A stretch of DNA of 64,000 nucleotides from an uncultured virus (IMG/VR IMGVR_UViG_3300023274_000001) (Duplodnaviria > Heunggongvirae > Uroviricota > Caudoviricetes): positions 64,001 through 128,000 of IMG/VR virus record IMGVR_UViG_3300023274_000001, one strand, 5' to 3'. Position numbers and translations under genes: made by a program. Below are positions 1 through 64,000 of the stretch, piece by piece. Below the pieces are notes generated by a model. That model saw nothing but the letters and a program-made list of their open reading frames with translations. It did not search any database and was not told the origin of the DNA. Within the stretch, counting starts at the first letter, position 1. The number at the start of each line of letters is the position of its first letter.

Positions 1-400
1 GGGTGACCGTTCCCAGCTCCTCCGGCGTCTTGACCTGAAAGACGAGCGTGATGCCCGACTTCACGATCTTCGCCTTCAGATCCTCGACCCGGCCGGAGAG
101 AGCGTCGATCTTCTCCTCCAGCTCGGTGCGCTCTTCCTGGAGAGCGTCCAGCACCGAGTCCACGAAGGAGTTCGCGGAGGTCTCGGTGCGCTTGCGGATG
201 TCCTTCTCCACGCGCTCCAGGCTCTCGACCAGAGCCTCCAGCTCTTCGAGCACGCCGCCGAGTTCGGCACCGCTCCGCTGGTCCAGGTACGCCGTGTGCT
301 CGAACACGGGGAACGTGGAGTTCCCCTCCAGGTAGTCCTCGAAGCTGAAGTTGTCGGGGCCGGGCTCCGGGTTGCCCGGCTCCGCAATGTCCTGCGCCAT
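1..400 (-). CDS. Probable tail assembly chaperone (runs off left edge)
   Basis: ATG at 400 with AAGGA RBS; MAQDIAEPGNPEPGPDNFSFEDYLEG... then coiled coil; directly downstream of the major tail gene; absent from ORF track because truncated. Confidence 0.65.
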   Translation of the reverse strand, partial: MAQDIAEPGNPEPGPDNFSFEDYLEGNSTFPVFEHTAYLDQRSGAELGGVLEELEALVESLERVEKDIRKRTETSANSFVDSVLDALQEERTELEEKIDALSGRVEDLKAKIVKSGITLVFQVKTPEELGTVT

Positions 401-426
401 GTCCGTTCCTTCGGTCGTACGGGTTG

Positions 427-993
427 TCAGCTCGCGGTGCTGCCGACCTGCACAAGGCCGTCCGAGGACTGGCCCTGGGCATACATGGTCGGCTGAAGCT
501 GAAGGGGGGCGGTCGCGTCGTTGATGACGTTGGGGTCGCCGGAGAGGAACTTGTAGACCGTGACCCAGTCGTCGTCCACCGCGTTCGGATCCCGAACGGG
601 GTGCTTCGAGATCCGCTGGACCAGGAACCCCGAGCGCAGGGGCTTCTTGAACAGGCGCATCACGTCGTTGTAGATCGACGGGTCGAGCTTGTTCGGGTCG
701 CGGTCCAGGAAGACGTTGAGCTGGCCTTCGTAGTTCTTCGCGGTCGGGGTCGCCACGTTCGAGTCGTCGCAGAGGCCACGCGTGTCGTCCGTGTCACGGT
801 CCGTCCAGCCGAGCGTGATGTCGGTGGTCAGTGCGCACGAGATGTTCAGACCCGCGTTGATCTCTGCGGCGGTCGGGTGGTCGATGTCCGCGAAACCCTC
901 GCCGTACGTGCCCTCGTACCCCTCGGACGTCTGGTCCGATTCGTCGACCCACCAGATGGTGAGCGACGGGGGGAGGCTCTTCACTGCTGCCAT
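427..993 (-). CDS. Major tail (tube) protein
   Basis: PTAAEINAGLNISCALT and DTRGLCD motifs typical of actinophage tail tube proteins; synteny. Confidence 0.85.
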   Translation of the reverse strand: MAAVKSLPPSLTIWWVDESDQTSEGYEGTYGEGFADIDHPTAAEINAGLNISCALTTDITLGWTDRDTDDTRGLCDDSNVATPTAKNYEGQLNVFLDRDPNKLDPSIYNDVMRLFKKPLRSGFLVQRISKHPVRDPNAVDDDWVTVYKFLSGDPNVINDATAPLQLQPTMYAQGQSSDGLVQVGSTAS

Positions 994-1085
994 TCGTACC
1001 TCCGGCCGGAAGGCATGATCGTGCCTGACCGGAGTCTAACCGCGAAAGCCCCTGCCTGGGACGCTGGGCGCCCGAAGCGAATTCT

Positions 1086-1571
1086 TCACGAACCCGTTCC
1101 GGTGTGCTGACCCACATTCACGACACCCTGGAACCCGATCGCCAGGTAGAAACGCAGCGTGTCGCCGACACCAACCGGGTAGGGATCGCGGACTGTTCCC
1201 GATCCGGCTTCGCTGATCTCGCCCTGGTCGGCGGGCGTGTATCCGACGAGCAGATCCCGGCATGCCTGGGCGAGCTGAAGAAGCGAAAGTCCGGATGGCG
1301 CCACGGATTCGACAATGAATCCCGCCTTCTTCGTGACGCCCTTGTCCTCTCCGGAAACACCGCAGAGGTCCGCCACAGACAGGCGGCCACCGAATCCGGA
1401 GATGTCGAATGCCTGGCCGAACCAGAGGATGACGCTTGGCTTGTAGAAGCCCGAGGGGTCCTTGATGACGTCGGTGTTCTCGGGTACGCCTTCCAGGAAA
1501 ACCGGCGTGTTGGGCAGTCCCGTATCCAGTCGGCTGTAGATGTCGAGCTGCCAGTCCAGCAGAGAGGCCAT
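1086..1571 (-). CDS. Probable tail terminator
   Basis: 161 aa, immediately upstream of the major tail gene. Confidence 0.6.
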   Translation of the reverse strand: MASLLDWQLDIYSRLDTGLPNTPVFLEGVPENTDVIKDPSGFYKPSVILWFGQAFDISGFGGRLSVADLCGVSGEDKGVTKKAGFIVESVAPSGLSLLQLAQACRDLLVGYTPADQGEISEAGSGTVRDPYPVGVGDTLRFYLAIGFQGVVNVGQHTGTGS

Positions 1572-1984
1572 CAGCGACCACCCACTCGCGCCTGAAGCTC
1601 GGTGGTCACCTGGTTGAAGGCGTCGAGCACGGCCATCATCGGGGTGATGCCGGTACGCGTACCGAACTCCTGGAAGGGTGCGTAGTACGGGTTGTTGGAC
1701 TCCCAGCCGAAGGAGATCTTCAGGATGTCGGTACCGAAGTCGCCCGTGCCGGTGACGGAGGACTTCATCCGTCCCGTGTCCACGCGGGACTTCGCCCGCA
1801 CCAGACCCTCGCCCCGGCGCCGGGCGTTCGACATGTCCAGAACCAGTCGCTGACGGGACTTGTTCAAGTGGTCGATGACGAACGCAGAGAGGCCGATGTC
1901 GAAGGCGCCGTTCGGAGTGCCGCCGCCGTAGTACCGCTGGGCACCGCCGAACCGGTAGTTGTACTTGATCCCGATATACGCCAT
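1571..1984 (-). CDS. HK97 gp10-like neck/tail completion protein
   Basis: RVDTGRMKSS and YAPFQEFGT motifs. Confidence 0.8.
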   Translation of the reverse strand: MAYIGIKYNYRFGGAQRYYGGGTPNGAFDIGLSAFVIDHLNKSRQRLVLDMSNARRRGEGLVRAKSRVDTGRMKSSVTGTGDFGTDILKISFGWESNNPYYAPFQEFGTRTGITPMMAVLDAFNQVTTELQARVGGR

Positions 1985-2814
1985 TACAGGGCCTCCCTCA
2001 CCTCGTCGACCGGAAGGTTCTCGTCCAGGTCGATGACCTCATGGTCCTTCATCAGACCCGCCATCGCATTCATCTCTTCCGAGGTCATCGAGAGGATCCT
2101 CTCCGACCGGCGCTCGATCGAGCCCGAGAGTTTCCGGCCCGTCCGGTTGTACCCGTAGAACCCCGCATGGAAAGCCCGGGGCTGCGCGGGGTACACCGTC
2201 ACCCCCCGGCCGCTCTCCCGGATCCGGTTGAACAGCCCGTCCTGCTCCGCATGCCCCGGCGGGATCTGACTGCCGGGGAAGGTGCGGCGGCAGTAACCGA
2301 CCATGTCGCCGTAGTACACCGGCTTGTTGTGGGCAACCGCGCGGCGGGCCACCTCGGGCCGGAAAGACACTCCGAGCGACTGGTAGGAAGGGTGCCGGTA
2401 GGCCGCCGCTGGGGGTTCTCCGGTCAGGTTCTGGTTCCGGCAGGCACTCACCGAGAAAGCGTCCGGAGCCGCCGAGTGGGCTGCTTCGTGATACGCGAAG
2501 TAACCGAGCGAGACCATGATGTCGTCCTCGACCACGTGAATCAGGTCGGCTTCGATGGACAATGCATCCTTCAGTCCAGACAGGATGTTGTAGGAATTCC
2601 CGTGGAACTGGTGATGGTGCATCACGCGCAGAAAAATCTCGGAGAACGAGCTGGAAAAGGATTCGGCCACCTGACGGCATTCCAGGGTACCCTTCCGGTC
2701 CAGCGTCACCACCACTCGCACGTCATAACCCGCCGCCGCCTTGGCCAGCCGGGTGAGGCAGGCATGCAGCATGTCGGGCCTGCGCCACGCAGGAACCAGA
2801 ACCGTGTGCTTCAC
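1984..2814 (-). CDS. Glycosyltransferase (GT-A/GT2-like)
   Basis: VLVPAWRRPDML N-terminus and VEDD DxD-type motif. Confidence 0.8.
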   Translation of the reverse strand: MKHTVLVPAWRRPDMLHACLTRLAKAAAGYDVRVVVTLDRKGTLECRQVAESFSSSFSEIFLRVMHHHQFHGNSYNILSGLKDALSIEADLIHVVEDDIMVSLGYFAYHEAAHSAAPDAFSVSACRNQNLTGEPPAAAYRHPSYQSLGVSFRPEVARRAVAHNKPVYYGDMVGYCRRTFPGSQIPPGHAEQDGLFNRIRESGRGVTVYPAQPRAFHAGFYGYNRTGRKLSGSIERRSERILSMTSEEMNAMAGLMKDHEVIDLDENLPVDEVREAL

Positions 2815-3725
2815 CGCTCCACCAGCCTCAGTGCGATTTCCTTGAACTCGGCATTGCGCTTCAGGAAGCGGGCGCGAACCGCTTTACCGATCTGCTCACG
2901 TCGTTCCGGGGTGAGGGCTGCGGCCCGGCGTACCGCCTCGGCAACGAGCGTCGGAGAGGTGTACGTGAGGATCGCCTGGTGGTGGTTGCGCGTGCTGGTC
3001 ACTCCGACCAGGTAGCCCCACTCCGGCCTGATGTGCTCGTTCATCGGTGAGGCGTCGGTCGTCACCACGATGGCGCCCACCGACATGGCCTCAGTGATGT
3101 AGTGGCCCCACCCCTCGGCAATGGAGGGGCAGACGTGGATCTGCGCCTCGTTCATCAGGCGATTGCGCTCCTCGTCGGAAGGTGAGAGGACGACGGTGAT
3201 GCGGTCTTCGAGCCCTGCCGGAATGTGCACCTCATCCTTCGAGATGATCGTCAGGGGCGGCAGGGTTGAGTCCTTCTGCCAGGCGCCGATGACCTGTTCC
3301 GTGCCCTTCATCCCTGACCGGCCGCGCAGATGCATGCACTTCAGCTCACGCTTTACGTCCGGATCATGGAGATCTGTTCCCAGAAACCCGGTGAGCTGCA
3401 CGTTCTTGCCGCCACGATTGCGGCAGAACCGCAGTGCGTAGTTGCTCTTGGCCCAGATCTGATCAAACGCCGCAAGGTATTTCATCCACTCTCGTGGATA
3501 CCATTCCAGGTTCAGAATGGCGATGTTCTTGTCGGCGAACTGGGCGAGGTTCCGGCTGACCAGTTCGAGATGAAAAGCGACGTCCGTCCGGGGCATCTCC
3601 TTCGCCTGCCAGTCATGGAATTCCACTTCATGCCCAGCCGACTCGAAAAGCTCGGTGAGCAGTGCGGCATCCAGCGACAGACCCACGCCATTGTCCCGGC
3701 TGAGCAGCGCAATCTTCAGGCCCAC
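2811..3725 (-). CDS. Glycosyltransferase (GT-B/GT4-like)
   Basis: CPSIAEGWGHYITEAMSVGAIVVTTD matches the EX7E motif of Glycos_transf_1. Confidence 0.88.
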   Translation of the reverse strand: MGLKIALLSRDNGVGLSLDAALLTELFESAGHEVEFHDWQAKEMPRTDVAFHLELVSRNLAQFADKNIAILNLEWYPREWMKYLAAFDQIWAKSNYALRFCRNRGGKNVQLTGFLGTDLHDPDVKRELKCMHLRGRSGMKGTEQVIGAWQKDSTLPPLTIISKDEVHIPAGLEDRITVVLSPSDEERNRLMNEAQIHVCPSIAEGWGHYITEAMSVGAIVVTTDASPMNEHIRPEWGYLVGVTSTRNHHQAILTYTSPTLVAEAVRRAAALTPERREQIGKAVRARFLKRNAEFKEIALRLVER

Positions 3726-3744
3726 GTGGTTCCCTCTCCCCTGG

Positions 3745-4314
3745 TCAAGGACCCATCACGCCGTTGTTCATGGCGACGGGCTCCATCGAGAACGGCGGCG
3801 GCAGCGTCTGCGGGTGCGCCGCGTCCACGTCACAGAGGACATTCCTCAGCCATGCATTCGAGGACATGAGCGGGTTGCGTACGTGGAAAAGGTAATGGAC
3901 CAGCTCCGGATCTCCGAGGATCAGATGGCCGAGTTCCGGATCGTTCGGGTCGGGCTCAAGTGCACGTACCAGATCGTTGGCATGCACTGGCGGGCATGTG
4001 CGGATCGGCACCTGTACGCGGATCGCGTGGTCGGTACCCATATCGCCCCGCTGGGTGCGGACCCTCGCGCGCCAGTCCTTGTTGTTGGCGATGCGGCCCG
4101 GCCCCCGGTACAGCAGGATCAGTTCGGGGAATTTCTCGCCGCCCTGGCCGTCGGGAATCGTCAGGCCGCCGGAGATGGGGTCGAAGCCGTACTCACCGCC
4201 CTGCGACGGCCTGCGGAAGATCTCCACCGCCGCGTTCATGTGGCCGCGAGGAACCGACCGCTGGTGCAGTTGCCAGCGGGGATCCAGAGCGCTGCGCCTG
4301 TTGAGTGAGGCCAT
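3745..4314 (-). CDS. Head-to-tail stopper (DUF6093-like)
   Basis: LLYRGPGRI motif and position among neck genes; start chosen at MASLNRR. Confidence 0.6.
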   Translation of the reverse strand: MASLNRRSALDPRWQLHQRSVPRGHMNAAVEIFRRPSQGGEYGFDPISGGLTIPDGQGGEKFPELILLYRGPGRIANNKDWRARVRTQRGDMGTDHAIRVQVPIRTCPPVHANDLVRALEPDPNDPELGHLILGDPELVHYLFHVRNPLMSSNAWLRNVLCDVDAAHPQTLPPPFSMEPVAMNNGVMGP

Positions 4315-4319
4315 GGGGC

Positions 4320-5099
4320 CTATTCTGCACGCAGACGCCCCGGAAGATCGCACTTCAGCGCGTTGAAGATGCGGCAGGCGAGGGGCGGGGTGCCGCTGGG
4401 CACCGGTCCGTTCTCAGGGATGGAGACCTCGGTCTGGTCGTAGGAGATGGTGATCTTTCCGCCTCCCTCGGTGACAGTGATCGGCGGCTCGTATTCCTTC
4501 TTTTCCATGGTCCCTGCCCTCTTGGAAGCTGGATCCACGGAAGCTACCCGCCTACGCACCAGTAGGATCCAGGTTCGGGGAATCTTCACCCGAATCCCGG
4601 ATCCTCCTTGTAAGAGCCAGCGCGCGAAGGTAGGGCCGCCGATTCCGGCAGTCCACCCCTGGGGAAAACCGTGCAGGCTGTAGGGGAAGCCGTCCTGCGG
4701 CACCGGCTGGAAGTCCACGATCACCATGATCTCGGAGTCCTCGTCGGCCGCATCCGCCCGGTCTTCGAGCTGCTTCGCTCCGGCGAGCAGGGCACCGGCC
4801 AGCTTCGCACCGTCGGTCTGAAGATCTTCGGTGCGGATGACCTTCTGGATCAGACCTTCGGAAACGGCGAGCGCCCGCAGGGCCGAGGCCGCCGCCCGGT
4901 AGATGCGTGCCGAACCCTCACCGATGGCGATCGTGTACAGCCCGCGCAGGTGGGCGTCGCTGAACATGTACTCGGCGATCCCGGAGTCCGAGTAGTCGAC
5001 CTGCTCGACATCCGGAATGAGCGCCCGGATCTGTCCGATCACGGAGCCGAAGTCGACGGGATACACGTCCTGTGAAGCGGTCGTTCCTACGGCTGCCAT
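4320..5099 (-). CDS. Head-to-tail adaptor, in frame with a small downstream ORF (4320-4508)
   Basis: GQIRALIPD...YMFSD...RAAASAL...IRTEDLQTDGAKLA motif of actinophage adaptors. Confidence 0.75.
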   Translation of the reverse strand: MAAVGTTASQDVYPVDFGSVIGQIRALIPDVEQVDYSDSGIAEYMFSDAHLRGLYTIAIGEGSARIYRAAASALRALAVSEGLIQKVIRTEDLQTDGAKLAGALLAGAKQLEDRADAADEDSEIMVIVDFQPVPQDGFPYSLHGFPQGWTAGIGGPTFARWLLQGGSGIRVKIPRTWILLVRRRVASVDPASKRAGTMEKKEYEPPITVTEGGGKITISYDQTEVSIPENGPVPSGTPPLACRIFNALKCDLPGRLRAE

Positions 5100-5979
5100 C
5101 AGCCACCTCCCGGGTCTGTTGTCCCTGATCGTACGGGTCGCGATCCTCATGGTCAGCCCGCTGTCGACAGCCTTCGAAGGTACGAAGGTTCTCCCACGAT
5201 GTCCCAGTTTGACTGGTGGTCTGTGCGGTCAACTTGACATGCCACCAACAAGAGCAGCCCGAGTTGCAGGGTTTATTACCAATAAGTCCGAATTAATACC
5301 CTCAGTGGGTATGGCTCGCCTGACCTGCGGTTCTATTTGGTTCGGGGACCGAATCGAACTTGGAAGTTGGAGGGTCACCCGAATCTGCCAGGGGGTGCGC
5401 ACTTATGTGTCGATGTATGCGCAGGTCAAAGGGTGTGACGGGCGCAGGGCAAGCAGGGGTTGCGATGTCAACATTGAACCCTGGCAGCCAGGTAACAGGG
5501 AGGGGTATGCAGTGCCCGATTCGTACCGATTCATGGTGATTTTCTTTGGCTGCCAGTTCTCGGAAAAACGAGAGTATTGAACCCCTACTTGCGCCCTGAC
5601 CTGCGGAACCACCCACTCTTTAAGAACAGAAACATCCTCCTCTCTCCTGTCTGTACCTGTAGGCAAGGGCCCGCCATCCGGGCTGGCGCCCGGCCTGGCG
5701 GCGGGAGGACGGAGGAATCGCTTCGCTCCAAAAAGATCTGGGGGCTGAGGCGGTGGGCAGGGTGCGGGCCGGAAGGGGGCTGGGCGGCGCTCTAGGGCGC
5801 GCGCAGGGGTTGGTGCGGCCCTGCGGCGGTCGGTGGGTGGCTGGGGCCGTCAGGCGGGCTCAGGTGGCTTCGTGGCGGAGGAGGTACGTGATGCCTATGG
5901 GCCTGAAAGGTGCTTCTCGCTAACCCTTGCGCTCGACGGTGGAAAAAGGTGTACTGTGGTTCTCGGAAAGGAGAAGCAC

Positions 5980-6336
5980 ATGCAGCCGACCGACCGCGTC
6001 CTTGCGGCAGCTCTGACCTCGAATCTTCCGCACGGCGCCTTCCGGCTCTACGCGATCCTCGATGCCGCCTCCCGTGAGGCCGACGCCGTGGACGAGTACT
6101 TCCCGGTGACGCTGGAGGGCCTGATGCGGCTCCACCCGGGTATCGCCGGGCGCAACGCCGGGGCCACCACGATCATCAAGCAGATCGCCGCACTGCGCGG
6201 GGCCGGTCTCCTGGACACCCGGGCTGCCATGCACCGCAACGAACCGAAGATGCCGGTGCTCGTGAAGCTCTTCGCTCCTCACGTCAGCCCCGGAGAGAAG
6301 CCCCTTTCGGTCGCATCGGTGGCGAACTCGCAGTAA
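5980..6336 (+). CDS. Putative winged-HTH DNA-binding protein
   Basis: GGAAAGGAG RBS; LPHGAFRLYAIL...TIIKQIAALRGAGLL pattern. Confidence 0.5.
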   Translation: MQPTDRVLAAALTSNLPHGAFRLYAILDAASREADAVDEYFPVTLEGLMRLHPGIAGRNAGATTIIKQIAALRGAGLLDTRAAMHRNEPKMPVLVKLFAPHVSPGEKPLSVASVANSQ

Positions 6337-6633
6337 ACGGATACCTGCATATCGAACATTCCTGTTTCACAAGCAAGTTCCGTTCGAACAGTGCGCTATT
6401 CTCCATGCGGCCCGGCTCGCCGGGTGGAAGGGAGGAAGCGCATGTGCACGGACGCAGAAGGTCCACCGGAAGGGATTGATCCCGGACAGTGGGCTCTCGA
6501 TCAGTACAGAGCGTGGAGGGTCGTCACCTTCGGGGACGGCCGTACCCCGCCGGTCGGCTCGATGGATGAGCTGCTGGCGCGGGTGAGGGAAGAGCCGCCC
6601 GGCTGACGGGCGGCACCGGAGAGGAGAAGGAAC

Positions 6634-6915
6634 GTGGCGACGAAGAGGCCGACCTACACCTGGAAGTACGTGCCGTTCACGGCGGCGGCGCCGCTCCCGG
6701 AGAAGAAGTTCCGCTCGAAACCGACCTGCTACGCGGGCATCAACGGCGAACGCGAGCTGATCCGTGAGGGCTCCAGCCGGGTGATCCGCGTGACGGTCTA
6801 CGAGTGGCAGAAGGACACCGGCCGCTGGATGACCTACGAGCGTCTGGACCTGAAGGCCGACATCGACGCGGAGAAGGCCCACCAGGAGAAGCTGGCGAAG
6901 GGTGACGAGAAGTGA
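6634..6915 (+). CDS. Hypothetical protein
   Basis: RBS, high-GC codon usage, overlaps next gene. Confidence 0.7.
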   Translation: MATKRPTYTWKYVPFTAAAPLPEKKFRSKPTCYAGINGERELIREGSSRVIRVTVYEWQKDTGRWMTYERLDLKADIDAEKAHQEKLAKGDEK

Positions 6916-7412
6916 AGCTCGCCGTCGCGCTGATGTCGCTCACCGAGGGGTCCAACACGGTCTACGTCTCCCGCAGGGCGAGGCGTTTCCACGAGGACCC
7001 CGAGTGCCGGGCCCGTGGAGCGGGTCACATGATCTTCGCCTGCCGGTGCGGCGACCCGTACTGCGGATGCGCGGGCGACAAGCCCCCGGCCGCCGAGGTG
7101 ATCTCGATCGACCAGGCCGCGATCCGTGACCTGGACCCCTGCGCCGTCTGCTACCCGCGCTTCCAGGAGATCGCGGTCCAGCTCGTCGCCGACGACGACT
7201 TCGGCCACCGGCCCACCGAGGAATACGGCGCGAACCGCGCCAGCGTGAGCCGGAAGATCTGCGCCCGCTGCATCGACTGGAAGTGGGTCAAGGTCCACAA
7301 CCAGGACACCGGGTCCGACGAGTTCTACCGCATGGGCCGTCGCGTTTCCTGGCCCTGCACGAGCGCCCAGATCCTGAACATCGCACCCCGCCAAGAGGAG
7401 TGGATTTCGTGA
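6912..7412 (+). CDS. Cys-rich hypothetical protein (probable Zn binding)
   Basis: Several CxxC/CxC motifs; GTGA coupling. Confidence 0.7.
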   Translation: MKLAVALMSLTEGSNTVYVSRRARRFHEDPECRARGAGHMIFACRCGDPYCGCAGDKPPAAEVISIDQAAIRDLDPCAVCYPRFQEIAVQLVADDDFGHRPTEEYGANRASVSRKICARCIDWKWVKVHNQDTGSDEFYRMGRRVSWPCTSAQILNIAPRQEEWIS

Positions 7413-7747
7413 GGCAGTACGCGAGGGGCTACCTGGCTTTCTGCGTGAAGGTCGGCAGCCACTTCAAGGAACTCCTGGAGGAGAAGGGCGCCCTGCGGAA
7501 GTACAACGCGGAGACCGGCGCCGACCTGGGATACCTGGAGGCGGGCAGCTACGCCAACCAGGAGCTGTTCATCACCACGTACTGCGAGAGCGCAGAGCCC
7601 CTGGAGCCGCACCCGGTCGACATGGCCGATTTCACCGAGGAGCAGATGGCGGTCTGGCGCGGCCAGATCCAGCGCTTCCTGCGACAGGCGGAGATCCCGC
7701 CGGTCAACGCGATCGGCTTCCGGATCATCGCGGATCTGAGCAACTGA
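7409..7747 (+). CDS. Hypothetical protein
   Basis: GTGA overlap with previous gene; codon usage. Confidence 0.65.
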   Translation: MRQYARGYLAFCVKVGSHFKELLEEKGALRKYNAETGADLGYLEAGSYANQELFITTYCESAEPLEPHPVDMADFTEEQMAVWRGQIQRFLRQAEIPPVNAIGFRIIADLSN

Positions 7748-8157
7748 TGGCCGTGCTCGACATGGCGGACGTCGAAGCGGCCCGGAGTGACATCCGGGCC
7801 GCACGCAAGATCCTGATGCGGCTGTACACCGTCTCCGGCAACAACTCGGGGATGGACTGGCAGCTCGCGGTCGAGAAGGCCGAGGATGACCGGCGCGTGG
7901 TCGGGGTGATGAACGAGCGCGGCGACATGGTCATGGGTGACTGCATGTCGGACCCGAACAACGAGGTGACCGTGGCCGACGCGCAGCTCATCGCGCTCAT
8001 GGACCCCCGGTTCGCTCGCATGGTGATCGATCTGTTCAATTCGGCGCTGGAGGAAATCGACCGGTACGGCGCCTTCGAACATCTCGTGATCCACGCCAGA
8101 AGGATGGCGCAGAAGATCGTGAAACAGTGGGAAGGAGGGGTGAGCAATGAGCAGTGA
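7747..8157 (+). CDS. Hypothetical protein (Ead/Ea22-like motif)
   Basis: ADAQLIALMDP resembles the Ea22-like DAxFIA..P motif. Confidence 0.55.
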   Translation: MAVLDMADVEAARSDIRAARKILMRLYTVSGNNSGMDWQLAVEKAEDDRRVVGVMNERGDMVMGDCMSDPNNEVTVADAQLIALMDPRFARMVIDLFNSALEEIDRYGAFEHLVIHARRMAQKIVKQWEGGVSNEQ

Positions 8158-8413
8158 ACCGCTGAAGGTGGGCGACGTGATCCACGGATTCGCCCAGGGC
8201 GGCTTCGGCCGTGACCACTACGACTGCGTGAAGATCGAAGCAGCCGGTACGGACTGGATCGTCGCCCGGGATGCCGACGGCGACGTGGCATTCGCCAGCG
8301 GGGAGCGCAGCCTGAAGCACCTCATCATGGTCCGCGACACGGATCGGTGCCCCGAGGACGAGTGCCCGGTGGAGAAGAAGGCGACCGGCCTGACGGTTCC
8401 GGGCGGATGGTGA
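8147..8413 (+). CDS. Hypothetical phage protein
   Basis: LKVGDVIHGFAQGGFGRDHY...IEA motif; RBS. Confidence 0.7.
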   Translation: MSSEPLKVGDVIHGFAQGGFGRDHYDCVKIEAAGTDWIVARDADGDVAFASGERSLKHLIMVRDTDRCPEDECPVEKKATGLTVPGGW

Positions 8414-8414
8414 C

Positions 8415-8726
8415 GTGAAGATCCACGAAGTGCTGGACGGGGACGGGAAGGAGAACCCGGCGGTCTGCTGCGGCACGCTTCCGCTTCTCCTTCCCTCCGG
8501 GGATCTGGTCACCGAGCATCCGGAGATCGTCACCTGTGACAACAGGGCGCCGCGCTGCCCCGGCTGCAAGGGTGAGGCGGGCTACATCGGCATGCGTACC
8601 GAGCCGCCCGCGTTCGCCACGGACGACGCGGCGGTCATCATGAAGGTCGATCCCTGCGCGCACGAATTCCGGGTCAGGGTCGGCATCCAGGATTCCAAGA
8701 TCCGACTGGAGAAGAGGGGCACGTGA
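8415..8726 (+). CDS. Hypothetical protein
   Basis: Operon packing; CxxC motif. Confidence 0.6.
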   Translation: MKIHEVLDGDGKENPAVCCGTLPLLLPSGDLVTEHPEIVTCDNRAPRCPGCKGEAGYIGMRTEPPAFATDDAAVIMKVDPCAHEFRVRVGIQDSKIRLEKRGT

Positions 8727-9319
8727 GCGAGGCGACGGAAGGTCTGGGCGGCGTTCTGCTGGAACTGCTGAAGCAGGTCAGCCCCAAGACTGCGAAGAAG
8801 ATCCCCGAGCAGGACGCCCAGCAGGTGGTTGAGGCTCTGCTGGAGGACGCGGTCGCCCAGCGCTGGATCACGGAGCAGATGGCGCAGGTCGGCATCCGGG
8901 CCGCCGAGTACCGCAATGGCACCGCGACGATGGACCTGGAGCCCGCCCGCGAGATGGTTGCGATGTGGGTCGGGGCATGCCGTGGCCTGATCGGCACTGG
9001 GCCGAACTACTCCGAGACGGTTCTCACTGATCGCGTGGACCATCTGGCCAACCGTGGCGACAAGGTGGAGATGGGCGTGAAGGTCGCCGAGTCCACCGAC
9101 AAGTACATCATCACGGTGCAGCGCGACGCGTTCGGCACGATGACGCCCCACGAGGCGCGCATGAAGGCCGAAAGGCGGGCCGAGGAGCTGTCGAGCGAGG
9201 TGTGGGGCTGGATCATCGCAGTGAACGACGGCGCCGGGTACGACGCCGACGACCTGATCCAGATCATGGAACGGCTCGGCTTCCCGCCTCCGCCGGATCC
9301 GGACGAGGAAAAGGACTGA
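8723..9319 (+). CDS. Hypothetical protein
   Basis: GTGA coupling; codon usage. Confidence 0.7.
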   Translation: MSEATEGLGGVLLELLKQVSPKTAKKIPEQDAQQVVEALLEDAVAQRWITEQMAQVGIRAAEYRNGTATMDLEPAREMVAMWVGACRGLIGTGPNYSETVLTDRVDHLANRGDKVEMGVKVAESTDKYIITVQRDAFGTMTPHEARMKAERRAEELSSEVWGWIIAVNDGAGYDADDLIQIMERLGFPPPPDPDEEKD

Positions 9320-9518
9320 TGGGCGTTCTGGCCCGGCTGATCCTGGGCTGGCGGCACCACAAGACGATCGTCCTGTTCGGCCTGAACTGGCGGTATTGCA
9401 GTCATCGGTCTCACCGATGGAGCATGCCATGTTGGAAGTGGATGGCTGTAGACGGTTTCTGCGCCAAACACACGCTCCGCTGCTGGGGCGATCACTGAAA
9501 ACGGAAAGAGAGAAGAAC

Positions 9519-10214
9519 GTGAATGTTCTGCTGAAAGGTGTCGTGGGCTCCACGGCCTACGGCTTGAACCACGAAAATTCCGATGTGGACTACATGGGGG
9601 TTTTCGCGGCGCCGACGAGTGAAGTTCTCGGGCTGGACGATGTGAAGGAATCGGTGGTGACCAAGGACCCCGATACCACCTTCCACGAGGCGAAGAAGTT
9701 CGTCACCCTCTGCCTCAACGGGAACCCCTCGGTCTCCGAGCTGCTGTGGCTGGACCGGTATGAGCAGATGAGCGACCTGGGGGCGATGCTGGTGAACCTG
9801 CGTCACTCCTTCCTCTCGAAGGCCCGGGTGCGCGACGCCTATCTGGGATACGCGACCAGCCAGTTCACCCGGCTGAAGGACCGGGGCGACGGATCCTTCT
9901 CGGCCGACACGCGCAAGCGCACGGAAAAGCACGCCCGCCACCTGGTTCGGCTCGTCGAACAGGGCTTCCACCTGTACATCACGGGCGAGCTGGTCGTCGA
10001 CCTGCGCAGCAACGCGAGCGAGATCAGCCCTGAGCGCGTCTTCGAACTGGGGCAGGCCATTGCCCAGGATCCCGCCCGGGGAGAGAAGTACATGCGGCTG
10101 GCCGGGGCCCGGTTCGACCAGGCGAAAAGCCCGCTGCCAGAAAAGCCCAGCCGCAAGGTCGTCGAGAGCTGGCTGATCAAGGTCAGGCGTTCCGACTGGG
10201 GGATGAACGGATGA
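9519..10214 (+). CDS. Pol-beta-superfamily nucleotidyltransferase (RlaP/PF10127-like)
   Basis: GSTAYGLNHENSDVDYMGVF signature, NGNPSVSELLW, KHARHLVRL; strong RBS. Confidence 0.88.
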   Translation: MNVLLKGVVGSTAYGLNHENSDVDYMGVFAAPTSEVLGLDDVKESVVTKDPDTTFHEAKKFVTLCLNGNPSVSELLWLDRYEQMSDLGAMLVNLRHSFLSKARVRDAYLGYATSQFTRLKDRGDGSFSADTRKRTEKHARHLVRLVEQGFHLYITGELVVDLRSNASEISPERVFELGQAIAQDPARGEKYMRLAGARFDQAKSPLPEKPSRKVVESWLIKVRRSDWGMNG

Positions 10215-10555
10215 TCATCCCTTCACGCACCCGCTGGGAGTTCCGGCTTTCCGACGACGGCTACCGGATGGCCTTCTGGGATCCGGGCAACGAGCCGTGG
10301 TTCATGCCCGTGGCCAACATGCAGGGCAGGTTCTACGGCCCGGTCGAGCTGGACACCATGAAGGACCACAACGGCCGGAAGATCGACTGGGTTCGCTTCC
10401 TGCCCACGGACCGGGCGGCTCGCGAGGTTCTTCAGGTGGTGGCCGAATGGGCGGAAGGCGAGCCCGCAGACAGTGAGGCTGTCGGCCGTCTGGCTTTCCA
10501 GCTCGGCCGCAAGGGCTACCGGATCCCGGAGCCCGGAGAGGAGGACGATGAGTGA
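10211..10555 (+). CDS. Hypothetical protein
   Basis: ATGA coupling. Confidence 0.65.
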   Translation: MIIPSRTRWEFRLSDDGYRMAFWDPGNEPWFMPVANMQGRFYGPVELDTMKDHNGRKIDWVRFLPTDRAAREVLQVVAEWAEGEPADSEAVGRLAFQLGRKGYRIPEPGEEDDE

Positions 10556-10799
10556 CGAACGCGTTCGCGCCCTGGAGATCGGTCTGCGTCAGCTCCGCGC
10601 GGCCAGCGCCTTGCTGATCGACGAGTACGAGCGGATGCAGCGCACCGGTCAGTTCGAGAATCCGCAGCTCGCCGCTGCGGCGCTGCACGAGGTGGATCGG
10701 ATGGTCACCTTTCTCGCAGTGGCCGGTCTGGACAAGGTCAGGTACGACGGCAGCCACGTGAACGAGCTGCTGCGCCGTGGCAAGGAGGAAGAATCGTGA
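10548..10799 (+). CDS. Hypothetical protein
   Basis: GGAGGA RBS. Confidence 0.6.
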   Translation: MSDERVRALEIGLRQLRAASALLIDEYERMQRTGQFENPQLAAAALHEVDRMVTFLAVAGLDKVRYDGSHVNELLRRGKEEES

Positions 10800-11170
10800 G
10801 CGAGGACAAGACGGCCGCCGACGAGGACACGATCAGCGTGCCCCTCCCGGAGGCCGAGCAGGAGACCGAACCCGAGCAGGTGAGTGACGCCGAGCGCCTG
10901 GAGAAGCTGGCGGTCGATCTCGGTGACGTGCGTTCCGCGATGGAGTCGGTGGGCCGGGCCCTGGCAGTTCTGTCGACCGAGTTCGAGCGGCTGAGCACGC
11001 TCGTGATCGGCGAGGAGGACACCATCATCCACGCCTGCCCGCCCAGCGGTTCCGGGCTGATGCCCTGCTGCGGCCGGAGCCCGATCGACGTACCGCTCAC
11101 GGAGCGCATCTCCATGGACGGTACGGCCGTTACGTGTGCCGGGGTCCAGAAGGCTCTCCCGCCAAGCTGA
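10796..11170 (+). CDS. Hypothetical protein
   Basis: RBS; C-terminal HACP...MPCCG motif. Confidence 0.65.
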   Translation: MSEDKTAADEDTISVPLPEAEQETEPEQVSDAERLEKLAVDLGDVRSAMESVGRALAVLSTEFERLSTLVIGEEDTIIHACPPSGSGLMPCCGRSPIDVPLTERISMDGTAVTCAGVQKALPPS

Positions 11171-11184
11171 AGGAGGTGAGCTGC

Positions 11185-11592
11185 ATGGCCAGTCACCAGA
11201 CGAACGCGCTCAGGGATTTCTCCGCGTCGCTCGGCTGTGTCGCGGTAAGCGTCCTGTTCGTGGTGGCTGGCCTGTGGCCGCTCTCCCTCATCTCCTTGTA
11301 TGTCGCGACACTCCTTCTGTGGAGCGGATGGCGACAGAAGGCGAAGGCGGAACGCCGCGAGGCGGAGATCGAATGGTGGGCCCGAGCGAAGAAGGGGATC
11401 GAGCAAGATCCACTGAATCCCTGCTGCCTCCAGTTCGACGACACCGGCCATTTGCACGACGAGACGGTTTGCACTCGGTACCGATATCGGCGACCCAGGC
11501 AGATCACGCGCGAAGAGCGCATTGAGATCGATCGGGAGTGGCAGCAGATCATTTCACGTCTGCACGATCCCGAATACGGAGAAGAGGCGTGA
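11185..11592 (+). CDS. Membrane protein
   Basis: AGGAGG RBS; two hydrophobic segments. Confidence 0.65.
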   Translation: MASHQTNALRDFSASLGCVAVSVLFVVAGLWPLSLISLYVATLLLWSGWRQKAKAERREAEIEWWARAKKGIEQDPLNPCCLQFDDTGHLHDETVCTRYRYRRPRQITREERIEIDREWQQIISRLHDPEYGEEA

Positions 11593-12224
11593 TGCTGGAA
11601 GACCTGAACACGGTGCATGACCTGACGGGGCGGATCGAGAGACTGCGCGCCGGAGAGGACCGCAGCGAACCCGCCGAGGGGGTCCGGCTCAGCCCCGGCC
11701 AGTGGTGGCACCGCCTCCTGGAGCTGGAGCCGCAGGATCGCCTGACCCGCCTGGAAGAGCTGCTGAAGTGCGTCGACAAGGGCCTCGCCTGCGAAGCCCA
11801 CATGCACGAGGAGAACCTGGAAGACCTCCGGCAGCACGCCGTTCTGGTGTCGCACCGGAGCCAGCAGTGGCAGACGGCCCGGCGGCTGCTCAGCATCTAC
11901 GTCCAGACGCTTCGTAAGGACGCGGAAGGGGAAACCACCAGGGGCCACGTGGCCGACAAGCTGGAGCTGTTCCTGACGTCGGGCGAGGAGAAGGTGGACA
12001 GCCGGTGCCGCCGGGTTCTCTGCGGTCACACCTGGGCGGAGGCAGGCCGGACCTTCGAATGCGCTGAGCCGGTCGGACCCGACGGCGGTCACTTCGGCGA
12101 GCACTACGCGTACGTGCGTGAGGGATCGGCGGCCGACGAAGAGCTGCGGATGCAGTACCTGGAGGAGGAGAACCGTGAGCTTCGTGCCCGTCTGGGTCTC
12201 CCGCCGAACCCCGCCAGGACATGA
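11589..12224 (+). CDS. Hypothetical protein
   Basis: GTGA coupling; codon usage. Confidence 0.65.
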   Translation: MMLEDLNTVHDLTGRIERLRAGEDRSEPAEGVRLSPGQWWHRLLELEPQDRLTRLEELLKCVDKGLACEAHMHEENLEDLRQHAVLVSHRSQQWQTARRLLSIYVQTLRKDAEGETTRGHVADKLELFLTSGEEKVDSRCRRVLCGHTWAEAGRTFECAEPVGPDGGHFGEHYAYVREGSAADEELRMQYLEEENRELRARLGLPPNPART

Positions 12225-12477
12225 ACCCGCGCTGGACCGCCTGACCGAGCTGTGGTGGGCGGTGTTCCGCTGGCCGGAGAGCGAGAGGGAAGCGGCCCGG
12301 CGTGACGTCAACCAGCAGCAGCGCGAGAGGGAAGCGCGCGATGGGTGAACACGCCGCACCCCGGACGTACGGAGTGCGCTCCGCATGGATGAAGCTGATG
12401 CGCTGCCTGCGGTGGCGTACGGCGAAAGAGCTTTCAGAGAGGTGGGGCGGCTGGCGCCGCCCCTGAGAAGGGAAGAC

Positions 12478-12687
12478 GTGGAGAGCTTTACGGCGCAAGG
12501 GCGCTGGAACGAGCAGGGCAAGAAGTGGGTCGTCTCGGTGGACAACCCGCCGCACTTCGGGGCGGCAACCGCAGAAGGGCACAGCAGGACCGAGGCGAAG
12601 GACGGAATCACCGACCTGCTCGCCATGCTGCTGGGTCACCGCAACTTCAACGTGCAGGTGTCGTTCGAGGAGGAGCTTCGTGGCTGA
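12478..12687 (+). CDS. HicB-like antitoxin N-terminal domain
   Basis: WVVSVD...ATAEGHSRTEAKDGITDLLAM resembles the HicB partial RNase H fold. Confidence 0.5.
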   Translation: MESFTAQGRWNEQGKKWVVSVDNPPHFGAATAEGHSRTEAKDGITDLLAMLLGHRNFNVQVSFEEELRG

Positions 12688-13108
12688 CGTCAGAGATCCC
12701 GAGAGGGATCAGCCCGCACCCAAGCCGGGCAAGCTGCCGGTCCAGGAGATCATGATCCTGGCGATCCAGGAGCGCCGCGCCTACGGCAAGAGGAAGTACG
12801 GCCGGATCCTGGAGACCGACAATGGCCGCGACGCCCTGAAGGACGCCTGGGAAGAAGCTCTCGACCTGTTCACGTACCTCACCCAGGCCCGCCTGGAGCG
12901 CGGGGATCACATCGAGGGCATGGAGAATCTGGCCGGATCACCTGAGCTGGAGTTCGATCCCGACCAGGGTCTGGCCGATCAGCGCGTCGCTTCCGAGGCG
13001 AGGGCCCTGATCCCGGAGAGCTGCGCCCTGTGCAGGCATGAGCCCCACGTTCCGGGCCGCTGCCGGTTCCGGCCGCCTGGCCGACTGGCGTGCACCTGCG
13101 GACTGTGA
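12680..13108 (+). CDS. Probable MazG-like nucleotide pyrophosphohydrolase
   Basis: ERRAYGKRKYG...NGRDALKDAWEEALDLFTY (EExxD). Confidence 0.5.
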   Translation: MADVRDPERDQPAPKPGKLPVQEIMILAIQERRAYGKRKYGRILETDNGRDALKDAWEEALDLFTYLTQARLERGDHIEGMENLAGSPELEFDPDQGLADQRVASEARALIPESCALCRHEPHVPGRCRFRPPGRLACTCGL

Positions 13109-13112
13109 GCAT

Positions 13113-13153
13113 GCCGAAGGCCCGACCTGTAGGAACAAGGCCGGGCCTTCGGT
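13113..13153. terminator. Bidirectional terminator hairpin between convergent genes
   Basis: CCGAAGGCCCG...CGGGCCTTCGG inverted repeat. Confidence 0.75.
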
Positions 13154-13163
13154 GTCTTCCGGG

Positions 13164-13979
13164 TCAGGCGGTGAACGGAACCGTCACGGCCTGGCTGCCG
13201 CCACGGGTGGCGTTGTCGTCGTCGGTGACCACGAGGGTGTAGTCGCCCGGCGCCGCGTAGGCGTGGGTGACCGGCGTGCCGTCGCCCGGGTTGGCCAGGA
13301 CGCCGCTGCCGTCACCCGGATCCACGGAGACCGAGCCCTCGCCCTTGTTGTCGACGGTGACGGTGACCGTCATGCGCGAGGCGTCGGTGGTGTCCTCGGT
13401 GACGGTGAGCGCCAGCGGGTCGGGCTGCGGGTCCTGCTCCGGCACGGCCGGACCGGCGTTGATCTGGACGGTCGCGGTACCGGCGGGCACCACGTCCACG
13501 GCCAGGGTCGCCTCCAGCGGCGGCTCGACATCGGTGACGCGCACGGTCAGTACGGTGCTGCCGGGGGCGCCGGAGATGACCCAGCCCTTCTGGTCGTCGC
13601 CCGCGTCGAGCTGGACGGTCGCCACGGTCTCGTCGGCCACCGACCACTCCACGGTGGCGTCGGTCGGGTAGCCCGCCGCGTCCCGGGTGTCGATCGCGAC
13701 GCTGAACTTCTCGCCAGTGTTGATCTGCACGGTTTCTCCCTCTTCGGCAGTGTGCTTCGGCCAGGTCACGTCGGAGTCTTCGCCGACCGCTGGGCCGACT
13801 CTGAGGATGAGCCGGGTTACGCCAACGAGCCAGCCGTAGAAGCGGTTCGCCCTCTCCAGCATCACCTGCGTCGCCGCGTCGGTGTACTCACCCGGCTCTG
13901 GCAGGGTGGTGGCGAAGGTGCCCGCCGCTTCCCGGAGAGCTGCGATCCTGAGATCCCGCGTCTCGTCGGGTGTTGCCAC
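13164..13979 (-). CDS. Ig-like/PKD-domain virion protein
   Basis: VEWSVADETVATV (Ig-like), DPGDGS...THAYAAPGDYTLVVTD (PKD); AAGGAG RBS before GTG 13979. Confidence 0.75.
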   Translation of the reverse strand: MATPDETRDLRIAALREAAGTFATTLPEPGEYTDAATQVMLERANRFYGWLVGVTRLILRVGPAVGEDSDVTWPKHTAEEGETVQINTGEKFSVAIDTRDAAGYPTDATVEWSVADETVATVQLDAGDDQKGWVISGAPGSTVLTVRVTDVEPPLEATLAVDVVPAGTATVQINAGPAVPEQDPQPDPLALTVTEDTTDASRMTVTVTVDNKGEGSVSVDPGDGSGVLANPGDGTPVTHAYAAPGDYTLVVTDDDNATRGGSQAVTVPFTA

Positions 13980-14042
13980 GGTCACTCCTTGTCTCTCAGG
14001 AGGAGCGTACGGCATCTCGGACCAACGGCAGGAAAATGGCCC

Positions 14043-14173
14043 AGAAAATCCGGAAGCCCCCACCTTGCGGCGGGGGCTCTTCGGAAAGGAGAAGAAACGT
14101 GGCCGTGACGGAGTCCTGGGGACTCGCACAAGGACGGTTCCTTCTTGGGCGGGGAGGGTGAGTCCTCGCCACA
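14043..14173 (-). ncRNA. Putative small RNA bounded by a promoter-like element and an intrinsic terminator
   Basis: TGGCGT-N18-TATCTT upstream; GUGGC/GCCAC and GGACUC/GAGUCC stems; GC hairpin with GCAA loop followed by UUUUCU. Confidence 0.45.
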
Positions 14174-14354
14174 CCCATAAGATACCCGAGGTGGGGGGCT
14201 TTACGCCAGTTCCTGCTGGCCTCGTCATGCAATTGCACGCGAAGAGGGCCCCCCAGTCGCACATGGGGGACCCTCTTGCTGCCCGGCAGGAACGGAGACC
14301 GGGCAGGGGCGGTCGGGATCAATCCCGGGTCACCCGCCGCCCGGCTTCACCGGT

Positions 14355-15668
14355 TCAGGAACCCGAGGGACCCGAGACCGAACCGCCGCCGATGGAGGCC
14401 ATGGACAGCGCCGCCTCTTCGCCCGTACCCAGCGAGACCGCCACCGCCGAGGCGTCGATACCGGCAGCGCCGATGATCGAGCGGACCCGGTACTGGATGT
14501 CGTCGTGGGAGAACGAGCCCTCGAAGGCGTTGATCTCGCCACCGCCGAGCGCACGGCCCGTGTCGCCCATCACGCGGACCTCGGGGGTCTCGTGACCGCG
14601 CAGGAACGCGGTGACGATGGCCGGGCCGCGCTCCGTCTGGCCACCGGCCGGAACCAGGTACCAGGTCGAAGCGGCGTTCGCCGAGGTGTCGATGAGCGGC
14701 AGCCACGGGGACTCCACGACCGTGAAGCGGCCCGCGACCGGCGAGGAGACGTTCTGGCGCATCTCCGTGCCGTCGGGAAGCTGGCGCACCCGCAGGTACG
14801 TGGTTCCCTGGGCGATCTCCTGCGCCGTGAGCGCGAGAGACGGCGGAACGAGGAGCACGAAGTTCTGCACCCGGACCTGGCGGCCGTTGACCTGCCGCAT
14901 CCCGATGTAGTTGATCGCGTGCTCCAGCGCGTCGAGCGTCAGCGGCGGGTTGCCCGGCACGTAGTTGCCCGCCGGGGCCTGACCGCCGAAGTCCTCGGTC
15001 GTGTTGAAGAAGTCCGCGTTCGGGCCCGTTGCCGTGGCCAGAACACCGGTCGTCAGCACGTCCTCGGTGTCGCGCGCCCACCGTGCCATCTCGGTGGGGA
15101 GCTGCTGGAGAACCCGCAGCTCGTCGTTCATGAACGCTTCCCACGAGAAGGGGAAACGCGCACCGTACTTGTTGACGAAGTAGTCCGTGCCCTCGGTCGT
15201 GAGGTTGAAGGTCGGGTACTCCGTCAGCTCCGGGATGCGCGGCAGGGCCCGGACGTGGCGCTCGGCGCCGCCGTTGTAGTCGGTCGTCTGCGACTGACCT
15301 GCCACGGTGTCCCAGCGGACCATGCGGGCCGGACGGAAGTCCGGAACCGTGGTGCGCACCGAGAAGGTCGGCCACTGCTGCGGAAGATCCGCATACTGGC
15401 CGAGCATGCTCGCCTGCGAGATCGACTGGAACAGCAGCGGGAAGTCGCCACTGGAGACGGCCTCGCGCAGGCGGCCCATTGCGACCGGGGAGCCGAACTC
15501 CGCCTCACGCTTGAGGCGCAGGAACTCGACGGCCTTGTTGAGCTTCAGCAGGCGGGAGTCCGCCGACTCGCGGATGGCGACCCGACGCTTGTTGTGGGCC
15601 TCGGCGATGCGCTCGAACTCGGGGTTCGTGGTCGCCTTGATTCCGTCGAGGAAGGTGATCGCGCTCAT
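14355..15668 (-). CDS. Major capsid protein
   Basis: SSGDFPLL, VPDFRP, KYGARFPFSWEAFMNDEL, LLVPPSL motifs (Mu gpT-like HK97 fold). Confidence 0.92.
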   Translation of the reverse strand: MSAITFLDGIKATTNPEFERIAEAHNKRRVAIRESADSRLLKLNKAVEFLRLKREAEFGSPVAMGRLREAVSSGDFPLLFQSISQASMLGQYADLPQQWPTFSVRTTVPDFRPARMVRWDTVAGQSQTTDYNGGAERHVRALPRIPELTEYPTFNLTTEGTDYFVNKYGARFPFSWEAFMNDELRVLQQLPTEMARWARDTEDVLTTGVLATATGPNADFFNTTEDFGGQAPAGNYVPGNPPLTLDALEHAINYIGMRQVNGRQVRVQNFVLLVPPSLALTAQEIAQGTTYLRVRQLPDGTEMRQNVSSPVAGRFTVVESPWLPLIDTSANAASTWYLVPAGGQTERGPAIVTAFLRGHETPEVRVMGDTGRALGGGEINAFEGSFSHDDIQYRVRSIIGAAGIDASAVAVSLGTGEEAALSMASIGGGSVSGPSGS

Positions 15669-15685
15669 GTCTCAGATTCCTCCTC

Positions 15686-16174
15686 TCAGGAACCGGTGGC
15701 CAGCTTGTCGGCCACTGCGTTGGCGTCGCCCGGCGTGGGCTGGACGACTCGGACGATCGGAACCCCGGCCGTGGTCTGGCCGACGATGACGCCGAACCAC
15801 CCGTCGGCCTCGGAGTTCGCAACCAGCGTGGCGCGCGTCGAACCGGCGGCGACGTTGATGCCGACCGGCGTACCCGAACCCATCTCCTCCGCATCCCAGC
15901 CGGTGACCGGGAAGGCGAAGGCGCCGGTGAGGGCGATGGACGCCCAGCCCGGCTCCAGCGAGTTCGCGGTGTTGCGCGCGATGGAGACCGTGGTCATGCC
16001 GGTCGTGTAGGAAACCGGCTTGCCGCCGACCTCCTGCGCGAAGCCGACGATCGAACCGATCTTGACCGGGTCCCCGTTGATCGTGGGGTCGTCGTTGACC
16101 GCCGGGTCACTTCCCCGGAGCGGCAGCGGAAGGGAGATCCAGTCCGCGTACTTGAAGATCTCGTTCGTGGCCAT
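15686..16174 (-). CDS. Capsid decoration/cement protein (DUF2190-like)
   Basis: MATNEIF...GDPVKIGSIVGFA...GAFAFPV; between scaffold and capsid genes. Confidence 0.75.
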   Translation of the reverse strand: MATNEIFKYADWISLPLPLRGSDPAVNDDPTINGDPVKIGSIVGFAQEVGGKPVSYTTGMTTVSIARNTANSLEPGWASIALTGAFAFPVTGWDAEEMGSGTPVGINVAAGSTRATLVANSEADGWFGVIVGQTTAGVPIVRVVQPTPGDANAVADKLATGS

Positions 16175-17250
16175 CAGTAGGCACCCCCGCCCAGCAGGCT
16201 TCGGATCTCGGCGAGATCGCTGTCGCCCGCAGAGGAGAAGGTCGTCGAGGACTCGGTCAGACCGAGACCCGACGGCTCGCGGCCCTCGTTGAGTGCGCCG
16301 CGCTCGGTCTCCCGGCGGAGCTGCTTCAGGTACTCGCGCTCGTGGGTGATCGACTCGTGCAGGTCCTGGTCCGGACGGTAGGACTGCGCGATGCGGATCA
16401 TGGAGGGAAGCGGCAGCTTCGCCTCCAGGAGTTCGGTGAGAACGTCACCGGTCGTCTTGCTCTCCTTGAGCGCCTTGTCGGCGGTCTCGGCGCGGTCACG
16501 CAGGAACGTGATCGCTTCCTGGAGCTTGGCGTTCTCGGCTGCCTGCTTCTCGGACTGGCGGCGCGACTCCTGGATCTGCGAAGCCATGCGCGCCACGTCG
16601 ACGGAAAGCTGCTCGACGCGGTCGGAGAGAGTGTCCTTGAGGGCTGCCACCTCGCTGAGGAGGGCGCCCGTTCCGATGGTGGACGGAATCGCGGTTGCGG
16701 CCTGAGTGGCGGCACTCGCGGTCTGCTCGGCCGGAGGGGACTCCGGCGTGGCCGACTCGGTCATGGTGACGAGCCTTCCTCCCGCTCCAGCGCGGGTGAC
16801 GAGGTCAACAGAGAGACCTTGCTGAATGCTGCGCACAATACGCTGCCCAGCGGTCTCCTCGATCTGGCCTGCTGCACGGATCGAGAGACCGATCACGCTG
16901 TGCAGCTCCTTGGCGATCGGCTTGGCCTTCTCCGTGAACTGGATTCGGGAGAAGAGCCCGCGCCCCTCCGGTGTCTCTTCGAAGGTTGCGTCGTCGAGAA
17001 GGTACCCGGCGATTTTCAGGACGCTGCGTTCGGGCAGGTCCATCTCTTCCGACTCGGAAGGATGGTCGAAGTAGATGTGAGTCCCGGCAGGAAAGGCGCG
17101 AGCGCCATCCCGCTTGAGTACTTCGGCGGGGTAGTACCCGCTGGAGCCCTGCACGTCGGCAGCGATGAGGAGTGCTCGCCAGATGCCCTTCTCCGGCGAC
17201 TGGGCGTCCTCGGAGAGGATCGCGGTTTCCCGCAGTGTTTCCGTGGACAT
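16174..17250 (-). CDS. Capsid maturation protease / scaffold fusion
   Basis: GSSGYYPAEVL, YFDHP, IGLSIRA, SVDLVTRAGAGG; coiled-coil C-terminus. Confidence 0.85.
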   Translation of the reverse strand: MSTETLRETAILSEDAQSPEKGIWRALLIAADVQGSSGYYPAEVLKRDGARAFPAGTHIYFDHPSESEEMDLPERSVLKIAGYLLDDATFEETPEGRGLFSRIQFTEKAKPIAKELHSVIGLSIRAAGQIEETAGQRIVRSIQQGLSVDLVTRAGAGGRLVTMTESATPESPPAEQTASAATQAATAIPSTIGTGALLSEVAALKDTLSDRVEQLSVDVARMASQIQESRRQSEKQAAENAKLQEAITFLRDRAETADKALKESKTTGDVLTELLEAKLPLPSMIRIAQSYRPDQDLHESITHEREYLKQLRRETERGALNEGREPSGLGLTESSTTFSSAGDSDLAEIRSLLGGGAY

Positions 17251-17318
17251 GAGCCCCCTCACTGATCATCGACGAGCACAGCGTAATAGCATCCGAGGCC
17301 AAAAGTCTCGGCAGGATG

Positions 17319-19058
17319 CTATGAAGTTGATTCGTCTCGCAGTTCGTGGTCCGCGTAGGACATCGGTTCCGGCTGCTTCGGTGCGTCAGTTGAACGCGAA
17401 TTTCCTGCCTTCAGCGGGGATGGGGCACCGGGTCCACCGGTTCCTTCGGTGCCACTTCCTTCTGAATTACCGGGGGTTTCTGAGGAATTAGGCTCCTCCG
17501 TCTTCGGAGGTTCACCCTGTCCACTTCCGCCCGCAACATAGGGAAGATCCTCGACATCGGGTGCCTCGCGGTCGAAGTCCTGCCACTTGTCACCCCAGGC
17601 GTCGACCACCATGGCCCGTGCCTCATCGGCGGAGAACAGTCCGAGCCGGATCGCCATGTCGAGCGCCTGGAGCCTGCGGTGCACCGGCTCCTCGGAGATC
17701 TCCGGCCAGCGCAGGCGGACCTTCAGACCCAGCGTCTTGAAGATCTCCTTGAACATCTCGTCCATGACCTTCTGCCGGGCCTGCATCACGAGAATCGTGG
17801 AAGTGTCCAGCGAGGTGGCAGCCGCGTTGTTCGCGATCGAGGGATCCTCCAGCAGAGCCGGAAGCGGAACGTCGAGAGCTGCGGCGATCATGGCGGCGAG
17901 CGGGCGACCGGCGTCGAAGTCCACCTTCGTGTTGCCGCCGACGGCCGACAGATCCTGCCCGGCGCCCAGAACGGCCGAGGCTCCCACGTTCAGCGGCTGG
18001 CCGGTGGAAGGGTCGGTGCGCGGGGCCTGCGCCATCGCGGCGGCGGTACGGCGCACGGACCGAGAGCGGTCCGACGTGACCTTCCAGGCGAATCGTGCGT
18101 ACGCCTTGGTCAGGGTGGCACAGTTCTCCAGGTACTCCTTGTATGCCTTCGTCCACCAGACGGCAGGCAGCACGTCGGGGATTCCCCAGCGCCAGCCGGT
18201 AAGCCGGTTGAAGGGAACATGGACGAGCACCTTCGTGTGGTCGACCTTGTCACCTGCGATCTGCGCAGCACCCCGGTTGCGGCCGAGCGCCCGGATGCCA
18301 GCGGGTGTCGGGTACCAGACGTCCCGGAAGGAGAACCCGGCCCGGGTGGACCCGCCCGACACGCTGTCCCGGTCGGCCTTCATCCAGGTGCGCCCGCGCG
18401 CCGCCGCCTTCGGTGACGTGATCGGGTTCAGCTCGATGTTCGCTTCGAAGTCCAGCTCCAGATCCCAGTCGTTCCAGGTGCGCCGGATGTACAGCAGGCG
18501 CTCCCGGTTGCCGCGCTGGCTGACGCCTTCCGTGATCTCCTCGAACGGCACACGCAGGACTTCCTTGGTCCGGCGGTCCACCAGGAAGAAGAGATTCCCG
18601 TCGGTGCCGGAGGTCCGCTCCAGTTCGAGCTGGGCGAGTGTCCCGGTCAGTACCTCGTTGATTCCCTCGGGAAGCTCGGGCTCCAGGTTCACCGTCCTCG
18701 GACGGCCGGGCCCCTGGATGAACTCCTTCGGTACCACAGAGACCCCGGACCCCCACACGTAACCGGTGCGCACCCTCAGCCCCCGGCCGACGAGCGGATT
18801 CACGGTCGCCACGGCCCGGCACAGCTCGCTCGCGTGATGCAGGGCGTCGAGTGTGAAGGAGTTCGCGCTGTCGGAGAGGCCCATCAGCGGGCGCCACCCG
18901 ATGTCCTCGATGGCGAGCTGGGCCCGGCCGAATTCACCGGCTTCCCGCATCTCGTCAGAGACCAGACCCATCAGCTCCTCGTTGCGCGCTTCGAGGTTGC
19001 TCACGAAGGTCGTGATTTCCGTGTGAGACATCTCTTCGAGGGGCTTGGGCATCTGCAT
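17319..19058 (-). CDS. Portal protein
   Basis: 579 aa between terminase and protease; NPLVGRGLRVRTGYVWG, WRWGIPDVLPAVWW. Confidence 0.88.
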   Translation of the reverse strand: MQMPKPLEEMSHTEITTFVSNLEARNEELMGLVSDEMREAGEFGRAQLAIEDIGWRPLMGLSDSANSFTLDALHHASELCRAVATVNPLVGRGLRVRTGYVWGSGVSVVPKEFIQGPGRPRTVNLEPELPEGINEVLTGTLAQLELERTSGTDGNLFFLVDRRTKEVLRVPFEEITEGVSQRGNRERLLYIRRTWNDWDLELDFEANIELNPITSPKAAARGRTWMKADRDSVSGGSTRAGFSFRDVWYPTPAGIRALGRNRGAAQIAGDKVDHTKVLVHVPFNRLTGWRWGIPDVLPAVWWTKAYKEYLENCATLTKAYARFAWKVTSDRSRSVRRTAAAMAQAPRTDPSTGQPLNVGASAVLGAGQDLSAVGGNTKVDFDAGRPLAAMIAAALDVPLPALLEDPSIANNAAATSLDTSTILVMQARQKVMDEMFKEIFKTLGLKVRLRWPEISEEPVHRRLQALDMAIRLGLFSADEARAMVVDAWGDKWQDFDREAPDVEDLPYVAGGSGQGEPPKTEEPNSSETPGNSEGSGTEGTGGPGAPSPLKAGNSRSTDAPKQPEPMSYADHELRDESTS

Positions 19059-19067
19059 GCGATCACC

Positions 19068-19316
19068 TTAACTGCTCGATTGACCTGGCGACCTGCGTCT
19101 GGCGGAGGGGTTTCCCGGGGATTGGCGAACCTTTTCCACGAGGGAGATTGCATTGTCGCAGGAGTCCGCCAGCTTCTTCAGTGCGCTCGTTCTGATCGGT
19201 GAATCAGGGGCGGTCATAAGGAGGTTCGCCAGTTCGGCATACTTTCGGCCGACCGGTCCGGCGTGCTGAGATCTGGTGAGGATCCTCCGGCGAGCCGCTT
19301 CGGCGTGGTCGTACAT
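19068..19316 (-). CDS. Hypothetical protein
   Basis: TGATG coupling with upstream gene. Confidence 0.5.
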   Translation of the reverse strand: MYDHAEAARRRILTRSQHAGPVGRKYAELANLLMTAPDSPIRTSALKKLADSCDNAISLVEKVRQSPGNPSARRRSPGQSSS

Positions 19317-19735
19317 CACACGGATCCGTTGCCGGGTACCGGATCCTCCGGTGCGATCCGCATGAAGAACGGCAGCACGTAGAAGTGCCCGGGGTAGGAG
19401 ACCTGCATGATCTGGCGGTTGTAGAGGTCGATGAACTGCTGCTGCTGGGCTCCGGACAGATGCTGGTAGTAGAACTTCGCCTGAATCTGCGCGGAGCCGT
19501 CGGACTCCGAGCGCGGCGGGTGCAGGTACGCCTTGTAGTTCTTGTCGGTCGGTCCGACCGACCATCCCTCGGCGACCAGCTTCAGGAACTTGCCCGGGTG
19601 CAGTGATCCGCAGAACGAGCAGTACGGCACCGCCTCTCCGGCGCGGCGCGGCTCCTCGCGCCACTCGTCTTGGCCCTCTGATCTGTCCCAGGGGCCCATC
19701 TCCCGCATCCGGCGCGGGCAGGTCTGGATGTCCAC
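19316..19735 (-). CDS. Hypothetical protein (CxxC-H)
   Basis: AAGGAGGA RBS; CSFCGSLHP...PTDKNYKAY. Confidence 0.7.
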   Translation of the reverse strand: MDIQTCPRRMREMGPWDRSEGQDEWREEPRRAGEAVPYCSFCGSLHPGKFLKLVAEGWSVGPTDKNYKAYLHPPRSESDGSAQIQAKFYYQHLSGAQQQQFIDLYNRQIMQVSYPGHFYVLPFFMRIAPEDPVPGNGSV

Positions 19736-19798
19736 TCGTCCTCCTTGAGTTCCATGCACATGGTGCTCCTGGAACTACAGCTCACTTTGAGGATTCCG

Positions 19799-22168
19799 TC
19801 AGTAGGGTGAGATCATCTCCTCCTCCCAGTAGTCGTTGTCCTCGACGAGGGAGCTGGCCATCGTCTCGGCCGTCTCGGTCAGAACATCACCCTGGCGAAG
19901 ACCCTCGGCCACCGGGGCGACCGCGTACGCGATGGCGTCGGCGTAGTCGGGGGACTTGCCGTACTCCTTGCGCATCTCCTCCTTGGAGGCGATGAGCAGG
20001 CGGCCGTTCTTGATCGAGTAGAAGACCATCTTCAGGTCGTCGGCGATCAGCTCGTCAGGGTCGATGAACTTCGCCGAGCCGTTGCGCATCTTCTGGCGAA
20101 GCTGCTCGAACCAGTAGGCACGAGCGTTGTAGAAGCCGTAGACCGAACCACCGACATCCGCCGGAGGGGCCGCCGATCCGTGCATCTCGTAGACGGTGAA
20201 CCACGGATCCGGCAGCAGCGTCGCACGGGCGTTCAGGGTGTCGACGACACCGGCACCGAGACCAACGGCGTCGACCCGGATCTCCACCCAGGGCGCCTTG
20301 CGCTCCTCCTTCAGGCGTTCGGCGATCTGGAGTACCTTGTGGGCCGAGGACACCGTGTCGGTCCCTGACCAGGATTCCTCGATCTGCGCGGTCACGCCGG
20401 AGTACGAAGCGACCACCGTCTTGTCAGCACCGAAGCGCGCGACGTCGACACCCAGGCGCAGCACCGAGTACAGCGAAGGCTTCGGAGTCTCGTCGATCGC
20501 GTCGGCCACCAGCGACGGGGCGAACAGCGACGACATGCTCTGCTCGGGGAACTTGGCCAGCACCTTCGCGATGTAGCGCGGGTCCTTCTCGCCCCAGTCG
20601 TCGAGGCGTTCCTGCACCCAGTCACGTGAGACGAGGACTTCGTTCAGGAGCTTGGGCACCGGCTCGCCCGTGAAGTTCGGAGTGCTCGACGCGGGGATCG
20701 AGATCCGATTCCACAGGTGCGCGGTCTTCGACTCCATGAAGTTCTTGCCGAAGTCCGTGTTCCGGTCGTCGGGGTTCCCGATGGCCAGGATGCGGCAGCC
20801 GACGTTCGTGGTGATGGCCTCGACGCCGGTCCAGATCTCCTCGGGAATGCCGCACGCCTCATCCAGGAGGGCCAGTACGTACCGGCGGTGAATACCGTGG
20901 AAGGAGTGGCGGTCGCCCTTGGCGGGCTTTCGGCCGAAGCCGACGATCTGCCCGTCGCCCAGCTTCCACTCATCCGCCTGGGTCACGCGGCCCGGCATCG
21001 GATACTCGCCGCGCAGGGCGTTCGAGTGGTGCTTGCGGATCTCCTCCCAAAGGATCTTGTTGACCTGCGCGTAGGTCGGTGCGGTCGAGACGACGATCGC
21101 CTGACCCGGGGGCTTCGTCGAGACCCACCAGCAGGCCAGCACCGAAGCGATCATCGAATTGTGGGTGGGAATCCCGCGCTCGCCGCAGAGGTACAGGTGG
21201 TCGGGCGAGTCGACCTGGATGCACTGCACGTCCCGCTCACCCACCGGCTTCACGGAGGTGATGCGCCAGCCGTCATCGCCCCAGGACCCTTGCGTCAGCA
21301 GCAGATGCGACAGGGCGATGGCCCGCTGGTTGGCATCCGGAAGAAGGGTCGGAGCGTGAGATCCCATCAGGGCCAGGTGCCGCATCGTGATGCCGTACTG
21401 CCGCTCGCGCCGGTAGATCGTCTGAACGCCCGCCTCGCGCATCCGGGCCCTGACCGAGAAGATCTCCTCCGGCTCACCCTGGCGCGTCTTCCAGAGCAGC
21501 GCGGTGCGCCCGTGGGGATCGAGTCCGCCGCGCTCGGCCAGCAGTGCCTGCATCGCTTCGTCGGCCGTCCACGCGAGTCCGCGCGGAATGATCTCCGGTG
21601 CCCGCCCGGGAACGACGACCGTGCCGGGCCGCAGCTTGGCGATCTGCTTGGTGGTCATGGTCTTCGCCTTGTGCATCCACAACCCGGTCTCCACCGGTAC
21701 GCCCGCCCGGTCGGACTTGAGCTGGATGTCGGCCAGGCCCTGAAGGTCGAGCACTGGCCACAGGTGATCGGCCGAGGCGATGATCTCCTCGCAGGCGCCG
21801 CCCCTCTCCAGACGGACGACGTAACTCTCGGCCTTGTGCTCGCCCGTGACGGCCACCACCTCGACCGGCGAGCCGTCGGAGCCCAGCACCTTCATGCCCT
21901 CGGTGATCTCACCCATCCTCACCGGGCCCGACGGGGTGTGAACCAGTTCGTCCAGCCCGAGCGCCTTGCCGGTGCCGTGACAGGAGGCGACGACCGTGCG
22001 CTTGTTCCGGATGAGAGAGGAGCAGATTTCCTGCTGCTTGCTCCACAGGTGGACGCCGAGAACGTCCCTGGCCCACCCCACCGGATCGTTGACCCATCCG
22101 GCCTGCCGCGCCTGATTGCGGAAGTATGCCTCCGCCTCGGCGGCGATCCGCTCTTCGTGTGAGGACAT
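19799..22168 (-). CDS. terL: Terminase large subunit, intein-containing
   Basis: Walker A SCHGTGK/S, Walker B LLDEA, IGNP coupling motif, nuclease GVDVARFGAD and SPDYADA. Confidence 0.93.
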   Translation of the reverse strand: MSSHEERIAAEAEAYFRNQARQAGWVNDPVGWARDVLGVHLWSKQQEICSSLIRNKRTVVASCHGTGKALGLDELVHTPSGPVRMGEITEGMKVLGSDGSPVEVVAVTGEHKAESYVVRLERGGACEEIIASADHLWPVLDLQGLADIQLKSDRAGVPVETGLWMHKAKTMTTKQIAKLRPGTVVVPGRAPEIIPRGLAWTADEAMQALLAERGGLDPHGRTALLWKTRQGEPEEIFSVRARMREAGVQTIYRRERQYGITMRHLALMGSHAPTLLPDANQRAIALSHLLLTQGSWGDDGWRITSVKPVGERDVQCIQVDSPDHLYLCGERGIPTHNSMIASVLACWWVSTKPPGQAIVVSTAPTYAQVNKILWEEIRKHHSNALRGEYPMPGRVTQADEWKLGDGQIVGFGRKPAKGDRHSFHGIHRRYVLALLDEACGIPEEIWTGVEAITTNVGCRILAIGNPDDRNTDFGKNFMESKTAHLWNRISIPASSTPNFTGEPVPKLLNEVLVSRDWVQERLDDWGEKDPRYIAKVLAKFPEQSMSSLFAPSLVADAIDETPKPSLYSVLRLGVDVARFGADKTVVASYSGVTAQIEESWSGTDTVSSAHKVLQIAERLKEERKAPWVEIRVDAVGLGAGVVDTLNARATLLPDPWFTVYEMHGSAAPPADVGGSVYGFYNARAYWFEQLRQKMRNGSAKFIDPDELIADDLKMVFYSIKNGRLLIASKEEMRKEYGKSPDYADAIAYAVAPVAEGLRQGDVLTETAETMASSLVEDNDYWEEEMISPY
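21158..21964 (-). mobile_element. Class 3 intein (269 aa) in the TerL P-loop
   Basis: Starts at Ala (ALGLDELVHTPSG), block B ASADHLW, block F VQCIQV, ends PTHN/S, giving the W-C-T triad. Confidence 0.9.
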
Positions 22169-22340
22169 GCCGTTCCTTTCTGCTGCGACGCGTACAGCAT
22201 TCCTCACCGGGGAACATTTTCGGTAACCTTGTGATGCCCCACCCGCGCAGCACTGGGCAGTGCGGACTCCACTTCCTGGGGCTGAGACTCACGGGGACCC
22301 GGCCAACTGGCCGGGTCCCCTTCCTCATGGGGAGGCAAGG

Positions 22341-22508
22341 ATGGCTTCTGAACTGGGACGTGTGGCCTATGAGGCATACGGAGAAAGCGTCGGCTGGACC
22401 ACGTTCTCGGGCACTCGGATGCCCACGTGGGAAGAGCAGAATGAACGGCTGAAGCAGGCATGGAACTCGGCCGCCGCAGCCGTGGAAGCGCGAGTGCGCG
22501 AAGAGTAG
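22341..22508 (+). CDS. Small hypothetical protein
   Basis: GGAGG RBS; GRVAYEAY...MPTWEE motif. Confidence 0.65.
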   Translation: MASELGRVAYEAYGESVGWTTFSGTRMPTWEEQNERLKQAWNSAAAAVEARVREE

Positions 22509-22577
22509 CGAGTTCCCTGAACTTCCCGCCCCCAATCGGACTTTCCTTTTGCGGCACTCTGTGTCATCCTCAAAAAC

Positions 22578-22949
22578 ATGAGGAATATGTACCCGAAACC
22601 ATGTGGCGTCTGCCAGGGACGGGTGCCAGCCGGAGAGGGCAACGTCCAGGGGTCGCACGCATCCGGCTGGACCGTCACGCATGACGTCTGCCCGCGCGGA
22701 TCGGTCCGTCACGGCCACGCCCAGGCGTACGCGCGCCGGGTGATGGGCGTGCTGCGCCGCAAGGAGTCCACCGCCAACGACATCTCCGAGGCCCTGGCCG
22801 GTCTCGCCGCCCTCATGCGCACGGGATGGACCAGCCGTGAGGGGTGCGAGAAGGTCATCCTCCGGGCCCCGGCGTTCAGTGATCTGGATCGCCTGGAAGT
22901 CGAGGAGATCCTGAACCGGTCCCTCTCCGAGGAAGGAACGCGCTGCTAG
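22578..22949 (+). CDS. Hypothetical protein (N-terminal CxxC..H..C)
   Basis: MRNMYPKPCGVCQGRVPAGEG. Confidence 0.65.
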   Translation: MRNMYPKPCGVCQGRVPAGEGNVQGSHASGWTVTHDVCPRGSVRHGHAQAYARRVMGVLRRKESTANDISEALAGLAALMRTGWTSREGCEKVILRAPAFSDLDRLEVEEILNRSLSEEGTRC

Positions 22950-23229
22950 TCACGCAGCCCAAGAGCATCGAGAAGTTCAGAGAGGGCGGCCTTCTGGTCG
23001 CCCTCTTCTGCTTCTCCGCGCAGTGCGTACGACGCCATGTTCAGCATCGCTCGACGACGGCAGGGCTGGCACTGCCCGCAGGGTACGGCACCGCAGGTTC
23101 GGGGAATGGTGATCGTGCTGACCGGGGCGATATCCATGGTTTCTCTCTTTCGTGGAACTTGAATTTGGCCTAGGTCATGTGGTCTGATGGATACAGCACG
23201 TCCCCACTTCGGAGAGGAACCCCGAACAC

Positions 23230-23664
23230 ATGAACAAGACGAGCATCGCGGCCGGTGCCGCCGCCATCGCGCTGACCGGATCCCTCGCCCTCGCGGGCAC
23301 CGCCTCTGCCGACTCCTGCAAGCCCGGCCAGGTGCAGACCGCCTACGGCTGCGGCGACGTGACCGGCGAGATCAAGGGCGAGCAGGGCAAGTCCACCGGC
23401 ATCACCTCCTTCGTCACCCCGGCCGTCGGCGTGGACTTCCGCGACGAGAACGGCAACAAGACGGGCTCCGGCTTCTACCCGGCGAACGGCTTCGAGTACC
23501 TGGGCAAGAAGAAGCACGGCAAGAACGGCGACGGCACGCTCATCCTGGTGCGCCAGATGACCAAGTCCCAGGACGGCGCCAGCATCACCCAGTCCGGCTA
23601 CGGCAACCTCTACAAGGGCTGGATCCCGGTGAAGTACACCCAGCTCCCGTCCATGTTCGACTGA
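23230..23664 (+). CDS. Secreted protein
   Basis: Signal peptide ending TASA; strong codon bias. Confidence 0.8.
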   Translation: MNKTSIAAGAAAIALTGSLALAGTASADSCKPGQVQTAYGCGDVTGEIKGEQGKSTGITSFVTPAVGVDFRDENGNKTGSGFYPANGFEYLGKKKHGKNGDGTLILVRQMTKSQDGASITQSGYGNLYKGWIPVKYTQLPSMFD

Positions 23665-24019
23665 CCCGTGCAGGTCTCCTGGAGCAAGGCGGCGGCGTTC
23701 GACGCATCCGAGTCCGTGGACTGGAAGCAAGCCGAATCGGAAGCGCTGACGATGTTCGCCGACGACTCGGTTCTGGGAATGGCACGACGGTCCTCCCTCA
23801 ACCTCCTGTCGCTGGAACTTCCCTGCGGCCTGGAGGTGGACTTCGAAGTCGTCGAAGGGGAGGACCGCGTCCATATTCAGTGGGCGGGCCGAGCCTAGCT
23901 TTTCAGCGACGGTCGCTTCACCCATGGCTTCACGGCCGTGCATGACGGCGCCTGGACGGTGCGCCACCAGGGGGCATGGTGCCTCCCGCAGATGCACCGC
24001 CAGCGCGTCATCGTCCACA

Positions 24020-24325
24020 TCACAGCTCCTTCGAAGTGGCCCCGCTCACGAGCGGGGCCACCGGCTTTTCCGGCCAGTGCCAGGTGCCCGGAGTCGCTTC
24101 GCCATTCAGGGCCAGACCTTCGACGTCGAAGGCGACATCCTTGGCGAACTGGAAGCCTTCGGGGTTCATGACGGTGAGGTGCACGACCCCGGCCGACAGG
24201 TCGACGACCTCGGTGATGGTGGCCGCCCGGCACTTCGACGGGTACTGCTGCACTCCGTCCTGCGGCGCCGAGCCCAGCGACGTGTAGTGCACGGCGCGGC
24301 CGACGGAGGCGATGTCCTTGCTCAT
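24020..24325 (-). CDS. Hypothetical phage protein
   Basis: SVGRAVHY...RAATITEV...PGTWHWP family motif. Confidence 0.75.
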   Translation of the reverse strand: MSKDIASVGRAVHYTSLGSAPQDGVQQYPSKCRAATITEVVDLSAGVVHLTVMNPEGFQFAKDVAFDVEGLALNGEATPGTWHWPEKPVAPLVSGATSKEL

Positions 24326-24882
24326 GAGATCTCCTGGACGAGGATGTCGCGGGTGTCCCACGGGGTGTGCCGCTTGCGCAGCTTGAAGTTCGCGCCGTCC
24401 TCGCGCAGGAAGGGGATCAGCACCCGGCCCTTGCGGACCTCGCGATGATCGGTGTTCATGTCGTCGCCCATGATCAGGCCAGGGTGCTCGATCAGGTCGA
24501 GCGCGAGCAGGTACTCCCGCATGGTGGCCGCGCCGTCGTTGTCGGCATCCAGGTAGATCACGTCGAACTTCTCGCCGTCGATCTTCAGCTCTTCCATGGT
24601 GGCCACGGAGTCCCCGGCGTAGAAGTCGCAGAAGTTCCCCAGCCCTTCGGAGTCCACGGCACGCCGTGCCTCATGCGGCTCCAGGTCGATGCCGACGTAC
24701 TCGCTCCCTGGATGCTCCTTCAGGAGGCGGGCGAAGGCGAGAGTCGAATGCCCGTCACCCTTCAGGTGGTCGTCGTCGAGATTCCGCAGAACGCCGACCT
24801 CCAGAACGCGTAGGGTTTTCTTGCCCGTACGCTCCATGAAAGCGGGCAGCTCTTCATAGATGATTTCACCGATGGTCGTCAC
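24322..24882 (-). CDS. Class I SAM-dependent methyltransferase (Methyltransf_24-like)
   Basis: VLEVG, YVGID, GDS, FDVIYLDA, GLIMGDD; start uncertain. Confidence 0.78.
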   Translation of the reverse strand: MTTIGEIIYEELPAFMERTGKKTLRVLEVGVLRNLDDDHLKGDGHSTLAFARLLKEHPGSEYVGIDLEPHEARRAVDSEGLGNFCDFYAGDSVATMEELKIDGEKFDVIYLDADNDGAATMREYLLALDLIEHPGLIMGDDMNTDHREVRKGRVLIPFLREDGANFKLRKRHTPWDTRDILVQEIS

Positions 24883-25326
24883 CAGAAGAGGATACAGCTC
24901 AGCCCCGGAGAGGAGAGAGGCATGGTCAGCGAAACACCCGAACGCGTACACAAGAGCTGCCCGACCTGCACCTGTGAAGAGGTGCGCGAGCGGACCATCG
25001 TGTACCCGCCGAACCTGATCCTCTACGGCGCCTGCGGGGGTGCTGACGGCTGCGGAAAGGTGAAGTGGCAGTCGGAGACGTGGACGCGGCGCAACGGGTC
25101 CTGGACACCCACCAGGAAGACGCACTGCGACTGCTGCCGGGAAGGATGCCACGGCCACACGAGGGAGAAGCGATGAACAAGCGGTACCGGAAGGCAATGC
25201 GCCTGAAGTCCCGGCACTACCGGCAGGGACACAACCAGTTCTGCAAGTGCTGGGAACTCTGGCAGAACTTCGGCCTGGCGCTGAAGCGTCGACTGGAATC
25301 CGGCGAGCCCCTGCCGCGCCGCCGGG

Positions 25327-25719
25327 TCAGGATGAGGACTTCGGAGCCAGCTTCGCCACGTACTGGTGCGAGCACCCCAGCATCGCCGCCACATCCCTGA
25401 CGGTCATCCGCTTCGTGAGGGCGCGGGCCGCAGCACCCATGGCTGCGTCGTAGTGGAACTTGGCATCCCTCAGAGCGGCTTGCCTGTGGTGCACCTCGTC
25501 GACCAGCTCCTGAAGTTCGGCGTCTTCCAGCTTGAGGTCGACGACTACCGAACCCGGTGGCGCACTCAGTGCCATCTCGGCGGCTCGCTGAAGAAGCTCT
25601 TGCGCCTGCTTCCAGGTCTTCCCCATCGAGAGTGCCTGCTTGCCGTCAGGCAGGCCCTGCGTGCTGGTCAGCCAGGAGTCTTCCCCGCGTGTCGCGAGTC
25701 CGTTGACTATCTGCTTCAT
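25327..25719 (-). CDS. HicB-like antitoxin / HTH protein
   Basis: N-terminal ATR..W..G..GKTW..A; C-terminal MTVRDVAAMLGCSHQYVAKL HTH. Confidence 0.65.
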   Translation of the reverse strand: MKQIVNGLATRGEDSWLTSTQGLPDGKQALSMGKTWKQAQELLQRAAEMALSAPPGSVVVDLKLEDAELQELVDEVHHRQAALRDAKFHYDAAMGAAARALTKRMTVRDVAAMLGCSHQYVAKLAPKSSS

Positions 25720-26068
25720 GCATTCTAGTCAACCGCATGCGACACAGTCTGTCCATTCGGCTCGCGGATGCAGTCGCCGCCGCAGGGGCACGAAGAGATT
25801 TTCTCTGCGCAGCACCGGCAGAAGTACCAGAACGACTCGGGGCAGTCGTCGAAGAGGCCGACCAGCCCCTCCCAGAAGAACGTGATCGAGCAGGTCTCGC
25901 ACTCCATCATGTCGCTCGGGCAGGACACCCCCTTCCGGCGCGGCAGCCAGGCGTTGCTCAGCGAAGGGCAGTCCTGGTCATGTGTCTGGATCAGGTCCCG
26001 CTGGCCGGTGAAGCAGCCACCTCCGTCAGGGTTCTGAGTCCAGCGCTCCACGTACGGATCGAGGGGCA

Positions 26069-26647
26069 TCAGTCGAACTCCTCCATCACGGGCTCCAGCT
26101 CTACCGGCCCGGTGCTGCCGCCACCCACCTTGACGATCGCGGCCGAGTTGCGGGCAATGGCGTCGGCGGCCATGGCGGGAAAGACTTCGCCCCACATCTG
26201 CTCGACCGCCTCCCTCGACTCCTCGGGCAGTATGTCGACGACCTTCTCCAGCATGCCGACCCGGATGGCGTCGATGGCCGTGGTGACGAGCTGGGTCTGC
26301 GCCTGGGTGAGGCGGATCTGCTCGTCGCGCAGGCGGTCCTTCTTCAGGTCCATCAGCTCGGTGATCTCACGGACCGTCTCGATGAGGTTCTTCGCGTTGC
26401 GGCCCTGGGTCAGGAGGTCGCCGTCCATCACCTGCTGCCACAAGGCGCCCAGGATCCGTTCCAGGCGGGCGAGCTGAAGCATGCGCATCTGCACGATGGA
26501 CATCGACGTCGCCTGGTCTTCCAGGTACGTGTTCATCCGCTCGTGGACGGCCTCGATTTCCATCCCGGTACGGGCGGCGATCTGCGCAAGCGTCATGCCC
26601 TGCGCGGCGTAGTCCACCATCACCTGGGCGAGCGAGTCGTGTGCCAT
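26069..26647 (-). CDS. Probable terminase small subunit (HTH + helical)
   Basis: GMTLAQIAARTG HTH; LQLARLERIL..LW pattern; upstream of terL on the same strand. Confidence 0.55.
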   Translation of the reverse strand: MAHDSLAQVMVDYAAQGMTLAQIAARTGMEIEAVHERMNTYLEDQATSMSIVQMRMLQLARLERILGALWQQVMDGDLLTQGRNAKNLIETVREITELMDLKKDRLRDEQIRLTQAQTQLVTTAIDAIRVGMLEKVVDILPEESREAVEQMWGEVFPAMAADAIARNSAAIVKVGGGSTGPVELEPVMEEFD

Positions 26648-26806
26648 ACCCTCATCTCCTGAACGTCTGATAAACGCGCAGGCCAGCGCGTCATTCCTCG
26701 GTGTCGACGGGTCCGATGATCTGGATGCCGCCCTGGTACTGAGGATGCCTTGCCTGGCTCTGGATCTTCTCGAACCAGATGCGGACCGCCTCGCGTTCCA
26801 TGTCCA

Positions 26807-27088
26807 TCACGACGATGATCTCTCGGGTTTCTGCCATGAATCCAGACCATCACGGCCCTCGCCGGATTCAGGAGAAACGGGCCTGCGCCACGCACGGAAG
26901 TTCTTCAAATACACCCATCCGTACGCACCGGCCGAGACGAGGAAACCGTACTGTCTCGTACTGATGGCGTACGCGAGCCAGAGCCCCTGCGCACCAAGTC
27001 CGACGGCCCAGCCCCAGGGGCTCTTCCTGCCAGCCAGCCACAGGCCGAAGACGCCCACGGCCGTCAGCACCCAGCTCCACCACTGCAA
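26807..27088 (-). CDS. PnuC-like membrane protein
   Basis: WSWVLTAVGVFGLWLAGRK..WGW...QGLW. Confidence 0.7.
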   Translation of the reverse strand: MQWWSWVLTAVGVFGLWLAGRKSPWGWAVGLGAQGLWLAYAISTRQYGFLVSAGAYGWVYLKNFRAWRRPVSPESGEGRDGLDSWQKPERSSS

Positions 27089-27167
27089 CGCAACACCCCG
27101 ATCTGTTGCCGCGCCGTTCCACGCGCCAACGGAAGTTGTTCGGTCCGGCTCCGGGAAACCGAACCGG

Positions 27168-28067
27168 TCAGATCGAGATGCCGACCTCGGCCCACGCCTC
27201 GCGCACCGCAGGGTTCAGGCCGCCCGAGTGCGTCCAGGTGGCCAGCGCGAGCTGCTTGAAGGTCGAGCGCGGCCCGAGGTCTTCCATCGCCCGACGCCAC
27301 ATCGCCAGCGGCCGTCCCCAGCTCGGCTCCCCGGTCTTCTCGCAGAGCAGGGCGAAGGCCCGGTTCGGGATGCCCGAGTTGATGTGGACGCCGCCGTTGT
27401 CGGCCCGGATCTTCTTGTACTGGTCCATGTGGCCAGGCTGCGGATCCCGGCCGAGGACGTCGTTGTCGTACGCGGTGCCCGGGTGCAGCATGTGCCGGAC
27501 CGCCGAGGCGCCGTCGACCAGGATCTCCTCCCCGATCCGCCAGTCGTGCTGGTCCTGCTTGACCCACTGCTGGACGCAGGCGCCGAAGACGTCGGCCAGA
27601 TGCTCGTTCAGGGCGCCGGACTCACCGGAGTAAATGAGCCCCGGGCCGAGCGAGACGAGCGCGTGGCCGAACTCGTGGGCCATGATGTCGAGCGCCTTGG
27701 TGAAGTCGCCGAACACGGCCCCGTCGCCTTCGCCGAAGACGAGGTAGTTGCCGTTGAAGAAGGCGTTCGCGTAGTCGCGGCCGTAGTGCACGACTCCGTC
27801 GGGAAACTCGTCGGTCCCCAGGAGCTGGCTGATCAGGTAGGCGTTGCCCTTGACGCGTTCGGCCGCCTCGTCGTTGCCGCCCTGGACGAGCGCGCCGGGG
27901 ATGGCCACCTTGTTCGACGCGGTGTAGACGCGGATCGGACCGGAGGGGGCGACGGCGCTCTGCCGTTCTGCCCGGAGAGTGGTGTCGACCTTGATCCCGG
28001 CATTGAAAGACTTGTCGGTCTCGGCGACTTTCTTCGACATGTGCGGAGGGATGAAAGTGCAGATCAT
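27168..28067 (-). CDS. M4 (thermolysin family) metalloprotease, protealysin type
   Basis: CTFIPP short propeptide, NAFF, HEFGH, GALNEHLAD, GGVHINSGIPN. Confidence 0.92.
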   Translation of the reverse strand: MICTFIPPHMSKKVAETDKSFNAGIKVDTTLRAERQSAVAPSGPIRVYTASNKVAIPGALVQGGNDEAAERVKGNAYLISQLLGTDEFPDGVVHYGRDYANAFFNGNYLVFGEGDGAVFGDFTKALDIMAHEFGHALVSLGPGLIYSGESGALNEHLADVFGACVQQWVKQDQHDWRIGEEILVDGASAVRHMLHPGTAYDNDVLGRDPQPGHMDQYKKIRADNGGVHINSGIPNRAFALLCEKTGEPSWGRPLAMWRRAMEDLGPRSTFKQLALATWTHSGGLNPAVREAWAEVGISI

Positions 28068-28126
28068 GACGGCAGTCTACGCACCCCCTCTCACCGGTAG
28101 AATCCATCCGTGGAAAGGAGTACTTC

Positions 28127-28582
28127 GTGGCTCTGGAGAAGTCGTTCCGGGTGAGCACCCGCCATTCCGGCAGCCGCCGGTTCGTGCGGGTCTCCCTCTA
28201 CTCGGATGCCGGTTCGATGCGCGCGGCGGCCCTGCGGCACAGCCAGCGCGAGGGGTACATCCGCGACGACGAGTACAGCGGTGCGCATGGCGTCACCCAC
28301 ACCTTCGACGTCCTGCACATCGGCGCCGACGGCAGTGAGAAACGCAGCCCCACGGCAGCCCACATCCGCATGTACGACGGGGCGCTCGGCACCAGCGTGG
28401 TCACTCACGAGGTGGTGCACGCGGCCATGAGCATCTACAACCAGGACTGCCTGAAGGACGGCACGGCCCACGAGGACATGAACCGTGAGGAGATCCTGGC
28501 GTATCTCGTCGGCGACCTGGCGGCCCGCATCGTGAACAAGATCTACGAGTTCGGCTACTACGGGAAGGACGACGATGCCTGA
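28127..28582 (+). CDS. HExxH putative metallopeptidase
   Basis: THEVVHAA...EEILAY. Confidence 0.6.
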   Translation: MALEKSFRVSTRHSGSRRFVRVSLYSDAGSMRAAALRHSQREGYIRDDEYSGAHGVTHTFDVLHIGADGSEKRSPTAAHIRMYDGALGTSVVTHEVVHAAMSIYNQDCLKDGTAHEDMNREEILAYLVGDLAARIVNKIYEFGYYGKDDDA

Positions 28583-29021
28583 CGTGAACGGCGAGGACGA
28601 GCGGATGCTCCAGGCGGGCATGAAGACCAGGCCCACCCCCGAGGACAAGGCGGATTTCTTCCTGGAGGAGCAGCTTCGCGAAGCCCGCAGGCAGCAACGT
28701 GAACTGAACCAAAAGTACCCCTACATGGACGGTGGCAAGACGGTCCTGGGACCTGGGGTCTTTACCGACGGTGCGGTGATTTCCTGGAAGGGTGAGAACT
28801 ACGTCCCGCAGTCCCACCTGAAGGCGTATCGGGACGTACGTGCGGTCGCCGCAATCCACTGTTCGGCCCTGATGGAGCTTCTGCACGACGAAGGGATCCG
28901 TCTCCCCGAGAACGCCCTACGGGTCTATCAGCTCCTCTACGACGAACTGACGCTGACGATGCCTGCCTTGGCTAAGGCGCATCCCGCCGTGCTGCCCCGA
29001 CTTCCGGAGGGAATGGAATGA
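28575..29021 (+). CDS. Hypothetical protein
   Basis: Operon packing. Confidence 0.6.
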   Translation: MPDVNGEDERMLQAGMKTRPTPEDKADFFLEEQLREARRQQRELNQKYPYMDGGKTVLGPGVFTDGAVISWKGENYVPQSHLKAYRDVRAVAAIHCSALMELLHDEGIRLPENALRVYQLLYDELTLTMPALAKAHPAVLPRLPEGME

Positions 29022-29380
29022 TCCTGCTCGACGGCTACTGCCCCACCTGCGGAAACCAGACCCTCTACGCGGAGGAGATGCGGGTGGTTAACCGCATCAT
29101 CTGCATGGGCGACGACTGCCCGGATCCGCACTCGGTGCACCGGATCCTCCAGGACACGCAGACCGACCACATCGTGCACTTCTCCGGCTCCGGGTTCACC
29201 ATCCGGCACCCGCTGCGCGAGCGCATCGACGACGCCCTGATGGACTGCGAGCTGCACCTGGCCCTGATGGGCATGCCCGGCCCGCCGGAGGGCAGGCCCG
29301 GCCGGTTCCGGATGTTCATGAAGGACGGCCGCTGGGACATGGAGCGATTGGAAGAAACGGAACGGGCGGATACCGCATGA
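29018..29380 (+). CDS. Zn-ribbon hypothetical protein
   Basis: GYCPTCG...HPLRER...CELH. Confidence 0.7.
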
Positions 29381-29727
29381 CGAGACAGAAGAAGACCCCC
29401 GAACAGAAGCTGGCCCGGCTGATCCAGGCGGGCACTTCCAAGCAGTACAGCGTCTGCCTCGCCGAGGCCAAGGTGATCCTCGCCGGTCGGGAAGAGGGTG
29501 CCGACGTTCTCGACATGAACTGCGGGGACCGCCTCACGGACTGGGTCTGCTCACTCCCTCCAGGTCCGCACCCCGGGTGGCGACACCTGGAGACCCTGAC
29601 GGGCATCTGGTGGTCTCAGTCGAGGGCCTTCCCCTACTCGAACGCCGTCAAGGAAGAACCCGTCCCGAAGACCTTCCGGGGTCCGTCGGCCGATCTCGTG
29701 ATCCTCGACGAAGCGGTGAAGCGATGA
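29377..29727 (+). CDS. Hypothetical protein
   Basis: ATGA coupling. Confidence 0.6.
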
Positions 29728-30434
29728 TGCCTGGGCAGTCACAGGACATGAAGCTCTTCGATTCCGGGCTGCTCTCGGCTGCCCTGGATGACGCCGCCTT
29801 TCCCCTCCTGGACGAACTCATGGAGTACTTCGTTCCCGAGGGGCCCTTCTTGACCTTCGGAGCGCCCGGGGCGGCCCGTGCCCTCAGCCTCTACGGCCGG
29901 ACCGTCCTGGCCGACCGTGACCCTTTCGCCGACCCCTTCAACGGCGCTCGCGAAGAGGGCATCGAGGTGCGTGTGGCCGGGCCCGAGGATCCGATGGTCT
30001 TCCCGCCGCGCCGGTTCGGCCTCGTGCATGCCCGCTGGCTTCCCTCGTTCGCGGGAAGCGTCCTGTCGAACATGACGAGGTGGCTGAAGCCCGGCGGAGT
30101 GCTGCTGATCGAGGCACCCGACGACTACCCGGCCCGCAACCTGCCGCGCGGCCCGTACCAGGCCGTCTCCCAGGCGCTCGCCGACCGGCTGAACCTGGCG
30201 TCCACGGCCCCGCTGCCCGGCTTGCTGGTGAGACACGGCCTCACCCACATCGGAGTACGCCACCAGCTCCCGCTGACCTCCGCCTTCCATGTGCTGTTCC
30301 AGCACCTGGTGGAGCGGGGCGCCCCGTGGCCGGAGGTGGAGGACGCGGACCTGCGCGACTGGCCGCATGACCCGGTGGCCCAGACTCCGGCACTCACGAA
30401 TGTGATGGCGTGGGGGCTGAAAACCCAGGAGTAA
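29724..30434 (+). CDS. Divergent SAM methyltransferase-like protein
   Basis: FGLVHAR...[11 protein letters not shown]; motif I degenerate. Confidence 0.55.
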
Positions 30435-30528
30435 TCTGCGGAAATACGCAGCAAGGTGCGAAGATGTATCCTCACGCCGCTGAACGGACAGATCCGGCAG
30501 GAAGAGCCGGGCGGAGAAGGAGAAGAAC

Positions 30529-31311
30529 GTGCAGAGTGTGCAGCCCCGGGTGTACCTCATCAGTGCCCCGGCACTGGACTACGACGAGATCGAGGAGTAC
30601 CTGAACGAGGTCGGCGGCGGAAGCTGGCTCAGGCGGATCGACGAGGACGACGACGCCCAGAACCTCGTCGAGTTCGCGGGCCGGTTCTGCTACCGGAGCT
30701 GGGAACCCGGGCTGAACCCGAACGTGACGCGCATCCGTGAGGATCAGGGCAAGTACCTGGAGAACATCCTCAGCTCCCGGCACGGCTCGGTCCTGGAGCA
30801 CGCCCAGTTCACCTTCGCCCTGCACAACGTGAGCCGCGTCTTCACACACGAGCAGGTCCGCCACCGGGTCGGCACGGCGATCTCCCAGGAGTCGCTGCGG
30901 TTCGTGCGTCTGACCGATCTGCCGTTCTGGTTCCCGGACTGGACGGACGAGGACGAAGAGCTGAAGAGCCGGGCCGTGAAGCTCCTGGAGCAGATGGAGG
31001 AGTTCCAGGGCTGGATGGCGGAGCGCTTCGGGCTCGACAACCCGGGCGTGCCGTTCTCCGAGAAGAAGGCGAAGACGTCCTTCATGCGCCGCTTCGCCCC
31101 GGAAGGCGTGGCGACCGGCATGGTCTGGAGTGCGAACATCCGCACCCTGCGGCACACCATCGAGTCCCGTACGGCGAAGGGCGCCGAGGAGGAAATCCGG
31201 ATCATCTTCGACCGGATCGGCCGCATCATGCAGCAGGAGTGCCCGCTGCTCTTCGGTGACTACGAGGTCAGCGACGAGGGCGAGTGGATCCCGGGCTGGA
31301 GGAAGGTGTGA
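30529..31311 (+). CDS. thyX: FAD-dependent thymidylate synthase
   Basis: HGSVLEH, SRVFTHEQVRHR...SQESLRF signature. Confidence 0.96.
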   Translation: MQSVQPRVYLISAPALDYDEIEEYLNEVGGGSWLRRIDEDDDAQNLVEFAGRFCYRSWEPGLNPNVTRIREDQGKYLENILSSRHGSVLEHAQFTFALHNVSRVFTHEQVRHRVGTAISQESLRFVRLTDLPFWFPDWTDEDEELKSRAVKLLEQMEEFQGWMAERFGLDNPGVPFSEKKAKTSFMRRFAPEGVATGMVWSANIRTLRHTIESRTAKGAEEEIRIIFDRIGRIMQQECPLLFGDYEVSDEGEWIPGWRKV

Positions 31312-31450
31312 GTCCCTGGCTGCTTCTGCTGCTGGCGTGCCTGATCGGCGCGGTCTCCGGTGTGGTGACCTCGCTGCTCAGCGAGAAGACCATCCGGGCC
31401 CACGAGCGGGCGCGCTACCGCAGGGAAACCCTGGACGACCTGGGGGACGG

Positions 31451-31723
31451 ATGAGGCGCTACGAGGGCGAGGTGCTGGTCGTGGCCGGTGACGCCCTGCT
31501 CAACGCGAAGGCGTACCTGCTGGCGGTGGACGGATTCTGGGGCGGCTTCCTGACGATGCGCTCGACGGCCGGGGCGGAGCTGGTGATGGAGGCGCAGTTC
31601 AACAACCGCTTCCTCACCTTCAACACCCGCGACCCGTACCCCTTCACCCCGCGCCGCACGAACGAGGAATCCCCCGTTCTCAGAATCACCGGCCTGCGGT
31701 CCGTCCCTCCGGAGCTGAAGTGA
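31451..31723 (+). CDS. DUF4873-like protein (paralog 1)
   Basis: YEGEVLV...WGGFL...ITGLRSVPP. Confidence 0.5.
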   Translation: MRRYEGEVLVVAGDALLNAKAYLLAVDGFWGGFLTMRSTAGAELVMEAQFNNRFLTFNTRDPYPFTPRRTNEESPVLRITGLRSVPPELK

Positions 31724-32028
31724 TCCTCGACCGGTACGAGGGCCCGGCGTTCCTGGTGACCGAGGCGCGCACCCTCGACGGCGTCGTGCAGCTCACCTCC
31801 TGGCAGGGCGAGGAGATCTGCTACTGGGGCGGCGTGCTGCACCTGATCTCGGTCAGGGACCGCGCTCTGGCCATCGCCTCGGAGCACACCTTCCTGACGA
31901 TCGGCGGCCCCGAGACCTACGTGACGGTCACCGAAGGCGAGCAGGCAGACGGTCCGCTGGCCGTCACCGGGCACGGGCAGCCTCCGTTCGGGGCGCCGGA
32001 CAGAACCGCAGGACTGTCCTGGACGTGA
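31720..32028 (+). CDS. DUF4873-like protein (paralog 2)
   Basis: YEGPAFL...WGGVL...VTGHGQPPF. Confidence 0.6.
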   Translation: MILDRYEGPAFLVTEARTLDGVVQLTSWQGEEICYWGGVLHLISVRDRALAIASEHTFLTIGGPETYVTVTEGEQADGPLAVTGHGQPPFGAPDRTAGLSWT

Positions 32029-32148
32029 GAGGGCATGTGCCTGGCACAACCGAAAAGGTGCCCCTGGTCCGAAGCGCACCGGTATCCGCCTTGCGTCTTC
32101 CCTCGCGCAATCAGGAGAGAAGGCGCAAGGCAGTGCAATGATCACCCC

Positions 32149-32445
32149 ATGGCGATGGATTTCTACGTGGGCCCTGCGGTGCTCACCCTCGACGGCGAGA
32201 CCATCGGCGTGACAGCGTTCATCGACTCCAGCGCCAGCCGGGGCCTGTACGTCTGGGGCGGCTTCCTGGACACGCACCGCGAGGAACTGCGCTTCGCGGC
32301 GGTCGAGGCGGAACGGACCCGGCTGGCCTTACCGGGACGCGAGGGCTCGGACATCGATGTCGTCTACACCTCGGGCCAGGGCATCGGCTTCATGGGCACC
32401 GGGCCTTCCCCGCTGGAGACCTCCGAGCGCTGCGAAGGCTCATAG
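32149..32445 (+). CDS. DUF4873-like protein (paralog 3)
   Basis: YVGPAVL...WGGFL...FMGTGPSPL. Confidence 0.6.
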   Translation: MAMDFYVGPAVLTLDGETIGVTAFIDSSASRGLYVWGGFLDTHREELRFAAVEAERTRLALPGREGSDIDVVYTSGQGIGFMGTGPSPLETSERCEGS

Positions 32446-32539
32446 GTCCGACGACCGAACTCCAGTGCTACAGAGTTAATTACTCTCAGGACGTAACGAA
32501 CTCTGCATCAAAGAGGCTCTACGCGGGTAGCCCATCGGA

Positions 32540-32746
32540 TCACTGATGGGGCCTCCCGCAGGAGGAGCAGTACAGGTATCCGGCGTACCCGGTGATCGAG
32601 CCGTCCCGGGAAACGCACACCAGGCCGACGGGATCCCCGTTGAGCTGGAACCACGCCTCGCCGCAGAAGCGGCACACGGCACCGTCGTAACTCCCCTCTC
32701 TCGCTTCGCTCTTCTTGCGGAACTCGTTGATGTCGGTGACGTCCAT
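32540..32746 (-). CDS. Small Zn-ribbon protein
   Basis: CRFC...CSSC. Confidence 0.55.
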   Translation of the reverse strand: MDVTDINEFRKKSEAREGSYDGAVCRFCGEAWFQLNGDPVGLVCVSRDGSITGYAGYLYCSSCGRPHQ

Positions 32747-32897
32747 GCATCCACCATCCCCCACTCGGGGTGACGTACCCAAGGGGAACGGGTAATCGAA
32801 CTGGAGTTCGGCCCTATAGGGGAGTCGCAGCGAGATTTTTGTGGGGTCAGGACTTAGGATTCCAGGTATCCCGGATGGTTTTCCCAAGGAGCGCGCC

Positions 32898-33227
32898 ATG
32901 AAGAGGTCCCTGATCGCCGTACCGGCCCTGCTGATGGTGCTCATGGGCTGCTCCGGCGGGGAACCGGACACCCCGGAGCCCTCGGCTACGGCTACGGCGG
33001 ACCTGAAGAAGGTCTCCGAGCGCTGGAACGAGATGACGCGGGACGAGCAGGCAGCCGTCTGCGCGGCGGCCTCGGGCCCCCTTCCCGGTGAAGGTGAGAT
33101 CGGCGGAACCGCGACCGCTTCGTCCCGGCCGGACTACCGGCTGATGCTCCAGGCGATCGAGGCGGCGGGCTACACCCAGCCGGAGGCGACCGCGATGCTC
33201 CCCTATGCGCTGAACGAGTGCCGGTGA
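32898..33227 (+). CDS. Lipoprotein
   Basis: MKR + hydrophobic stretch + LMGC lipobox. Confidence 0.75.
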   Translation: MKRSLIAVPALLMVLMGCSGGEPDTPEPSATATADLKKVSERWNEMTRDEQAAVCAAASGPLPGEGEIGGTATASSRPDYRLMLQAIEAAGYTQPEATAMLPYALNECR

Positions 33228-33335
33228 AACTCTCGCGCGAACAGAAGGCATGGATCGGGAATGCACTGGTGTGCCCCCGCTGCCTTCGCATGCGATCACC
33301 TTTCCACTGGATCCTCGTGAGGCTGGGAATCTGCG

Positions 33336-33590
33336 ATGACTACTCCTACTGACTTCTCCGTCTGTCCCAGGTGCGGTGACGAGATCCCGCCGGACAATGA
33401 CGCGACCGGGGAAGGACCCGTGTACTGGACGATCTCCGAGGAACCGTTCTGCTCGATGGAATGCGTGATCTTCGTTCATCGCATGTGGCTGAAGCGGAAA
33501 GAAGGCCGGGCGGAGATGAGTGCGGCAGAAGTACTCGCAGCTCTGAAGGATCGCGCGGAACTGAACAAGCAGCAAGGACAAAACGGCTGA
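33336..33590 (+). CDS. Small Zn-finger protein
   Basis: CPRC...FCSMEC. Confidence 0.55.
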   Translation: MTTPTDFSVCPRCGDEIPPDNDATGEGPVYWTISEEPFCSMECVIFVHRMWLKRKEGRAEMSAAEVLAALKDRAELNKQQGQNG

Positions 33591-33599
33591 AGGCCAGAA

Positions 33600-34500
33600 T
33601 GCTCTGACGGATGCATGGTCCTAACCTGGGACCCAAATTCAAATTCAATTCCGCATTTGGTTTTCTACCGTGAGAGAATTTCGACTGAATTTCCCGCGAA
33701 TTTTCCCGCAGGTTTTCTCGCACCCGCTCCGCTCGCACTCCCGCTCACATTCCCTTGCATATCCATGTGCATTCATTGTGCATACGTGTGTGCATTGACG
33801 TGAGATATAGAGCTAGTGAATAGAGCGTAGATATCCCTGCATTAGCTAGCTGTTGATTCCCCTGCATTCCATCCCTTCCATTGCTGCGCATTCCCCCTGC
33901 ATTCCATCTGTTGCATTCCCCTGCACATTCCGAGTGTGTGTGATGAGAGACAGCAGATATCGAGACTCCGAATAGCCTCCCGCTTTCCCTCGCTTTCCCT
34001 TTCCTCTCACCTCCCGCTTTCCTCTCACTGCATAGGTTCATGTGTATGTGTGTATTGGGTGTGAGCAGTACAGACGTGAATGCGAAATAGCGATATCGAG
34101 ATACCCGCGCATTCCCTTTCCGAGTGCTCCCGCATTCCCCCTGAATTCCCGCGCGCTCCCGCTCCCGCTCACGTGCTCCCACCTGCACGCATACACACAT
34201 GATCATGCGCACCCTGCATACCGAGTGATCACCCGCTCACGTGCTCCCGCATTGCGTGCACTCCGGCACCGTGCGCCGTTCCCGCTCATGTGCTCCCGAG
34301 TGGCCAGGCAAGCGCGCTCACGCGCGAACGCGCATCGCGTCGCGCCCCCGCGCGCGCCGCTGCACGCGCGACCCCTCCGGCATGCTCCCGCTCCGTTCGC
34401 TCACATGTGTACTCACGTGCTCATCTGTGCTGATCAGTCCCCCTCGCTTCACATTCCCTCCCATCCCTCCCCTTCCCCTTCAAATCAGACATAGCTACAC
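33600..34500. repeat. Lower-GC, pyrimidine-skewed low-complexity region
   Basis: Many TGCATTCC(C), CCCGCT and GCTCAC repeats; no credible ORF. Confidence 0.7.
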
Positions 34501-34874
34501 ACACTGACCCTGCAATGTGGGAGCGCAACGACGTGCATGCACTCCGGGAGTCCTCACGTTTCCGCAGCTCAGGAGCATGATCACAGCAAACTCCGACATA
34601 CGGGACAACGCTGTGACCTGCGGTTTCAACAGTTCGTTGTACCGGTTTCGAGCGCGAGAAAGTGGAGCCATCCTGCCCAAATAAGTAACTAAGAGTGGTC
34701 TTCCCTCACTTGCTTCTCACTCTATGTATATGCATTGCAGGTCGCAGCGCTGACGTGCGCGTACGTGTATGAACCGGACATGTGGGAGTTATGAGCACAC
34801 ATGCCGCTGCCTTCCTCACGCTCGAAACCCTCCCCTCCCTGCCTGTCTCGCGTAGCTATGTCCGAGTTTGTACA

Positions 34875-34890
34875 TGTGACCTGCGTCACA
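34875..34890. promoter_or_regulatory. Perfect CRP-type palindrome TGTGA-N6-TCACA
   Basis: TGTGACCTGCGTCACA. Confidence 0.5.
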
Positions 34891-35119
34891 CTTTTATCGA
34901 TGCTTGCTACACCTACCGATTCGCTCCCTCGTTTGCTCACCGCAAATTCTTGACCCATCTGTCGTACATGTCCGTTTCGTGTCGTGAAGTCCGGTAGGTT
35001 CTCCATGCCTCTGACCTGCACAAACAGAAAGTCTCCCGACGTTTCCGCAGGTACAAGAGCTGACAGAACCTTTTTTGAGAAAAATCTTGAACTCCTCGTT
35101 TTCGCAGGTCAGAGCCCAT

Positions 35120-35135
35120 TGTGACCTGCGTCACA
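35120..35135. promoter_or_regulatory. Second identical CRP-type palindrome
   Basis: TGTGACCTGCGTCACA. Confidence 0.5.
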
Positions 35136-35249
35136 CACATTCGGTCCTGAAGTCCGGTAGCGCTCTGACCTGCACGTTTACTGTTCACCTGACACGTCGT
35201 CAGCAACCGCACACTTGCAATGGCAGCCATGTTTCTGGTCTAGTTCTGG

Positions 35250-36275
35250 TTGTCGCCACGACGCGGCGCCCGCTCCGGCGGGACGCGGCGCGGGGCGAGT
35301 GCAAGCGTCCGGGTTCTACCCCCGGACACACCCGCCCGGGTGTTCCTTCACATCACGTGAGGGGTGACCGGGAAGGGCTCACACGAACTCTGTGACGCAT
35401 GCGGTTCGCCGTAGCGACGTCGGGAGGGGAAACGGGAGGCACGATCCCCGGGTGAGGCGGACGGGAGCGAAACGCGCTAGCCGTAATGGCGCGGGATGCA
35501 CTCGAATGCGGTTCCTTGAGATTTTCGGAGCCCTCTCGTACACGATCCCCGGTAACCCGGGAGTACGGGAGCGGCGCAAACGGCAAGCCACGCGGTCCCC
35601 TAGGGGGCGCCGGAAAGCGTGGCCACTCGAACCGGTGGGAGGGGTCACCCTTTTGCCAGTCGGGAATACGGCGCACGGAGTACGTGACCACTTGCCGGAA
35701 TGCCTTACAGATCACAAGCGACGTGATCAGGGAATCCGGGAATGTCACAGGAAACGTGTTAAAGCGTTAGTCCGGTTCCCGCGAGTTGCGGCGCACGCAA
35801 GTACGGCCCTCTAGTCCGGGAGGTCAACCACAAGCCACGTGGGGAAACCGGGGGAATGGTGGGGAAAGCGTGTCGAAATAGTCAGTCCGCAGCAAAACCC
35901 GTTTCACCACTGGTTCGAGCCAAACGCACTATGCGGGTACGGCATAGATGATCACGCACTCTCCCGGGAGGGGTTCCGGGGGTGACGTGCGACGGTACGG
36001 CGGGATACCAGGGGTGTCGGAACCCCTGCCCGTGACGGACGGGAGCGCTTAGCGCTTCCGTCCCCCGGGGGATTCGGACGCGACACGTTGCGACGCGCCG
36101 GTTTCCACACGGAAATACGGGACGCGCTCCGATGTGGCGCCGTTTCCCCCGGGACGCATCACGTGCTGAGAGCACGAACGGACAACATGGTTTCGGTCCG
36201 GTAGGCAGGGAGGCTAGAACTCCCGTGACGCTACGACGGGGAAACTCTGTCCGTTCCTCCCTCCGCACGGAGGTT
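35250..36275 (+). ncRNA. Candidate large structured non-coding RNA (~1 kb)
   Basis: Dense nested helices, a UUCG loop, long-range pairing, G-U pairs on the + strand, no credible ORF. Confidence 0.6.
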
Positions 36276-36292
36276 CGGGAAGGATTCCGGCA

Positions 36293-36472
36293 ATGGTGAT
36301 CAGGCTTGACAACGGCGGAACGGTGACGGTCTCGGAAAGCGGGATCACGTACCGTCGGGGGCGCGAGATTCAGTGGCGCCCCCTCCCCGGAACGTACAGC
36401 GAATCGGCCGAATGGCTGGACACGTTGGCGAACGGGAATGCGGGAGTTCTGTTCACGTCGCGTAAGGCGTGA
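36293..36472 (+). CDS. Small protein (59 aa, below ORF-track cutoff)
   Basis: GGAAGGA RBS; MVIRLDNGGTVTVSESG... Confidence 0.6.
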   Translation: MVIRLDNGGTVTVSESGITYRRGREIQWRPLPGTYSESAEWLDTLANGNAGVLFTSRKA

Positions 36473-36531
36473 ACTGTCGGCAGACGTCGCACACGAGAGA
36501 TGCGACGCGGACAACGGAAAGCGGGAAGATC

Positions 36532-38334
36532 ATGAAGGTTGCGGGCAAGGTGTTGGCGGTTTCGGGCGACGGTTTCGCTCGGATGTACGGGCAGGGTGAA
36601 CGGGGCGCGGGACACGCGGTGTTCATTCCGGCCGGTTGTCAGGGTGACCCGTTGGGCGGGAGCGGCGCGCGAATCGTCCGGGCATGCGGGAGCACGCTCC
36701 CGACGGAAAAGGCGGCCGAGAAATTCCAGGGTGACAAGCGGTGCCCGAAGTGTGTCGAGTGGCTGGCCACGACGGACGGGACGGCTGCGCTCGAATCGGC
36801 CCGTGCGGAGCGTCACGCGTGGGAGTTCGGCGCCGATGACATCGCGGAACTGTTCAGCGTGGCGGACGTGGTGAACGGGACGGACGCCCGGGAGGACTCC
36901 GCCCCGGTTGCGGACATGGCCCCGGGTGCGGCGCGTGACGCTGCGGTGCGGGAGATCTGGACCGGCGGGAGCGACCCCGACCCGGTGGCCACGCGTAAGG
37001 CGGCGGTCGCTCGGGAGCGTAAGCGGCTGGCAGATCAGACGGAAAAGCGGGAGGCCGCTAAGCGGGAGGACTCCGCCCCGGTTGACCCCCCGGCGGACGG
37101 GAGCGGCGCGGAGATCATCGCGTCAACGGGTAAGACGCTCGCACAGATGGTCGCCGAAACGGCCACGTTCTACGCGAACGGCGGTGCGGTCTCCCCGGAG
37201 ATTGCGGCACTCCCGGCGCCCGGAACGGTGAGCCTGGCAAGCGGGACGGTTTCCGGGAGTGCGGCCGAAATTCTGGTCTGCACGTTCAAGGGTGAGGTTT
37301 CGACCGTCAACCCGGAGCGGACGCACGGGAAGTGCCCCGACTGCACCACGTACATTCCCCTTCTGCCCGGGGGCGCGGGAGGCAAGGAATCCGGCCCGAA
37401 GGTTTCCAAGATCAAGTGCGACGGGACCGGTTCGGCTCCGACGTCCGGGACCCTGGTTCTCCGCGACGATCACAGCGTGAGCGTGGCGGACGACTACGAC
37501 GGTAAGACGTCGGCCCCCTGCCCGGACTGCGGGCGCGTGATCGCGGTCTCTCGTGACCGGAACATGCGCAAGCACAACGGCTTGGAAGTGCGGGAGGTTG
37601 CCGAGTCGGCGGACGTCGACAAGATCGGCAAGCACAACGTGGGCGGGGTCGCGACTCCGGCCGGTAAGGGCCTGTCGTCCAAGTCGATTGAGACCGTGGA
37701 ACACGGGAGCGTGCCCGGTGACCCTGCCTCCGCTGACAAGCGGCGTGCGGCGGAGATCGAAGAGCGGGGCGCGGACGCGCGGGAGTTCAAGGGCGGTGCG
37801 GACGTCGGGGCGACGGTTGCCAAGGGTGCGCGACTGGCACTGTCCCGGGGTCACGGTTCGGTGGACGGGAGCGCGACGACCGGGAGTCAGAACATGGCGC
37901 CCGTGCAGCCCAAGGGGTGGGTAGGGGTCGCCGGTACGGGATCGCTTCCGGCCATGGTGCGCCCCGGGATTGACCCGGAAGTGACCGGGGACATCTGCCC
38001 CCTGCCGAAGTGCGGCGGACAGCGTAAGGACGTCGCACACAAGGGCAAGTCGTCGGGGTGGCGTCGGCGTCACTCCTCGCAGATCGGCGCCTATCTGGCC
38101 GGGCGCAAGGAAGAGCGGGACGCCAAGCGCGCGGCGCAGATCGAAAGCGGGGAGATCGTTCCCGCCTCGGTCAAGCGGGAGGCCCGTAAGGCGGCGTCGG
38201 TCGGATCGTTCAGTGAGGGCAACGTGAACGGGACCGTGACGCACGCGCCCCGCCCGGAGTTCGCCCCGAAGGGGACGCGCAAGCCTGCCCCGAACGGCAA
38301 CAAGCACACCCGCCGGAGCGGTCGCGCGGAGTAG
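36532..38334 (+). CDS. Large multi-Zn-ribbon hypothetical protein
   Basis: CPKC, CPDC twice, CPLPKC; basic C-terminus; start may be 36469. Confidence 0.75.
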   Translation: MKVAGKVLAVSGDGFARMYGQGERGAGHAVFIPAGCQGDPLGGSGARIVRACGSTLPTEKAAEKFQGDKRCPKCVEWLATTDGTAALESARAERHAWEFGADDIAELFSVADVVNGTDAREDSAPVADMAPGAARDAAVREIWTGGSDPDPVATRKAAVARERKRLADQTEKREAAKREDSAPVDPPADGSGAEIIASTGKTLAQMVAETATFYANGGAVSPEIAALPAPGTVSLASGTVSGSAAEILVCTFKGEVSTVNPERTHGKCPDCTTYIPLLPGGAGGKESGPKVSKIKCDGTGSAPTSGTLVLRDDHSVSVADDYDGKTSAPCPDCGRVIAVSRDRNMRKHNGLEVREVAESADVDKIGKHNVGGVATPAGKGLSSKSIETVEHGSVPGDPASADKRRAAEIEERGADAREFKGGADVGATVAKGARLALSRGHGSVDGSATTGSQNMAPVQPKGWVGVAGTGSLPAMVRPGIDPEVTGDICPLPKCGGQRKDVAHKGKSSGWRRRHSSQIGAYLAGRKEERDAKRAAQIESGEIVPASVKREARKAASVGSFSEGNVNGTVTHAPRPEFAPKGTRKPAPNGNKHTRRSGRAE

Positions 38335-38417
38335 TCCGCAGACGTCCGGAAGTCAAAGAGCGAAGCGGGCCCCGGGAACTCCCGGGGCCCGGGTGAATCG
38401 GAAAGGGAGTACGGGAC

Positions 38418-39086
38418 ATGAGCACGATCACGGTTGCGCAGGAAATCGAGGGCGCGCGGGAGCGCGTGACGCCGTTCTTCGAGGGGCTGCGGGAGGACAT
38501 GACGGCTCACTTCTGGGAGACGTTCGGCGCGGCGGCGGCGGCCTACCGGGGCGCGCGGTCGGAGGGTCCGGCGGCGGACCGGTTCGCGGGAGTGGTCGGC
38601 GAACTGATCCGGGACGCAAAGGGAACCGCGAGTGACCCCGTGCTGCGCCGTGGCGCCCCACTCCCGGCCGAGTACGGCGCCCCCGCGCGGGAGGCCCGGG
38701 AGGTCCCTCCCATGCCCTCACGTGAGCCGTGGGCGACCATGCCGACCGACGGGAGCGGAACGCTCACCCTGCCGGAGCGCATCACGTACGCGGTGATCGG
38801 CGCGGCGTGCGTGGCGGTCCTGCTGATCATCGGATTCCTGGTCTCGGGGGTCGGGAGTTCCCCCGACGCTCCGGCCGTGGACATGCGCAACGCGGGACAG
38901 GTGGTCACGGACGCCGACTTGATCACTCAGGGTGGCTACTGGTCATGGGAGGTCGCCGAGTCGTGCGGGATGCGCGTTCCGGCGGAGTGTGACAAGACGC
39001 TGCGGGAGGTCAACGCGGCGGCGGAGCGCTACGGCGTGCGGGTGTGGGAGGACGGAACGATCTCCCCCCTCGGACGTCAGTACTGA
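38418..39086 (+). CDS. Membrane protein
   Basis: RBS; one TM segment. Confidence 0.7.
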   Translation: MSTITVAQEIEGARERVTPFFEGLREDMTAHFWETFGAAAAAYRGARSEGPAADRFAGVVGELIRDAKGTASDPVLRRGAPLPAEYGAPAREAREVPPMPSREPWATMPTDGSGTLTLPERITYAVIGAACVAVLLIIGFLVSGVGSSPDAPAVDMRNAGQVVTDADLITQGGYWSWEVAESCGMRVPAECDKTLREVNAAAERYGVRVWEDGTISPLGRQY

Positions 39087-39185
39087 TCACGGCCGTGCGG
39101 TCCGGTCGGGCTCCGGGTTTCCCGGGGTCCCGGCCGAATCGTCCGGGAGTGAGGGACGAGACGCGGAAAGGGAGAGGAAACGATC

Positions 39186-39584
39186 ATGGGTGCTGTCACG
39201 CTGGCCAAGCTGAGCGACGGAACGCGGGAGGACTTCCCGGGGGTCGGAATGAACTCCGGCGCGGGGGAACTCCAGTTCATCGGCGGAATGCCGACGCGCA
39301 AGATCGACGGTCCGCTGATCATGGTGGCCGGGATGCGCGTCAACCTGCCGGAGTCGGTCAAGGTCCCGGGTCCGCGCCGGGTGCGCGCGGTTGCCGTGGC
39401 CGTGGAGCGCGACGGGTTCCGGGACGCGGCCGAAACCGTGCCCAGCTACCGGGGCGTCGTGATCACGGCGGACGGTGACGAGTACCGGACGGGCCCGCGC
39501 GGTGAGATGGAGTACGTGCGCCGCGAGTGGCTGCGTCTGGCCGTGGAGTCGGGGACGTTCCGCCGTGTCGCCCGGATGAGCTAA
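39186..39584 (+). CDS. Hypothetical protein
   Basis: Strong RBS. Confidence 0.7.
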   Translation: MGAVTLAKLSDGTREDFPGVGMNSGAGELQFIGGMPTRKIDGPLIMVAGMRVNLPESVKVPGPRRVRAVAVAVERDGFRDAAETVPSYRGVVITADGDEYRTGPRGEMEYVRREWLRLAVESGTFRRVARMS

Positions 39585-39639
39585 CATCCGGGACGTGGCC
39601 TAGGTCAGACAGGAACATCGGGAAGGGAGAAACGGGATC

Positions 39640-40023
39640 ATGCAGGAATCGATGACGCGCGGTGAGTGGTGGGACGAGTCGGCCCCGTACGGTGCGAACG
39701 GGTACACGTTCGGACGCGGTGAGCGGGTCACGGGCGCTCAGGTCGCGCGGGAGGTCACGTTCGACATGCAGCCGGGCGACCCGAACTGTGTGGCGCGGGG
39801 CGTGGCGGAGATGACCGACGGCCGCGTGTACATGTTCACGGTCGTGCGGGAGGACTTCGCCCGGAACTGCCCGGCGGACGGACGTAAGCGGCGGCGGTTC
39901 GCCTCCCTGTCGCGCCTGCCGTTCCGGGAGGCGGCATTCGACCTGATGGCATGGGAGATCGCCGGGCACCGTATCCGCCCGGCGGATGTCCCGGAGTACA
40001 CACGTCAGATTCACGCGCTCTGA
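39640..40023 (+). CDS. Hypothetical protein
   Basis: Strong RBS. Confidence 0.7.
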   Translation: MQESMTRGEWWDESAPYGANGYTFGRGERVTGAQVAREVTFDMQPGDPNCVARGVAEMTDGRVYMFTVVREDFARNCPADGRKRRRFASLSRLPFREAAFDLMAWEIAGHRIRPADVPEYTRQIHAL

Positions 40024-40147
40024 CGTCGGGGAGACGCCCTAGGCGAACCGGTCCGGGAACGGACCGGGGCGCCGGGAGTGCCGCCCGGCACTGCGGGCCC
40101 GGTCACATCGGACCGGGGCCATTGGTTCGGAAAGAGAGAAGATCAAC

Positions 40148-40552
40148 ATGCGTGCAGCATTCGCGGGAATCCTCGCCGGTCTCGTCGCCCTGTTCTCGCT
40201 GAGCGGGAGCGCGGAAGCGGCCCCGTCGGTCAAGCGTCCGGCCGTCAAGTCGGTCTGCGAGACCGGGAGCCGGGGACAGAAGGCGTACGACGCGAAGTGC
40301 CTGAAGACCGGGACCGTGATGGACGGCGTGAACCTGTGGTTCCGCTACATCGACGGCGGCGCGGTGAGCAAGGCCGACCGCAAGGCGTTCTGCAAGGACG
40401 CGACCAGCACGGGCCACACCCGCGCCGGGATCATCGACGGCCTGTTCGATGTCGCGTACGACAACTACCGCAACCACACCCGCATGCTCTCGATCGCCGG
40501 GACCGTCGGCGTGTGGGACTGCCAGGCCCTCGGGGTCAAGATCAAGAAGTAG
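40148..40552 (+). CDS. Secreted Cys-containing protein
   Basis: Signal peptide ending AEA; four Cys. Confidence 0.75.
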   Translation: MRAAFAGILAGLVALFSLSGSAEAAPSVKRPAVKSVCETGSRGQKAYDAKCLKTGTVMDGVNLWFRYIDGGAVSKADRKAFCKDATSTGHTRAGIIDGLFDVAYDNYRNHTRMLSIAGTVGVWDCQALGVKIKK

Positions 40553-40644
40553 TCCGGCCGGACCGGCGGACGGGAGCGCGCGGGAGGGGGGCCCGCGCGT
40601 TCCAGCCTGCTTGTCCAGCGGGAACCGAGGAGAGGGAGAAGATC

Positions 40645-40962
40645 ATGGCGAAACTTTCTGCGGCCGGACGGCTCGTGATGTTCCTGGTCGACAGTCCGCA
40701 CGCGCGCGTCAGCTACTCGCTGGGGGGCGGATTCAGTCCGTCGGTCATCGCGTCCATGGAGCGGGGGCACGGTACGAAGTCGAACCCGCGCGCTGACACG
40801 GTCCTGAAGCTGATCGACGTCGGCGTGCTGGAAGGGGCGGAGTTCGCGGATCTGAAGCTGACCGCGCGGGGCCGGACGATCCTGGCCGAACAGCAGGCGC
40901 TCGGGTGGGAGCTGGTCACCGGGACCGGCCACAAGCCGCGCATGCAGCAGAAGGGGAAGTGA
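40645..40962 (+). CDS. Putative HTH DNA-binding protein
   Basis: FSPSVIASMERG...NPRADTVLKL (XRE-like). Confidence 0.55.
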   Translation: MAKLSAAGRLVMFLVDSPHARVSYSLGGGFSPSVIASMERGHGTKSNPRADTVLKLIDVGVLEGAEFADLKLTARGRTILAEQQALGWELVTGTGHKPRMQQKGK

Positions 40963-41048
40963 CCGGCTGACGGGAGCGCCCCGGGGGCAACTCCGGGGCG
41001 CTGACGCCAACTTGTCACGGACGGAACCGAGGAAAGGGAGAAACGGGA

Positions 41049-41585
41049 ATGATCAAGCCGTACGGAATCAAGGTCACCGCGTACCGGGAGGGTTCGGACT
41101 CCGGCATGTACCACGTGCGGGAGTTCGACGCGCCGGGACGTGCGGAAGCGGTCGCGGCCGTGCGTTCGTGGCTGCTGGTCGAGGGGTACGACGCCGACCA
41201 GTCCAAGATCGAAGTGGTGGCGGACGGGATGACCCTCGCCGACCACATGTCCCGGGAGCTGGTGAACCTGGGGGCCCGCATGTCCCTGCGTCACGGCGTG
41301 AGCATGGACGGCCCGCGCACGTGGGTGGACGGGAACGGCGAGAGGGGCGCGGCCGTCAAGCTATGGGCGGCGAACGGGCGCGGCGTGTCGGTCTCGTCGA
41401 AGCTGGACGAAAACGGGTTCATTCACTCGGAGTTCGCGGCGATCCGGGAGGACGCGGCCGACCGGCACGGGTGGGTGTTCGACGACGCGGCGCAGCACTA
41501 CCCGGAGCGCACGACAGTCGGGGACGGGTTCGACGGTGACGTGTCGGAGATGCTGACGCGCATCGTCGGCCTGCCCCGGAAGTAA
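41049..41585 (+). CDS. Hypothetical protein
   Basis: Strong RBS. Confidence 0.7.
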   Translation: MIKPYGIKVTAYREGSDSGMYHVREFDAPGRAEAVAAVRSWLLVEGYDADQSKIEVVADGMTLADHMSRELVNLGARMSLRHGVSMDGPRTWVDGNGERGAAVKLWAANGRGVSVSSKLDENGFIHSEFAAIREDAADRHGWVFDDAAQHYPERTTVGDGFDGDVSEMLTRIVGLPRK

Positions 41586-41698
41586 CGAACGGGTCACGAT
41601 GTAGGCGGACGGGAGCGCCCGGGTCCTCCGGGCGTTCCAGCCGGTCTATGATCGGGCAACGGCCTAGGCCGAACGGGAACGCGGAGAGGGAGAAGATC

Positions 41699-42046
41699 AT
41701 GGCTCAGAAGAAGCGGAACGCACCGTCGGGCAACGTCGCGTGGCGTGAGTTCATGAACGTCGTCACGGCGGGACGCGGCGGGGAGTACGGGCGCGTCCCG
41801 CGTGGCGGTCTCGCGGTCGGCGCGAACCCCACGGAAGAGCTGACGTGGCTTCCGGCGGAGTGGGACGCGGACGTGGAGCACGCTTCCCACGTCGTCTACC
41901 ACTACGGGACGCCGGTCGCGTGGATCGACGAGCGTAACGGCGGGTGGGTCGTGCCGGAGGTGAACTACACCCCGCAGACCAGCGGCGTACAGAACCGCAT
42001 CCGGGAGTACCTGGGCGCCGGGTTCCGCACCACGGTCAAGATCTGA
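41699..42046 (+). CDS. Conserved phage early protein
   Basis: VVYHYGTPVAW...YTPQTSGVQN motif. Confidence 0.7.
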   Translation: MAQKKRNAPSGNVAWREFMNVVTAGRGGEYGRVPRGGLAVGANPTEELTWLPAEWDADVEHASHVVYHYGTPVAWIDERNGGWVVPEVNYTPQTSGVQNRIREYLGAGFRTTVKI

Positions 42047-42135
42047 CGGACGGGCGCGCGGTCGCGTTCGGGAGCGCGCGGGGATCCGTCCCCGCTCGTT
42101 CCAGTGCACGACCGGACGACGGAAAGAGGGAAGAC

Positions 42136-45100
42136 ATGGCGACGTACGACTACCTGAAGCCCGGCGAGGCGCTGGCCAGGGCGCACGAGAGCGCGCGGGA
42201 CTTCGAGAAGATCATCGGGCTGCGCGGGATGGACGCCGACAACATCCGGCCCCGGATCGAGCGGACGCGGGCCGGGTACATGCACCCGCCCGTCGACACG
42301 TGGCGCGCATACGGGAGCCGCGACAAGATGCGGGAGATCGTCAAGGTCGAGAGGACGACCGGCGACGCGGACCCCGGGACGATTACGGTCACGTTCAAGA
42401 ACGACGACGGCACGGAAGAGTCGACGTACCTGCACAGGTTCGATCTGCTCTGTGTCGAACGCCCCATCTGACGCGGTCGCGTTCGGGAGTGCCGGAGGGG
42501 GACCGGCATTCCAGTGCATGACCGACGGAAGGGAGAAACGGAAGCATGGACACGACGCGACAGAGGATCGACGACATCGCGCGGGGTTCGCTGATTCAGA
42601 CGGCGGGCGGGTTCGTGATCGCCGACCTGGACGGCTGGACCCCCGGGAGCGGTGACGGGCGGGTCGAGCCGCAACAGTTCCTGTATGACACGGACGGGCG
42701 GCGCCACTTCCCGAACGCGGACGGGGTCCTGATCACCGGGATCGCCACGTTCCGCACGCAGGAGTACGGCAAGGTGCCCGGGAAGAACACGCAGGGTCAC
42801 GCGCTGCTCAACCTGGTACCGGGTCAGCCTCCGGCCGGTCTCTGCCCGGCGTCCCGGAACCTGGGCAATGCTCTGTCGGTCTGGTCGTCGGGGACGGCGC
42901 TCACGGGTGTCACGTGCCGGGCGTGCCGGAAGATGATCGGCCTGGTCAACACGGGTGCGCCCCGGCAGAGCAACGGAATCTGATCATGGACGAGTTCGCC
43001 TACTACTCCCCCGGCGCGAAAGCCGGGACGCTCCACATGCGGGAGCTGACGGACGACGTATTGCGCACGATCGCCCGGGACCGGGACCACGTGACCCCGG
43101 AGTTCCGGGAGGTCTACGCGTTCATGGAGACGGTCAAGGACGGCGACCGCCCGACGAACGCCGATTGGGTCACCGGGAGGGCGATCGACGAACTGTTCGA
43201 CCGGGGCCGGATCGACGGGGAGCGGTACGACCACATGCGACGGGAGGCGGGGCTGTGAAGCTGATCGCCGTTGACCCGTGGGACTGCGGGTGCACGGAGT
43301 GCATCACGGGCGAGTACGTGCCCCTGCGGTACGCCACGGATGAGCAGGTCGCCGACCTGATCGCGGGGAGGCTGCGCAACAACCTGAACTCCGGTACCCA
43401 ACTGGAGATCCGCACCACGTACGCGACGGAGGGCGGGAAGCTGGTGTTCCACGACGTCACCGTGACGTACGAGCACCACGACGGACAGACGCGGGAGTGG
43501 TCGCCGGACCCGTACCGGATGGGTCTCGCCGCGTAGTAACGCACGGAAGTGATGGACGGATGCGGGGCCCACACGGGCCCGGCCGGAAGGGAGAACACGA
43601 TGGGTCGCACGGTCGAGGAGTTTCACGGTCTGCTGGCTGACCTGCTGAGCAACACGCGCCGGAAGCATGACGGGCGCCCCGGTCCGGGACAGCCCGGTTA
43701 CCTGAGTGACGAGTCGGCCGACGCGGTGACCATGTGGCGGCACATGGCGCACATGGCGCACTCGTACGCGAACGGGGCCGACGTGCGCGGGATCCGGCCG
43801 ACAGGGTCGGACCTGTGGGAGGACGGCATGGACCGGGGGAAGTTCCTGGCCCTGATCACCGAGCGGTCCCGCATCCTGCGCGCGGTGAAGCGCGGGGGCG
43901 ACATGGACACGATGCTCGTGGACGACTCCGTGCGGTACTGGGAGTTCACCCTGGCCCTGTCCACGGTCACGAACGACGAACACGCCGAGTCGGCCCGGCA
44001 GAACGGGAACCGGGAGGCCGCGCGCCGGATCATGCTGGAAACGGAGATCGACCTGGCCCTGATCCGGGCGTACACGGACGTCGACATCGCGACCCTGCGC
44101 CGCACGCTGCGGGAGTGCGAGGGTGAGCGCCCCGTGTCGCCGGGCCGGAACGGTGACGGCTCCCGCAAGTGGGAGCCGCACCCGCTGTTCGACCTGATCA
44201 CGGCCAACCGGCCGACGGTCTGAAGCTACGGAGCGCCGCTGTTCGGGCGGGCGCGGGATTGCGGTCCCGCATCCGTCCGTGTGGTGACGGTTCGACGGAA
44301 GGGGAAGAGATGCGAGCGACGACGACGGACCGAGTGGCTGTGTTCATCCAGCCGGGGGACGAGATCGTGAACAGTCGGGCGGAGGTGCACGACGTGTTCA
44401 AGGTGCTGCACTCCGGCTACGGGTTCGCGGGAGTGCTGCTGACGCAGCGCCCGACGGAGACCGGCAAGGGGATGCGGTACGCGCTGTGGATCGTCACCCC
44501 GGAGGGGGACGTGCGGGCCACGATGACGACGGACGACTTCCCGGCAGTGACGGGCGCGTTCATGGCGCGTGCGAACGACATGGTCCGGGAGGGCGCACGG
44601 TGAAGCACACGTACGTGTACCGGCTCCCGAAGGGGAAGCGGTGGCTGTGGACGGCGGGACGTGCGGGCGCGGCCGACCTGTTCCTGTCCCCCGAGACGGG
44701 TGACGGGACGGATCCGGACTGGCAGGGGTACATCGGTCTGTCGAATCACCTCGGTCACATGGAAGAGCTGTTCCGCAAGGCGATCGAGGACGAGCCGCGC
44801 GTGTGCATCGGCAAGCACTACATGATCCCGGGGTCGCTCTGTGAGGTCTCGCAGGAACGGGAAAGCCTGGCCAGTGAGACGGTCCGGCTGGTCACCCTGT
44901 GGACATGGGATGCGCCCGTACTGGAAGGGACCACACTGTCCCGGCTGCGCATGACCCTGAACCGGCCGACGGACGCGGAGGGGATGAGCAGCCGGGCCGA
45001 GCGGATGGCATTCCTGGCGGAGAACGAGGGGCACCGGATCGTACCGGTGTGGATGTGACGGAGCGCAGTGCTTCGGGCCTGCACGGGAGTGATTCCGTGC

Positions 45101-47187
45101 GGGTCCGTGGTGCCGGGCGGTCCGGCCGGAAGGGAGATTGATCATGGGTAAGACGCTGGACGAGTTGCTGCACGGGCCGAGCGCGCTCCCCGTGCTGGTC
45201 AAGGCCGACGGGACGTTCGAGACGGCGGCGTACCCGCCCCCGACCCTCGCCGAGTACGCGCCGGAGTCGATCGACGTCGACTATGAGGGCTCGTTCGAGG
45301 ACGGGCAGATTCTCGACCACCACGAGCGGGACGCGATCAGCTCCGTCGAGAACGGATGGACCGTGCTCACGGGATGGTCGGCGGACCCGTCCCTGTTCAT
45401 CATGCGCAACGACCAGTACATCGGCGGAGCCCTGGCCGAGCACATCGCCGAGACGCCGGGCCTGTGGGCGGTCGTCTCCGTCGAGATGCACCCGCACGCG
45501 TGCGGCGCCGGGAAGGACGGGATGCCGTGCCCGGAGTGGGACGAGCACGAGACGTGCGAGCACGCCGAGGGGGGCGAGTCGGACGGAGTCGGGTGGGCGC
45601 TGGTTCACCGGGAGCCGCAGGACGACAACGCCTGACGGGAAGGGAACGGAAGTGCTGTACGCGATCTACGTTCCGACCGCCCGCACCCCGACGTCCGGTC
45701 TGGAAGTCGAGCGCCTGCCCTCACGGGAGCAGGCGGGGCGGTGCCTGCTGGAACGGAACCTGTTGGGTGCCGGGCGAACCTGGTTCCTGGGAGACGAGCC
45801 GTCCCGGTACGGAGCGCACCGGCCGGTGAGGGAGTGGGCCGACGCGGACGAGACCGGTTACATGCGGGTCTTCCTGCGCAAGGCCACGGAGCCGGTTCCC
45901 CGGCCGCTGGACACGCCTCATGAGGAGTGGCTGGTCAACCCGGGAGGCAAGCGCGGGGTCGTGGTCCGGCTCCCGTGGGAGGCGGCCGACGGCGAAGTGG
46001 TGCGACTGCTCAAGGACGGGTTGCGGGTACTGCCGTCCGGTACGGTTCCGGCCCCGGCGCCCCGCAGCCGGACGATTGTGGCGCATGCGCCGCTGGTCGT
46101 GGCGCCCCGGCCGGTCTGCGGGAGTTGCTTTCAGGTCAAGCACCCTACGGCCGGGTGTGGTTGCCCGGATACGGGCGCGGCCCTGGTGATGGAGATGCAG
46201 CGGCCGACCCGGGATGGATGGGAGGAGTGCCCGGGGTGCGGCAAGGCGGTATCCGCGTACGCGCGGTGTGGTTGTTCGTGATCGAGTCAGGCAGGGAGAG
46301 GAACGGATGAGCAGCGGAGACGGACCCCGGGAGATCGTCGTTCGGCACAAGCAGAACGTCTTGCGCGGGGTGCCGACGATGGGCGTCGGTGCGCAGGACA
46401 AGCAGACGGGGGCGCACATCTGGCTCCCGTCCCCGATCAGGGACGGTGACCGGTTCACGGAGGGCCGGGAGGCGGCGGAGGTCGTGGCCCGGAAGCTGCT
46501 GCCGGACGGCGCGCGGCTGCTGTGGAGCCGGGACACCCCGGAGACGTACGTCTTCACGGTGGCGGGTGCATGATCTTCGGTCTCGTGTTCGTCCTGTACT
46601 TCGGGTGCGGCCTGACCTGCATGGGCCTGCGGTACCTGTGGGCGGGATTGCGCAAGATCAGAGACGGCAACGCCGGGTGATCTGAGGCATTCGGGAGGAT
46701 TCGGGACCGGGTTCGGTCCGGTTCCGAGTCTTCCAGTGTGTTCCTGATCGGTCGAATGGTCATGAACCGGACGGAAAGGATGTAAACGGTGAAAGCTGAG
46801 CGAATGAAGTTCACGGGGGCGTTCGTCGAGGAGGTGGCGGCCCGGGTCGAGAAGATCACGGGCGGCATGTTCAAGCTGGGGCCGGTCGGCTCGCACCCGG
46901 AGCACGGGACGTCGTACGCCGACGCCCGGGATGACCGGGTGTGGTACGGACCGCAGGGAGCCCGGCAGGCGTGCGCGTTCTACACGGCCGCCGCGATGCG
47001 GTACCTGCACCTGATGGGCATCGAGCCCGACGGGGACGACGGCGAGTTCTTGCTGGCCGTGCAGGTGGCGTACTCCCGCTACGGGGCGACCGCCCGGGAG
47101 CGCGTCGACTACCACGAGTGGGAGATGCGCGGCGGCGACCGGGCGCAGGAACTGATCAACGCCGCCGAGGGCGACGCGCGCAACTGA
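42136..47187 (+). other. Array of small hypothetical genes: 42136-42471, 42546-42983, 42986-43258, 43255-43536, 43600-44223, 44310-44603, 44600-45058, 45144-45635, 45652-46281, 46307-46573, 46570-46680, 46789-47187
   Basis: Each has a purine-rich RBS or overlapping start/stop and high-GC3 codon usage. Confidence 0.7.
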
Positions 47188-47220
47188 CCAGCGGTACACG
47201 ACGGAAGGGAAGAACGGGAC

Positions 47221-47736
47221 ATGACGAACCTGATCACGCTGGAGAACGGCAACCAGGTCGAGCCGGGATGCTGGTTCGACGGGGCGCACGGGTGGACGAA
47301 CTCGTACCGGGTCGTCGACCTGGCCGTGCATCACGGGATGGAGCTGGACGCCGAGGACGCGGCGGTCGTCGAGTGGTACCGCAACTCCGGGGACTCCGAC
47401 GCGGACGCCTCGGACGACGAGCTGAGCAAGCTGGAAGCGATGACCGGTCAGGGCGGCCTCTCCGACAAGGCGACGGACTACCTGATGGAGCAGCTTCCCG
47501 AGGGCTGGACGCTGCGCTGGGACGACGGCCTGACCTGTCTGCGGGACTGGGAGGACTGCGCGGCCGACGGCAACGGGTGCGAGGTCGACGTGGACACGGC
47601 CGGGAACATCGTGCTGGTCAAGCGGTGTGCCGACCACAACCCCTGTGAGGGTCACGTCGACACGGACGACGCGCTGACCTCCGGCGCGGGCATCGGGGAG
47701 GCCGTCTACTGCGACGGGTCGTGCGTCAAGCGCTGA
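47221..47736 (+). CDS. Acidic hypothetical protein
   Basis: RBS; D/E-rich. Confidence 0.7.
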   Translation: MTNLITLENGNQVEPGCWFDGAHGWTNSYRVVDLAVHHGMELDAEDAAVVEWYRNSGDSDADASDDELSKLEAMTGQGGLSDKATDYLMEQLPEGWTLRWDDGLTCLRDWEDCAADGNGCEVDVDTAGNIVLVKRCADHNPCEGHVDTDDALTSGAGIGEAVYCDGSCVKR

Positions 47737-47809
47737 CCATCCGCGCACTTCGGGCGGGCATCCGGGAGACCGGGTGCCCCACCGTGGACCACGGAAGGGA
47801 GATCGGGAA

Positions 47810-48343
47810 GTGACCGACATTCAGATCAAGGACAAGGACGCGTATCCGCTGAGCCTGTGGCGTGAAGCGCTGGAGGTGGCGGAGGTGGCGGAGTTCTGCC
47901 CCACCGACACCCGGGAGCACAACGGCGGGGAGCTGGGGGCGCTCGGGGCGTGGCTGTGTGACGAGCTGTACGGGAAGCCGGTCAACCCGGACAACGCCCG
48001 GGAGGACAAGGGCGAGATCGTCACGGAGCAGATCATCGATGGCGCGCTGGCCGTGCTCGACCAGGAGGACCGGGAAATCGTCACCCCGGCCGACCTGCGC
48101 AAGGTGATCGAGTCGTATCGGGGCGAGACCTTCGACGATTTCGAAGAGCTGGCCCGGGACTACGCCGAGGCCGACTACATCGGCCCGGACGACGAGAACC
48201 CGGCGCTCGCGGAGTGGGAGGGATTCAACTCCCCGGAGGACTTCGAGCGCTGGTACACCCGGTACGCCACGGGCGAGGGTGAGGTCTGCGGGGAGATCCG
48301 CGAGGGCGGGACCCTGATCTGGTTCGACAGGTTCAAGTGGTGA
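47810..48343 (+). CDS. ArdA-like anti-restriction (DNA mimic) protein
   Basis: Very acidic; YRGETFDDFEELARDY...DFERW resembles the ArdA C-terminal domains. Confidence 0.5.
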   Translation: MTDIQIKDKDAYPLSLWREALEVAEVAEFCPTDTREHNGGELGALGAWLCDELYGKPVNPDNAREDKGEIVTEQIIDGALAVLDQEDREIVTPADLRKVIESYRGETFDDFEELARDYAEADYIGPDDENPALAEWEGFNSPEDFERWYTRYATGEGEVCGEIREGGTLIWFDRFKW

Positions 48344-48352
48344 GGTGACGAG

Positions 48353-51300
48353 ATGCACGGATCGTACGACGACATGATGGACTGGAAGTACCGGGAGGAG
48401 AACGGCGGGCGGGAGCGGGAGATCGCCTACATGCCGAACTACACGAACCCGGAACTCCCGGACTACGTCGCTCCCGAGGATCGTGACCCGGAGCTGGAAA
48501 AGGAGATGCACGAGATCTACGCCCGGGACAACGCCGGGCGCGTCGCGCGCAATCACCGGGCCGAGGTCGCCGGTCTGCGGGCGCTGCTCGAAGAGAACGG
48601 GATCGAGATCCCGGACCACCTGTGATCACCGCGTGATTCAGGGGCGCACGGGAGGGGGCTCGTGCGCGCCTGTGTCCCACGGTGGGACCTGATGGACGGA
48701 CGGAAAGGAAGAAACGTGATCAAGAAGCTGAAGGGGATCCTGGGACTGGGCATCGGCCCGTCGGAGTACGCGCCGAACCCGAGCGTGATCGGTTCGGTGG
48801 AGCAGTCGAACGCCGGGAACGCCGTGCTGCGCATCGGCAAGGCGACCGTACCCGACGAGGGCAACCCGTCGTGGACACAGACCGAGTACGTGGTGCTGTC
48901 CCCGGAAGAGCGGGACAATCTGATCGACGTGCTCGACTCGCAGAACGGCTACCGCACGGTCAAGTGCGGCGACATCATCGGCGTCGGCTCCATCGTGCTG
49001 GCCGTGCAGTACGCGAACGGTGCGGGCGGCGGGGAGCGCCGCATCGGTACGGTCCTGGCGTGGACGGACCACAAGCGGGAGTACGTGGTCTACACCGTCG
49101 ACCCGTACGGCGAGGTGAGCAACGGGACGTACACCTTCGACGAGCAGCGGGCGCTGAACGCGTACATCGCCCGGTCCAACGACCACCTGTTCCGCCACTT
49201 CAACGCCAAGCCTCCGGCCATCACGTACGCCCACGTGGCGGAGCGGGACGTCCTGAAGGGCGACCGCGCATGAGCAGCGAACTGACGGGCCTGCGGGTCA
49301 AGGTCGGACTGGCCAACCGGCCGGTCTACGGCGTCGCCCGGGTCCGGTACAACGAGGGCCACGCGCACGCCGGGAAGTACGAGATCGAGACGGCCGACGG
49401 GAAGTCCTTCCTGGCCCCGTTCGACGCATGCAGGCCCGGCGACAACTGGGACGTCACCCCGGAAGAGGGGCGGTTCACGGGGGCGGAGATCTTCCGGCCG
49501 AACTTCCTGGACGGCACCGGCAAGGCTTTCCTGAGCCGTGGCCCCGGGGTCATCGTGCCCGGGAGCATGGCGCAGATGTGGAAGCTGCTCGACCCGGTCC
49601 GGAAGGGCTGGACGGTCGAGTGGTTCAGCCGTGGCGCCAACGAGTTCCGGGGCACGCTCACGGTCGCCGAGCGGGAAGAGGCGGCGTTCCGGATGAGCGG
49701 GAAGCACGCGTTCCACTACACGTGGCCCCAGGTCGGCGAGGAGTTCGAGGTCATCGGCAACACGCTGCACGAGGTGCGGGTGCCGCCGAAGAGGACCGGT
49801 AAGCACCCGTCCCGGTCCCTGTCGCTCACGTTCCACCGACCCTGACGGAAAGAGGGAAGAGCATGACCGGAAGCACCAGATATCCGGCGACGTCGTACGA
49901 CAAGCTGAACGAGGAATGGGAGGTACGGGCGGAGCCGATCACGCAGCTCCGCATCGCCTCGGAACTGGCCCCGTGCGTGAGCGCCGGGATGACCGTGCGC
50001 GGCGGCCCGCTGCGGGCGCAGCTCCCCGACGGTTCGTCCGGACGGGAGATCGGCGCTGTGTCGATCGTGTGGAGTCAGACCGAGCAGGACGACGGCAGTC
50101 GTACGGTGCTCGGGTGGTACGAGTCCGGGCGGAACTGACGTCCGGGTGGCGGCCCGTGCAGGGTGCCGCTAGTCTGGCCTAGGCCGACGGGTTCGGGAGC
50201 GGCCGGTCCTCCGGGATCGGCCGCTGACGTGCCGTGTCGGACGGCGATTGAATCGGAGAGGGAGAAGAACATGGGGACGTATCGCACCGACGGTGAGAAC
50301 GAGATCGGCGTTGCCCTGACGGACTCGTGGGCGGCCGTGTGGACCGTCGACACGGAGTACATCGAGGTCATCCGGCGCGACTTCTGGGACGAGCACAGCG
50401 AGGCGATCAAGGAGTTCGCCGAGCGGGGCCGCGACTTCACCGACGAGGACGGCCACAACGGCACCGTCGCGGTGATCAGCACGAAGGGGGACCTGGACGG
50501 CGAGGGGTTCCCGAAGGAGTTCGACGACGCCTCGGAGTACGTCGCCGACGAGCTGTCCTCGTGGACCAGGTCGGACGGCGGCGCGTACGAGCGGGCCACC
50601 GTTCAGGGATACAGCTACTGACGGGAGCGGTTCGATGCACGGGGAACTGATCAGGTACACGTGGGCACCGAACCCCGGGATGGCCTGGGGTCTGGTTCAC
50701 CTGTCACAGGGCAGGGACGGCGACATGATCGGCGCCTTCGTGTACGAGGACCGCGACGCAGCGCTGAAGGGTGAGAAGCGGGCCGGGAACACGCTGTACC
50801 GGGTGGTGCGGCAGATCCGGCCCGCCGATCAGAGCACCGGGACCCCGGACGCCGGGGCCTACGCCTTCGTGTGCAGCTCCGCCACGGAGTACACCATCTG
50901 GACGAAGCCCACGGTGAACGACGCGGGCGGGAGCGAATACGACGGAGTGTGGTCCTTCCGGGACGCACCGGCCGCCGTGGAGCGCACCGGATGGGCGAAC
51001 AAGGACAACGCGCGGTACGAGGGACCGGACAATCCCCGGTTCGCAACGTTCCTGCTCACGTGGGACGTAACGGAAGAGGAGAGCTGACGTGCAGGAAGTC
51101 ACCCGCTGGGACCAGAAGAAGATCCAGATGTTCGACCGGGGTGACCGGGTCGAGATCGGGCCGGGCGAGGTGGCCACGGTCGAGCACGACATGGGCGGCG
51201 AGGTCGTCCACGTGCACCCGGAAGGGAGCCGGGGCCGGTATCCGCACGACGCCGTGCCGGTCGCCCGGGAGGGTGTGAAGCTGATCCGTCAGACCGTGGA

Positions 51301-54300
51301 CGGTGAAGAGGTTCAGGTCGAGATCTACTCGAACGGCTCCACGCACACGCTGTACGAGTGCTGCGGGTACGACGACTGCCGGGAGCTGATCCTGGTCAAG
51401 GGTCTCGGGATCGACCGGGACGAAGCGTTCGCCGGGGACCGGTTCCTGACCGAGGTCGAGGGTGAGCCGGTCCGCATCACGGTCAAGCCGCTGGACGACC
51501 CGTCGTCGTGCATCTGGTGCTACGGGTGCGGCGACTTCCTCGCGCACGGCGAGGGCTGCGAGTGCGAAGACCGGGGCCACAACCCCGAGGCCGACCGGGA
51601 GCCGATGCGCCCGCTGGTCGTGGAGGACGGTCGGCTGGAGCTGACCCACTGGAACTGAGCGGAGACGCCCTAGGGCTCCCGGCCGAGCGCCGGGGGCCCG
51701 GGAGTGTCGCTGATCGGGCGATGCCGGAACGGAGAAGGAGAACGGGATGACCGAGATGGACGTGCTGGAGACGGCGGGCCGCTACCGGGTGCGCCTGGTG
51801 GTTCAGCAGGACTCGCAGGATTGCAACCCCCGGACCGAGCAGGACTGCAACCTGACGAACGTGATCACCCCGAAGGGTCAGCGGTACATCGACGTCGACA
51901 AGGACGGCGGCCCGCTGGCCGAGGGCTGGGAGCGGATCGAGGACTGGTACGTGGACGCGGTCCCGGTCTTCACCCGGTGGGCCAAGATCTTCCACGGCGC
52001 CACGGTCGTCGAGCACCGGCCGCACGACGGCGCCTGGTCCATCTGGTACGTGATGCCGGAGAAGCTGGCCGAGACCACGTGGACGGCCGAGAAGGTCATC
52101 GAGTCGGAGCAGGCCGAGTACCAGCGGTGGGCCGAGGGTGAGGTGTACGGCCACATCGTCGAGAAGGACGTGACTCGCATCCCCCGGGACGCCGAGGACC
52201 GGGAGGACCCCGAGCTGGACGACGAGACCAGCGAGTGGGAGCACGTCGACTCGTGCTGGGGCTACATCGGCCGGGAGTACGCCGAGGAGGCGGCCCGTGA
52301 GGCGTTCGTCCCGTACGCCGAGGAGGCCGGGAAGTGAAGCGCGAGGTGCGGGAAGTCGCTCCGATGACCGTGACCCGGATCATCCGGGGCAGGCCGCCGG
52401 GACACATCGGACCGTACTGGTTCGGCTTCGACATCAAGGTGACCGGTCCGGCGGACGGGGCGTACGTGAGCGTTCGCGCCCGCGCCCTGGCCATGGCCGA
52501 CGCGAAGGCCCTGTGTGAAGAGGTGAACGCGCCGGACCTGGTGCTCCAGTTCGAACAGTCCGGCAACTGGAGTGACCCGAGGGAGTACGAGTGCACGATC
52601 AGCTTCGGTACGGGCCTTTCCGTGGAGGAGGACCCGCTGTGAGCGGTGACATGTGGACCCTGCCCGACGGGACTGAGATGGTCTACCAGGATGGTGATCA
52701 CGTCACCATCGACATCGACCCCGGTTCGTCGTCGGCCCTGCAACTGCCGTTCCTGAGCGGCTACGTGCGGGGGTACGACGCCACGATCGAGGACGACGGT
52801 CCGGCCAAGGTGGCGTACACGCTGTACAGCGTGGGGAACAACCCGCTGGTCGGCGTGCGGGAGGAACGACTGAAGAAGACGGTCGGCCGGTTCGGCATCG
52901 GCCACGGCCGGGGTGCGCACGGGGACGGCAAGGCGTGTCATCTGTGCGGTGCGAACCTCTGATCGGGAGGCGCCCTAGGGCGACCGGCTCCGGCCGGTCA
53001 CCCGGGAGTGCCGCTCACCAGAGCGGACGGAGAGGGAGAAGATGCTGACGAGTGAGGGTCTGGCCGAGGGACGCGCCTGGGTGGCCACGCCGGAGGAGTA
53101 CGAGGAGAAGGTGCAGCCGCACGTCAGGCAGCGCAACGAGCGCCGCCTGCGGGGTTTCAACTTCGAGATCGTGATCGGCGGCCTGTGCCGGGACGGGGAC
53201 TTCGCGTACCCCTACCCGGGCTACTACGGCACCACGGCGCCGGTCGTGGGGCTGCGCCGGGACCAGGCCGAGCACCTGACGGCCGAGCTGCTGAAGAAGC
53301 TGGCCCCCGGCGGCGAACTGCCGACCGACGCGGCCGAGCTGCTGGACTTCGTGTCCACCGTGCTCCGCAACGGCTCCACCCCCGCCTGACGGGAGGCGCC
53401 CCAGGGTTTCCGGCTGCGACCGGAGGCCCGAGAGCGCCGCTCGTGAGCGGTGTGGACCGGAAGGGAGGTGATCGTGATGAGCGACGACGAGTGGGAGAAG
53501 GCGGGCCGTGAGGCCGATGAGATCCTGCGTCGGCTGAACGGCTGATCGCCGACCGCGCAGCACACCACGTGAGCACAGAGAACTGCAACCGGAAGATGGA
53601 GAAGAACATGACGCAGGAGACGCCCCAGACCCCGCCGGACATGATCAACGTGCCGGTCCCGGCCGACACCCCGCCGCCGGAGGCCATCGCGGTCACCCCG
53701 GAGAACGCGCAGCAGATGGACGCCGACAAGAAGTAGCGGGCCGACGGCGCCGCTCGGGGCGGCCGGGAGACCGGCCGCCCCCTCGGAAGGGGGAGACATG
53801 CACGAACAGGACGTATGGCGGGTGCGGTTCACCCGGGAGCACGGGGAGCTGTTCTCGCAGACCCTGGAAGGGCTGATGACCTTCCGGTACGGGTCCAGCG
53901 GGACGTGGGCGGCGCATTCGGCCATGCTCCACTGGACCCGGGCGTGCGGGGTGCCGGGCAACGCCGAGAACTATCCGATGCAGTACCTGGTCGAGGCCAT
54001 CCGCATGAAGGACGGCGAGGAGATCGTCGCCGGTACGGCGACCGTCGTACGGGATTCCCTGAACGGGAAGTTCCTCAACGAGAACCAGGTCGACATTCTC
54101 CAGTTCACCACGGAGGGGACGCTGATCCGTACCCGGGAGAGCTGGACCGTAGCCGAAAGGCACTGAAGGAAGGGAGTGGGGCATGGCTCTCACGCTCACG
54201 AAGGAACCGGCGCCGGAGATCACCGGCCCGATCACGATCCGCTCCGAGTGGAACCACTCGTGCACGTCGCAGTGCCCGAACCCGTGCCCGGCATCGTCCC

Positions 54301-54877
54301 GCCTGGGATCGCCGATCATCACGGCCCGCATCCCGCAGCAGCCGGGGCCGCAGTCGCCCCCGCCGAAGGCTCCGAAGGTCCCGCAGCAGCCGGGCCCCCG
54401 GGACTGAAACCGAACCAGGAGAGGGAGAAGATCATGGGCGAGTGGACGATGCACGGCAAGGTGTGGTCCGACGACGGCGACGTGGGCGGCGACACGCAGA
54501 TCGGGAAGGCGGCAAGCGTCCGGTTCGTGAACCCGGACTACCCCGGCGCGCGGGTCACGGTATATGCCTACGCGCACGCTCCCGAGCGGGCGATCGAGGC
54601 GAAGGTCGGTTCGATCGAGGTCCACATGGGCTACGACGCCGACCTGAGCAACCTCGGGATCGAGTCGCAGGTCTGGTTCGAGATCGACGACGACGCCGCC
54701 GGGGACGCCGACGAGTGGGATCCGACCTGGTCGGAGATCAAGTACGAGTCGCTGGACTCGTACATCGGCCCGGGTCCCGATGAGAAGCGGGTGGCCGTGG
54801 CCGAGGCGGCGGCGCTCGCATGGGTCCGGTCGTACGACCCCAAGAAGTTCATCAAGTGGGACGGCGAACGGTTCTGA
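48353..54877 (+). other. Array of small hypothetical genes: 48353-48625, 48716-49273, 49270-49845, 49863-50138, 50271-50621, 50635-51087, 51089-51658, 51747-52337, 52334-52642, 52639-52962, 53042-53389, 53608-53736, 53798-54166, 54183-54407, 54434-54877
   Basis: RBS or coupling and codon usage; many are acidic. Confidence 0.7.
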
Positions 54878-54952
54878 GCCGGTGCGTTCGGGGCGGCGGG
54901 AGCTACGGGTTCCCGCCGCCCAGTGCACATCGGACGGAAGGAGAGGGAGAGC

Positions 54953-55924
54953 GTGAAGACGATCAAGGATGCCGAACAGGTCACTCCGCAGCAGCTCACG
55001 GGCATGACCCCGACGCAGGTGGACGAGCTGTTCGCTGCCACCTGGGACCACCGGTACGAGCTGGTGGCGGACGTGTACGCCGCATGGAACGAGGTGCACT
55101 ACGCCGTCGGCGACCGCCGGATCAGCGCGCAGACGTGGCGCCTGGGTCACCAGGAAGTGCAGGACAAGGCAGCCGGGACCGAGCGGGGGCGCAAGGCGCT
55201 CGACCGGGTGAACCGGGCGAAGGGTGCGGTCGCCGAGCTGGACGGCACCGTACTGGCCAAGCTGGAGAACGAGTTCGGCCGCCGGAGCGGCTGGTCCCGG
55301 GCCTACCTGGTGACCGATGGCCACGTGCACAGCTCGATGCACTGCTCGTCGTGCAACCGGGGCGAGTTCCCGACCCGGTTCTTCTGGATGATCGACTACT
55401 CCGGGAAGAGCCACGCCGAGATCATCGAGGCCGCCGGGGAACGGGCCTGCACGATCTGCTACCCGGATGCCCCGGTCGCCCGCCGGGACAAGGGCGAGGC
55501 GGTGGCGGTGCCGAAGTCGGTGATGTTGACCTCCGAGGAGATCGAGCGCGCCGAGGCCAGGGAGGCGGAGGCCAAGCGCCGGGCGGAGAAGAAGGCCAAG
55601 GCCGCACTGAACGCCATCACGCAGCCTGACGGTACGCCCCTGCGGGACGAGGTGGACCGGGACGGCAGGCAGAAGGGCTCGGTCGTGAAGACCGTGCGCA
55701 CGGCCCGCAGCGAGCTGAAGCGGCAGTGCTGGTACGCGTACGCCTGGGGCGACGACGACGGCGCCCATGAGCGCAACGTTCAGCACCTGGGGCGGGCCGT
55801 GGCCTGGAAGGAGAACGGGCTGGAGATCGGGACCGAGCCGACCGCCGAGCAGATCGAAGCGGTGATCAAGCCGCTGCGGGACAAGGCCCACAAGGAAGTC
55901 GACAAGGCCCGAGCGGAGGGCTGA
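54953..55924 (+). CDS. Conserved actinophage Zn-binding hypothetical protein
   Basis: GWSRAYLV..GHVHSSMHCSSC...ACTICYPDAP. Confidence 0.75.
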   Translation: MKTIKDAEQVTPQQLTGMTPTQVDELFAATWDHRYELVADVYAAWNEVHYAVGDRRISAQTWRLGHQEVQDKAAGTERGRKALDRVNRAKGAVAELDGTVLAKLENEFGRRSGWSRAYLVTDGHVHSSMHCSSCNRGEFPTRFFWMIDYSGKSHAEIIEAAGERACTICYPDAPVARRDKGEAVAVPKSVMLTSEEIERAEAREAEAKRRAEKKAKAALNAITQPDGTPLRDEVDRDGRQKGSVVKTVRTARSELKRQCWYAYAWGDDDGAHERNVQHLGRAVAWKENGLEIGTEPTAEQIEAVIKPLRDKAHKEVDKARAEG

Positions 55925-55928
55925 GGTC

Positions 55929-57765
55929 GTGGCGGAAGACTGGGCGCGGGAGATCGAGACCGGGGATCACTCACTCCGCGTGGGGCCCGAGGGCGTCACG
56001 CTGGACGGGCCTGGTGGCGTGGAAGAACTGACCCCGAAGGACATCGAGCGCCTGTACCAGGCGCTCGTCAACTACCGCTCACACAGCGGACTGGACTGGG
56101 AGTGGGCCCGTCAGGGCTCCGACTGGTGGAAGTAGGAGAGGGAGAAGATGAACGAGACCACCATGCGCCTCATTCACTGGATCTGGGGCGAGCCGAAGCT
56201 GGCCGAGTTCCTGCGTGGCATCGCCGAGGGGGAGGAGATCCCGCCGCACCACGAGGTGTTCGAGTACGGGGATGACCAGCTCGCCTGCTGGATCTCCGAC
56301 CTCGTCTTCCCGGAGGACCGCAGCCGGGGGATCAAGGCGTGGATCGACCTGGGCGGCAGCGACGAGCGGGCCGACGCCCTGTATGAGACGCTGACCGAGG
56401 GCCGCAAGACGCCCGCCGGTCGCCTGAAGTGGCTCGACGAGATGGACATCGGCCTGATCCGGGACGCCCTGCTGGGGCACCGGGGAGGCTCGGACATCTA
56501 CGTCCACTCCCTGGTCAAGCCCTACCACCCGAACAACACCTACCGGGTGCACGACTCCGGGACCGTGTACGAGCGAGGGTGGACGTCGGCCTCCGGCGCC
56601 TGGGGGCTGGCCGAGAAGGACCGCCAGATCTGCCCCCGTCCCACGGTCTCGCCGTGCGGGTGCACGGTGGTCCAGCGTGGCTGACCTGAGCTGCACCTGC
56701 GGTCCCGGCACTTCGGTCGCCGGGACCCGGCAGGAGATCATCGAGCAGCGGCTGGCCCCGCTCTTCGGACTCACGGTTCCCGAGGTTCATGCCCTGCTGG
56801 ACCTGCTGGACCGGGCGAACGAGGCCACGCTGGACATCCCGGACGACAAGCGGGACCCGGACGGCGGGGAAACCGAGCGGCAGATGGCCCGGGAATCCGG
56901 CCGCACCGAGGGCTGGATCAAGAACTTTCTGGCCGCGTGGGAGTTCACGGGTGACACCCTGGACCGGGAACTGCACGAGAAGCATGGCCCATGGGGCGGT
57001 CTCTTCGGCAAACAGTCCTGAACAACTGGAACTTCACGGCCTAGGTCAGTAGTATTCGAGGGCCCCGGGAGAACCGGGGCCCGGGAGGAGAGACGGCATG
57101 CAGCAGATGGACGAGTACCGGCGCACCGCCAAGTTCGTGGACGTGGTGGCCGGTGAGCCGGGTCAGGTGCACACGGTGTACCGCTTCCCGAACACGGAGC
57201 ACGGTCACGGCCGGGCGGTCGAGTACCGCAACGCCTACAACGAGTCCCTGCGCGAGGCGATGGGGATCCCGAAGGCCGACCTGGAGCTGGAGAGCCCCGA
57301 CTGGGGTCAGCGCCGGGACGAGTATGACCGGGCCGAGAAGGTCGAGTCGTACCGGTACAACCAGGCGGGACTTTCGTACGTGCACCCGCCCAAGCTGATC
57401 GGGCCGGACGACCCGATGCCGACCGACTACCCGCACGAGTTCTGAGGAGATCCGGGATGGCCGAGCTGACCCGTGACACCACGCACTACATCGTCCATTC
57501 CACGGTCGTCGACCCGGGACCGAACTCCACCTTCGGCACCTCTCCCCCGTACTCGGGTGAGCGGGCACTGGAGCGAGCCGTGAAGGCGGCCCATGCGGAG
57601 CTGGCCGGGCGCCGCCGGGCGTTCGTGACGGCCCGGGACGGCGAGAGCCGGATCCTCGCCGTGATCCCGGTCGTGGACTACCCGGTCTTCGGGGACACGC
57701 ACGTCCCCGAGAACGCGCAGGACGCCATCACGGCCCTCTTCGAGGGGCTGGACTGGACGATCTGA
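55929..57765 (+). other. Small hypothetical genes 55929-56135, 56148-56684, 56677-57021, 57098-57445, 57457-57765
   Basis: RBS and codon usage. Confidence 0.7.
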
Positions 57766-57837
57766 CACGGACGAAACCGGGCCCCTGGGAAGGGCTCCCG
57801 GTAGGCGGAACAGGACCGCCCTGACGAGTCCCGTCAG
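57762..57837 (+). ncRNA. Type II hammerhead ribozyme
   Basis: GGAC-GAAA-CCGG..CCGG-UA^-GGCGG-loop-CCGCC-CUGACGA-GUCC: all core nucleotides and three stems present. Confidence 0.93.
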
Positions 57838-57852
57838 TACGGAGAGGAGAAG

Positions 57853-60840
57853 GTGAACGTGAATGCCGAGCTGCCCAGGTCGATCGAAACGGTGACTCTC
57901 GCCGACATGCCGGTGGGGATGACCGCCTACACCGTGCCCTGGGCCATGTATGCGGACCAGGACAGGAAGTTGTGGCTCGACCCCAACTTCACCTTCGAGA
58001 AGCGCCCGGGTGGCACCGTGCAGATGCGAGTCACACGCATCGACGAGGGATTCCAGGTGGGCTACGTACCCGGGGAGACGTACGAACCTGGAAGCGGTCG
58101 CGCCTCCGGCAAGGACGGCCTGCCCGTCATCGCGCTGACCGGGGCGCCCGAGCCCGACGACGCGAACGCCTGACCAGCAAATACGGATCGGAGAAGAACA
58201 TGCCGGTGAGCTACACCTTCACGAAGGCTGACGGGACCGAGCAGGACCCCGCCGCTGACCTGACCCCGGTACAGCAGGCGTTTCTGGCCCTGAGCGAGAT
58301 GGGGATCGGGATCCCCCGGCTGGACCGCAGCACGCTGGACGAGTGCGTGCGCCGCGCGGACCTGTTGCAGGCGTACGTCGGCATCGTGTGGCGCAACGGT
58401 GACGGGACGCCCCGGATCTTCACCCGGGCCGACTTCACCGAGCTGCTGCCCGGCGCCCGCACGAACTGGACGGCCCGCAGCAAGCGGGACTTCGACCAGG
58501 CCATGAAGAAGGAGATCGACGCGTACTGGAACAGCGTCGACAGCCGCAAGAAGTAGGAGGACGGCATGCCCCGGTGGCGGTACGACCTGGACCAGGTGAT
58601 CCGGGTGATGGACCAGGTGATCGACAAGGAACCCGAGCGGATCGACCGGCGGGCCGAGGGGCGCCTGGGCTGCGTGTACGCCGAGCACGGGGCGGCGGCC
58701 TGCCTGGTGGGCGAGATGCTGGTGGCCCTCGGGATCGAGGTTCGCACCCTGCGGGGGCTCGACCGGGAGGGTAAGTACATCCACGAGTCGGAGCACCCGT
58801 TCTGGCGCCGGTTCCAGCCGGAGGCCCGGGATCTCCTGTCGTACCTGCAACGGCAGAACGACGCCTCGTGGACCTGGGCGAAGGCCCGGGAGCGGGCGTT
58901 CACCGTCAATCGCAGGTGGTTCGAAGAGGGACCCGAGTCCCGCTACTACCACCGGGCGTTCCCGGGCGCCTGGGTGACCGCCGAGAACTATCGCAAGATC
59001 ACGAAGTACTGAGGAGAGGGAAGAACGTGGACAGCTTCACGAACGTGGCCGCCGACGCGGTGACGGCGCACGAGAACGGGACATACCGGAAGGGCGCCAA
59101 CGCCGCCGCCGATCACGTGGTCGAGGCGGTCAGGAAGTACGGCAAGTGGGCGGTGCTCGCCGCCTCCGAGCTGATCAAGCTCGACCCGGACGACGCCTTC
59201 GAGGACATCCCGGCCGACAAGGTCATGGAGTTCATGGAGGAGAACTACCTGCACTCCGGGGCCACCGTCGCCCACGCGCTGGAGACCTACGCCAAGGACG
59301 CCGGGGACCACACCGAGCTGGGCCGCCTGTACGACGCGCTCGACAAGGCGGGCGGCGTGGACCGCTTCGACTGGGGCTCTTATGCCGACGACGGCATGAC
59401 CCCGACGATCGGCCTGCACTTCGTCGTGATGCCGGTCCCGGCGGGCGAGTCCGGCACCTTCATCTTCGGGAGCTGAGCCATGTCCTGGGAATCCAACCGG
59501 GAAGTGATCCGGACCTGCCTCGCGGAAGCGATGAAGGGCAAGGCCGGAGCGAACGGTCCCGGAACCCTGCGGGAGGTGCGCGGCAAGAACGACTCGGACA
59601 CCTGGTTCACGATCATCGGGACCTGGCGCCTGTACGCCCGCTTCCTCGCCGCCGTGGCCGCCGAGAGCGCGCAGACGGCGCACATCCTGGACTTCAACAT
59701 GGTCCCCGGTGACCCCGGGGACGGGAGCGGCGAGATGGAGTTCTTCTTCGTCGGCTGCCGCCTCGCGGACTTCGAGAAGAGGGGGAGCTGACCACATGGT
59801 CAACGGCGGTGACATGCTCGACTGGTGGACGGTTCCGGGTGCCCGCTGGGGTGTGCGGAACGTGGACTTCAAGGTCGAGCTGAAGCGGGACGGGGTGGCC
59901 AGCCCGGTCCTGCTGGAGGGGTACAGCGAGGAAGACCTGGCCGCGTTCGACGGCGGTGACTGGCAGTTCGTCATCGTCCGCGTGGTGCCGGTGGACCGGG
60001 ACCTCACGGACCTGGTGAGCGCCGAGCGGTTCATCCGGGGTGTGGACTGGGGCGACCTGCCGCAGGGCCGCATCGACCGGGAGGATGTGACCGACGCGCA
60101 GGCGAAGGAGCTGGCCATCGAGTCGGTCCGGGCGCTGCGCAGCTTCGGGGTCACCGTCGAGACGGAACGGGACAGCGAGTTCGCGATCCCGCGCGTTACG
60201 GCTCCGTTCTGAACGAGCCCTGTGGGGCCCTCGCCGAGGGCCCCGTGGAGTCCGGTTCAGCCGGTGAAAACGGAAGGGAGAAGAGGATGCTCACATTGGT
60301 GCTGTGCTTTCCGGCGCAGGGGAGGATGCCCCGGGGCGAGCTGCGGATCTCCGCCAGTCACGTCCCGCAACTCGGCTCGACCATCAACACGCCGAGCCCC
60401 CGATTCGGTACCTGGAAGGTGAATCACATCGGCCAGGACACGGACGGGACCACCCTGAGCGACACGGTGTTCCTCTACCTGGAGGAGACGGACTGATGGG
60501 ACACCGGATCAAGGTCGAACGGTACGGCCTGGACCACGCACTGGAGAGCAGCGAGGAGTTCAACGCCCCCTCATGGGAGGGCATCTGGCAGGCCGTCGAG
60601 GGCGAGATGGAGCGCACCGGAAAGACGCCGAGCGGCATGGAGGGCTGGGAAGAGGGCGGCTGCGTCCTGGACTCGGACCACGACTGCGAGGCCGACCCCG
60701 CCAAGTGCGAGGAGAACCTGAAGGACGCGATCCGGGACTGGATCAAGTCGTCCTGGGAGAACGACGAACTGAAGACCGGCAGCTTCCACTTCGGCGGCGT
60801 GGACTGGTCGTCGGTCACCTTCGGATGGGACGGAGAGTAG
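57853..60840 (+). other. Small hypothetical genes 57853-58173, 58200-58556, 58566-59012, 59027-59476, 59480-59791, 59796-60212, 60287-60496, 60496-60840
   Basis: RBS and codon usage. Confidence 0.7.
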
Positions 60841-60843
60841 GAC

Positions 60844-61146
60844 ATGGCGGAGCGGATGCGCGTGAAGGAGGCCCCTCGCCGGATCGAGGGGCTGCCGGTG
60901 GTCAAGTCGGCCTTCCTGGGCTGGCTTTCCGACTTCCGGCAGGAGGGCGGATACGTGGCGGTCTGCATCACGTACGGCGTGACCGACGTGGACAAGGGTG
61001 AGCAGTACCAGTTCCACATCATGTGGTCGAACGGCCTGGACAAGCCGTGGCGCCGCATCGAGAGCCTGCTGGAGCTGAACCGATACGCGGCGCTGGCCGC
61101 GTTCGACAGGCACGAGAAGCTGGCCGTCTGGCCGGAAGGGAACTGA
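60844..61146 (+). CDS. Hypothetical protein, paralog A
   Basis: Aligns by eye with 61149-61463. Confidence 0.7.
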   Translation: MAERMRVKEAPRRIEGLPVVKSAFLGWLSDFRQEGGYVAVCITYGVTDVDKGEQYQFHIMWSNGLDKPWRRIESLLELNRYAALAAFDRHEKLAVWPEGN

Positions 61147-61148
61147 AC

Positions 61149-61463
61149 ATGGCACGCAGGAACCCGCTGCTGGCCAAGGCCCTGCCGTCCACGGTGGACG
61201 ACCACCACGTGATCAAGGTGAGCCACCTCGGCTGGCAGGACAACGAAGAGCTGTCAATGATGCCCGGCTACCTGGCGGCCGTCATCACGTACAACGCCTA
61301 CAGCGGTGACGACCCCGGCGCCTACGGCATCCACCTGATGCGGACTGCCACGCCCGACGGCCGGTGGCTGCGCATCGACAGCCGCCGCAACCTGATGTGG
61401 AGCGAGGCCGAGAGCGCCTTCGCTTCCTACGACAAGCTGGCCGTCCGGCCGGGGAGGATCTGA
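61149..61463 (+). CDS. Hypothetical protein, paralog B
   Basis: Shares LGW..ITY..H.M..W.RI.S..F..KLAV.P with the previous gene. Confidence 0.7.
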   Translation: MARRNPLLAKALPSTVDDHHVIKVSHLGWQDNEELSMMPGYLAAVITYNAYSGDDPGAYGIHLMRTATPDGRWLRIDSRRNLMWSEAESAFASYDKLAVRPGRI

Positions 61464-61465
61464 AC

Positions 61466-63920
61466 ATGGCAGGCATCCGCATCCTGGAGCGCAACGGCGA
61501 CATCGTCTCTCACTCGTCCGTGTGGGCCGGACCGGAGGAGGTTCCGGTGGTCTTCGTGATCGTGAAGGACGGGGTCACTGCGCTCGCCCACCCGGACTAC
61601 GTCGGCGGCACCATCTACGACATCGAGCAGGGCGACCTGACGATCGAGCAGGCGTGGGATGCGCTGCTGATCAAGACGCCGAAGCTGGTCTACCCGCAGA
61701 GGTGCACCGTGCGCAGGCTGGATGGGACCGGCGGAGGCGCCGAGATCCTGATCGGCAAGCGGGTCGTGCACCGGATCGCGGGGGTGAACGAGTGAGCGCC
61801 TTCGAGAGGCCCAAGGAGATCGGGAAGCGGCCCGAGCCCGGCAAGCTCGACCCGGTGTGGACCTTCCTGCGTACCTCGTACGGGCCGGAGTACAACTTCG
61901 ACCTGTACCGGGCGCACGGTCTCGACAGCTTGTACTTCGTCGACCCGCGCCAGGACCCGCAGCCGTGGGAGCTGAAGGACGGGGCGCTGGACCTGGGTCT
62001 CGACAAGGAGCGCATGACCGAGCTGCGGGACCTGTTCACGTACCTGCTCGACAACTGGGGCAGGCCGTGGGCCCGCGAGTCCCACCCGGAAGAGGAGAAG
62101 TAAGTGGCCAAGCTGATCGAGATCCCCAACGTCACCTGCGGGAACGGCCTGCACATGCAGGCGCCCGCCCCGGAGCCGGTGTTCCACTTCACGCAGAACG
62201 ACGGCTTCCACGGGATCATCTACCTGGACGCCGTGAAGGCGTGGGCGCGGGCCATGCGGGAGGACGGGGTGCCCCTGCGGGAGATGGCCCACGACCTGTA
62301 CGTGCTGCTGCCGGGCAGCCGGGAGCTGATCCGCTGCACGCTGGTCGTGGCGGACGGCGAGAACGGCCCGGAGATGGAAGTCGAGGCTCTGCGGCCGACG
62401 GTCCTGGAGTCCAACACCCTGTTCACCTGCCCCATCTGAGCCGGTCGGCTTCTCGGGGACACGGGCTTCGGTCCGTGCCCCCGGGTGGACTATCGGAAAG
62501 GACAAGAAACGCGATGAAGTACAGGTTCTGGATCTACCGGGACGTGGCTCCCCCGTACGCACTGGCGGGCAACCCGAACGCCCCGAAGCCCAGCGATCCA
62601 CTTCCCGTCGGCCTGGCTCACCCGGGCCGGGAGGTGGAGGGGATCACGCCTGCCGTCGACCAGATCATGGAGGTCTTCGAGCAGCACGGTGTGGACGACG
62701 AGAGCGAGAAGGCCATTATCCGGGGGAAGGCCACGGAGGCACTGCTGCGGGGTTCCTACCGCACGGCTCTGCCCACGCCCGGCCGCTGGCTGCTGGCCGA
62801 GAAGGTCGTTCCGGGCCGCACGCACCCGGTTACCGGAGAGGTGAGCGAATGAGGTACGGACTGACCGTGAACAACGGCCGCGTGATGGCGGCCGACCGGG
62901 CGGAGACCAAGGCAATGATCATCGGCGTGCTGCTGGCCGCCGGGTTCAGTGAGCCGGTTTCCGTACAGGTCAAGGCCGACGAGGTGCTGGACCGGGCCGA
63001 CAAGCTGCCTTCGGACGAGGTGCAAGGCGTGAAGCTGGCCAGCCTCGGCGAGCTGCTGGTCTGGCGGGAGCGCGGCCGGGAGGTTTCGGGCCGCTTCTAC
63101 TACGTGAAGGCCGGGGACATCGGGGCCGCCTTCCGGACCGATGCCGAGGCGCCGCTGGTGTCGCACCTGATGGGCCTCCTGATGGGCAGCGAAGGGATCG
63201 GTCTGGAGCGGGCGGCGGCGCTCTCCGAGGGCGTGGCGCACTGCCTCTCCGAGGGTGGCAGCTACCCGAACCGGGTCATCACCGAGCTGAAGAACGGCTC
63301 GGACCTGCGGGCCTGGTGGGAGGACGAAGCGTGAGCTGGATGATGGCTGTCGGGTCGGGCCATGGCCCCGTGGGGCCCGTCCGGGAGGCGCAGGAGCTGA
63401 GGAACTGCGTGCTGGCCGCCCTACTGGTGGCCGGTGTCGACGAGGAAGACGCCGAGTGGGAGAGTTCGCACGCCCCGGAAGCGGCAGCCGGGGGTGAGGC
63501 CGTCTGGACGTACGCCCTCCCTGACGGAAGGAAGATCGTGGTCTGGAAGGAGAGCGGGACGTGACCCACAACTGGAGCTGGACCATCCGGGTCAAGCAGG
63601 GCGATCCGGGATACCGGGTGCACAGCATCGAGGCCCTGATGGCGGCCGTGGCTGGCGCCCTGATGGCGGAGGGTACCGACTCCCGGATGGCCGACACGTT
63701 CGCGCGGTCGGTCCGGGAGCGGGCGCTGGAACAGTGCGAGCAGCGTCGCATGAACCACTCGACGCCGCCGCTGGAGTACCAGCAGATCCTCACCGTCACG
63801 AAGGCGCTTCACGTCACCTCGGACGACCTCCCGGAGGACTCGGACCGGTACTGCGAGGGCCGGACCGAGTCCGGGAGCCGCTGCCCGAGACACCTCAACC
63901 ACCTCGGGGAGTGCCGATGA
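61466..63920 (+). other. Small hypothetical genes 61466-61795, 61792-62103, 62104-62439, 62514-62852, 62849-63334, 63331-63564, 63561-63920
   Basis: Overlapping start/stop coupling and RBS. Confidence 0.7.
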
Positions 63921-64000
63921 GGTGGGGCGACGACGCCGACGGCGAGCCGGGCCGGGACACGAGCTAGATCAACGTCAGGCCGGGCGTGGCCATCGAGATC

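What the first reader, a model, noticed from the sequence alone, without database searches (positions are those of the whole stretch)
35250..36275. Candidate ~1-kb highly structured ncRNA heading the early region
No credible ORF, yet nearly the whole stretch pairs. A long-range helix AGGGGUGACC (35360-69)/GGUCACCCUU (35643-52) encloses GGGCUC (35375)/GAGCCC (35528), GCGG-UUCG-CCGU (35401), CUCUCGUAC/GUACGGGAG (about 35533-35571) and GCCACGC/GCGUGGC (35587-35623). Further stems lie at 35307-26, 35710-28, 35929-47, 36009-28, 36037-63, 36162-76 and 36235-51, plus a T-loop-like UGGUUCGAGCCA (35911). G-U pairs favour a + strand RNA. The size and multidomain look recall large phage-associated RNAs such as GOLLD/ROOL, but I cannot match a known family. 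It could be a new large ncRNA, a ribozyme or an antitermination leader.
Basis: partly seen in the sequence, partly recalled or inferred. Interest (0 to 1): 0.82.

Follow-up and report, generated by a model that had tools for sequence, protein, structure and literature searches.

The report
Giant folded leader RNA with boxA
A gene-free kilobase at the head of the early genes of a giant Streptomyces phage encodes a large, elaborately folded RNA that also carries a near-exact copy of the host's ribosomal-RNA anti-termination signal, so it probably makes the host polymerase read on through the long early gene block.

Summary
Window 35253-36290 is non-coding: substitutions show no codon periodicity and indels break frame. 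The + strand folds better than shuffles (z -5.07, 0 of 20). About eight related phage lineages keep the pairing through compensatory changes: core 35923-36065, 16 of 42 pairs; central domain, 16 of 104. No Rfam family matches. The RNA occurs once per genome, and only in BM-cluster Streptomyces phages and their metagenomic kin.

Its long-range helix 35360/35643 is not conserved. Its "T-loop" is the 3' strand of a covarying 13-bp helix, 35626-38/35907-19, that closes a ~290-nt domain.

New here: the conserved hairpin at 35510-35532 carries GUUCCUUGAGAU, 11 of 12 identical to the Streptomyces rrn leader and spacer box at the boxA positions. It is the only such site in the 188.7-kb genome, and 1 of 3000 shuffles reaches it.

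Best reading: an untranslated leader that loads host Nus factors to resist termination over a ~51-kb gene block. What the rest of the fold does is unknown, and no transcript has been seen. This scan found the same RNA earlier in three related genomes.

The parts
35218..35231 (+). Invariant box GCAATGGCAGCCAT upstream of the first hairpin; role unknown (promoter or start region?)
   Evidence: Identical in all 10 sequences that cover it
35253..35298 (+). SL1, a nearly invariant 5' hairpin (17-19 bp); the Satis and L018 types carry a 6-nt shorter tip and G-to-A changes at both bulges
   Evidence: 0 non-standard cells, no covariation because it hardly varies
35308..35326 (+). SL2 hairpin with a conserved 7-nt loop UUCYAWC; absent in the Satis and L018 types
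   Evidence: Four different stems keep the pairing
35332..35378 (+).
   Evidence: compensatory pairs 86/130, 101-104/112-115 of A3
35394..35420 (+). Tetraloop hairpin; loop is UUCG, CUUG, GCAA or GAAA depending on lineage
35473..35493 (+). Hairpin with conserved loop (A)GCCGUAA; its 5' flank holds one copy of the oriented 14-mer GGCGGACGGGAGCG (35456)
   Evidence: Three different stems, same loop; 14-mer counts
35510..35532 (+). Hairpin GGUUCC/GGAGCC with an 11-nt loop. It carries the boxA-like GUUCCUUGAGAU (35511-35522)
   Evidence: 11 of 12 identical to the Streptomyces rrn box. Only site at 11 of 12 or better in the genome, and 1 of 3000 shuffles reaches that. GG-N-U-Y-Y-U-U-G is kept in 18 of 18 phage sequences
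35533..35571 (+). Hairpin CUCUCGUAC/GUACGGGAG enclosing CCCGG-UAAC-CCGGG
   Evidence: U-A to C-G change in Frankenweenie, G002 and L038
35587..35623 (+). Hairpin with conserved CCGGAAA in the loop
   Evidence: Stems differ and stay paired in L036 and L018
35626..35919 (+). Central closed domain. Closing helix 35626-38/35907-19, nested helix 35659-72/35770-82, and hairpin 35710-28 with an AACCUAA-type loop. The domain comes in two exchangeable module types among relatives
   Evidence: Type 1: 104 pairs, 96.3% of cells paired, 16 pairs with double changes against 3.9 in shuffles. Type 2: 28 of 101 pairs compensatory, with an analogous closing helix
35923..36065 (+). Most conserved core. P1 35929-34/35942-47, P2 35955-59/35987-91, P2a 35961-67/35976-82, P3 36000-04/36029-33, P4 36009-15/36022-28, P5 36037-48/36052-63
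   Evidence: 42 pairs, 93.8% paired, 16 with double changes against 6.7 +/- 1.3 (0 of 500 shuffles); slid controls 39-48%. Model R1 finds one copy per genome
36066..36160 (+). Variable linker hairpins; relatives carry insertions and deletions here
36162..36273 (+). 3' domain. Hairpin 36162-76, long helix 36177-85/36249-57 with inner covarying stems, and hairpin 36260-73 that pairs a GGAGG. The whole domain is absent in the Satis type
   Evidence: 9 of 48 pairs compensatory
36293..36472 (+). First ORF (59 aa) of the co-oriented block; annotated in Frankenweenie, Kela and Satis
34614..35175 (.). Upstream control hub (context only). Six TGACCTGC copies and two TGTGACCTGCGTCACA palindromes, found nowhere else in the genome in this form

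Best explanation
Window 35253-36290 is the template of a roughly 1,040-nt untranslated, multi-domain structured RNA read from the + strand. It lies just inside the 1-kb terminal repeat and a promoter/operator hub, and directly ahead of a roughly 51-kb block of co-oriented genes of unknown function.

About 260 nt into the RNA, a conserved hairpin displays a near-exact copy of the Streptomyces rRNA-operon boxA. I infer the following steps. The nascent boxA loads host NusB-S10. Together with NusA and NusG, this converts the host RNA polymerase into an rrn-type termination-resistant complex. That complex protects the long untranslated, G-rich RNA from Rho, carries transcription through the hairpin-rich intergenic regions of the early block, and may help the long-range helices fold.

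Shown here: the stretch is non-coding; the fold is conserved and strand-specific; the boxA match exists and is conserved.

Inferred: transcription and its start point; Nus factor binding; antitermination. The role of the remaining ~900 nt of conserved fold is unknown.
For: Non-coding and under purifying selection. There is no 3-periodicity and indels shift the frame. The leader is less diverged than the next gene: 80 mismatches over about 1,040 nt against 224 over 1,666 nt for Frankenweenie, and 35 against 224 for G002.

Fold:
- z -5.07 on the + strand, against -2.35 on the - strand.
- Compensatory pairs: 16 of 42 in the core, 15 of 67, 16 of 104, 28 of 101, 9 of 48.
- Stable-tetraloop swaps at one hairpin.
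- 39 G-U cells in the core.

boxA:
- GTTCCTTGAGAT at 35511 was the best short match between the leader and 700 nt upstream of Streptomyces 16S.
- The host motif is invariant in 5 leader loci, and recurs before 23S in the 4 loci that cover the spacer. These are the two canonical boxA positions (passages in PMC13753749 and PMC5676007).
- It is the only site at 11 of 12 or better in 188.7 kb on both strands, and 1 of 3000 shuffles reaches that.
- It is kept in 18 of 18 phage sequences. The variants GCUCUUUG and GAUCUUUG match the E. coli and B. subtilis boxA cores quoted in PMC2724277 and PMC13753749.

Context:
- No terminator-like site lies between the RNA and the first ORF.
- GC skew stays positive from 35000 to about 86000.
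- The phage encodes no NusG or NusB of its own, while a Streptomyces genome does carry the NusB domain.
Against: - No transcript, 5' end or promoter has been shown. The sigma-70-type scan found none, and no RNA run holds the stretch.
- boxA needs only about 12 nt, so it does not explain a 1-kb fold with closed domains and conserved loops.
- Half of the boxA lies in a predicted 6-bp stem, whereas boxA is described as a linear element.
- In JustBecause/Kela the 3' half of the box is altered.
- The identification of the Streptomyces rrn motif as boxA rests on its position and its likeness to published boxA sequences, not on a Streptomyces experiment that I could read.
- The comparison that found the match gave E = 0.15 for that hit alone.
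Confidence: 0.5

Rival explanations
1. It is a free-standing large functional RNA, released from the early transcript by processing, that acts in trans. It could be an RNP scaffold, a ribozyme, or a decoy that titrates host factors, Nus factors included. On this reading boxA only ensures that the RNA is completed.
For: The architecture is more complex than any leader needs. There are closed domains with 13-bp and 12-bp long-range helices, many sequence-conserved loops and junctions, and a core at 80-90% identity across lineages whose flanks are near 45%. It is more conserved than the neighbouring gene. It is the first thing transcribed next to the genome end.
Against: No terminator or recognisable processing site separates it from the first ORF. 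No catalytic or known RNP motif was found. Whole modules (SL2/SL3, the 3' domain) are dispensable in the Satis and L018 types.
Confidence: 0.27
2. It is a passive string of stability and processing hairpins, comparable to RNase III sites and a 5' protective hairpin in a T7-type early leader, with no higher-order function.
For: Most supported elements are local hairpins. P5-type hairpins with the oriented 14-mer recur in intergenic regions downstream, with 5 copies all on the + strand between 35456 and 41604. The 5' hairpin is invariant.
Against: Covarying long-range helices enclose about 290 nt. Loops and junctions are conserved in sequence, which plain stability hairpins do not require.
Confidence: 0.13
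3. It is a DNA-level element or a replication primer: an origin whose G-rich transcript forms an R-loop, or single-strand DNA hairpins used in replication or packaging next to the terminal repeat.
For: It lies beside the terminal repeat. The transcript would be G-rich, with a GC-skew switch near 35000.
Against: GNRA, UNCG and CUUG tetraloop swaps and frequent G-U pairs point to RNA. The skew follows gene orientation for 51 kb. No iteron-like repeats lie inside 35250-36290.
Confidence: 0.06
4. It hides a small protein-coding gene.
For: Open frames of 100-170 codons occur in all six frames.
Against: No frame is kept across lineages. Substitutions are spread evenly over the three codon positions, and 1-, 2- and 7-nt indels separate close relatives.
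Confidence: 0.02

Closest known systems
rRNA-operon leader and spacer antitermination signals (boxA; Nus-factor complex with NusA, NusB, S10, NusG)
   Same: A boxA-type sequence lies early in a long untranslated, highly structured transcript. The phage box is 11 of 12 identical to the host's own leader box. Protection of untranslated RNA from Rho and help with long-range folding are the described roles (passages in PMC13753749 and PMC2724277; PMC8632103 seen as listing and abstract only).
   Different: It is in a phage, ahead of protein genes rather than rRNA. No boxC-like continuation is present. The box sits partly in a hairpin stem. Nus binding is untested.
Lambda nut sites (boxA, spacer, boxB hairpin, with N protein)
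   Same: A phage early-operon leader carrying boxA next to conserved hairpins, and hairpin motifs that recur further down the operon.
   Different: No N-like protein was recognised: the 59-aa first ORF and nine further ORFs have no Pfam hit. The leader is about ten times larger. The order here is hairpin then boxA.
boxA ahead of CRISPR arrays and suhB in gammaproteobacteria
   Same: boxA is used to carry polymerase through long untranslated RNA (passage in PMC13753749).
   Different: Different host phylum and a different downstream cargo. No large conserved fold is attached.
GOLLD and ROOL, large ornate RNAs often found in phages and prophages
   Same: Size class (0.6-1 kb), multi-domain fold with covariation, phage location, unknown function.
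   Different: No covariance-model match at gathering score or at E up to 10. It is not next to tRNA genes. It belongs to Actinobacteria phages. It is contiguous with an operon and carries boxA.
T7 early leader with its first RNase III site (own knowledge, not tested here)
   Same: An untranslated structured leader between strong early promoters near the entering genome end and the first early gene, with hairpins between the early genes.
   Different: It is far larger and more conserved than a processing site requires. RNase III cleavage is untested.

Membership tests
Any Rfam 15 family (including GOLLD, ROOL, group I/II introns, 6S, tmRNA, RNase P, hammerheads) | Match to the family covariance model at its gathering score | tested here: not met
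   0 matches in the whole window at gathering score. At E up to 10 over 33500-36600 there were 4 chance-level hits of 10-20 bits.
Nus-factor antitermination leader (rrn / lambda nut type) | boxA sequence like that of the host's rrn operons | tested here: met
   11 of 12 identical to the box found in 5 Streptomyces rrn leaders and, with 1-2 changes, in 4 16S-23S spacers. The site is unique in the phage genome, and 1 of 3000 shuffles reaches it.
Nus-factor antitermination leader (rrn / lambda nut type) | Box lies in the nascent transcript downstream of the promoter and upstream of the terminators or untranslated RNA to be read through | tested here: inconclusive
   The position fits: about 260 nt after the conserved 5' hairpin, and ahead of 770 nt of untranslated RNA and a 51-kb co-oriented block. 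The promoter and transcript start are not mapped.
Nus-factor antitermination leader (rrn / lambda nut type) | Binding of NusB-S10 and termination-resistant elongation | not testable with these tools
   The host genus has the NusB domain. The phage has no NusB or NusG.
Lambda-type nut site | boxB hairpin bound by a phage N-like arginine-rich protein | tested here: inconclusive
   A conserved-loop hairpin lies 17 nt upstream. No N-like protein was recognised among the 10 downstream ORFs.
   ARAGORN finds 0 genes. The string is one strand of a covarying 13-bp helix and is not conserved in type-2 lineages.
Protein-coding gene | Codon periodicity of substitutions and frame-preserving indels | tested here: not met
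   27/27/26, 12/10/13 and 103/93/104 against three relatives, with indels of 1, 2 and 7 nt.

The most novel reading that the evidence does not exclude
The kilobase is a new class of giant phage RNA that works as a molecule in its own right, for example an RNP scaffold, a ribozyme, or a decoy made first after DNA entry that captures host transcription or ribosome-assembly factors. On this reading it imitates an rRNA operon (5' hairpin, boxA, long-range closed domains) so that it is made fast and in full by the host's rRNA-type transcription machinery.
Probability: 0.25. Interest if true: 0.9.

Novelty: new variant of a known kind. Interest (0 to 1): 0.72.

Why it matters
Large conserved RNAs without a known function are rare. 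This one is about 1 kb, has strong comparative support, and sits in cultivable phages (Satis, JustBecause and others) of a laboratory host, so it can be studied directly.

The host-type boxA gives a first testable handle on what it does. It would be, as far as my searches show, the first case of an actinobacteriophage borrowing the rRNA antitermination signal: no paper in the held library combines boxA, Streptomyces, bacteriophage and antitermination.

If confirmed, it would show how a giant phage drives host polymerase through tens of kilobases of early genes without a polymerase or Nus factor of its own. It could also supply a portable anti-termination leader for Streptomyces engineering.

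Tried and rejected
Expression. No RNA holder is listed for 34800-36600. Laying four runs gave only single 145-203-nt contigs at low depth in three runs labelled RNA-Seq that are "probably DNA" or a guess, plus a patchwork of DNA contigs. I draw nothing from this.

Homologue hunts:
- Of 19 metagenome pattern hits, 5 are real relatives and 14 are coding-sequence chance matches.
- Of 10 viral-contig hits to the 5' hairpin pattern, 4 (L017, L019, L022, L025) are chance.
- L047-L049 are chance.
- None of 8 genome-contig pattern hits matches model R1.

Structure ideas checked by eye and dropped:
- A kissing contact between the GCCGUAA loop and UACGGC strings. Partners are not co-conserved.
- A pseudoknot between the P1 loop and the J2/3 segment. 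There is no co-variation.
- G-quadruplexes at 35421-40 and 35838-68. The G-runs are not conserved in type-2 modules.
- An alternative pairing of CCGUGCGG with CCGCACGG in the 3' domain. It is possible, but both strings are invariant, so it cannot be tested.
- A helix between 35251-57 and 35574-79 proposed by RNAalifold. It is invariant and therefore untested.

Other negative results:
- The - strand of the terminal-repeat region shows no consistent folding signal.
- Promoter scan: 0 sigma-70-type sites.
- Pfam: 0 families for 10 downstream ORFs.
- rrn leader from G004: the contig ends 18 nt upstream of 16S, so I used other genomes.
- Several 9-10-nt matches between the leader and the 45 nt around the host box are individually at chance level. 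I treat them as a curiosity.
- A second, weaker box-like string at 35069-35082 in the hub (9 of 12) is not conserved in the Satis type.

Papers:
- PMC6687918: read whole.
- PMC10652959: I read part 1 of 2, that is the main text and the start of the reference list.
- PMC2724277, PMC13753749 and PMC5676007: passages only.
- PMC8632103 and the others: listing and abstract only.
- The two M. tuberculosis NusA/nut papers are not held, so what I know of the mycobacterial box is recall and is not used.
- Supplements were not opened. Figure S1 of PMC13753749 (rrn leader alignments) might bear on the boxA consensus.

Full report
Where it lies.
The window is bases 64001-128000 of a 188,697-bp virus record. 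Its relatives are the BM-cluster Streptomyces siphoviruses with very long prolate heads:
- Frankenweenie, about 92% identical over the region;
- JustBecause and Kela, about 66%;
- Satis, Quantum, Kradal and EhyElimayoE, about 59%.

In those linear records the homologous stretch lies at the extreme right end in reverse orientation. About 2.5-2.9 kb there carries no annotation, between the record end and the last genes. The record end of Frankenweenie aligns to window position ~33623. The published genomes have direct terminal repeats of 1,038-1,049 bp (PMC6687918 read whole; PMC10652959 part 1 of 2, main text). By inference the repeat is therefore roughly window 33623-34660. After it come a hub of repeated motifs (34614-35175), the finding (35250-36275), a 59-aa ORF at 36293, and then co-oriented genes. 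GC skew stays positive from 35000 to about 86000, so the element heads a gene block of about 51 kb. Ten ORFs at the start of that block have no Pfam family.
Noticed in passing
window 34614-35175: Control hub. TGACCTGC occurs six times here (five on +, one on -), against 17 scattered copies in the remaining ~188 kb of the genome. There are two identical palindromes TGTGACCTGCGTCACA (34876, 35121), a duplicated GAAGTCCGGTAG, and CTCTGACCTGCAC twice, plus one inverted copy of the shorter core TCTGACCTGC. The longer forms occur nowhere else in the genome.
   Followed up: partly
window 35456, 37092, 37860, 40565, 41604: The 14-mer GG[CT]GGACGGGAGCG occurs 5 times, all on the + strand and all within 6.2 kb at the start of the early block, and nowhere else in 188.7 kb. 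Three copies flank GC-rich hairpins (one in the leader, two just after stop codons). Two lie inside the 600-aa ORF, in the same reading phase.
   Followed up: partly
window 33623-34850: The presumed terminal repeat and the stretch after it are C-rich on the + strand (GC skew -0.21 at 34000-35000), with CTCCCG/TTCCC-type direct repeats. This mirrors the G-rich leader, but no consistent folding signal was found on the - strand.
   Followed up: partly
window 35069-35082: A second, weaker box-like string (TTTTTTGAGAAAAA) lies in the hub. It matches the host box at 9 of 12, is kept in JustBecause, is changed by one base in Frankenweenie, and is not kept in Satis.
   Followed up: partly
window 36532-38334: The second ORF (600 aa) has several CxxC pairs and long low-complexity stretches, and no Pfam family. 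It is present in all relatives but with variable length.
   Followed up: no
whole window: cmscan at gathering score finds no Rfam family anywhere in the 64 kb. The hammerhead ribozyme that another first-stage note proposes near 57762-57837 is therefore not recognised by Rfam's hammerhead models.
   Followed up: partly
Streptomyces rrn loci L061, L065 (about -232 to -198 before 16S): Four of the best short exact matches (9-11 nt) between the phage leader and the rrn leader fall within 45 nt around the host box, although they are scattered in the phage (35303, 35511, 36115, 36249). Each is at chance level individually.
   Followed up: no

Follow-up and report, generated by a model that had tools for sequence, protein, structure and literature searches.

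RNase III processing signals are known from the early mRNA of phage SP82 in Bacillus. The early precursor of T7 carries five such signals, at which single-strand cuts in loops or bulges leave stabilising 3' hairpins, as described in PMC3867540. Hammerhead ribozymes have been known in phage and prophage operons since 2011. They flank genes in prophages and were read there as processing long phage transcripts, according to the account in PMC3088659. Repeated intergenic elements are also described for Cluster K mycobacteriophages, in which a 13-bp SAS lies at the start codon and the ESAS comprises imperfect inverted repeats of 17 bp separated by 4-13 bp (PMC3203893).

The window analysed here is a 64,000-nt stretch of a 188.7-kb Streptomyces phage related to the cluster BM phages Satis, JustBecause, Kela and Frankenweenie. 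Large Streptomyces siphophages were not found as hammerhead carriers in the literature searched. In this group, hammerheads and several other conserved RNA structures occupy one fixed slot. The reading preferred here, to which a probability of about 0.45 is assigned, is that a polycistron would be punctuated at the RNA level: the hammerhead would cut itself, and the hairpins would most likely be cut by host RNase III or stabilise 3' ends, as in T7. The system allows a test of whether a very long transcript can be divided into stable messages by self-cleavage or by nuclease sites interchangeably, and the relatives Satis and JustBecause can be grown in the laboratory on Streptomyces lividans. 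RNA punctuation would also explain, in practical terms, why cluster BM genomes have intergenic islands of unusual conservation.

Gene array and structured leader

Approximately 62 small + strand genes of unassigned function were called by GC3 from 36293 to 63920, up to the window end. The calls agreed with the annotated hypothetical genes of Frankenweenie, and the co-oriented array proposed in the sequence-only reading was thereby confirmed. No Pfam family was found in the 10 largest array proteins. Spacer statistics covered the 25 array spacers of at least 50 nt. Relative to Satis, 18/25 spacers but only 30/62 genes were at least 80% aligned, and 10 spacers were retained next to a gene that was less than 20% aligned.

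An untranslated, highly folded leader (35250..36292, + strand) precedes the array's first gene. It is supported by the lack of a GC3-supported ORF, by its folding energy and by conserved islands in relatives; no ORF passed the GC3 filter within 33228-36468. The minimum free energy (MFE) of 35300-36290 was -476.4 kcal/mol vs -430.1 +/- 7.7 kcal/mol in 20 shuffles (z = -6.0; 0/20 equally stable), and a coding control of equal length gave z = +1.26. The earlier claim that the array begins with a large structured RNA held for the fold of this ~1-kb leader; conservation across all 8 aligned phages was confined to a ~135-nt core (35929-36063), and the remainder could be aligned among closer relatives only.

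The core (35929..36063, + strand) comprises four hairpins: P1 (35929-35947), P2 (35955-35991), P3 with the invariant loop GUGUCGGAAC (36000-36033) and the family-A-like P4 (36037-36063). In 6 folded sequences, 13/43 pairs had changed on both sides, 99.2% of cells were paired, and 0/500 shuffles matched this. The core occurs once in the genome, at the very start of the array. No Rfam match to the leader was obtained.

Bulged hairpins of the intergenic spacers

Spacer elements lay a median of 1 nt from the upstream stop codon and 19 nt from the downstream start codon (25 spacers). In 20/25 spacers, the main helix started within the stop codon or at most 6 nt beyond it. Its median length was 22 bp (range 8-40), and it reached at least 20 bp, the approximately two turns of an RNase III signal, in 16/25. 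The hairpin families are 21-27 bp bulged helices that start at or just past stop codons. Internal loops, bulges or mismatches of the kind expected to guide single-strand cleavage were present as the A1 mismatches and the single-A bulges of family B. The + strand was more stable than its complement in 19/25 spacers (p = 0.0006), with 70 G-U pairs vs 37. Across 22 hairpin ortholog groups comprising 529 pairs, 44 had changed on both sides and 97.1% were paired; slid controls gave 3-7. The hairpins are strand-specific, covarying structures of RNA type and of RNase III-substrate size. At least three families of bulged stem-loops following stop codons had been proposed, with an order of stop codon, structure and ribosome-binding site. 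Both proposals were borne out, the first by helix position, invariant cores and covarying stems, the second by RNA-type elements occupying a fixed place after stop codons along the array.

All hairpins listed below are on the + strand. Family A1, with core CGUUCGGGAG / UUCCAGUGC, was found at 42057..42116 and 42472..42526, with its motif nested twice (AUUCGGGAG..CUUCCAGUGU) at 46680..46748, and as a variant (GUUCGGGG..CCCAGUGC) at 54879..54933. In this family, 11/21 pairs were compensatory, the core was invariant, and C.A, U.U and G.A mismatches were kept. The apical stem of the nested hairpin covaried in Frankenweenie, Kela and Satis while its flanks were invariant. Family B, with core CGCCCUAGG / CCGGGAGUG, was found at 40027..40089, 51658..51715 and 52963..53019, and as a variant (CCCCAGGG / CCCGAGAGCG) at 53389..53445. 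It had 10/23 compensatory pairs, an invariant core and two single-A bulges. A1 and B hold approximately 20 invariant nucleotides, concentrated in internal loops between covarying helices. Contigs found with the A1 architecture were all BM-like, apart from two of 251 and 259 kb; the architecture was present in none of 80 examined matches from cellular genomes. Families A1 and B and the leader core are candidate structured RNAs absent from Rfam.

Family A2 hairpins occupy the spacers 40553..40644 (GGACGGGAGCGC..GCGUUCCAGCC; 27 bp) and 41586..41698. In the latter, the hairpin is followed by the palindrome GGCCUAGGCC (41661-41670), and the spacer was 94-97% identical in three relatives in which the flanking genes were replaced. 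A family A3 hairpin (UGACGGGAGCG..CGCUGACG), the helix base of which holds the stop codon, lies in the spacer 40963..41048. A family A3 hairpin also occurs in the spacer 50139..50270, together with another hairpin and GGCCUAGGCC (50176-50185). Family D hairpins (UUCGGG..CCGUG(G/U)UG type, related to A1) were found in the spacers 44224..44309 (26 bp, 7 G-U pairs) and 45059..45143 (27 bp; 91-95% identity in three relatives), and a D-like hairpin of 23 bp in the spacer 62440..62513. The spacer 39087..39185 contains a 27-bp hairpin with a helix beginning at the stop codon; it was kept in Satis, where both adjoining genes were largely unalignable. Family C is a CCTAGG-centred palindrome, GGCCTAGGTC, at 39597..39606 (no strand assigned), with other copies at 41661-41670, 50176-50185 and 57038-57047. 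Seven spacers contain CCTAGG, which was absent from the 25,245 nt of coding sequence in the array and was invariant in relatives.

A hammerhead in the same slot

One spacer had been described as holding a complete hammerhead. This was upheld by the core, descriptor scan, paralogue model and covariation, with Rfam scores below threshold. The element (HH1, 57762..57837, + strand) is a type II hammerhead with stem II open. C3-U4-G5-A6-N7-G8-A9 of the core is present as CUGACGA (57821-57827), and G12-A13-A14 as GAA (57773-57775) of the GAAA at 57773-57776. The three helices required around the core are present, with stem III (57776-57802) and stem I (57804-57820) closed. Proximal stem II pairs GGAC (57769-57772) with GUCC (57828-57831), and distal stem II pairs CUGAC (57762-57766), which includes the stop codon of the upstream gene (57763-57765), with GUCAG (57833-57837). 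The A15.1-U16.1 pair is A57776-U57802. H17 is A57803, and cleavage is predicted at 57803/57804, which would leave 2',3'-cyclic phosphate and 5'-OH ends.

Both core segments were invariant across all relatives and paralogues. H17 was A, U or C, never G, in HH1 orthologues. The HH1 spacer was 90.6% identical across four phages with unalignable flanking genes. The paralogues HH2-HH4 occupy the same slot with different stems, and a model built from HH2 and HH4 alone detected HH1 at 29 bits (E = 3e-5). The descriptor scan gave 1 match in the genome, both strands included, and 0 in 60 random genomes. Covariation was assessed in 11 distinct rows (92.6% of cells paired; 11/23 pairs changed on both sides; 0/500 shuffles as good) and in 55 distinct rows obtained from 59 viral-contig matches (95.6% paired; 20/23 pairs changed on both sides). 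Each of the two alignments had been fitted to the model, and slid controls were 24-44% paired. The A15.1-U16.1 pair was retained in 11/11 rows and 54/55 viral-contig rows, and H17 was C in 54 and U in 1 of the 55 viral-contig copies. Related viral contigs carried 3-6 hammerhead copies near one another. Copies of the JustBecause/Kela lineage could be weaker, since they carry U.U in place of G-C at pair 10.1-11.1. HH1 is judged a genuine hammerhead on this comparative evidence.

HH1 resembles the type II hammerheads described in prophages and phages (Perreault et al. 2011, PMC3088659) in being intergenic in what would be long phage transcripts and in occurring in several copies per genome. Its stem II sets it apart from those described there: beyond an internal loop, the stem continues to a near-invariant closing helix, CUGAC/GUCAG, that overlaps the upstream stop codon. 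The pseudoknot between loop I and the 3' tail, part of the type II consensus as given in that report, was not evident here. Between loop I and the internal loop of stem II, the longest complementary stretch averaged 1.85 nt vs 1.57 nt with permuted partners (0/300 permutations as high), and it reached at least 3 nt in just 14/55. Unlike the named type II class, HH1 fell below the Rfam Hammerhead_II threshold of 37 bits, scoring 13.7 bits (26.8 bits at HH2). Hammerhead_3 gave 17.6 vs a threshold of 48.5, through a different GAAA; no Rfam gathering threshold was reached at HH1.

Proposed transcript processing and rival readings

The right arm would be read early, into a single very long + strand transcript or a small number of them. 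Transcription would start near the terminal repeat, which in relatives forms the physical genome end (window position 33624); no sigma-70-like promoter site was found. The transcript would open with the ~1-kb untranslated folded leader bearing the four-hairpin core; many stop codons are then followed by a conserved structure and, ~19 nt on, by the next start codon with a strong ribosome-binding site. The hammerhead would cut itself between A57803 and G57804, so that the upstream message would end in a cyclic phosphate behind the G+C-rich hairpin of stem III, and the downstream message would begin with a 5'-OH and the stem I hairpin. For the other structures, irregular helices of 21-27 bp with invariant internal-loop cores, an equivalent role achieved differently is most likely: cutting by the host double-strand-specific RNase III, or a block to exonucleases, would give stabilised, gene-sized messages, as happens with the early mRNA of T7. 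No RNase III of the phage's own was found in its genome, so the host enzyme would be required for hairpin cutting.

Position and shape suggest that these other motifs may be cleavage sites, and helix length, irregularity and position are what link them to RNase III. Like the T7 early signals as described in PMC3867540, they are irregular hairpins, approximately two turns long and with conserved internal loops, that separate the cistrons of a presumed long phage transcript. The expected product, as with the T7 signals of that description, would be an upstream mRNA carrying a protective 3' hairpin. Unlike T7, there are ~20 sites vs 5, in several sequence families with cores invariant across phages, the host is actinobacterial, and cleavage here is a prediction. 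Invariance of the cores hints at a partner that recognises sequence, a behaviour atypical of RNase III.

Strong hairpins right behind stop codons all along the array could instead be pause, attenuation or termination signals, with the leader acting as a processive antitermination element (HK022 put RNA or nut/N-like) and read-through, not cleavage, setting expression. The position of the covarying leader domain, once and at the very head of the array, and the density of hairpin-bearing spacers, highest in the promoter-proximal 20 kb, fit this reading and recall HK022 put and EAR, in which a conserved cis-RNA stands once at the head of a very long hairpin-rich operon. The leader here is much longer, with neither sequence similarity to those elements nor an Rfam match to a known antitermination RNA. 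A scan for U-tailed terminators in 33200-46000 gave 4 sites vs 6.4 expected, none on the + strand inside the array, so no U-tract terminator for the leader to overcome was found in that part of the array; by eye, the array spacers had purine-rich tails. Helices of 21-27 bp with conserved internal loops far exceed usual terminator stems in length, and modest termination at each of ~25 successive signals would be enough to silence distal genes. This read-through reading is regarded as unlikely. The motifs could also act on DNA, as integron attC-like single-strand or other recombination sites that shuffle gene cassettes; single-strand recombination sites had been the alternative offered in the sequence-only reading. 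The hairpins do resemble attC sites: they are bulged and imperfect, stand directly behind the stop codons of small, promoterless genes that all point one way, and have conserved ends around a variable middle. Spacers survive as conserved islands amid replaced genes, and a cassette of hammerhead plus gene is present in Kela and missing here. Gene-replacement breakpoints against relatives also gathered at junctions (Frankenweenie 17/20, Kela 28/35, Satis 28/50), the neighbourhoods of which make up 22% of the array. They fell there with or without a motif, however: motif spacers were no commoner as breakpoints than tight junctions (19/25 vs 24/36; Fisher p = 0.57), and the anticipated association of motifs with breakpoints was not obtained. 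The sense strand, not the bottom strand as in attC, folds better and contains many G-U pairs. No tyrosine recombinase (PF00589) was matched in the genome, whereas controls matched in 14/14 genomes, and no attC-like R'/R'' core was seen. Together with the presence of an RNA element, the hammerhead, in the same slot, this leaves a DNA role scarcely credible.

The invariant cores (CGUUCGGGAG/UUCCAGUGC and CGCCCUAGG/CCGGGAGUG) could also be bound by an RNA-binding protein, of phage or host origin, that controls translation or stability of neighbouring genes without obligatory cleavage. Invariance of the cores while the flanking helices covary is a signature of sequence-specific recognition, the motifs are limited to this phage group, and a strong shared ribosome-binding consensus comes next. 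A precedent is provided by the Cluster K SAS/ESAS which, as described in PMC3203893, are repeated one-orientation intergenic elements with a ribosome-binding sequence and inverted repeats upstream, conserved in related phages and unassigned in function. Identity with SAS/ESAS was rejected on the repeat geometry described there: the ESAS adjoin start codons, whereas the helices here are 21-27 bp long, run from the upstream stop codon and show G-U covariation. The elements lie nearer the upstream stop than the downstream start, no candidate protein emerged from the largest array proteins, and the hammerhead in the same slot favours cleavage as the common task; such protein sites are considered distinctly unlikely. 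That shared slot, and the invariant nucleotides held in internal loops between covarying helices, would likewise fit A1 or B as unrecognised self-cleaving RNAs doing the job of the hammerhead. Twister sister, pistol and hatchet were discovered through structures near known ribozymes, and other structures found by the same association did not cleave, as described in PMC6765202. The hairpins are near-continuous simple helices with no junction, pseudoknot or second domain for an active site, and none matched a known ribozyme family, which makes this very improbable indeed. A broader proposal, in which A1/B would be a new minimal self-cleaving class or recruit a dedicated nuclease, interchangeably with hammerheads, and the leader core would be a new operon-wide cis-acting RNA, is a long shot.

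A separate sRNA complementary to the ribosome-binding consensus had also been put forward. No + strand match was found in or near the array; the best + strand duplexes were in apparently coding DNA at ~13.7 kb, or were weak. The extended consensus itself, GGAGAGGGAGAAGAUCAUG, is present on the + strand in 7 copies, at 40629..40651 and at 41683, 50255, 53029, 53592, 54418 and 56135.

Hammerheads in the gene array

The window covers bases 64001-128000 of one virus contig of 188,697 bp. Searches of the phage collection by megablast and blastn returned only seven relatives, every one a Streptomyces phage: Frankenweenie, Kela, JustBecause, Satis, Quantum, Kradal and EhyElimayoE. Cluster BM was founded on Satis and JustBecause, siphoviruses with prolate heads, genomes of more than 180 kb and terminal repeats of approximately 1,049 bp (PMC6687918). 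The comparative sets used below were drawn from relatives that are few and closely related. Approximately 62 plus-strand genes were called from GC3 between 36293 and 63920, with gene starts assigned by us, and this array runs on past the end of the window. Its counterparts in the relatives were all annotated as hypothetical. A Pfam scan restricted to the ten largest array proteins returned no families, and no tRNA was detected in the window with ARAGORN. The first large gene (36532-38334; 600 aa, without a Pfam match) had a GC3 of 0.83, below that of its neighbours, contained seven CGGGAG[CT]G words and aligned only partially with Kela and Satis.

The sequence-only reading had placed a complete hammerhead in one spacer of the array. 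This was confirmed for the spacer 57766-57852 by a core at 57762-57837, here termed HH1, and by strong comparative support. On the plus strand, the 5' strand of distal stem II (CUGAC, 57762-57766) contains the stop codon and is followed by an AC linker, the 5' strand of proximal stem II (GGAC) and the first part of the core (GAAA). Stem III (57776-57802), H17 (A57803), stem I (57804-57820) and the second part of the core (CUGACGA, 57821-57827) come next, then the 3' strand of proximal stem II (GUCC), a bulged C and the 3' strand of distal stem II (GUCAG, 57833-57837). Judged by its sequence, HH1 carries a hammerhead core that is complete and follows the type II permutation.

Rfam gave no match in the whole window at gathering thresholds, and HH1 was without a match at E ≤ 10 over 31 kb. 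It scored 17.6 bits with Hammerhead_3, via a different GAAA, and 13.7 bits with Hammerhead_II (threshold 37). A hammerhead descriptor run on both genome strands returned HH1 as its single site; 60 first-order Markov genomes yielded no site at all. In Quantum, Satis, Kradal and EhyElimayoE the alignment was confined to query positions 305-396, which correspond to the HH1 spacer (90.6% identity), and the genes flanking HH1 could not be aligned. The core was unchanged in all HH1 orthologues, with A, U or C at H17; as a caveat, positions 10.1 and 11.1 are U.U in the JustBecause/Kela lineage. A tertiary loop-loop contact of stem I with stem II was only weakly indicated.

A second type II hammerhead, HH2, was found outside the window through an Rfam search, at genome positions 143668-143737 (window-equivalent 79668-79737; locus L021, 1492-1561), with 26.8 bits for Hammerhead_II, below the threshold of 37. 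In the same plus-strand array, HH2 directly follows a stop codon and precedes a ribosome-binding site (RBS), and it shares the HH1 core and the CUGAC/GUCAG closing helix; its stems I and III differ. A pattern scan located more paralogues in Kela and Satis, all between stop codon and RBS, with stems I and III different in every case. A covariance model built from HH2 and a further paralogue, HH4, alone detected HH1 with 29 bits (E = 3e-5; 214,696 bases searched).

Hammerhead alignments were based on covariance models because MAFFT misaligned HH1 with HH2-HH4; both alignments are fitted to the model and thereby biased toward the structure. With that bias, 14 matches (11 distinct rows) had 92.6% of cells paired and 11 of 23 pairs changed on both sides; 0/500 shuffles were as good and slid controls were 24-44% paired. 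A loose pattern gave 83 IMG/VR stretches, and a model search of 76 loci gave 59 matches at E ≤ 0.01. In this larger set (55 distinct rows) 95.6% of cells were paired and 20 of 23 pairs had changed on both sides, again with 0/500 shuffles as good and slid controls at 33-36%. Comparative support for HH1 as a hammerhead is strong despite its sub-threshold Rfam scores.

Multiple viral contigs carried three to six closely spaced hammerheads. The IMG/VR loci L073, L053, L085 and L050 are unrelated high-GC viral contigs, each with a group of 3-6 hammerheads of this subtype inside a few kb (in L073, for example, at 5258, 5739, 6437, 7080 and 7338). Their gene-flanking layout is that described for prophages. 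Perreault et al. report type II hammerheads arranged around prophage genes and propose processing of long phage transcripts (PMC3088659), so HH1 belongs to an already known class. It differs from known members in its extended stem II, whose closing CUGAC/GUCAG helix overlaps the stop codon, and in scoring below the Rfam thresholds. Among the papers that the literature searches listed, none connected hammerheads to phages of Streptomyces or to actinobacteriophages; the alignment dataset of Perreault et al. might already include relatives of these copies.

Hairpin families after stop codons

The array has 31 spacers of at least 20 nt (2,294 nt in total), among them 25 of 50 nt or more. The main helix starts inside the stop codon or no more than 6 nt past it in 20 of the 25. 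Helices have a median of 22 bp, with at least 20 bp in 16/25, and the following start codon lies a median of 19 nt beyond. Compared with orthologues in Frankenweenie, Kela and Satis, the lower parts of the hairpins were invariant and the upper stems covaried. Across 22 ortholog groups, 97.1% of cells were paired, and of 529 predicted pairs 44 had changed on both sides, against 3-7 such pairs in slid controls; these same alignments had served to derive the structures, and paralogous members of a family could be among the 'orthologues'. In 19 of the 25 spacers the plus (sense) strand was more stable than its complement (Wilcoxon p = 0.0006; mean difference 5.5 kcal/mol), with 70 G-U pairs against 37. 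This argues for RNA, or at least the plus strand, over double-stranded palindromes.

Family A1 (42057, 42472, 46680, 54879) has the core CGUUCGGGAG / UUCCAGUGC, in which 2 bp and 1 bp lie between the successive C.A, U.U and G.A mismatches. A2 (GGACGGGAGCGC..GCGUUCCAGCC) occurs in spacers 40553 and 41586, and A3 (UGACGGGAGCG..CGCUGACG) in spacers 40963 and 50139. Family B (40027, 51658, 52963, 53389) has the core CGCCCUAGG / CCGGGAGUG with two single-A bulges. Family D, UUCGGG..CCGUG(G/U)UG, is A1-like (spacers 44224, 45059 and 62440). In A1, 11/21 pairs were compensatory around a constant core (10 sequences, taken from the window, its relatives and two more distant contigs of 251 and 259 kb), and in B, 10/23 (17 sequences). 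The conserved bulged stem-loop families claimed to lie directly after stop codons were thereby upheld, by helix position, covarying stems and the constant A1 core. Taken together, the comparisons show sense-strand structures, evidently RNA, under selection in a fixed slot, with the predicted hammerhead as one class.

The A1 pattern had 21 distinct matches in viral contigs; the fold itself was present in BM-like contigs and those of 251 and 259 kb, and absent from the remaining matches. Among cellular genomes it was found in 0/80 stretches examined of 90 reported, none from Streptomyces; one reached -25 kcal/mol, with another fold. The A1, B and leader-core motifs had no Rfam 15 match.

Family C comprises CCTAGG-centred palindromes (39597, 41661, 50176, 57038). 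CCTAGG was present in seven spacers and absent from the 25,245 nt of coding sequence in the array. Between 35250 and 64000 it occurred at 35599, 39599, 40038, 41663, 50178, 51669, 52974 and 57040, always intergenic and within 10-12 bp palindromes (GGCCTAGGCC, CGCCCTAGGGCG, CCCCTAGGGG); the 188.7-kb genome contains only 25 copies. These palindromes are candidates for action either as DNA (operator or restriction avoidance) or as RNA. CGGGAG was 2.6-fold enriched in spacers relative to coding sequence. It was rejected as a special signal, being partly compositional, since the 7:1 strand bias was the same in both.

Leader, upstream DNA and genome end

No GC3-supported ORF was found between 33228 and 36468. 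Folding of 35300-36290 gave z = -6.0 (0/20 shuffles as stable), against z = +1.26 for a coding control of the same length. Across eight aligned phages, 35929-36063 was the one part of the leader kept throughout. This leader core forms four hairpins with 43 pairs, 13 of them changed on both sides, and 99.2% pairing (0/500 shuffles as good; 0-5 pairs changed on both sides when slid). Six of the eight sequences were folded, Kela and its near-twin G002 being omitted because of a large insertion. The core has one copy in the genome, and a pattern search of IMG/VR located it at four loci, in the same phage group only. Rfam (E ≤ 10) gave weak, unrelated matches for the leader and none for its core. 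The large structured RNA proposed at the array start therefore does exist, in the form of an untranslated leader that is folded, but its conserved unit is approximately 135 nt, not 1 kb.

DNA-type repeats common to all eight aligned phages lie within 35001-35260 (GCUCUGACCUGCA, its inverse and UUGCAAUGGCAGCCAUG) and are presumably promoter or operator sites. Conserved, repeated DNA motifs before the leader (CCTCTGACCTGCAC at 35008, GCTCTGACCTGCAC at 35162, TGTGACCTGCGTCACAC at 34875 and 35121, TTGCAATGGCAGCCATG at 35215) look like sites of the same kinds; no sigma-70 consensus was found within 33624-35260. A direct repeat, GACGCGGCGC, stands at the start of the leader (35260-35269 and 35282-35291). 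Both copies read GACGCAGCGC in Satis and in the related genome G005, so the copies change together. The RBS of the first small ORF (ATG 36293) lies within a CCUCC-GCAC-GGAGG hairpin (36253-36292), preceded by the pyrimidine run UUCCUCCCUCC and kept in 6/8 aligned phages; it could be an occluded Shine-Dalgarno sequence.

In Frankenweenie, Kela and Satis the record's right physical end corresponds exactly to window position 33624, which places the array start approximately 1.6 kb inside a genome end. This position is compatible with an early transcript. The low-GC stretch after 33624 is presumably the terminal repeat, which is approximately 1 kb in published relatives. Two pyrimidine tracts (33993-34008 and 34464-34481) fall inside the terminal repeat implied by the relatives' genome announcement.

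A separate sRNA complementary to the RBS consensus was looked for without success. A search with an anti-RBS 12-mer gave the RBSs themselves on the minus strand and a few distant sites on the plus strand, and a duplex scan found nothing convincing near the array. The best duplex sites, at around 13.7 kb in the window, were rejected as lying inside apparently coding DNA.

Proposed processing of the transcript and its alternatives

The array would be transcribed as a long polycistron that its RNA structures cut or delimit into stable units, a reading to which we give a probability of about 0.45. Hammerhead cleavage would leave an upstream product ending in the stem III hairpin; the downstream product would have a 5'-OH and open with the stem I hairpin. 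The long irregular helices could be cut by the host enzyme, as they resemble the RNase III signals of T7 in size and irregularity. The early precursor of T7 is processed at five signals of this type, where cuts in a single strand leave 3' hairpins that are stabilising (PMC3867540). Genome searches found no encoded RNase III or RtcB, so a host enzyme would act.

Comparison systems for these structures are SP82, put and nut, attC and the SAS sequence. Attenuation signals coupled to leader-mediated antitermination are a rather unlikely account of the array, whose plus strand contained no U-tailed terminator within 33200-46000. The hairpins are somewhat less probably protein-binding control sites. 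That they are new self-cleaving RNAs is improbable: new ribozymes have been found beside known ones, with negative outcomes of the same approach also noted (PMC6765202), and Rfam at E ≤ 10 (31 kb and two stretches of approximately 8 kb) matched no known ribozyme family in the hairpin spacers, giving weak unrelated matches only.

It is very improbable that the motifs are DNA recombination sites. Alignability breakpoints did fall at gene junctions (17/20, 28/35 and 28/50 in three relatives, against the 22% of the array taken up by junction neighbourhoods), but motif spacers (19/25) and tight junctions (24/36) were struck alike (p = 0.57), so that the predicted preference of breakpoints for the motifs was not borne out, and a genome search found no tyrosine recombinase.

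Spacers persist as islands. Against Satis, at least 80% was aligned in 18/25 spacers and only 30/62 genes, and ten spacers adjoin a gene less than 20% aligned. These islands are read as purifying selection on the spacers, which may also provide incidental homology for exchange. Kela (locus L011, 11797-12217) carries an extra cassette of a hammerhead paralogue, HH3, and gene 268, with a stop codon on one side of the insertion and a conserved hairpin/CCTAGG spacer on the other. At 135314-135348 of the present genome the cassette is absent and the spacer is retained.

Follow-up and report, generated by a model that had tools for sequence, protein, structure and literature searches.

The closest known counterparts of the element reported here are the type II hammerhead ribozymes that Perreault et al. 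described in bacteria and (pro)phages (2011, PMC3088659), represented in Rfam by family RF02276 (Hammerhead_II). That study demonstrated in vitro as well as in vivo cleavage by clustered prophage hammerheads in polycistronic RNAs and proposed that such RNAs are processed into gene-length mRNAs; it also includes an inactive "Xanthomonas phage" example (Fig. S7). The biological role of phage intergenic hammerheads, known since 2011, is described as still open in a review (PMC6155905). Within the published reports searched, a set that did not extend to the supplementary hammerhead lists of PMC3088659, no description of hammerheads in Streptomyces phages or actinobacteriophages was found.

The window analyzed here is a stretch of 64,000 nucleotides (positions 64,001 to 128,000) from the genome of an uncultured virus of the Caudoviricetes, a large Streptomyces phage (IMG/VR record IMGVR_UViG_3300023274_000001). 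Its positions 57762–57837 (plus strand) probably form a genuine type II hammerhead self-cleaving ribozyme within a polycistronic transcript, which would uncouple two cistrons and release its products with the help of a 3' tail. The element belongs to a known kind, the type II hammerheads located between phage genes (Perreault 2011), with which it shares the catalytic core and the permutation, the site between co-directional phage genes, the presence of several copies per genome, and the proposed conversion of polycistronic RNA into gene-length mRNAs. It differs from them in having a stem II lengthened, across a small internal loop, by a 5-bp clamp that holds the upstream stop codon, and a tail able to pair with the core instead.

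Architecture and genomic setting of the element

The features of the locus, in window coordinates, are as follows.

57457–57765, plus strand: upstream ORF (102 aa, no assigned function), whose UGA stop codon (57763–57765) lies within the 5' clamp of the ribozyme
57762–57766, plus strand: 5' clamp CUGAC, which in the minimum free energy (MFE) fold pairs with GUCAG (57833–57837) and prolongs stem II past a small internal loop (AC 57767–57768 / C 57832)
57767–57768, plus strand: internal loop AC
57769–57772, plus strand: 5' strand of stem II, GGAC (positions 11.4–11.1), partner GUCC (57828–57831); from fold and covariation
57773–57775, plus strand: core G12 A13 A14, unchanged in 11 of 11 aligned hammerheads
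57773–57776, plus strand: GAAA, comprising G12 A13 A14 and A15.1
57776–57802, plus strand: stem III hairpin, with A15.1:U16.1 and CCGG/CCGG at its base and a GC-rich apical stem
57801–57803, plus strand: GUA (G16.2 U16.1 A17)
57803/57804, plus strand: predicted scissile bond between A17 (57803) and G1.1 (57804), with the chemistry presumed from the family
57804–57820, plus strand: stem I hairpin, GGCGG (57804–57808), 7-nt loop AACAGGA, and CCGCC (57816–57820); from MFE fold and covariation
57821–57827, plus strand: core C3 U4 G5 A6 C7 G8 A9 (CUGACGA), all invariant except N7
57828–57831, plus strand: 3' strand of stem II, GUCC (positions 10.1–10.4); from fold and covariation
57832, plus strand: bulged C
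57832–57837, plus strand: 3' tail CGUCAG, whose partner is either the 5' clamp (active fold) or core CUGACG, 57821–57826 (alternative hairpin that excludes the active fold)
57833–57837, plus strand: 3' clamp GUCAG
57841–57849, plus strand: Shine-Dalgarno-like ribosome-binding site (RBS) of the downstream gene, GGAGAGGAG, unpaired in both folds as well as in the 3' product
57853–58173, plus strand: downstream ORF (106 aa, no assigned function), starting at GTG 57853 or at the in-frame GTG 57859

The unconstrained MFE fold of positions 57755–57845 (-37.9 kcal/mol) is exactly the hammerhead three-way junction, with the type II topology in which stems I and III are capped and the chain enters and leaves through the open stem II. 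CUGACGA supplies the hammerhead core strand C3 U4 G5 A6 N7 G8 A9; in GAAA, A57776 (A15.1) pairs with U57802 (U16.1), an A-U pair in all 11 aligned sequences; position 17, which in hammerheads is not G, is A57803; and the 10.1–11.1 pair is the expected G-C (G57828–C57772). Reading GUA as G16.2 U16.1 A17 places the scissile bond at 57803/57804.

A preliminary description of this locus, all coordinates of which proved correct in a base-for-base check of the window, had claimed a complete type II hammerhead that overlaps the upstream stop codon, ends just before the next RBS, and on cleavage would split the mRNA, leaving the downstream gene with a 5'-OH hairpin leader. The conserved core is indeed full and the three helices are present, the stop codon and the RBS lie as claimed, and the predicted 3' product begins with such a leader and has a free RBS. 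Two of its details need amendment: the CCGG/CCGG base of stem III stands but the apical register is ambiguous (CCCU/AGGG in RNAfold, GCCC/GGGC in that description), and the extension of stem II by CUGAC/GUCAG does form in the MFE fold but GUCAG has a second partner (see below).

Loop I faces the internal loop sited 4 bp up stem II and is conserved, occurring as AACAGGA, CACGGGA, AACGGUA, or AACAGUA. Inspection by eye revealed no pseudoknot of at least 4 bp joining loop I to the 3' tail, a tertiary contact that is usual in type II hammerheads, and no loop I pairing, whether with the tail or with the 5' flank, that was consistent across orthologues.

With a z-score of only -1.32, the folding energy by itself is unremarkable. 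A strict descriptor applied to both strands (CUGANGA, GAAA, A15.1:U16.1, H17 other than G, and stems of at least 4, 3, and 4 bp) detected a single site in the 188,697-bp genome and none in any of 40 dinucleotide shuffles, and a relaxed version detected 2 sites, compared with a shuffle mean of 0.075. The minus strand folds slightly better (-40.7, z = -2.02) but lacks a hammerhead core and is antisense to the gene array.

Hammerhead models, the check proposed in the preliminary description, do not reach Rfam thresholds here: the window element scores 13.7 bits with RF02276, for which the gathering score is 37, and a second copy in the same genome scores 26.8 bits. At gathering thresholds, Rfam produced no matches in the window or in 17 loci bearing such ribozymes. 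In E-value mode, the sole hammerhead match was to RF00008 (17.6 bits), a mis-permuted alignment that combined the true stem I and core with a CGAAAC that lies 60 nt downstream and is unrelated; matches to b55 and mir-2387 (E-values of 0.29 to 9.2) were discarded as chance.

A PHROGs search with 8 neighboring proteins yielded no functional match and 3 family matches, all of "unknown function." A tRNA scan of the window found no genes. Scanning for promoter-like or terminator-like sites detected none near the element, which fits read-through transcription.

Conservation and related ribozymes

The element is present in all 7 phage records that share the region, which belong to related Streptomyces phages, and its flanking genes vary: Quantum has a different upstream gene and Frankenweenie a different downstream one. 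The 76-nt ribozyme of Frankenweenie is nevertheless identical to that of the window, and only one flanking position differs within 57755–57845. The coding sequences homologous to the upstream ORF in Frankenweenie and JustBecause stop at the same UGA. Frankenweenie and one metatranscriptome contig lack the downstream ORF, and their ribozyme is directly followed by the homologue of the gene that comes next in the window (ATG 58200). The ribozymes of this phage group all occupy gaps of 85 to 95 nt that separate a stop codon from the RBS that follows, and CUGAC precedes stem II in 16 of their 17 hammerheads. In three GenBank records, the annotated upstream stop codon lies within the CUGAC clamp for 8 of 9 ribozymes and 1 nt before it for the ninth. 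A wider IMG/VR sample has the same layout, with 93 of 108 type II hammerheads starting at most 10 nt from the stop codon of a frame that is 50 or more codons long (4 of 108 in a control window).

In an alignment of 11 hammerheads, the cells of the proposed helices are able to pair in 96.3% of cases, a value reached by none of 500 shuffles (77.6%), and slid-alignment controls pair in 37 to 55%. Both sides have changed in 8 of 15 pairs, including the stem III pairs 11-42, 12-41, and 13-40. Pairing amounts to 100% in stems I and III and 86.4% in stem II. The core is invariant in all 11 sequences except at N7, and position 17 is A (in the window), U (in JustBecause), or C (in Quantum, Xp15, and others), never G. 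An invariant core needed only for catalysis, next to freely varying stems and in phages with differing neighbors, supports the assignment as a type II hammerhead. A base-for-base reading of the orthologues other than Kela revealed departures as well: the G10.1–C11.1 pair is replaced by U.U in JustBecause and in three further loci (L021, L026, and L027), stem II of Quantum contains a bulged A, and a U.C mismatch occurs in L023. Some orthologues could accordingly be slow or inactive. In the alignment, the 10.1/11.1 pair is non-standard in 3 of 11 rows, one of which reflects an alignment offset.

A covariance model (R1) detected two sites in the genome itself, at 83.3 and 53.4 bits, the second of them outside the window and 22 kb from the window copy, as well as 16 matches in 5 relatives (E-values of at most 1e-4; 26 to 83 bits), every one of them on the strand of the genes. 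Each relative carries 2 to 4 such ribozymes; in Quantum and G002, two hammerheads bracket a single gene of ~72 aa, and in G001 two lie ~570 nt apart. A weak R1 match at genome positions 103428–103496 (window 39428–39496; 14.6 bits, E-value of 0.19) lacks the CUGANGA/GAAA pair and was rejected. A pattern scan of IMG/VR gave 27 matches, 9 of them hammerheads as judged by eye and 18 unrelated coding sequence.

The second copy in the same genome represents a widespread phage type II form, also found in IMG/VR contigs and in Burkholderia and Microbacterium phages, in which stem II is GGCC and a U is inserted between A9 and G10.1. An additional nucleotide at this place is also known from natural hammerheads such as that of CChMVd. 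The window element, which co-occurs with the GGCC form in every relative examined, has the same topology, the same order of stop codon, ribozyme, and RBS, and the same NUCAG tail, and many members of the GGCC form also have the CUGAC 5' clamp. In contrast to that form, it lacks the inserted U and has GGAC/GUCC as stem II, its stem I consists of 5 bp with a 7-nt loop (6 to 7 bp and 3 to 5 nt in the GGCC form), its stem III is longer and interrupted, and one extra C separates stem II from the tail.

A more distant homologue is found in the Xanthomonas phage Xp15 (NC_007024, positions 396–457, minus strand), which has a host of another phylum, with 79.7% identity over 64 nt. Its stem I is identical and its stem II the same, its loop I is one base off (AACAGUA versus AACAGGA in the window), and it likewise lies between two small co-directional genes. 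Stem III shows a compensatory change from CCGG/CCGG to CCUG/CAGG and is continuous; N7 is U, and both the clamp and the NUCAG tail are absent.

Dual pairing of the 3' tail and the proposed course of cleavage

The GUCAG of the tail is complementary to the CUGAC of the 5' clamp and also to the CUGAC of the catalytic core, and the two resulting folds differ by 1 kcal/mol in the window and by 0 to 6.4 kcal/mol in all 17 ribozymes of the Streptomyces-phage group. By nearest-neighbor energies, the inactive alternative equals or exceeds the hammerhead fold in stability in 13 of these 17. In a wider phage sample, NUCAG directly follows stem II in 54 of 116 distinct ribozymes, versus 4 of 3132 background positions, and its first base is the Watson-Crick partner of N7 in all 54 carriers (43 C:G, 10 U:A, and 1 G:C). 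This unbroken match points to a hairpin that may act as an off-state or as a product-release element. A complementary 5' strand is found in only 28 of the 54 carriers; the clamp, absent from the other 26, is therefore unnecessary for conservation of the tail.

The element most likely cuts a long phage mRNA into separate pieces. The three-way junction would form upon transcription, and the 2'-OH of A57803 would attack its own 3' phosphate, breaking the chain between 57803 and 57804. The upstream mRNA would retain its stop codon, and its 3' end would be the GC-rich hairpin of stem III, carrying a 2',3'-cyclic phosphate; the stem I hairpin, with a 5'-OH, would head the downstream mRNA. This downstream RNA could then refold, its tail CGUCAG (57832–57837) pairing with core CUGACG (57821–57826), so as to dissolve stem II and the clamp, the sole helix between the two fragments, thereby freeing the upstream RNA and blocking re-ligation. 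The refolded product, predicted to form two tandem 5' hairpins ahead of an unpaired RBS, would leave neighboring cistrons as separate mRNAs with protected ends, the element being one of 2 to 4 such "punctuation marks" per genome. What we infer here comprises cleavage itself and its timing, the role of the tail hairpin in releasing the product, and any consequences for the stability or translation of the mRNA.

Alternative inactive folds are known from viroid and satellite hammerheads, in which a competing helix sequesters the core and sets the timing of activity. The competitor proposed here differs in being a short 3' tail in the mRNA of a DNA phage that covaries with N7, and it would act on a linear mRNA rather than on a replicating circle.

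The same two folds could instead make up a translation-gated switch, with the tail choosing between the stop-containing clamp (active) and the core (inactive), rather than a constitutive cutter. Given the size of its footprint, a ribosome terminating at UGA 57763–57765 would cover the clamp together with the 5' strand of stem II, so that translation of the upstream gene would favor the inactive hairpin and untranslated RNA would cleave. The near-equal energies of the folds throughout the group, the position of annotated stop codons inside the clamp in 8 of 9 GenBank cases, the covariation of tail and N7, and the proximity of ribozyme starts to stop codons are all consistent with such gating. 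However, this proximity may simply reflect genome compaction, nearly half of the tail carriers (26 of 54) have no 5' clamp, and co-transcriptional cleavage may be finished ahead of any ribosome, and we consider a switch of this kind unlikely. A tentative proposal, likewise unlikely, is that of a bistable device that reads upstream translation, on when GUCAG pairs with the stop-containing clamp and off, or with its product released, when it pairs with the core; terminating ribosomes would decide whether and when the cistrons are cut, and the pairing of tail and core would represent a hitherto undescribed element that serves phage type II hammerheads generally in control or release.

Uncut contigs, paired copies, and the meaning of the ribozyme set

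None of the sequencing runs examined as raw reads contained the stretch. Contigs from four further runs, which show neither RNA ends nor strand and come from libraries that may contain DNA, were compared with it. Uncut contigs extend across 57803/57804 in RNA libraries X16 (57724–57925) and X18 (57666–57846) and in X15, a library that is probably DNA; as these bridging contigs may represent DNA or an uncleaved fraction, they neither prove nor exclude cleavage. They would also be expected from a conserved, hammerhead-shaped intergenic RNA in which cleavage has been lost or is negligible and which serves as a cluster of mRNA-stabilizing or RNase-processing hairpins or as a protein-binding site. 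The non-canonical 10.1/11.1 pair in one clade, the stability of the alternative fold (at least equal in 13 of 17), and scores below the Rfam threshold agree with such a role, but a mere hairpin cluster would not be expected to keep the unpaired, catalysis-only C3-A6, G8, A9, and G12-A14 invariant in 11 of 11 sequences while its stems vary freely, or to avoid G at position 17. This makes a non-cleaving RNA very improbable.

Hammerhead products carry 5'-OH and cyclic phosphate ends that can be ligated. Paired ribozymes could excise gene-length RNAs for later splicing or ligation into circles, and the window copy would be one end of such a unit. This idea was raised in PMC3088659 and is in keeping with the paired hammerheads of Quantum, G002, and G001. 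The two copies in the genome studied here are, however, 22 kb apart, no back-splice joint was seen among the contigs compared with the stretch, and Perreault et al. reported that circular or spliced products could not be detected (PMC3088659); excision appears more improbable still. That GC-rich DNA resembles the hammerhead consensus by chance, for which the unexceptional folding energy and the lack of Rfam matches at gathering thresholds could be cited, has a negligible probability and is already refuted by conservation and covariation: all 7 relatives and Xp15 keep the element, with compensatory changes, and the strict match is absent from all 40 shuffles.

Self-cleavage of a polycistronic mRNA remains the preferred reading. 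The finding adds a well-conserved, unannotated set of ribozymes in the cultured Streptomyces phages Frankenweenie, JustBecause, Kela, Quantum, Satis, Kradal, and EhyElimayoE. Rfam thresholds miss these ribozymes, and the "empty" gaps of 85 to 95 nt that they occupy stay unexplained in current annotations. Since the cultured phages can be grown and mutated, the role of the ribozymes is open to experiment, and the fixed order of stop codon, ribozyme, and RBS, together with a tail that covaries with N7, offers a concrete mechanism to test, be it irreversible cleavage or coupling to translation.

A type II hammerhead between two phage genes

The window comprises bases 64001-128000 of a virus record of 188,697 bp, whose closest named relatives are the large Streptomyces phages Frankenweenie, JustBecause, Kela, Quantum, Kradal, EhyElimayoE, and Satis. 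The preliminary description, made from the sequence alone, assigned positions 57762-57837 of the plus strand to a type II hammerhead ribozyme that overlaps an upstream stop codon and ends just 5' of a ribosome-binding site (RBS), and its base-by-base account matches the sequence exactly.

Elements of the hammerhead and its 3' flank (window coordinates)
57762-57766, plus: 5' clamp strand CUGAC, extending stem II; followed by AC
57769-57772, plus: 5' strand of stem II, GGAC
57773-57776, plus: GAAA (G12-A14 and A15.1)
57776:57802, plus: A:U pair (A15.1:U16.1) closing stem III, a GC-rich hairpin
57803, plus: A, the H17 residue
57804-57820, plus: stem I, GGCGG-AACAGGA-CCGCC
57821-57827, plus: core CUGACGA (C3-A9)
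57828-57831, plus: 3' strand of stem II, GUCC, including the G10.1:C11.1 pair; followed by C
57833-57837, plus: 3' clamp strand, or tail, GUCAG
57841-57849, plus: Shine-Dalgarno-like GGAGAGGAG, beginning 4 nt past the ribozyme; followed by GTG at 57853

With loops closing stems I and III and stem II left open, the topology is type II, and the hammerhead junction is the unconstrained minimum-free-energy fold of 57755-57845; the assignment holds for the core, the three stems, and the topology. The overlap, too, was described correctly: ORF 57457-57765 ends with a UGA contained in the clamp CUGAC, and GGAGAGGAG follows the tail. Judged by its sequence, this is a real, correctly described type II hammerhead, with cleavage predicted, and a new, unannotated example of a known ribozyme class, in growable phages. 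A strict type II descriptor finds a single site in the whole genome (both strands) and none in any of 40 dinucleotide shuffles, and a relaxed one finds 2 sites versus a shuffle mean of 0.075; the fold energy by itself is unexceptional (z = -1.32). The Rfam hammerhead models, which had been proposed as a check, do not recognize the element at their thresholds: RF02276 gives it 13.7 bits, and the second copy of the same genome 26.8 bits, against a gathering score of 37. At the gathering level, Rfam returned no match in window 1-64000 or in 17 loci containing such ribozymes, and ARAGORN returned no tRNA or tmRNA genes in window 1-64000.

Covariation, relatives, and gene context

In an alignment of 11 hammerheads, standard pairs fill 96.3% of the cells, a level that none of 500 column shuffles attained (77.6% in the shuffles); with the partners slid, the figure is 37 to 55%. 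Pairing is 100% in stems I and III and 86.4% in stem II, 8 of the 15 pairs change on both sides (figures that are not a count of independent events), and N7 is the only unpaired core position that varies. The aligned sequences include both orthologues and more remote type II hammerheads, so what these figures show is that the window element behaves like the rest of them. Inspection by eye revealed no pseudoknot involving loop I.

The covariance model R1, built from the 11-sequence alignment, detects two sites in the window's own genome, with the window element scoring 83.3 bits. In the second copy, stem I has 7 bp, the CUGAC/GUCAG clamp is retained, and an RBS lies immediately 3'; orthologues of this copy are present in all five relatives searched, in which R1 yields 16 matches with E <= 1e-4 (2 to 4 in each genome), all on the gene strand.

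Further type II hammerheads
Own genome, 143677-143739 (outside the window; 1501-1563 of its locus L041), plus: second copy, R1 53.4 bits over 143677-143732
Xanthomonas phage Xp15, NC_007024 396-457 (1502-1563 of its locus L012), minus: between small genes gp02 and gp01
IMG/VR viral contig L028, 516-597, 1330-1419, 2075-2168, and 3421-3495: four hammerheads

The window element is present in all seven phage records that share the region, with 89 to 99% identity over the matched part, compared with 75 to 90% in the flanking coding DNA. Its homologue lies directly 3' of the homologue of window ORF 57098-57445 in Quantum and directly 5' of the homologue of the gene starting at 58200 in Frankenweenie, so that the element is kept independently of the flanking genes. 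The H17 residue varies among A (window, Frankenweenie), U (JustBecause), and C (Quantum), with G never found. In one clade, read base for base in JustBecause (2234-2297 of its locus L003) and the IMG/VR loci L021, L026, and L027, the orthologues have U.U (GGAU...UUCC) in place of G10.1-C11.1; this U.U was found in two gene-context backgrounds. In the Quantum orthologue, an A is bulged out of stem II. The unannotated Xp15 hammerhead is 79.7% identical to the window element; it shares stem I and, very nearly, loop I, and its stem III shows a compensatory change to CCUG/CAGG. In a phage whose host belongs to another phylum, this suggests ribozyme transfer or strong convergence. The IMG/VR locus L023 carries a type II hammerhead with a short, unrelated stem III and a U.C mismatch; the four hammerheads of the 38.5-kb contig L028 fall inside 3 kb at a spacing of about a gene length, and one more was found in a gammaproteobacterial MAG.

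The second copy belongs to a second type of these ribozymes, distinguished by a GGCC/GGCC stem II, a U inserted between A9 and G10.1, and a stem I of 6 to 7 bp. This type shares the CUGAC...GUCAG clamp, and its stems I and III covary extensively; by blastn it is found also in Burkholderia and Microbacterium phages. By eye, nearly all the IMG/VR sequences listed have an A just 5' of the GGCC stem II, and loop I mostly begins with U; the two may form a tertiary U.A contact. Two ribozymes flank a single 72-aa gene, gene 247, of Quantum (PQ412544 146129-146184 and 146440-146495), and a single gene of about 72 aa in genome G002 likewise lies between two hammerheads (49048-49103 and 49362-49417).

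The location between a stop codon and an RBS recurs as a rule, which the window element obeys. All nine ribozymes in three GenBank records fill 85- to 95-nt gaps, devoid of annotated features, between co-directional hypothetical genes; the annotated stop is the clamp UGA in eight of them and lies 1 nt 5' of the clamp in the ninth. Among the matches listed from an IMG/VR scan for the second type, 93 of the 108 sampled ribozymes with sufficient flanking sequence start -1 to 10 nt past a stop that ends a frame of 50 codons or more, compared with such a stop in 4 of 108 in a control window 60 to 74 nt upstream, and 88 of 108 are followed within 60 nt by a Shine-Dalgarno-like motif and a start codon.

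Of four sequencing runs examined as contigs, three contain contigs that bridge the predicted cleavage site and are compatible with cleavage and with its absence alike: a soil metatranscriptome contig covering 57724-57925 and a transcriptomic-library contig in which 57666-57846 is joined to 58190, neither carrying RNA-end information and both possibly derived from DNA, and one contig from a library that is probably DNA. The 57846-58190 joint is a natural variant without gene 57853-58173, which is also absent in Frankenweenie; this gene is an indel. Similar leaders bracket it, UACGGAGAGGAGAAG 3' of the ribozyme and UACGGAUCGGAGAAGAAC 5' of the ATG at 58200 (window 57847-58189 and 58170-58199), and its stop sits in CCUGACC, which resembles the ribozyme clamp without a ribozyme.

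A helix between tail and core

The tail GUCAG is complementary to the clamp CUGAC and also to the core residues C3-N7 (CUGAC); with C57832 and G8 included, the tail-core hairpin CUGACG/CGUCAG has 6 bp. For the window element, the energies of the hammerhead fold (-37.9 kcal/mol) and the tail-core fold (-36.9 kcal/mol) are nearly equal. The two differ by 0 to 6.4 kcal/mol in all 17 ribozymes of the Streptomyces-phage group, and the alternative is at least equally stable in 13 of them. Folded alone, the predicted 3' cleavage product forms two hairpins, stem I and tail-core, and leaves the RBS unpaired.

N7 is otherwise free in hammerheads. IMG/VR was scanned for the second type with no tail required, which gave at least 116 distinct sequences from at least 109 loci. 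Among the matches listed, NUCAG directly follows stem II in 54 of 116 distinct sequences, against 4 of 3132 other downstream positions, and only 28 of these 54 carriers have the complementary 5' strand. The first tail base is Watson-Crick complementary to N7 in every carrier (43 C:G, 10 U:A, and 1 G:C, with no mismatches), counted as distinct sequences and not as independent events. Covariation of the tail with an otherwise free N7 supports a real tail-core helix, one incompatible with the active core. No description of such pairing was found in the hammerhead literature searched, including passages of PMC3088659 and PMC6155905.

Proposed role in phage mRNAs

Type II hammerheads were described by Perreault et al. 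(2011; PMC3088659) in bacteria and prophages, often several per prophage and flanking genes of unknown function; the polycistronic RNA was cleaved in vitro and in vivo, and the function was given as unknown. A review (PMC6155905) still terms the role of such hammerheads an open question. No published mention of hammerheads in Streptomyces phages or actinobacteriophages was found, and the supplements of PMC3088659 may list some; "hammerhead" with "Streptomyces phage" retrieved only one aminoglycoside/phage-infection study (preprint and journal versions), and with "actinobacteriophage" nothing.

From the chemistry of the family and the fold energies, the RNA would be cut at the 57803/57804 bond, either during transcription or soon afterwards. 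This would leave the upstream mRNA with the stem III hairpin and a cyclic phosphate at its 3' end, and the downstream one would begin with a 5'-OH, followed by the stem I and tail-core hairpins. By displacing stem II and the clamp, whose pairing joins the fragments with about -10 kcal/mol, the tail-core hairpin would free both products and prevent re-ligation. The expected benefit, reasoned from 5'-end-dependent and 3'-exonucleolytic decay, would be that neighbouring cistrons are stabilized and translated independently of one another. The main rival explanation is that both helices form a switch, read by the ribosome terminating on the stop codon of the clamp. As an alternative fold, the tail-core helix is possibly a new feature of these ribozymes, and a testable one.
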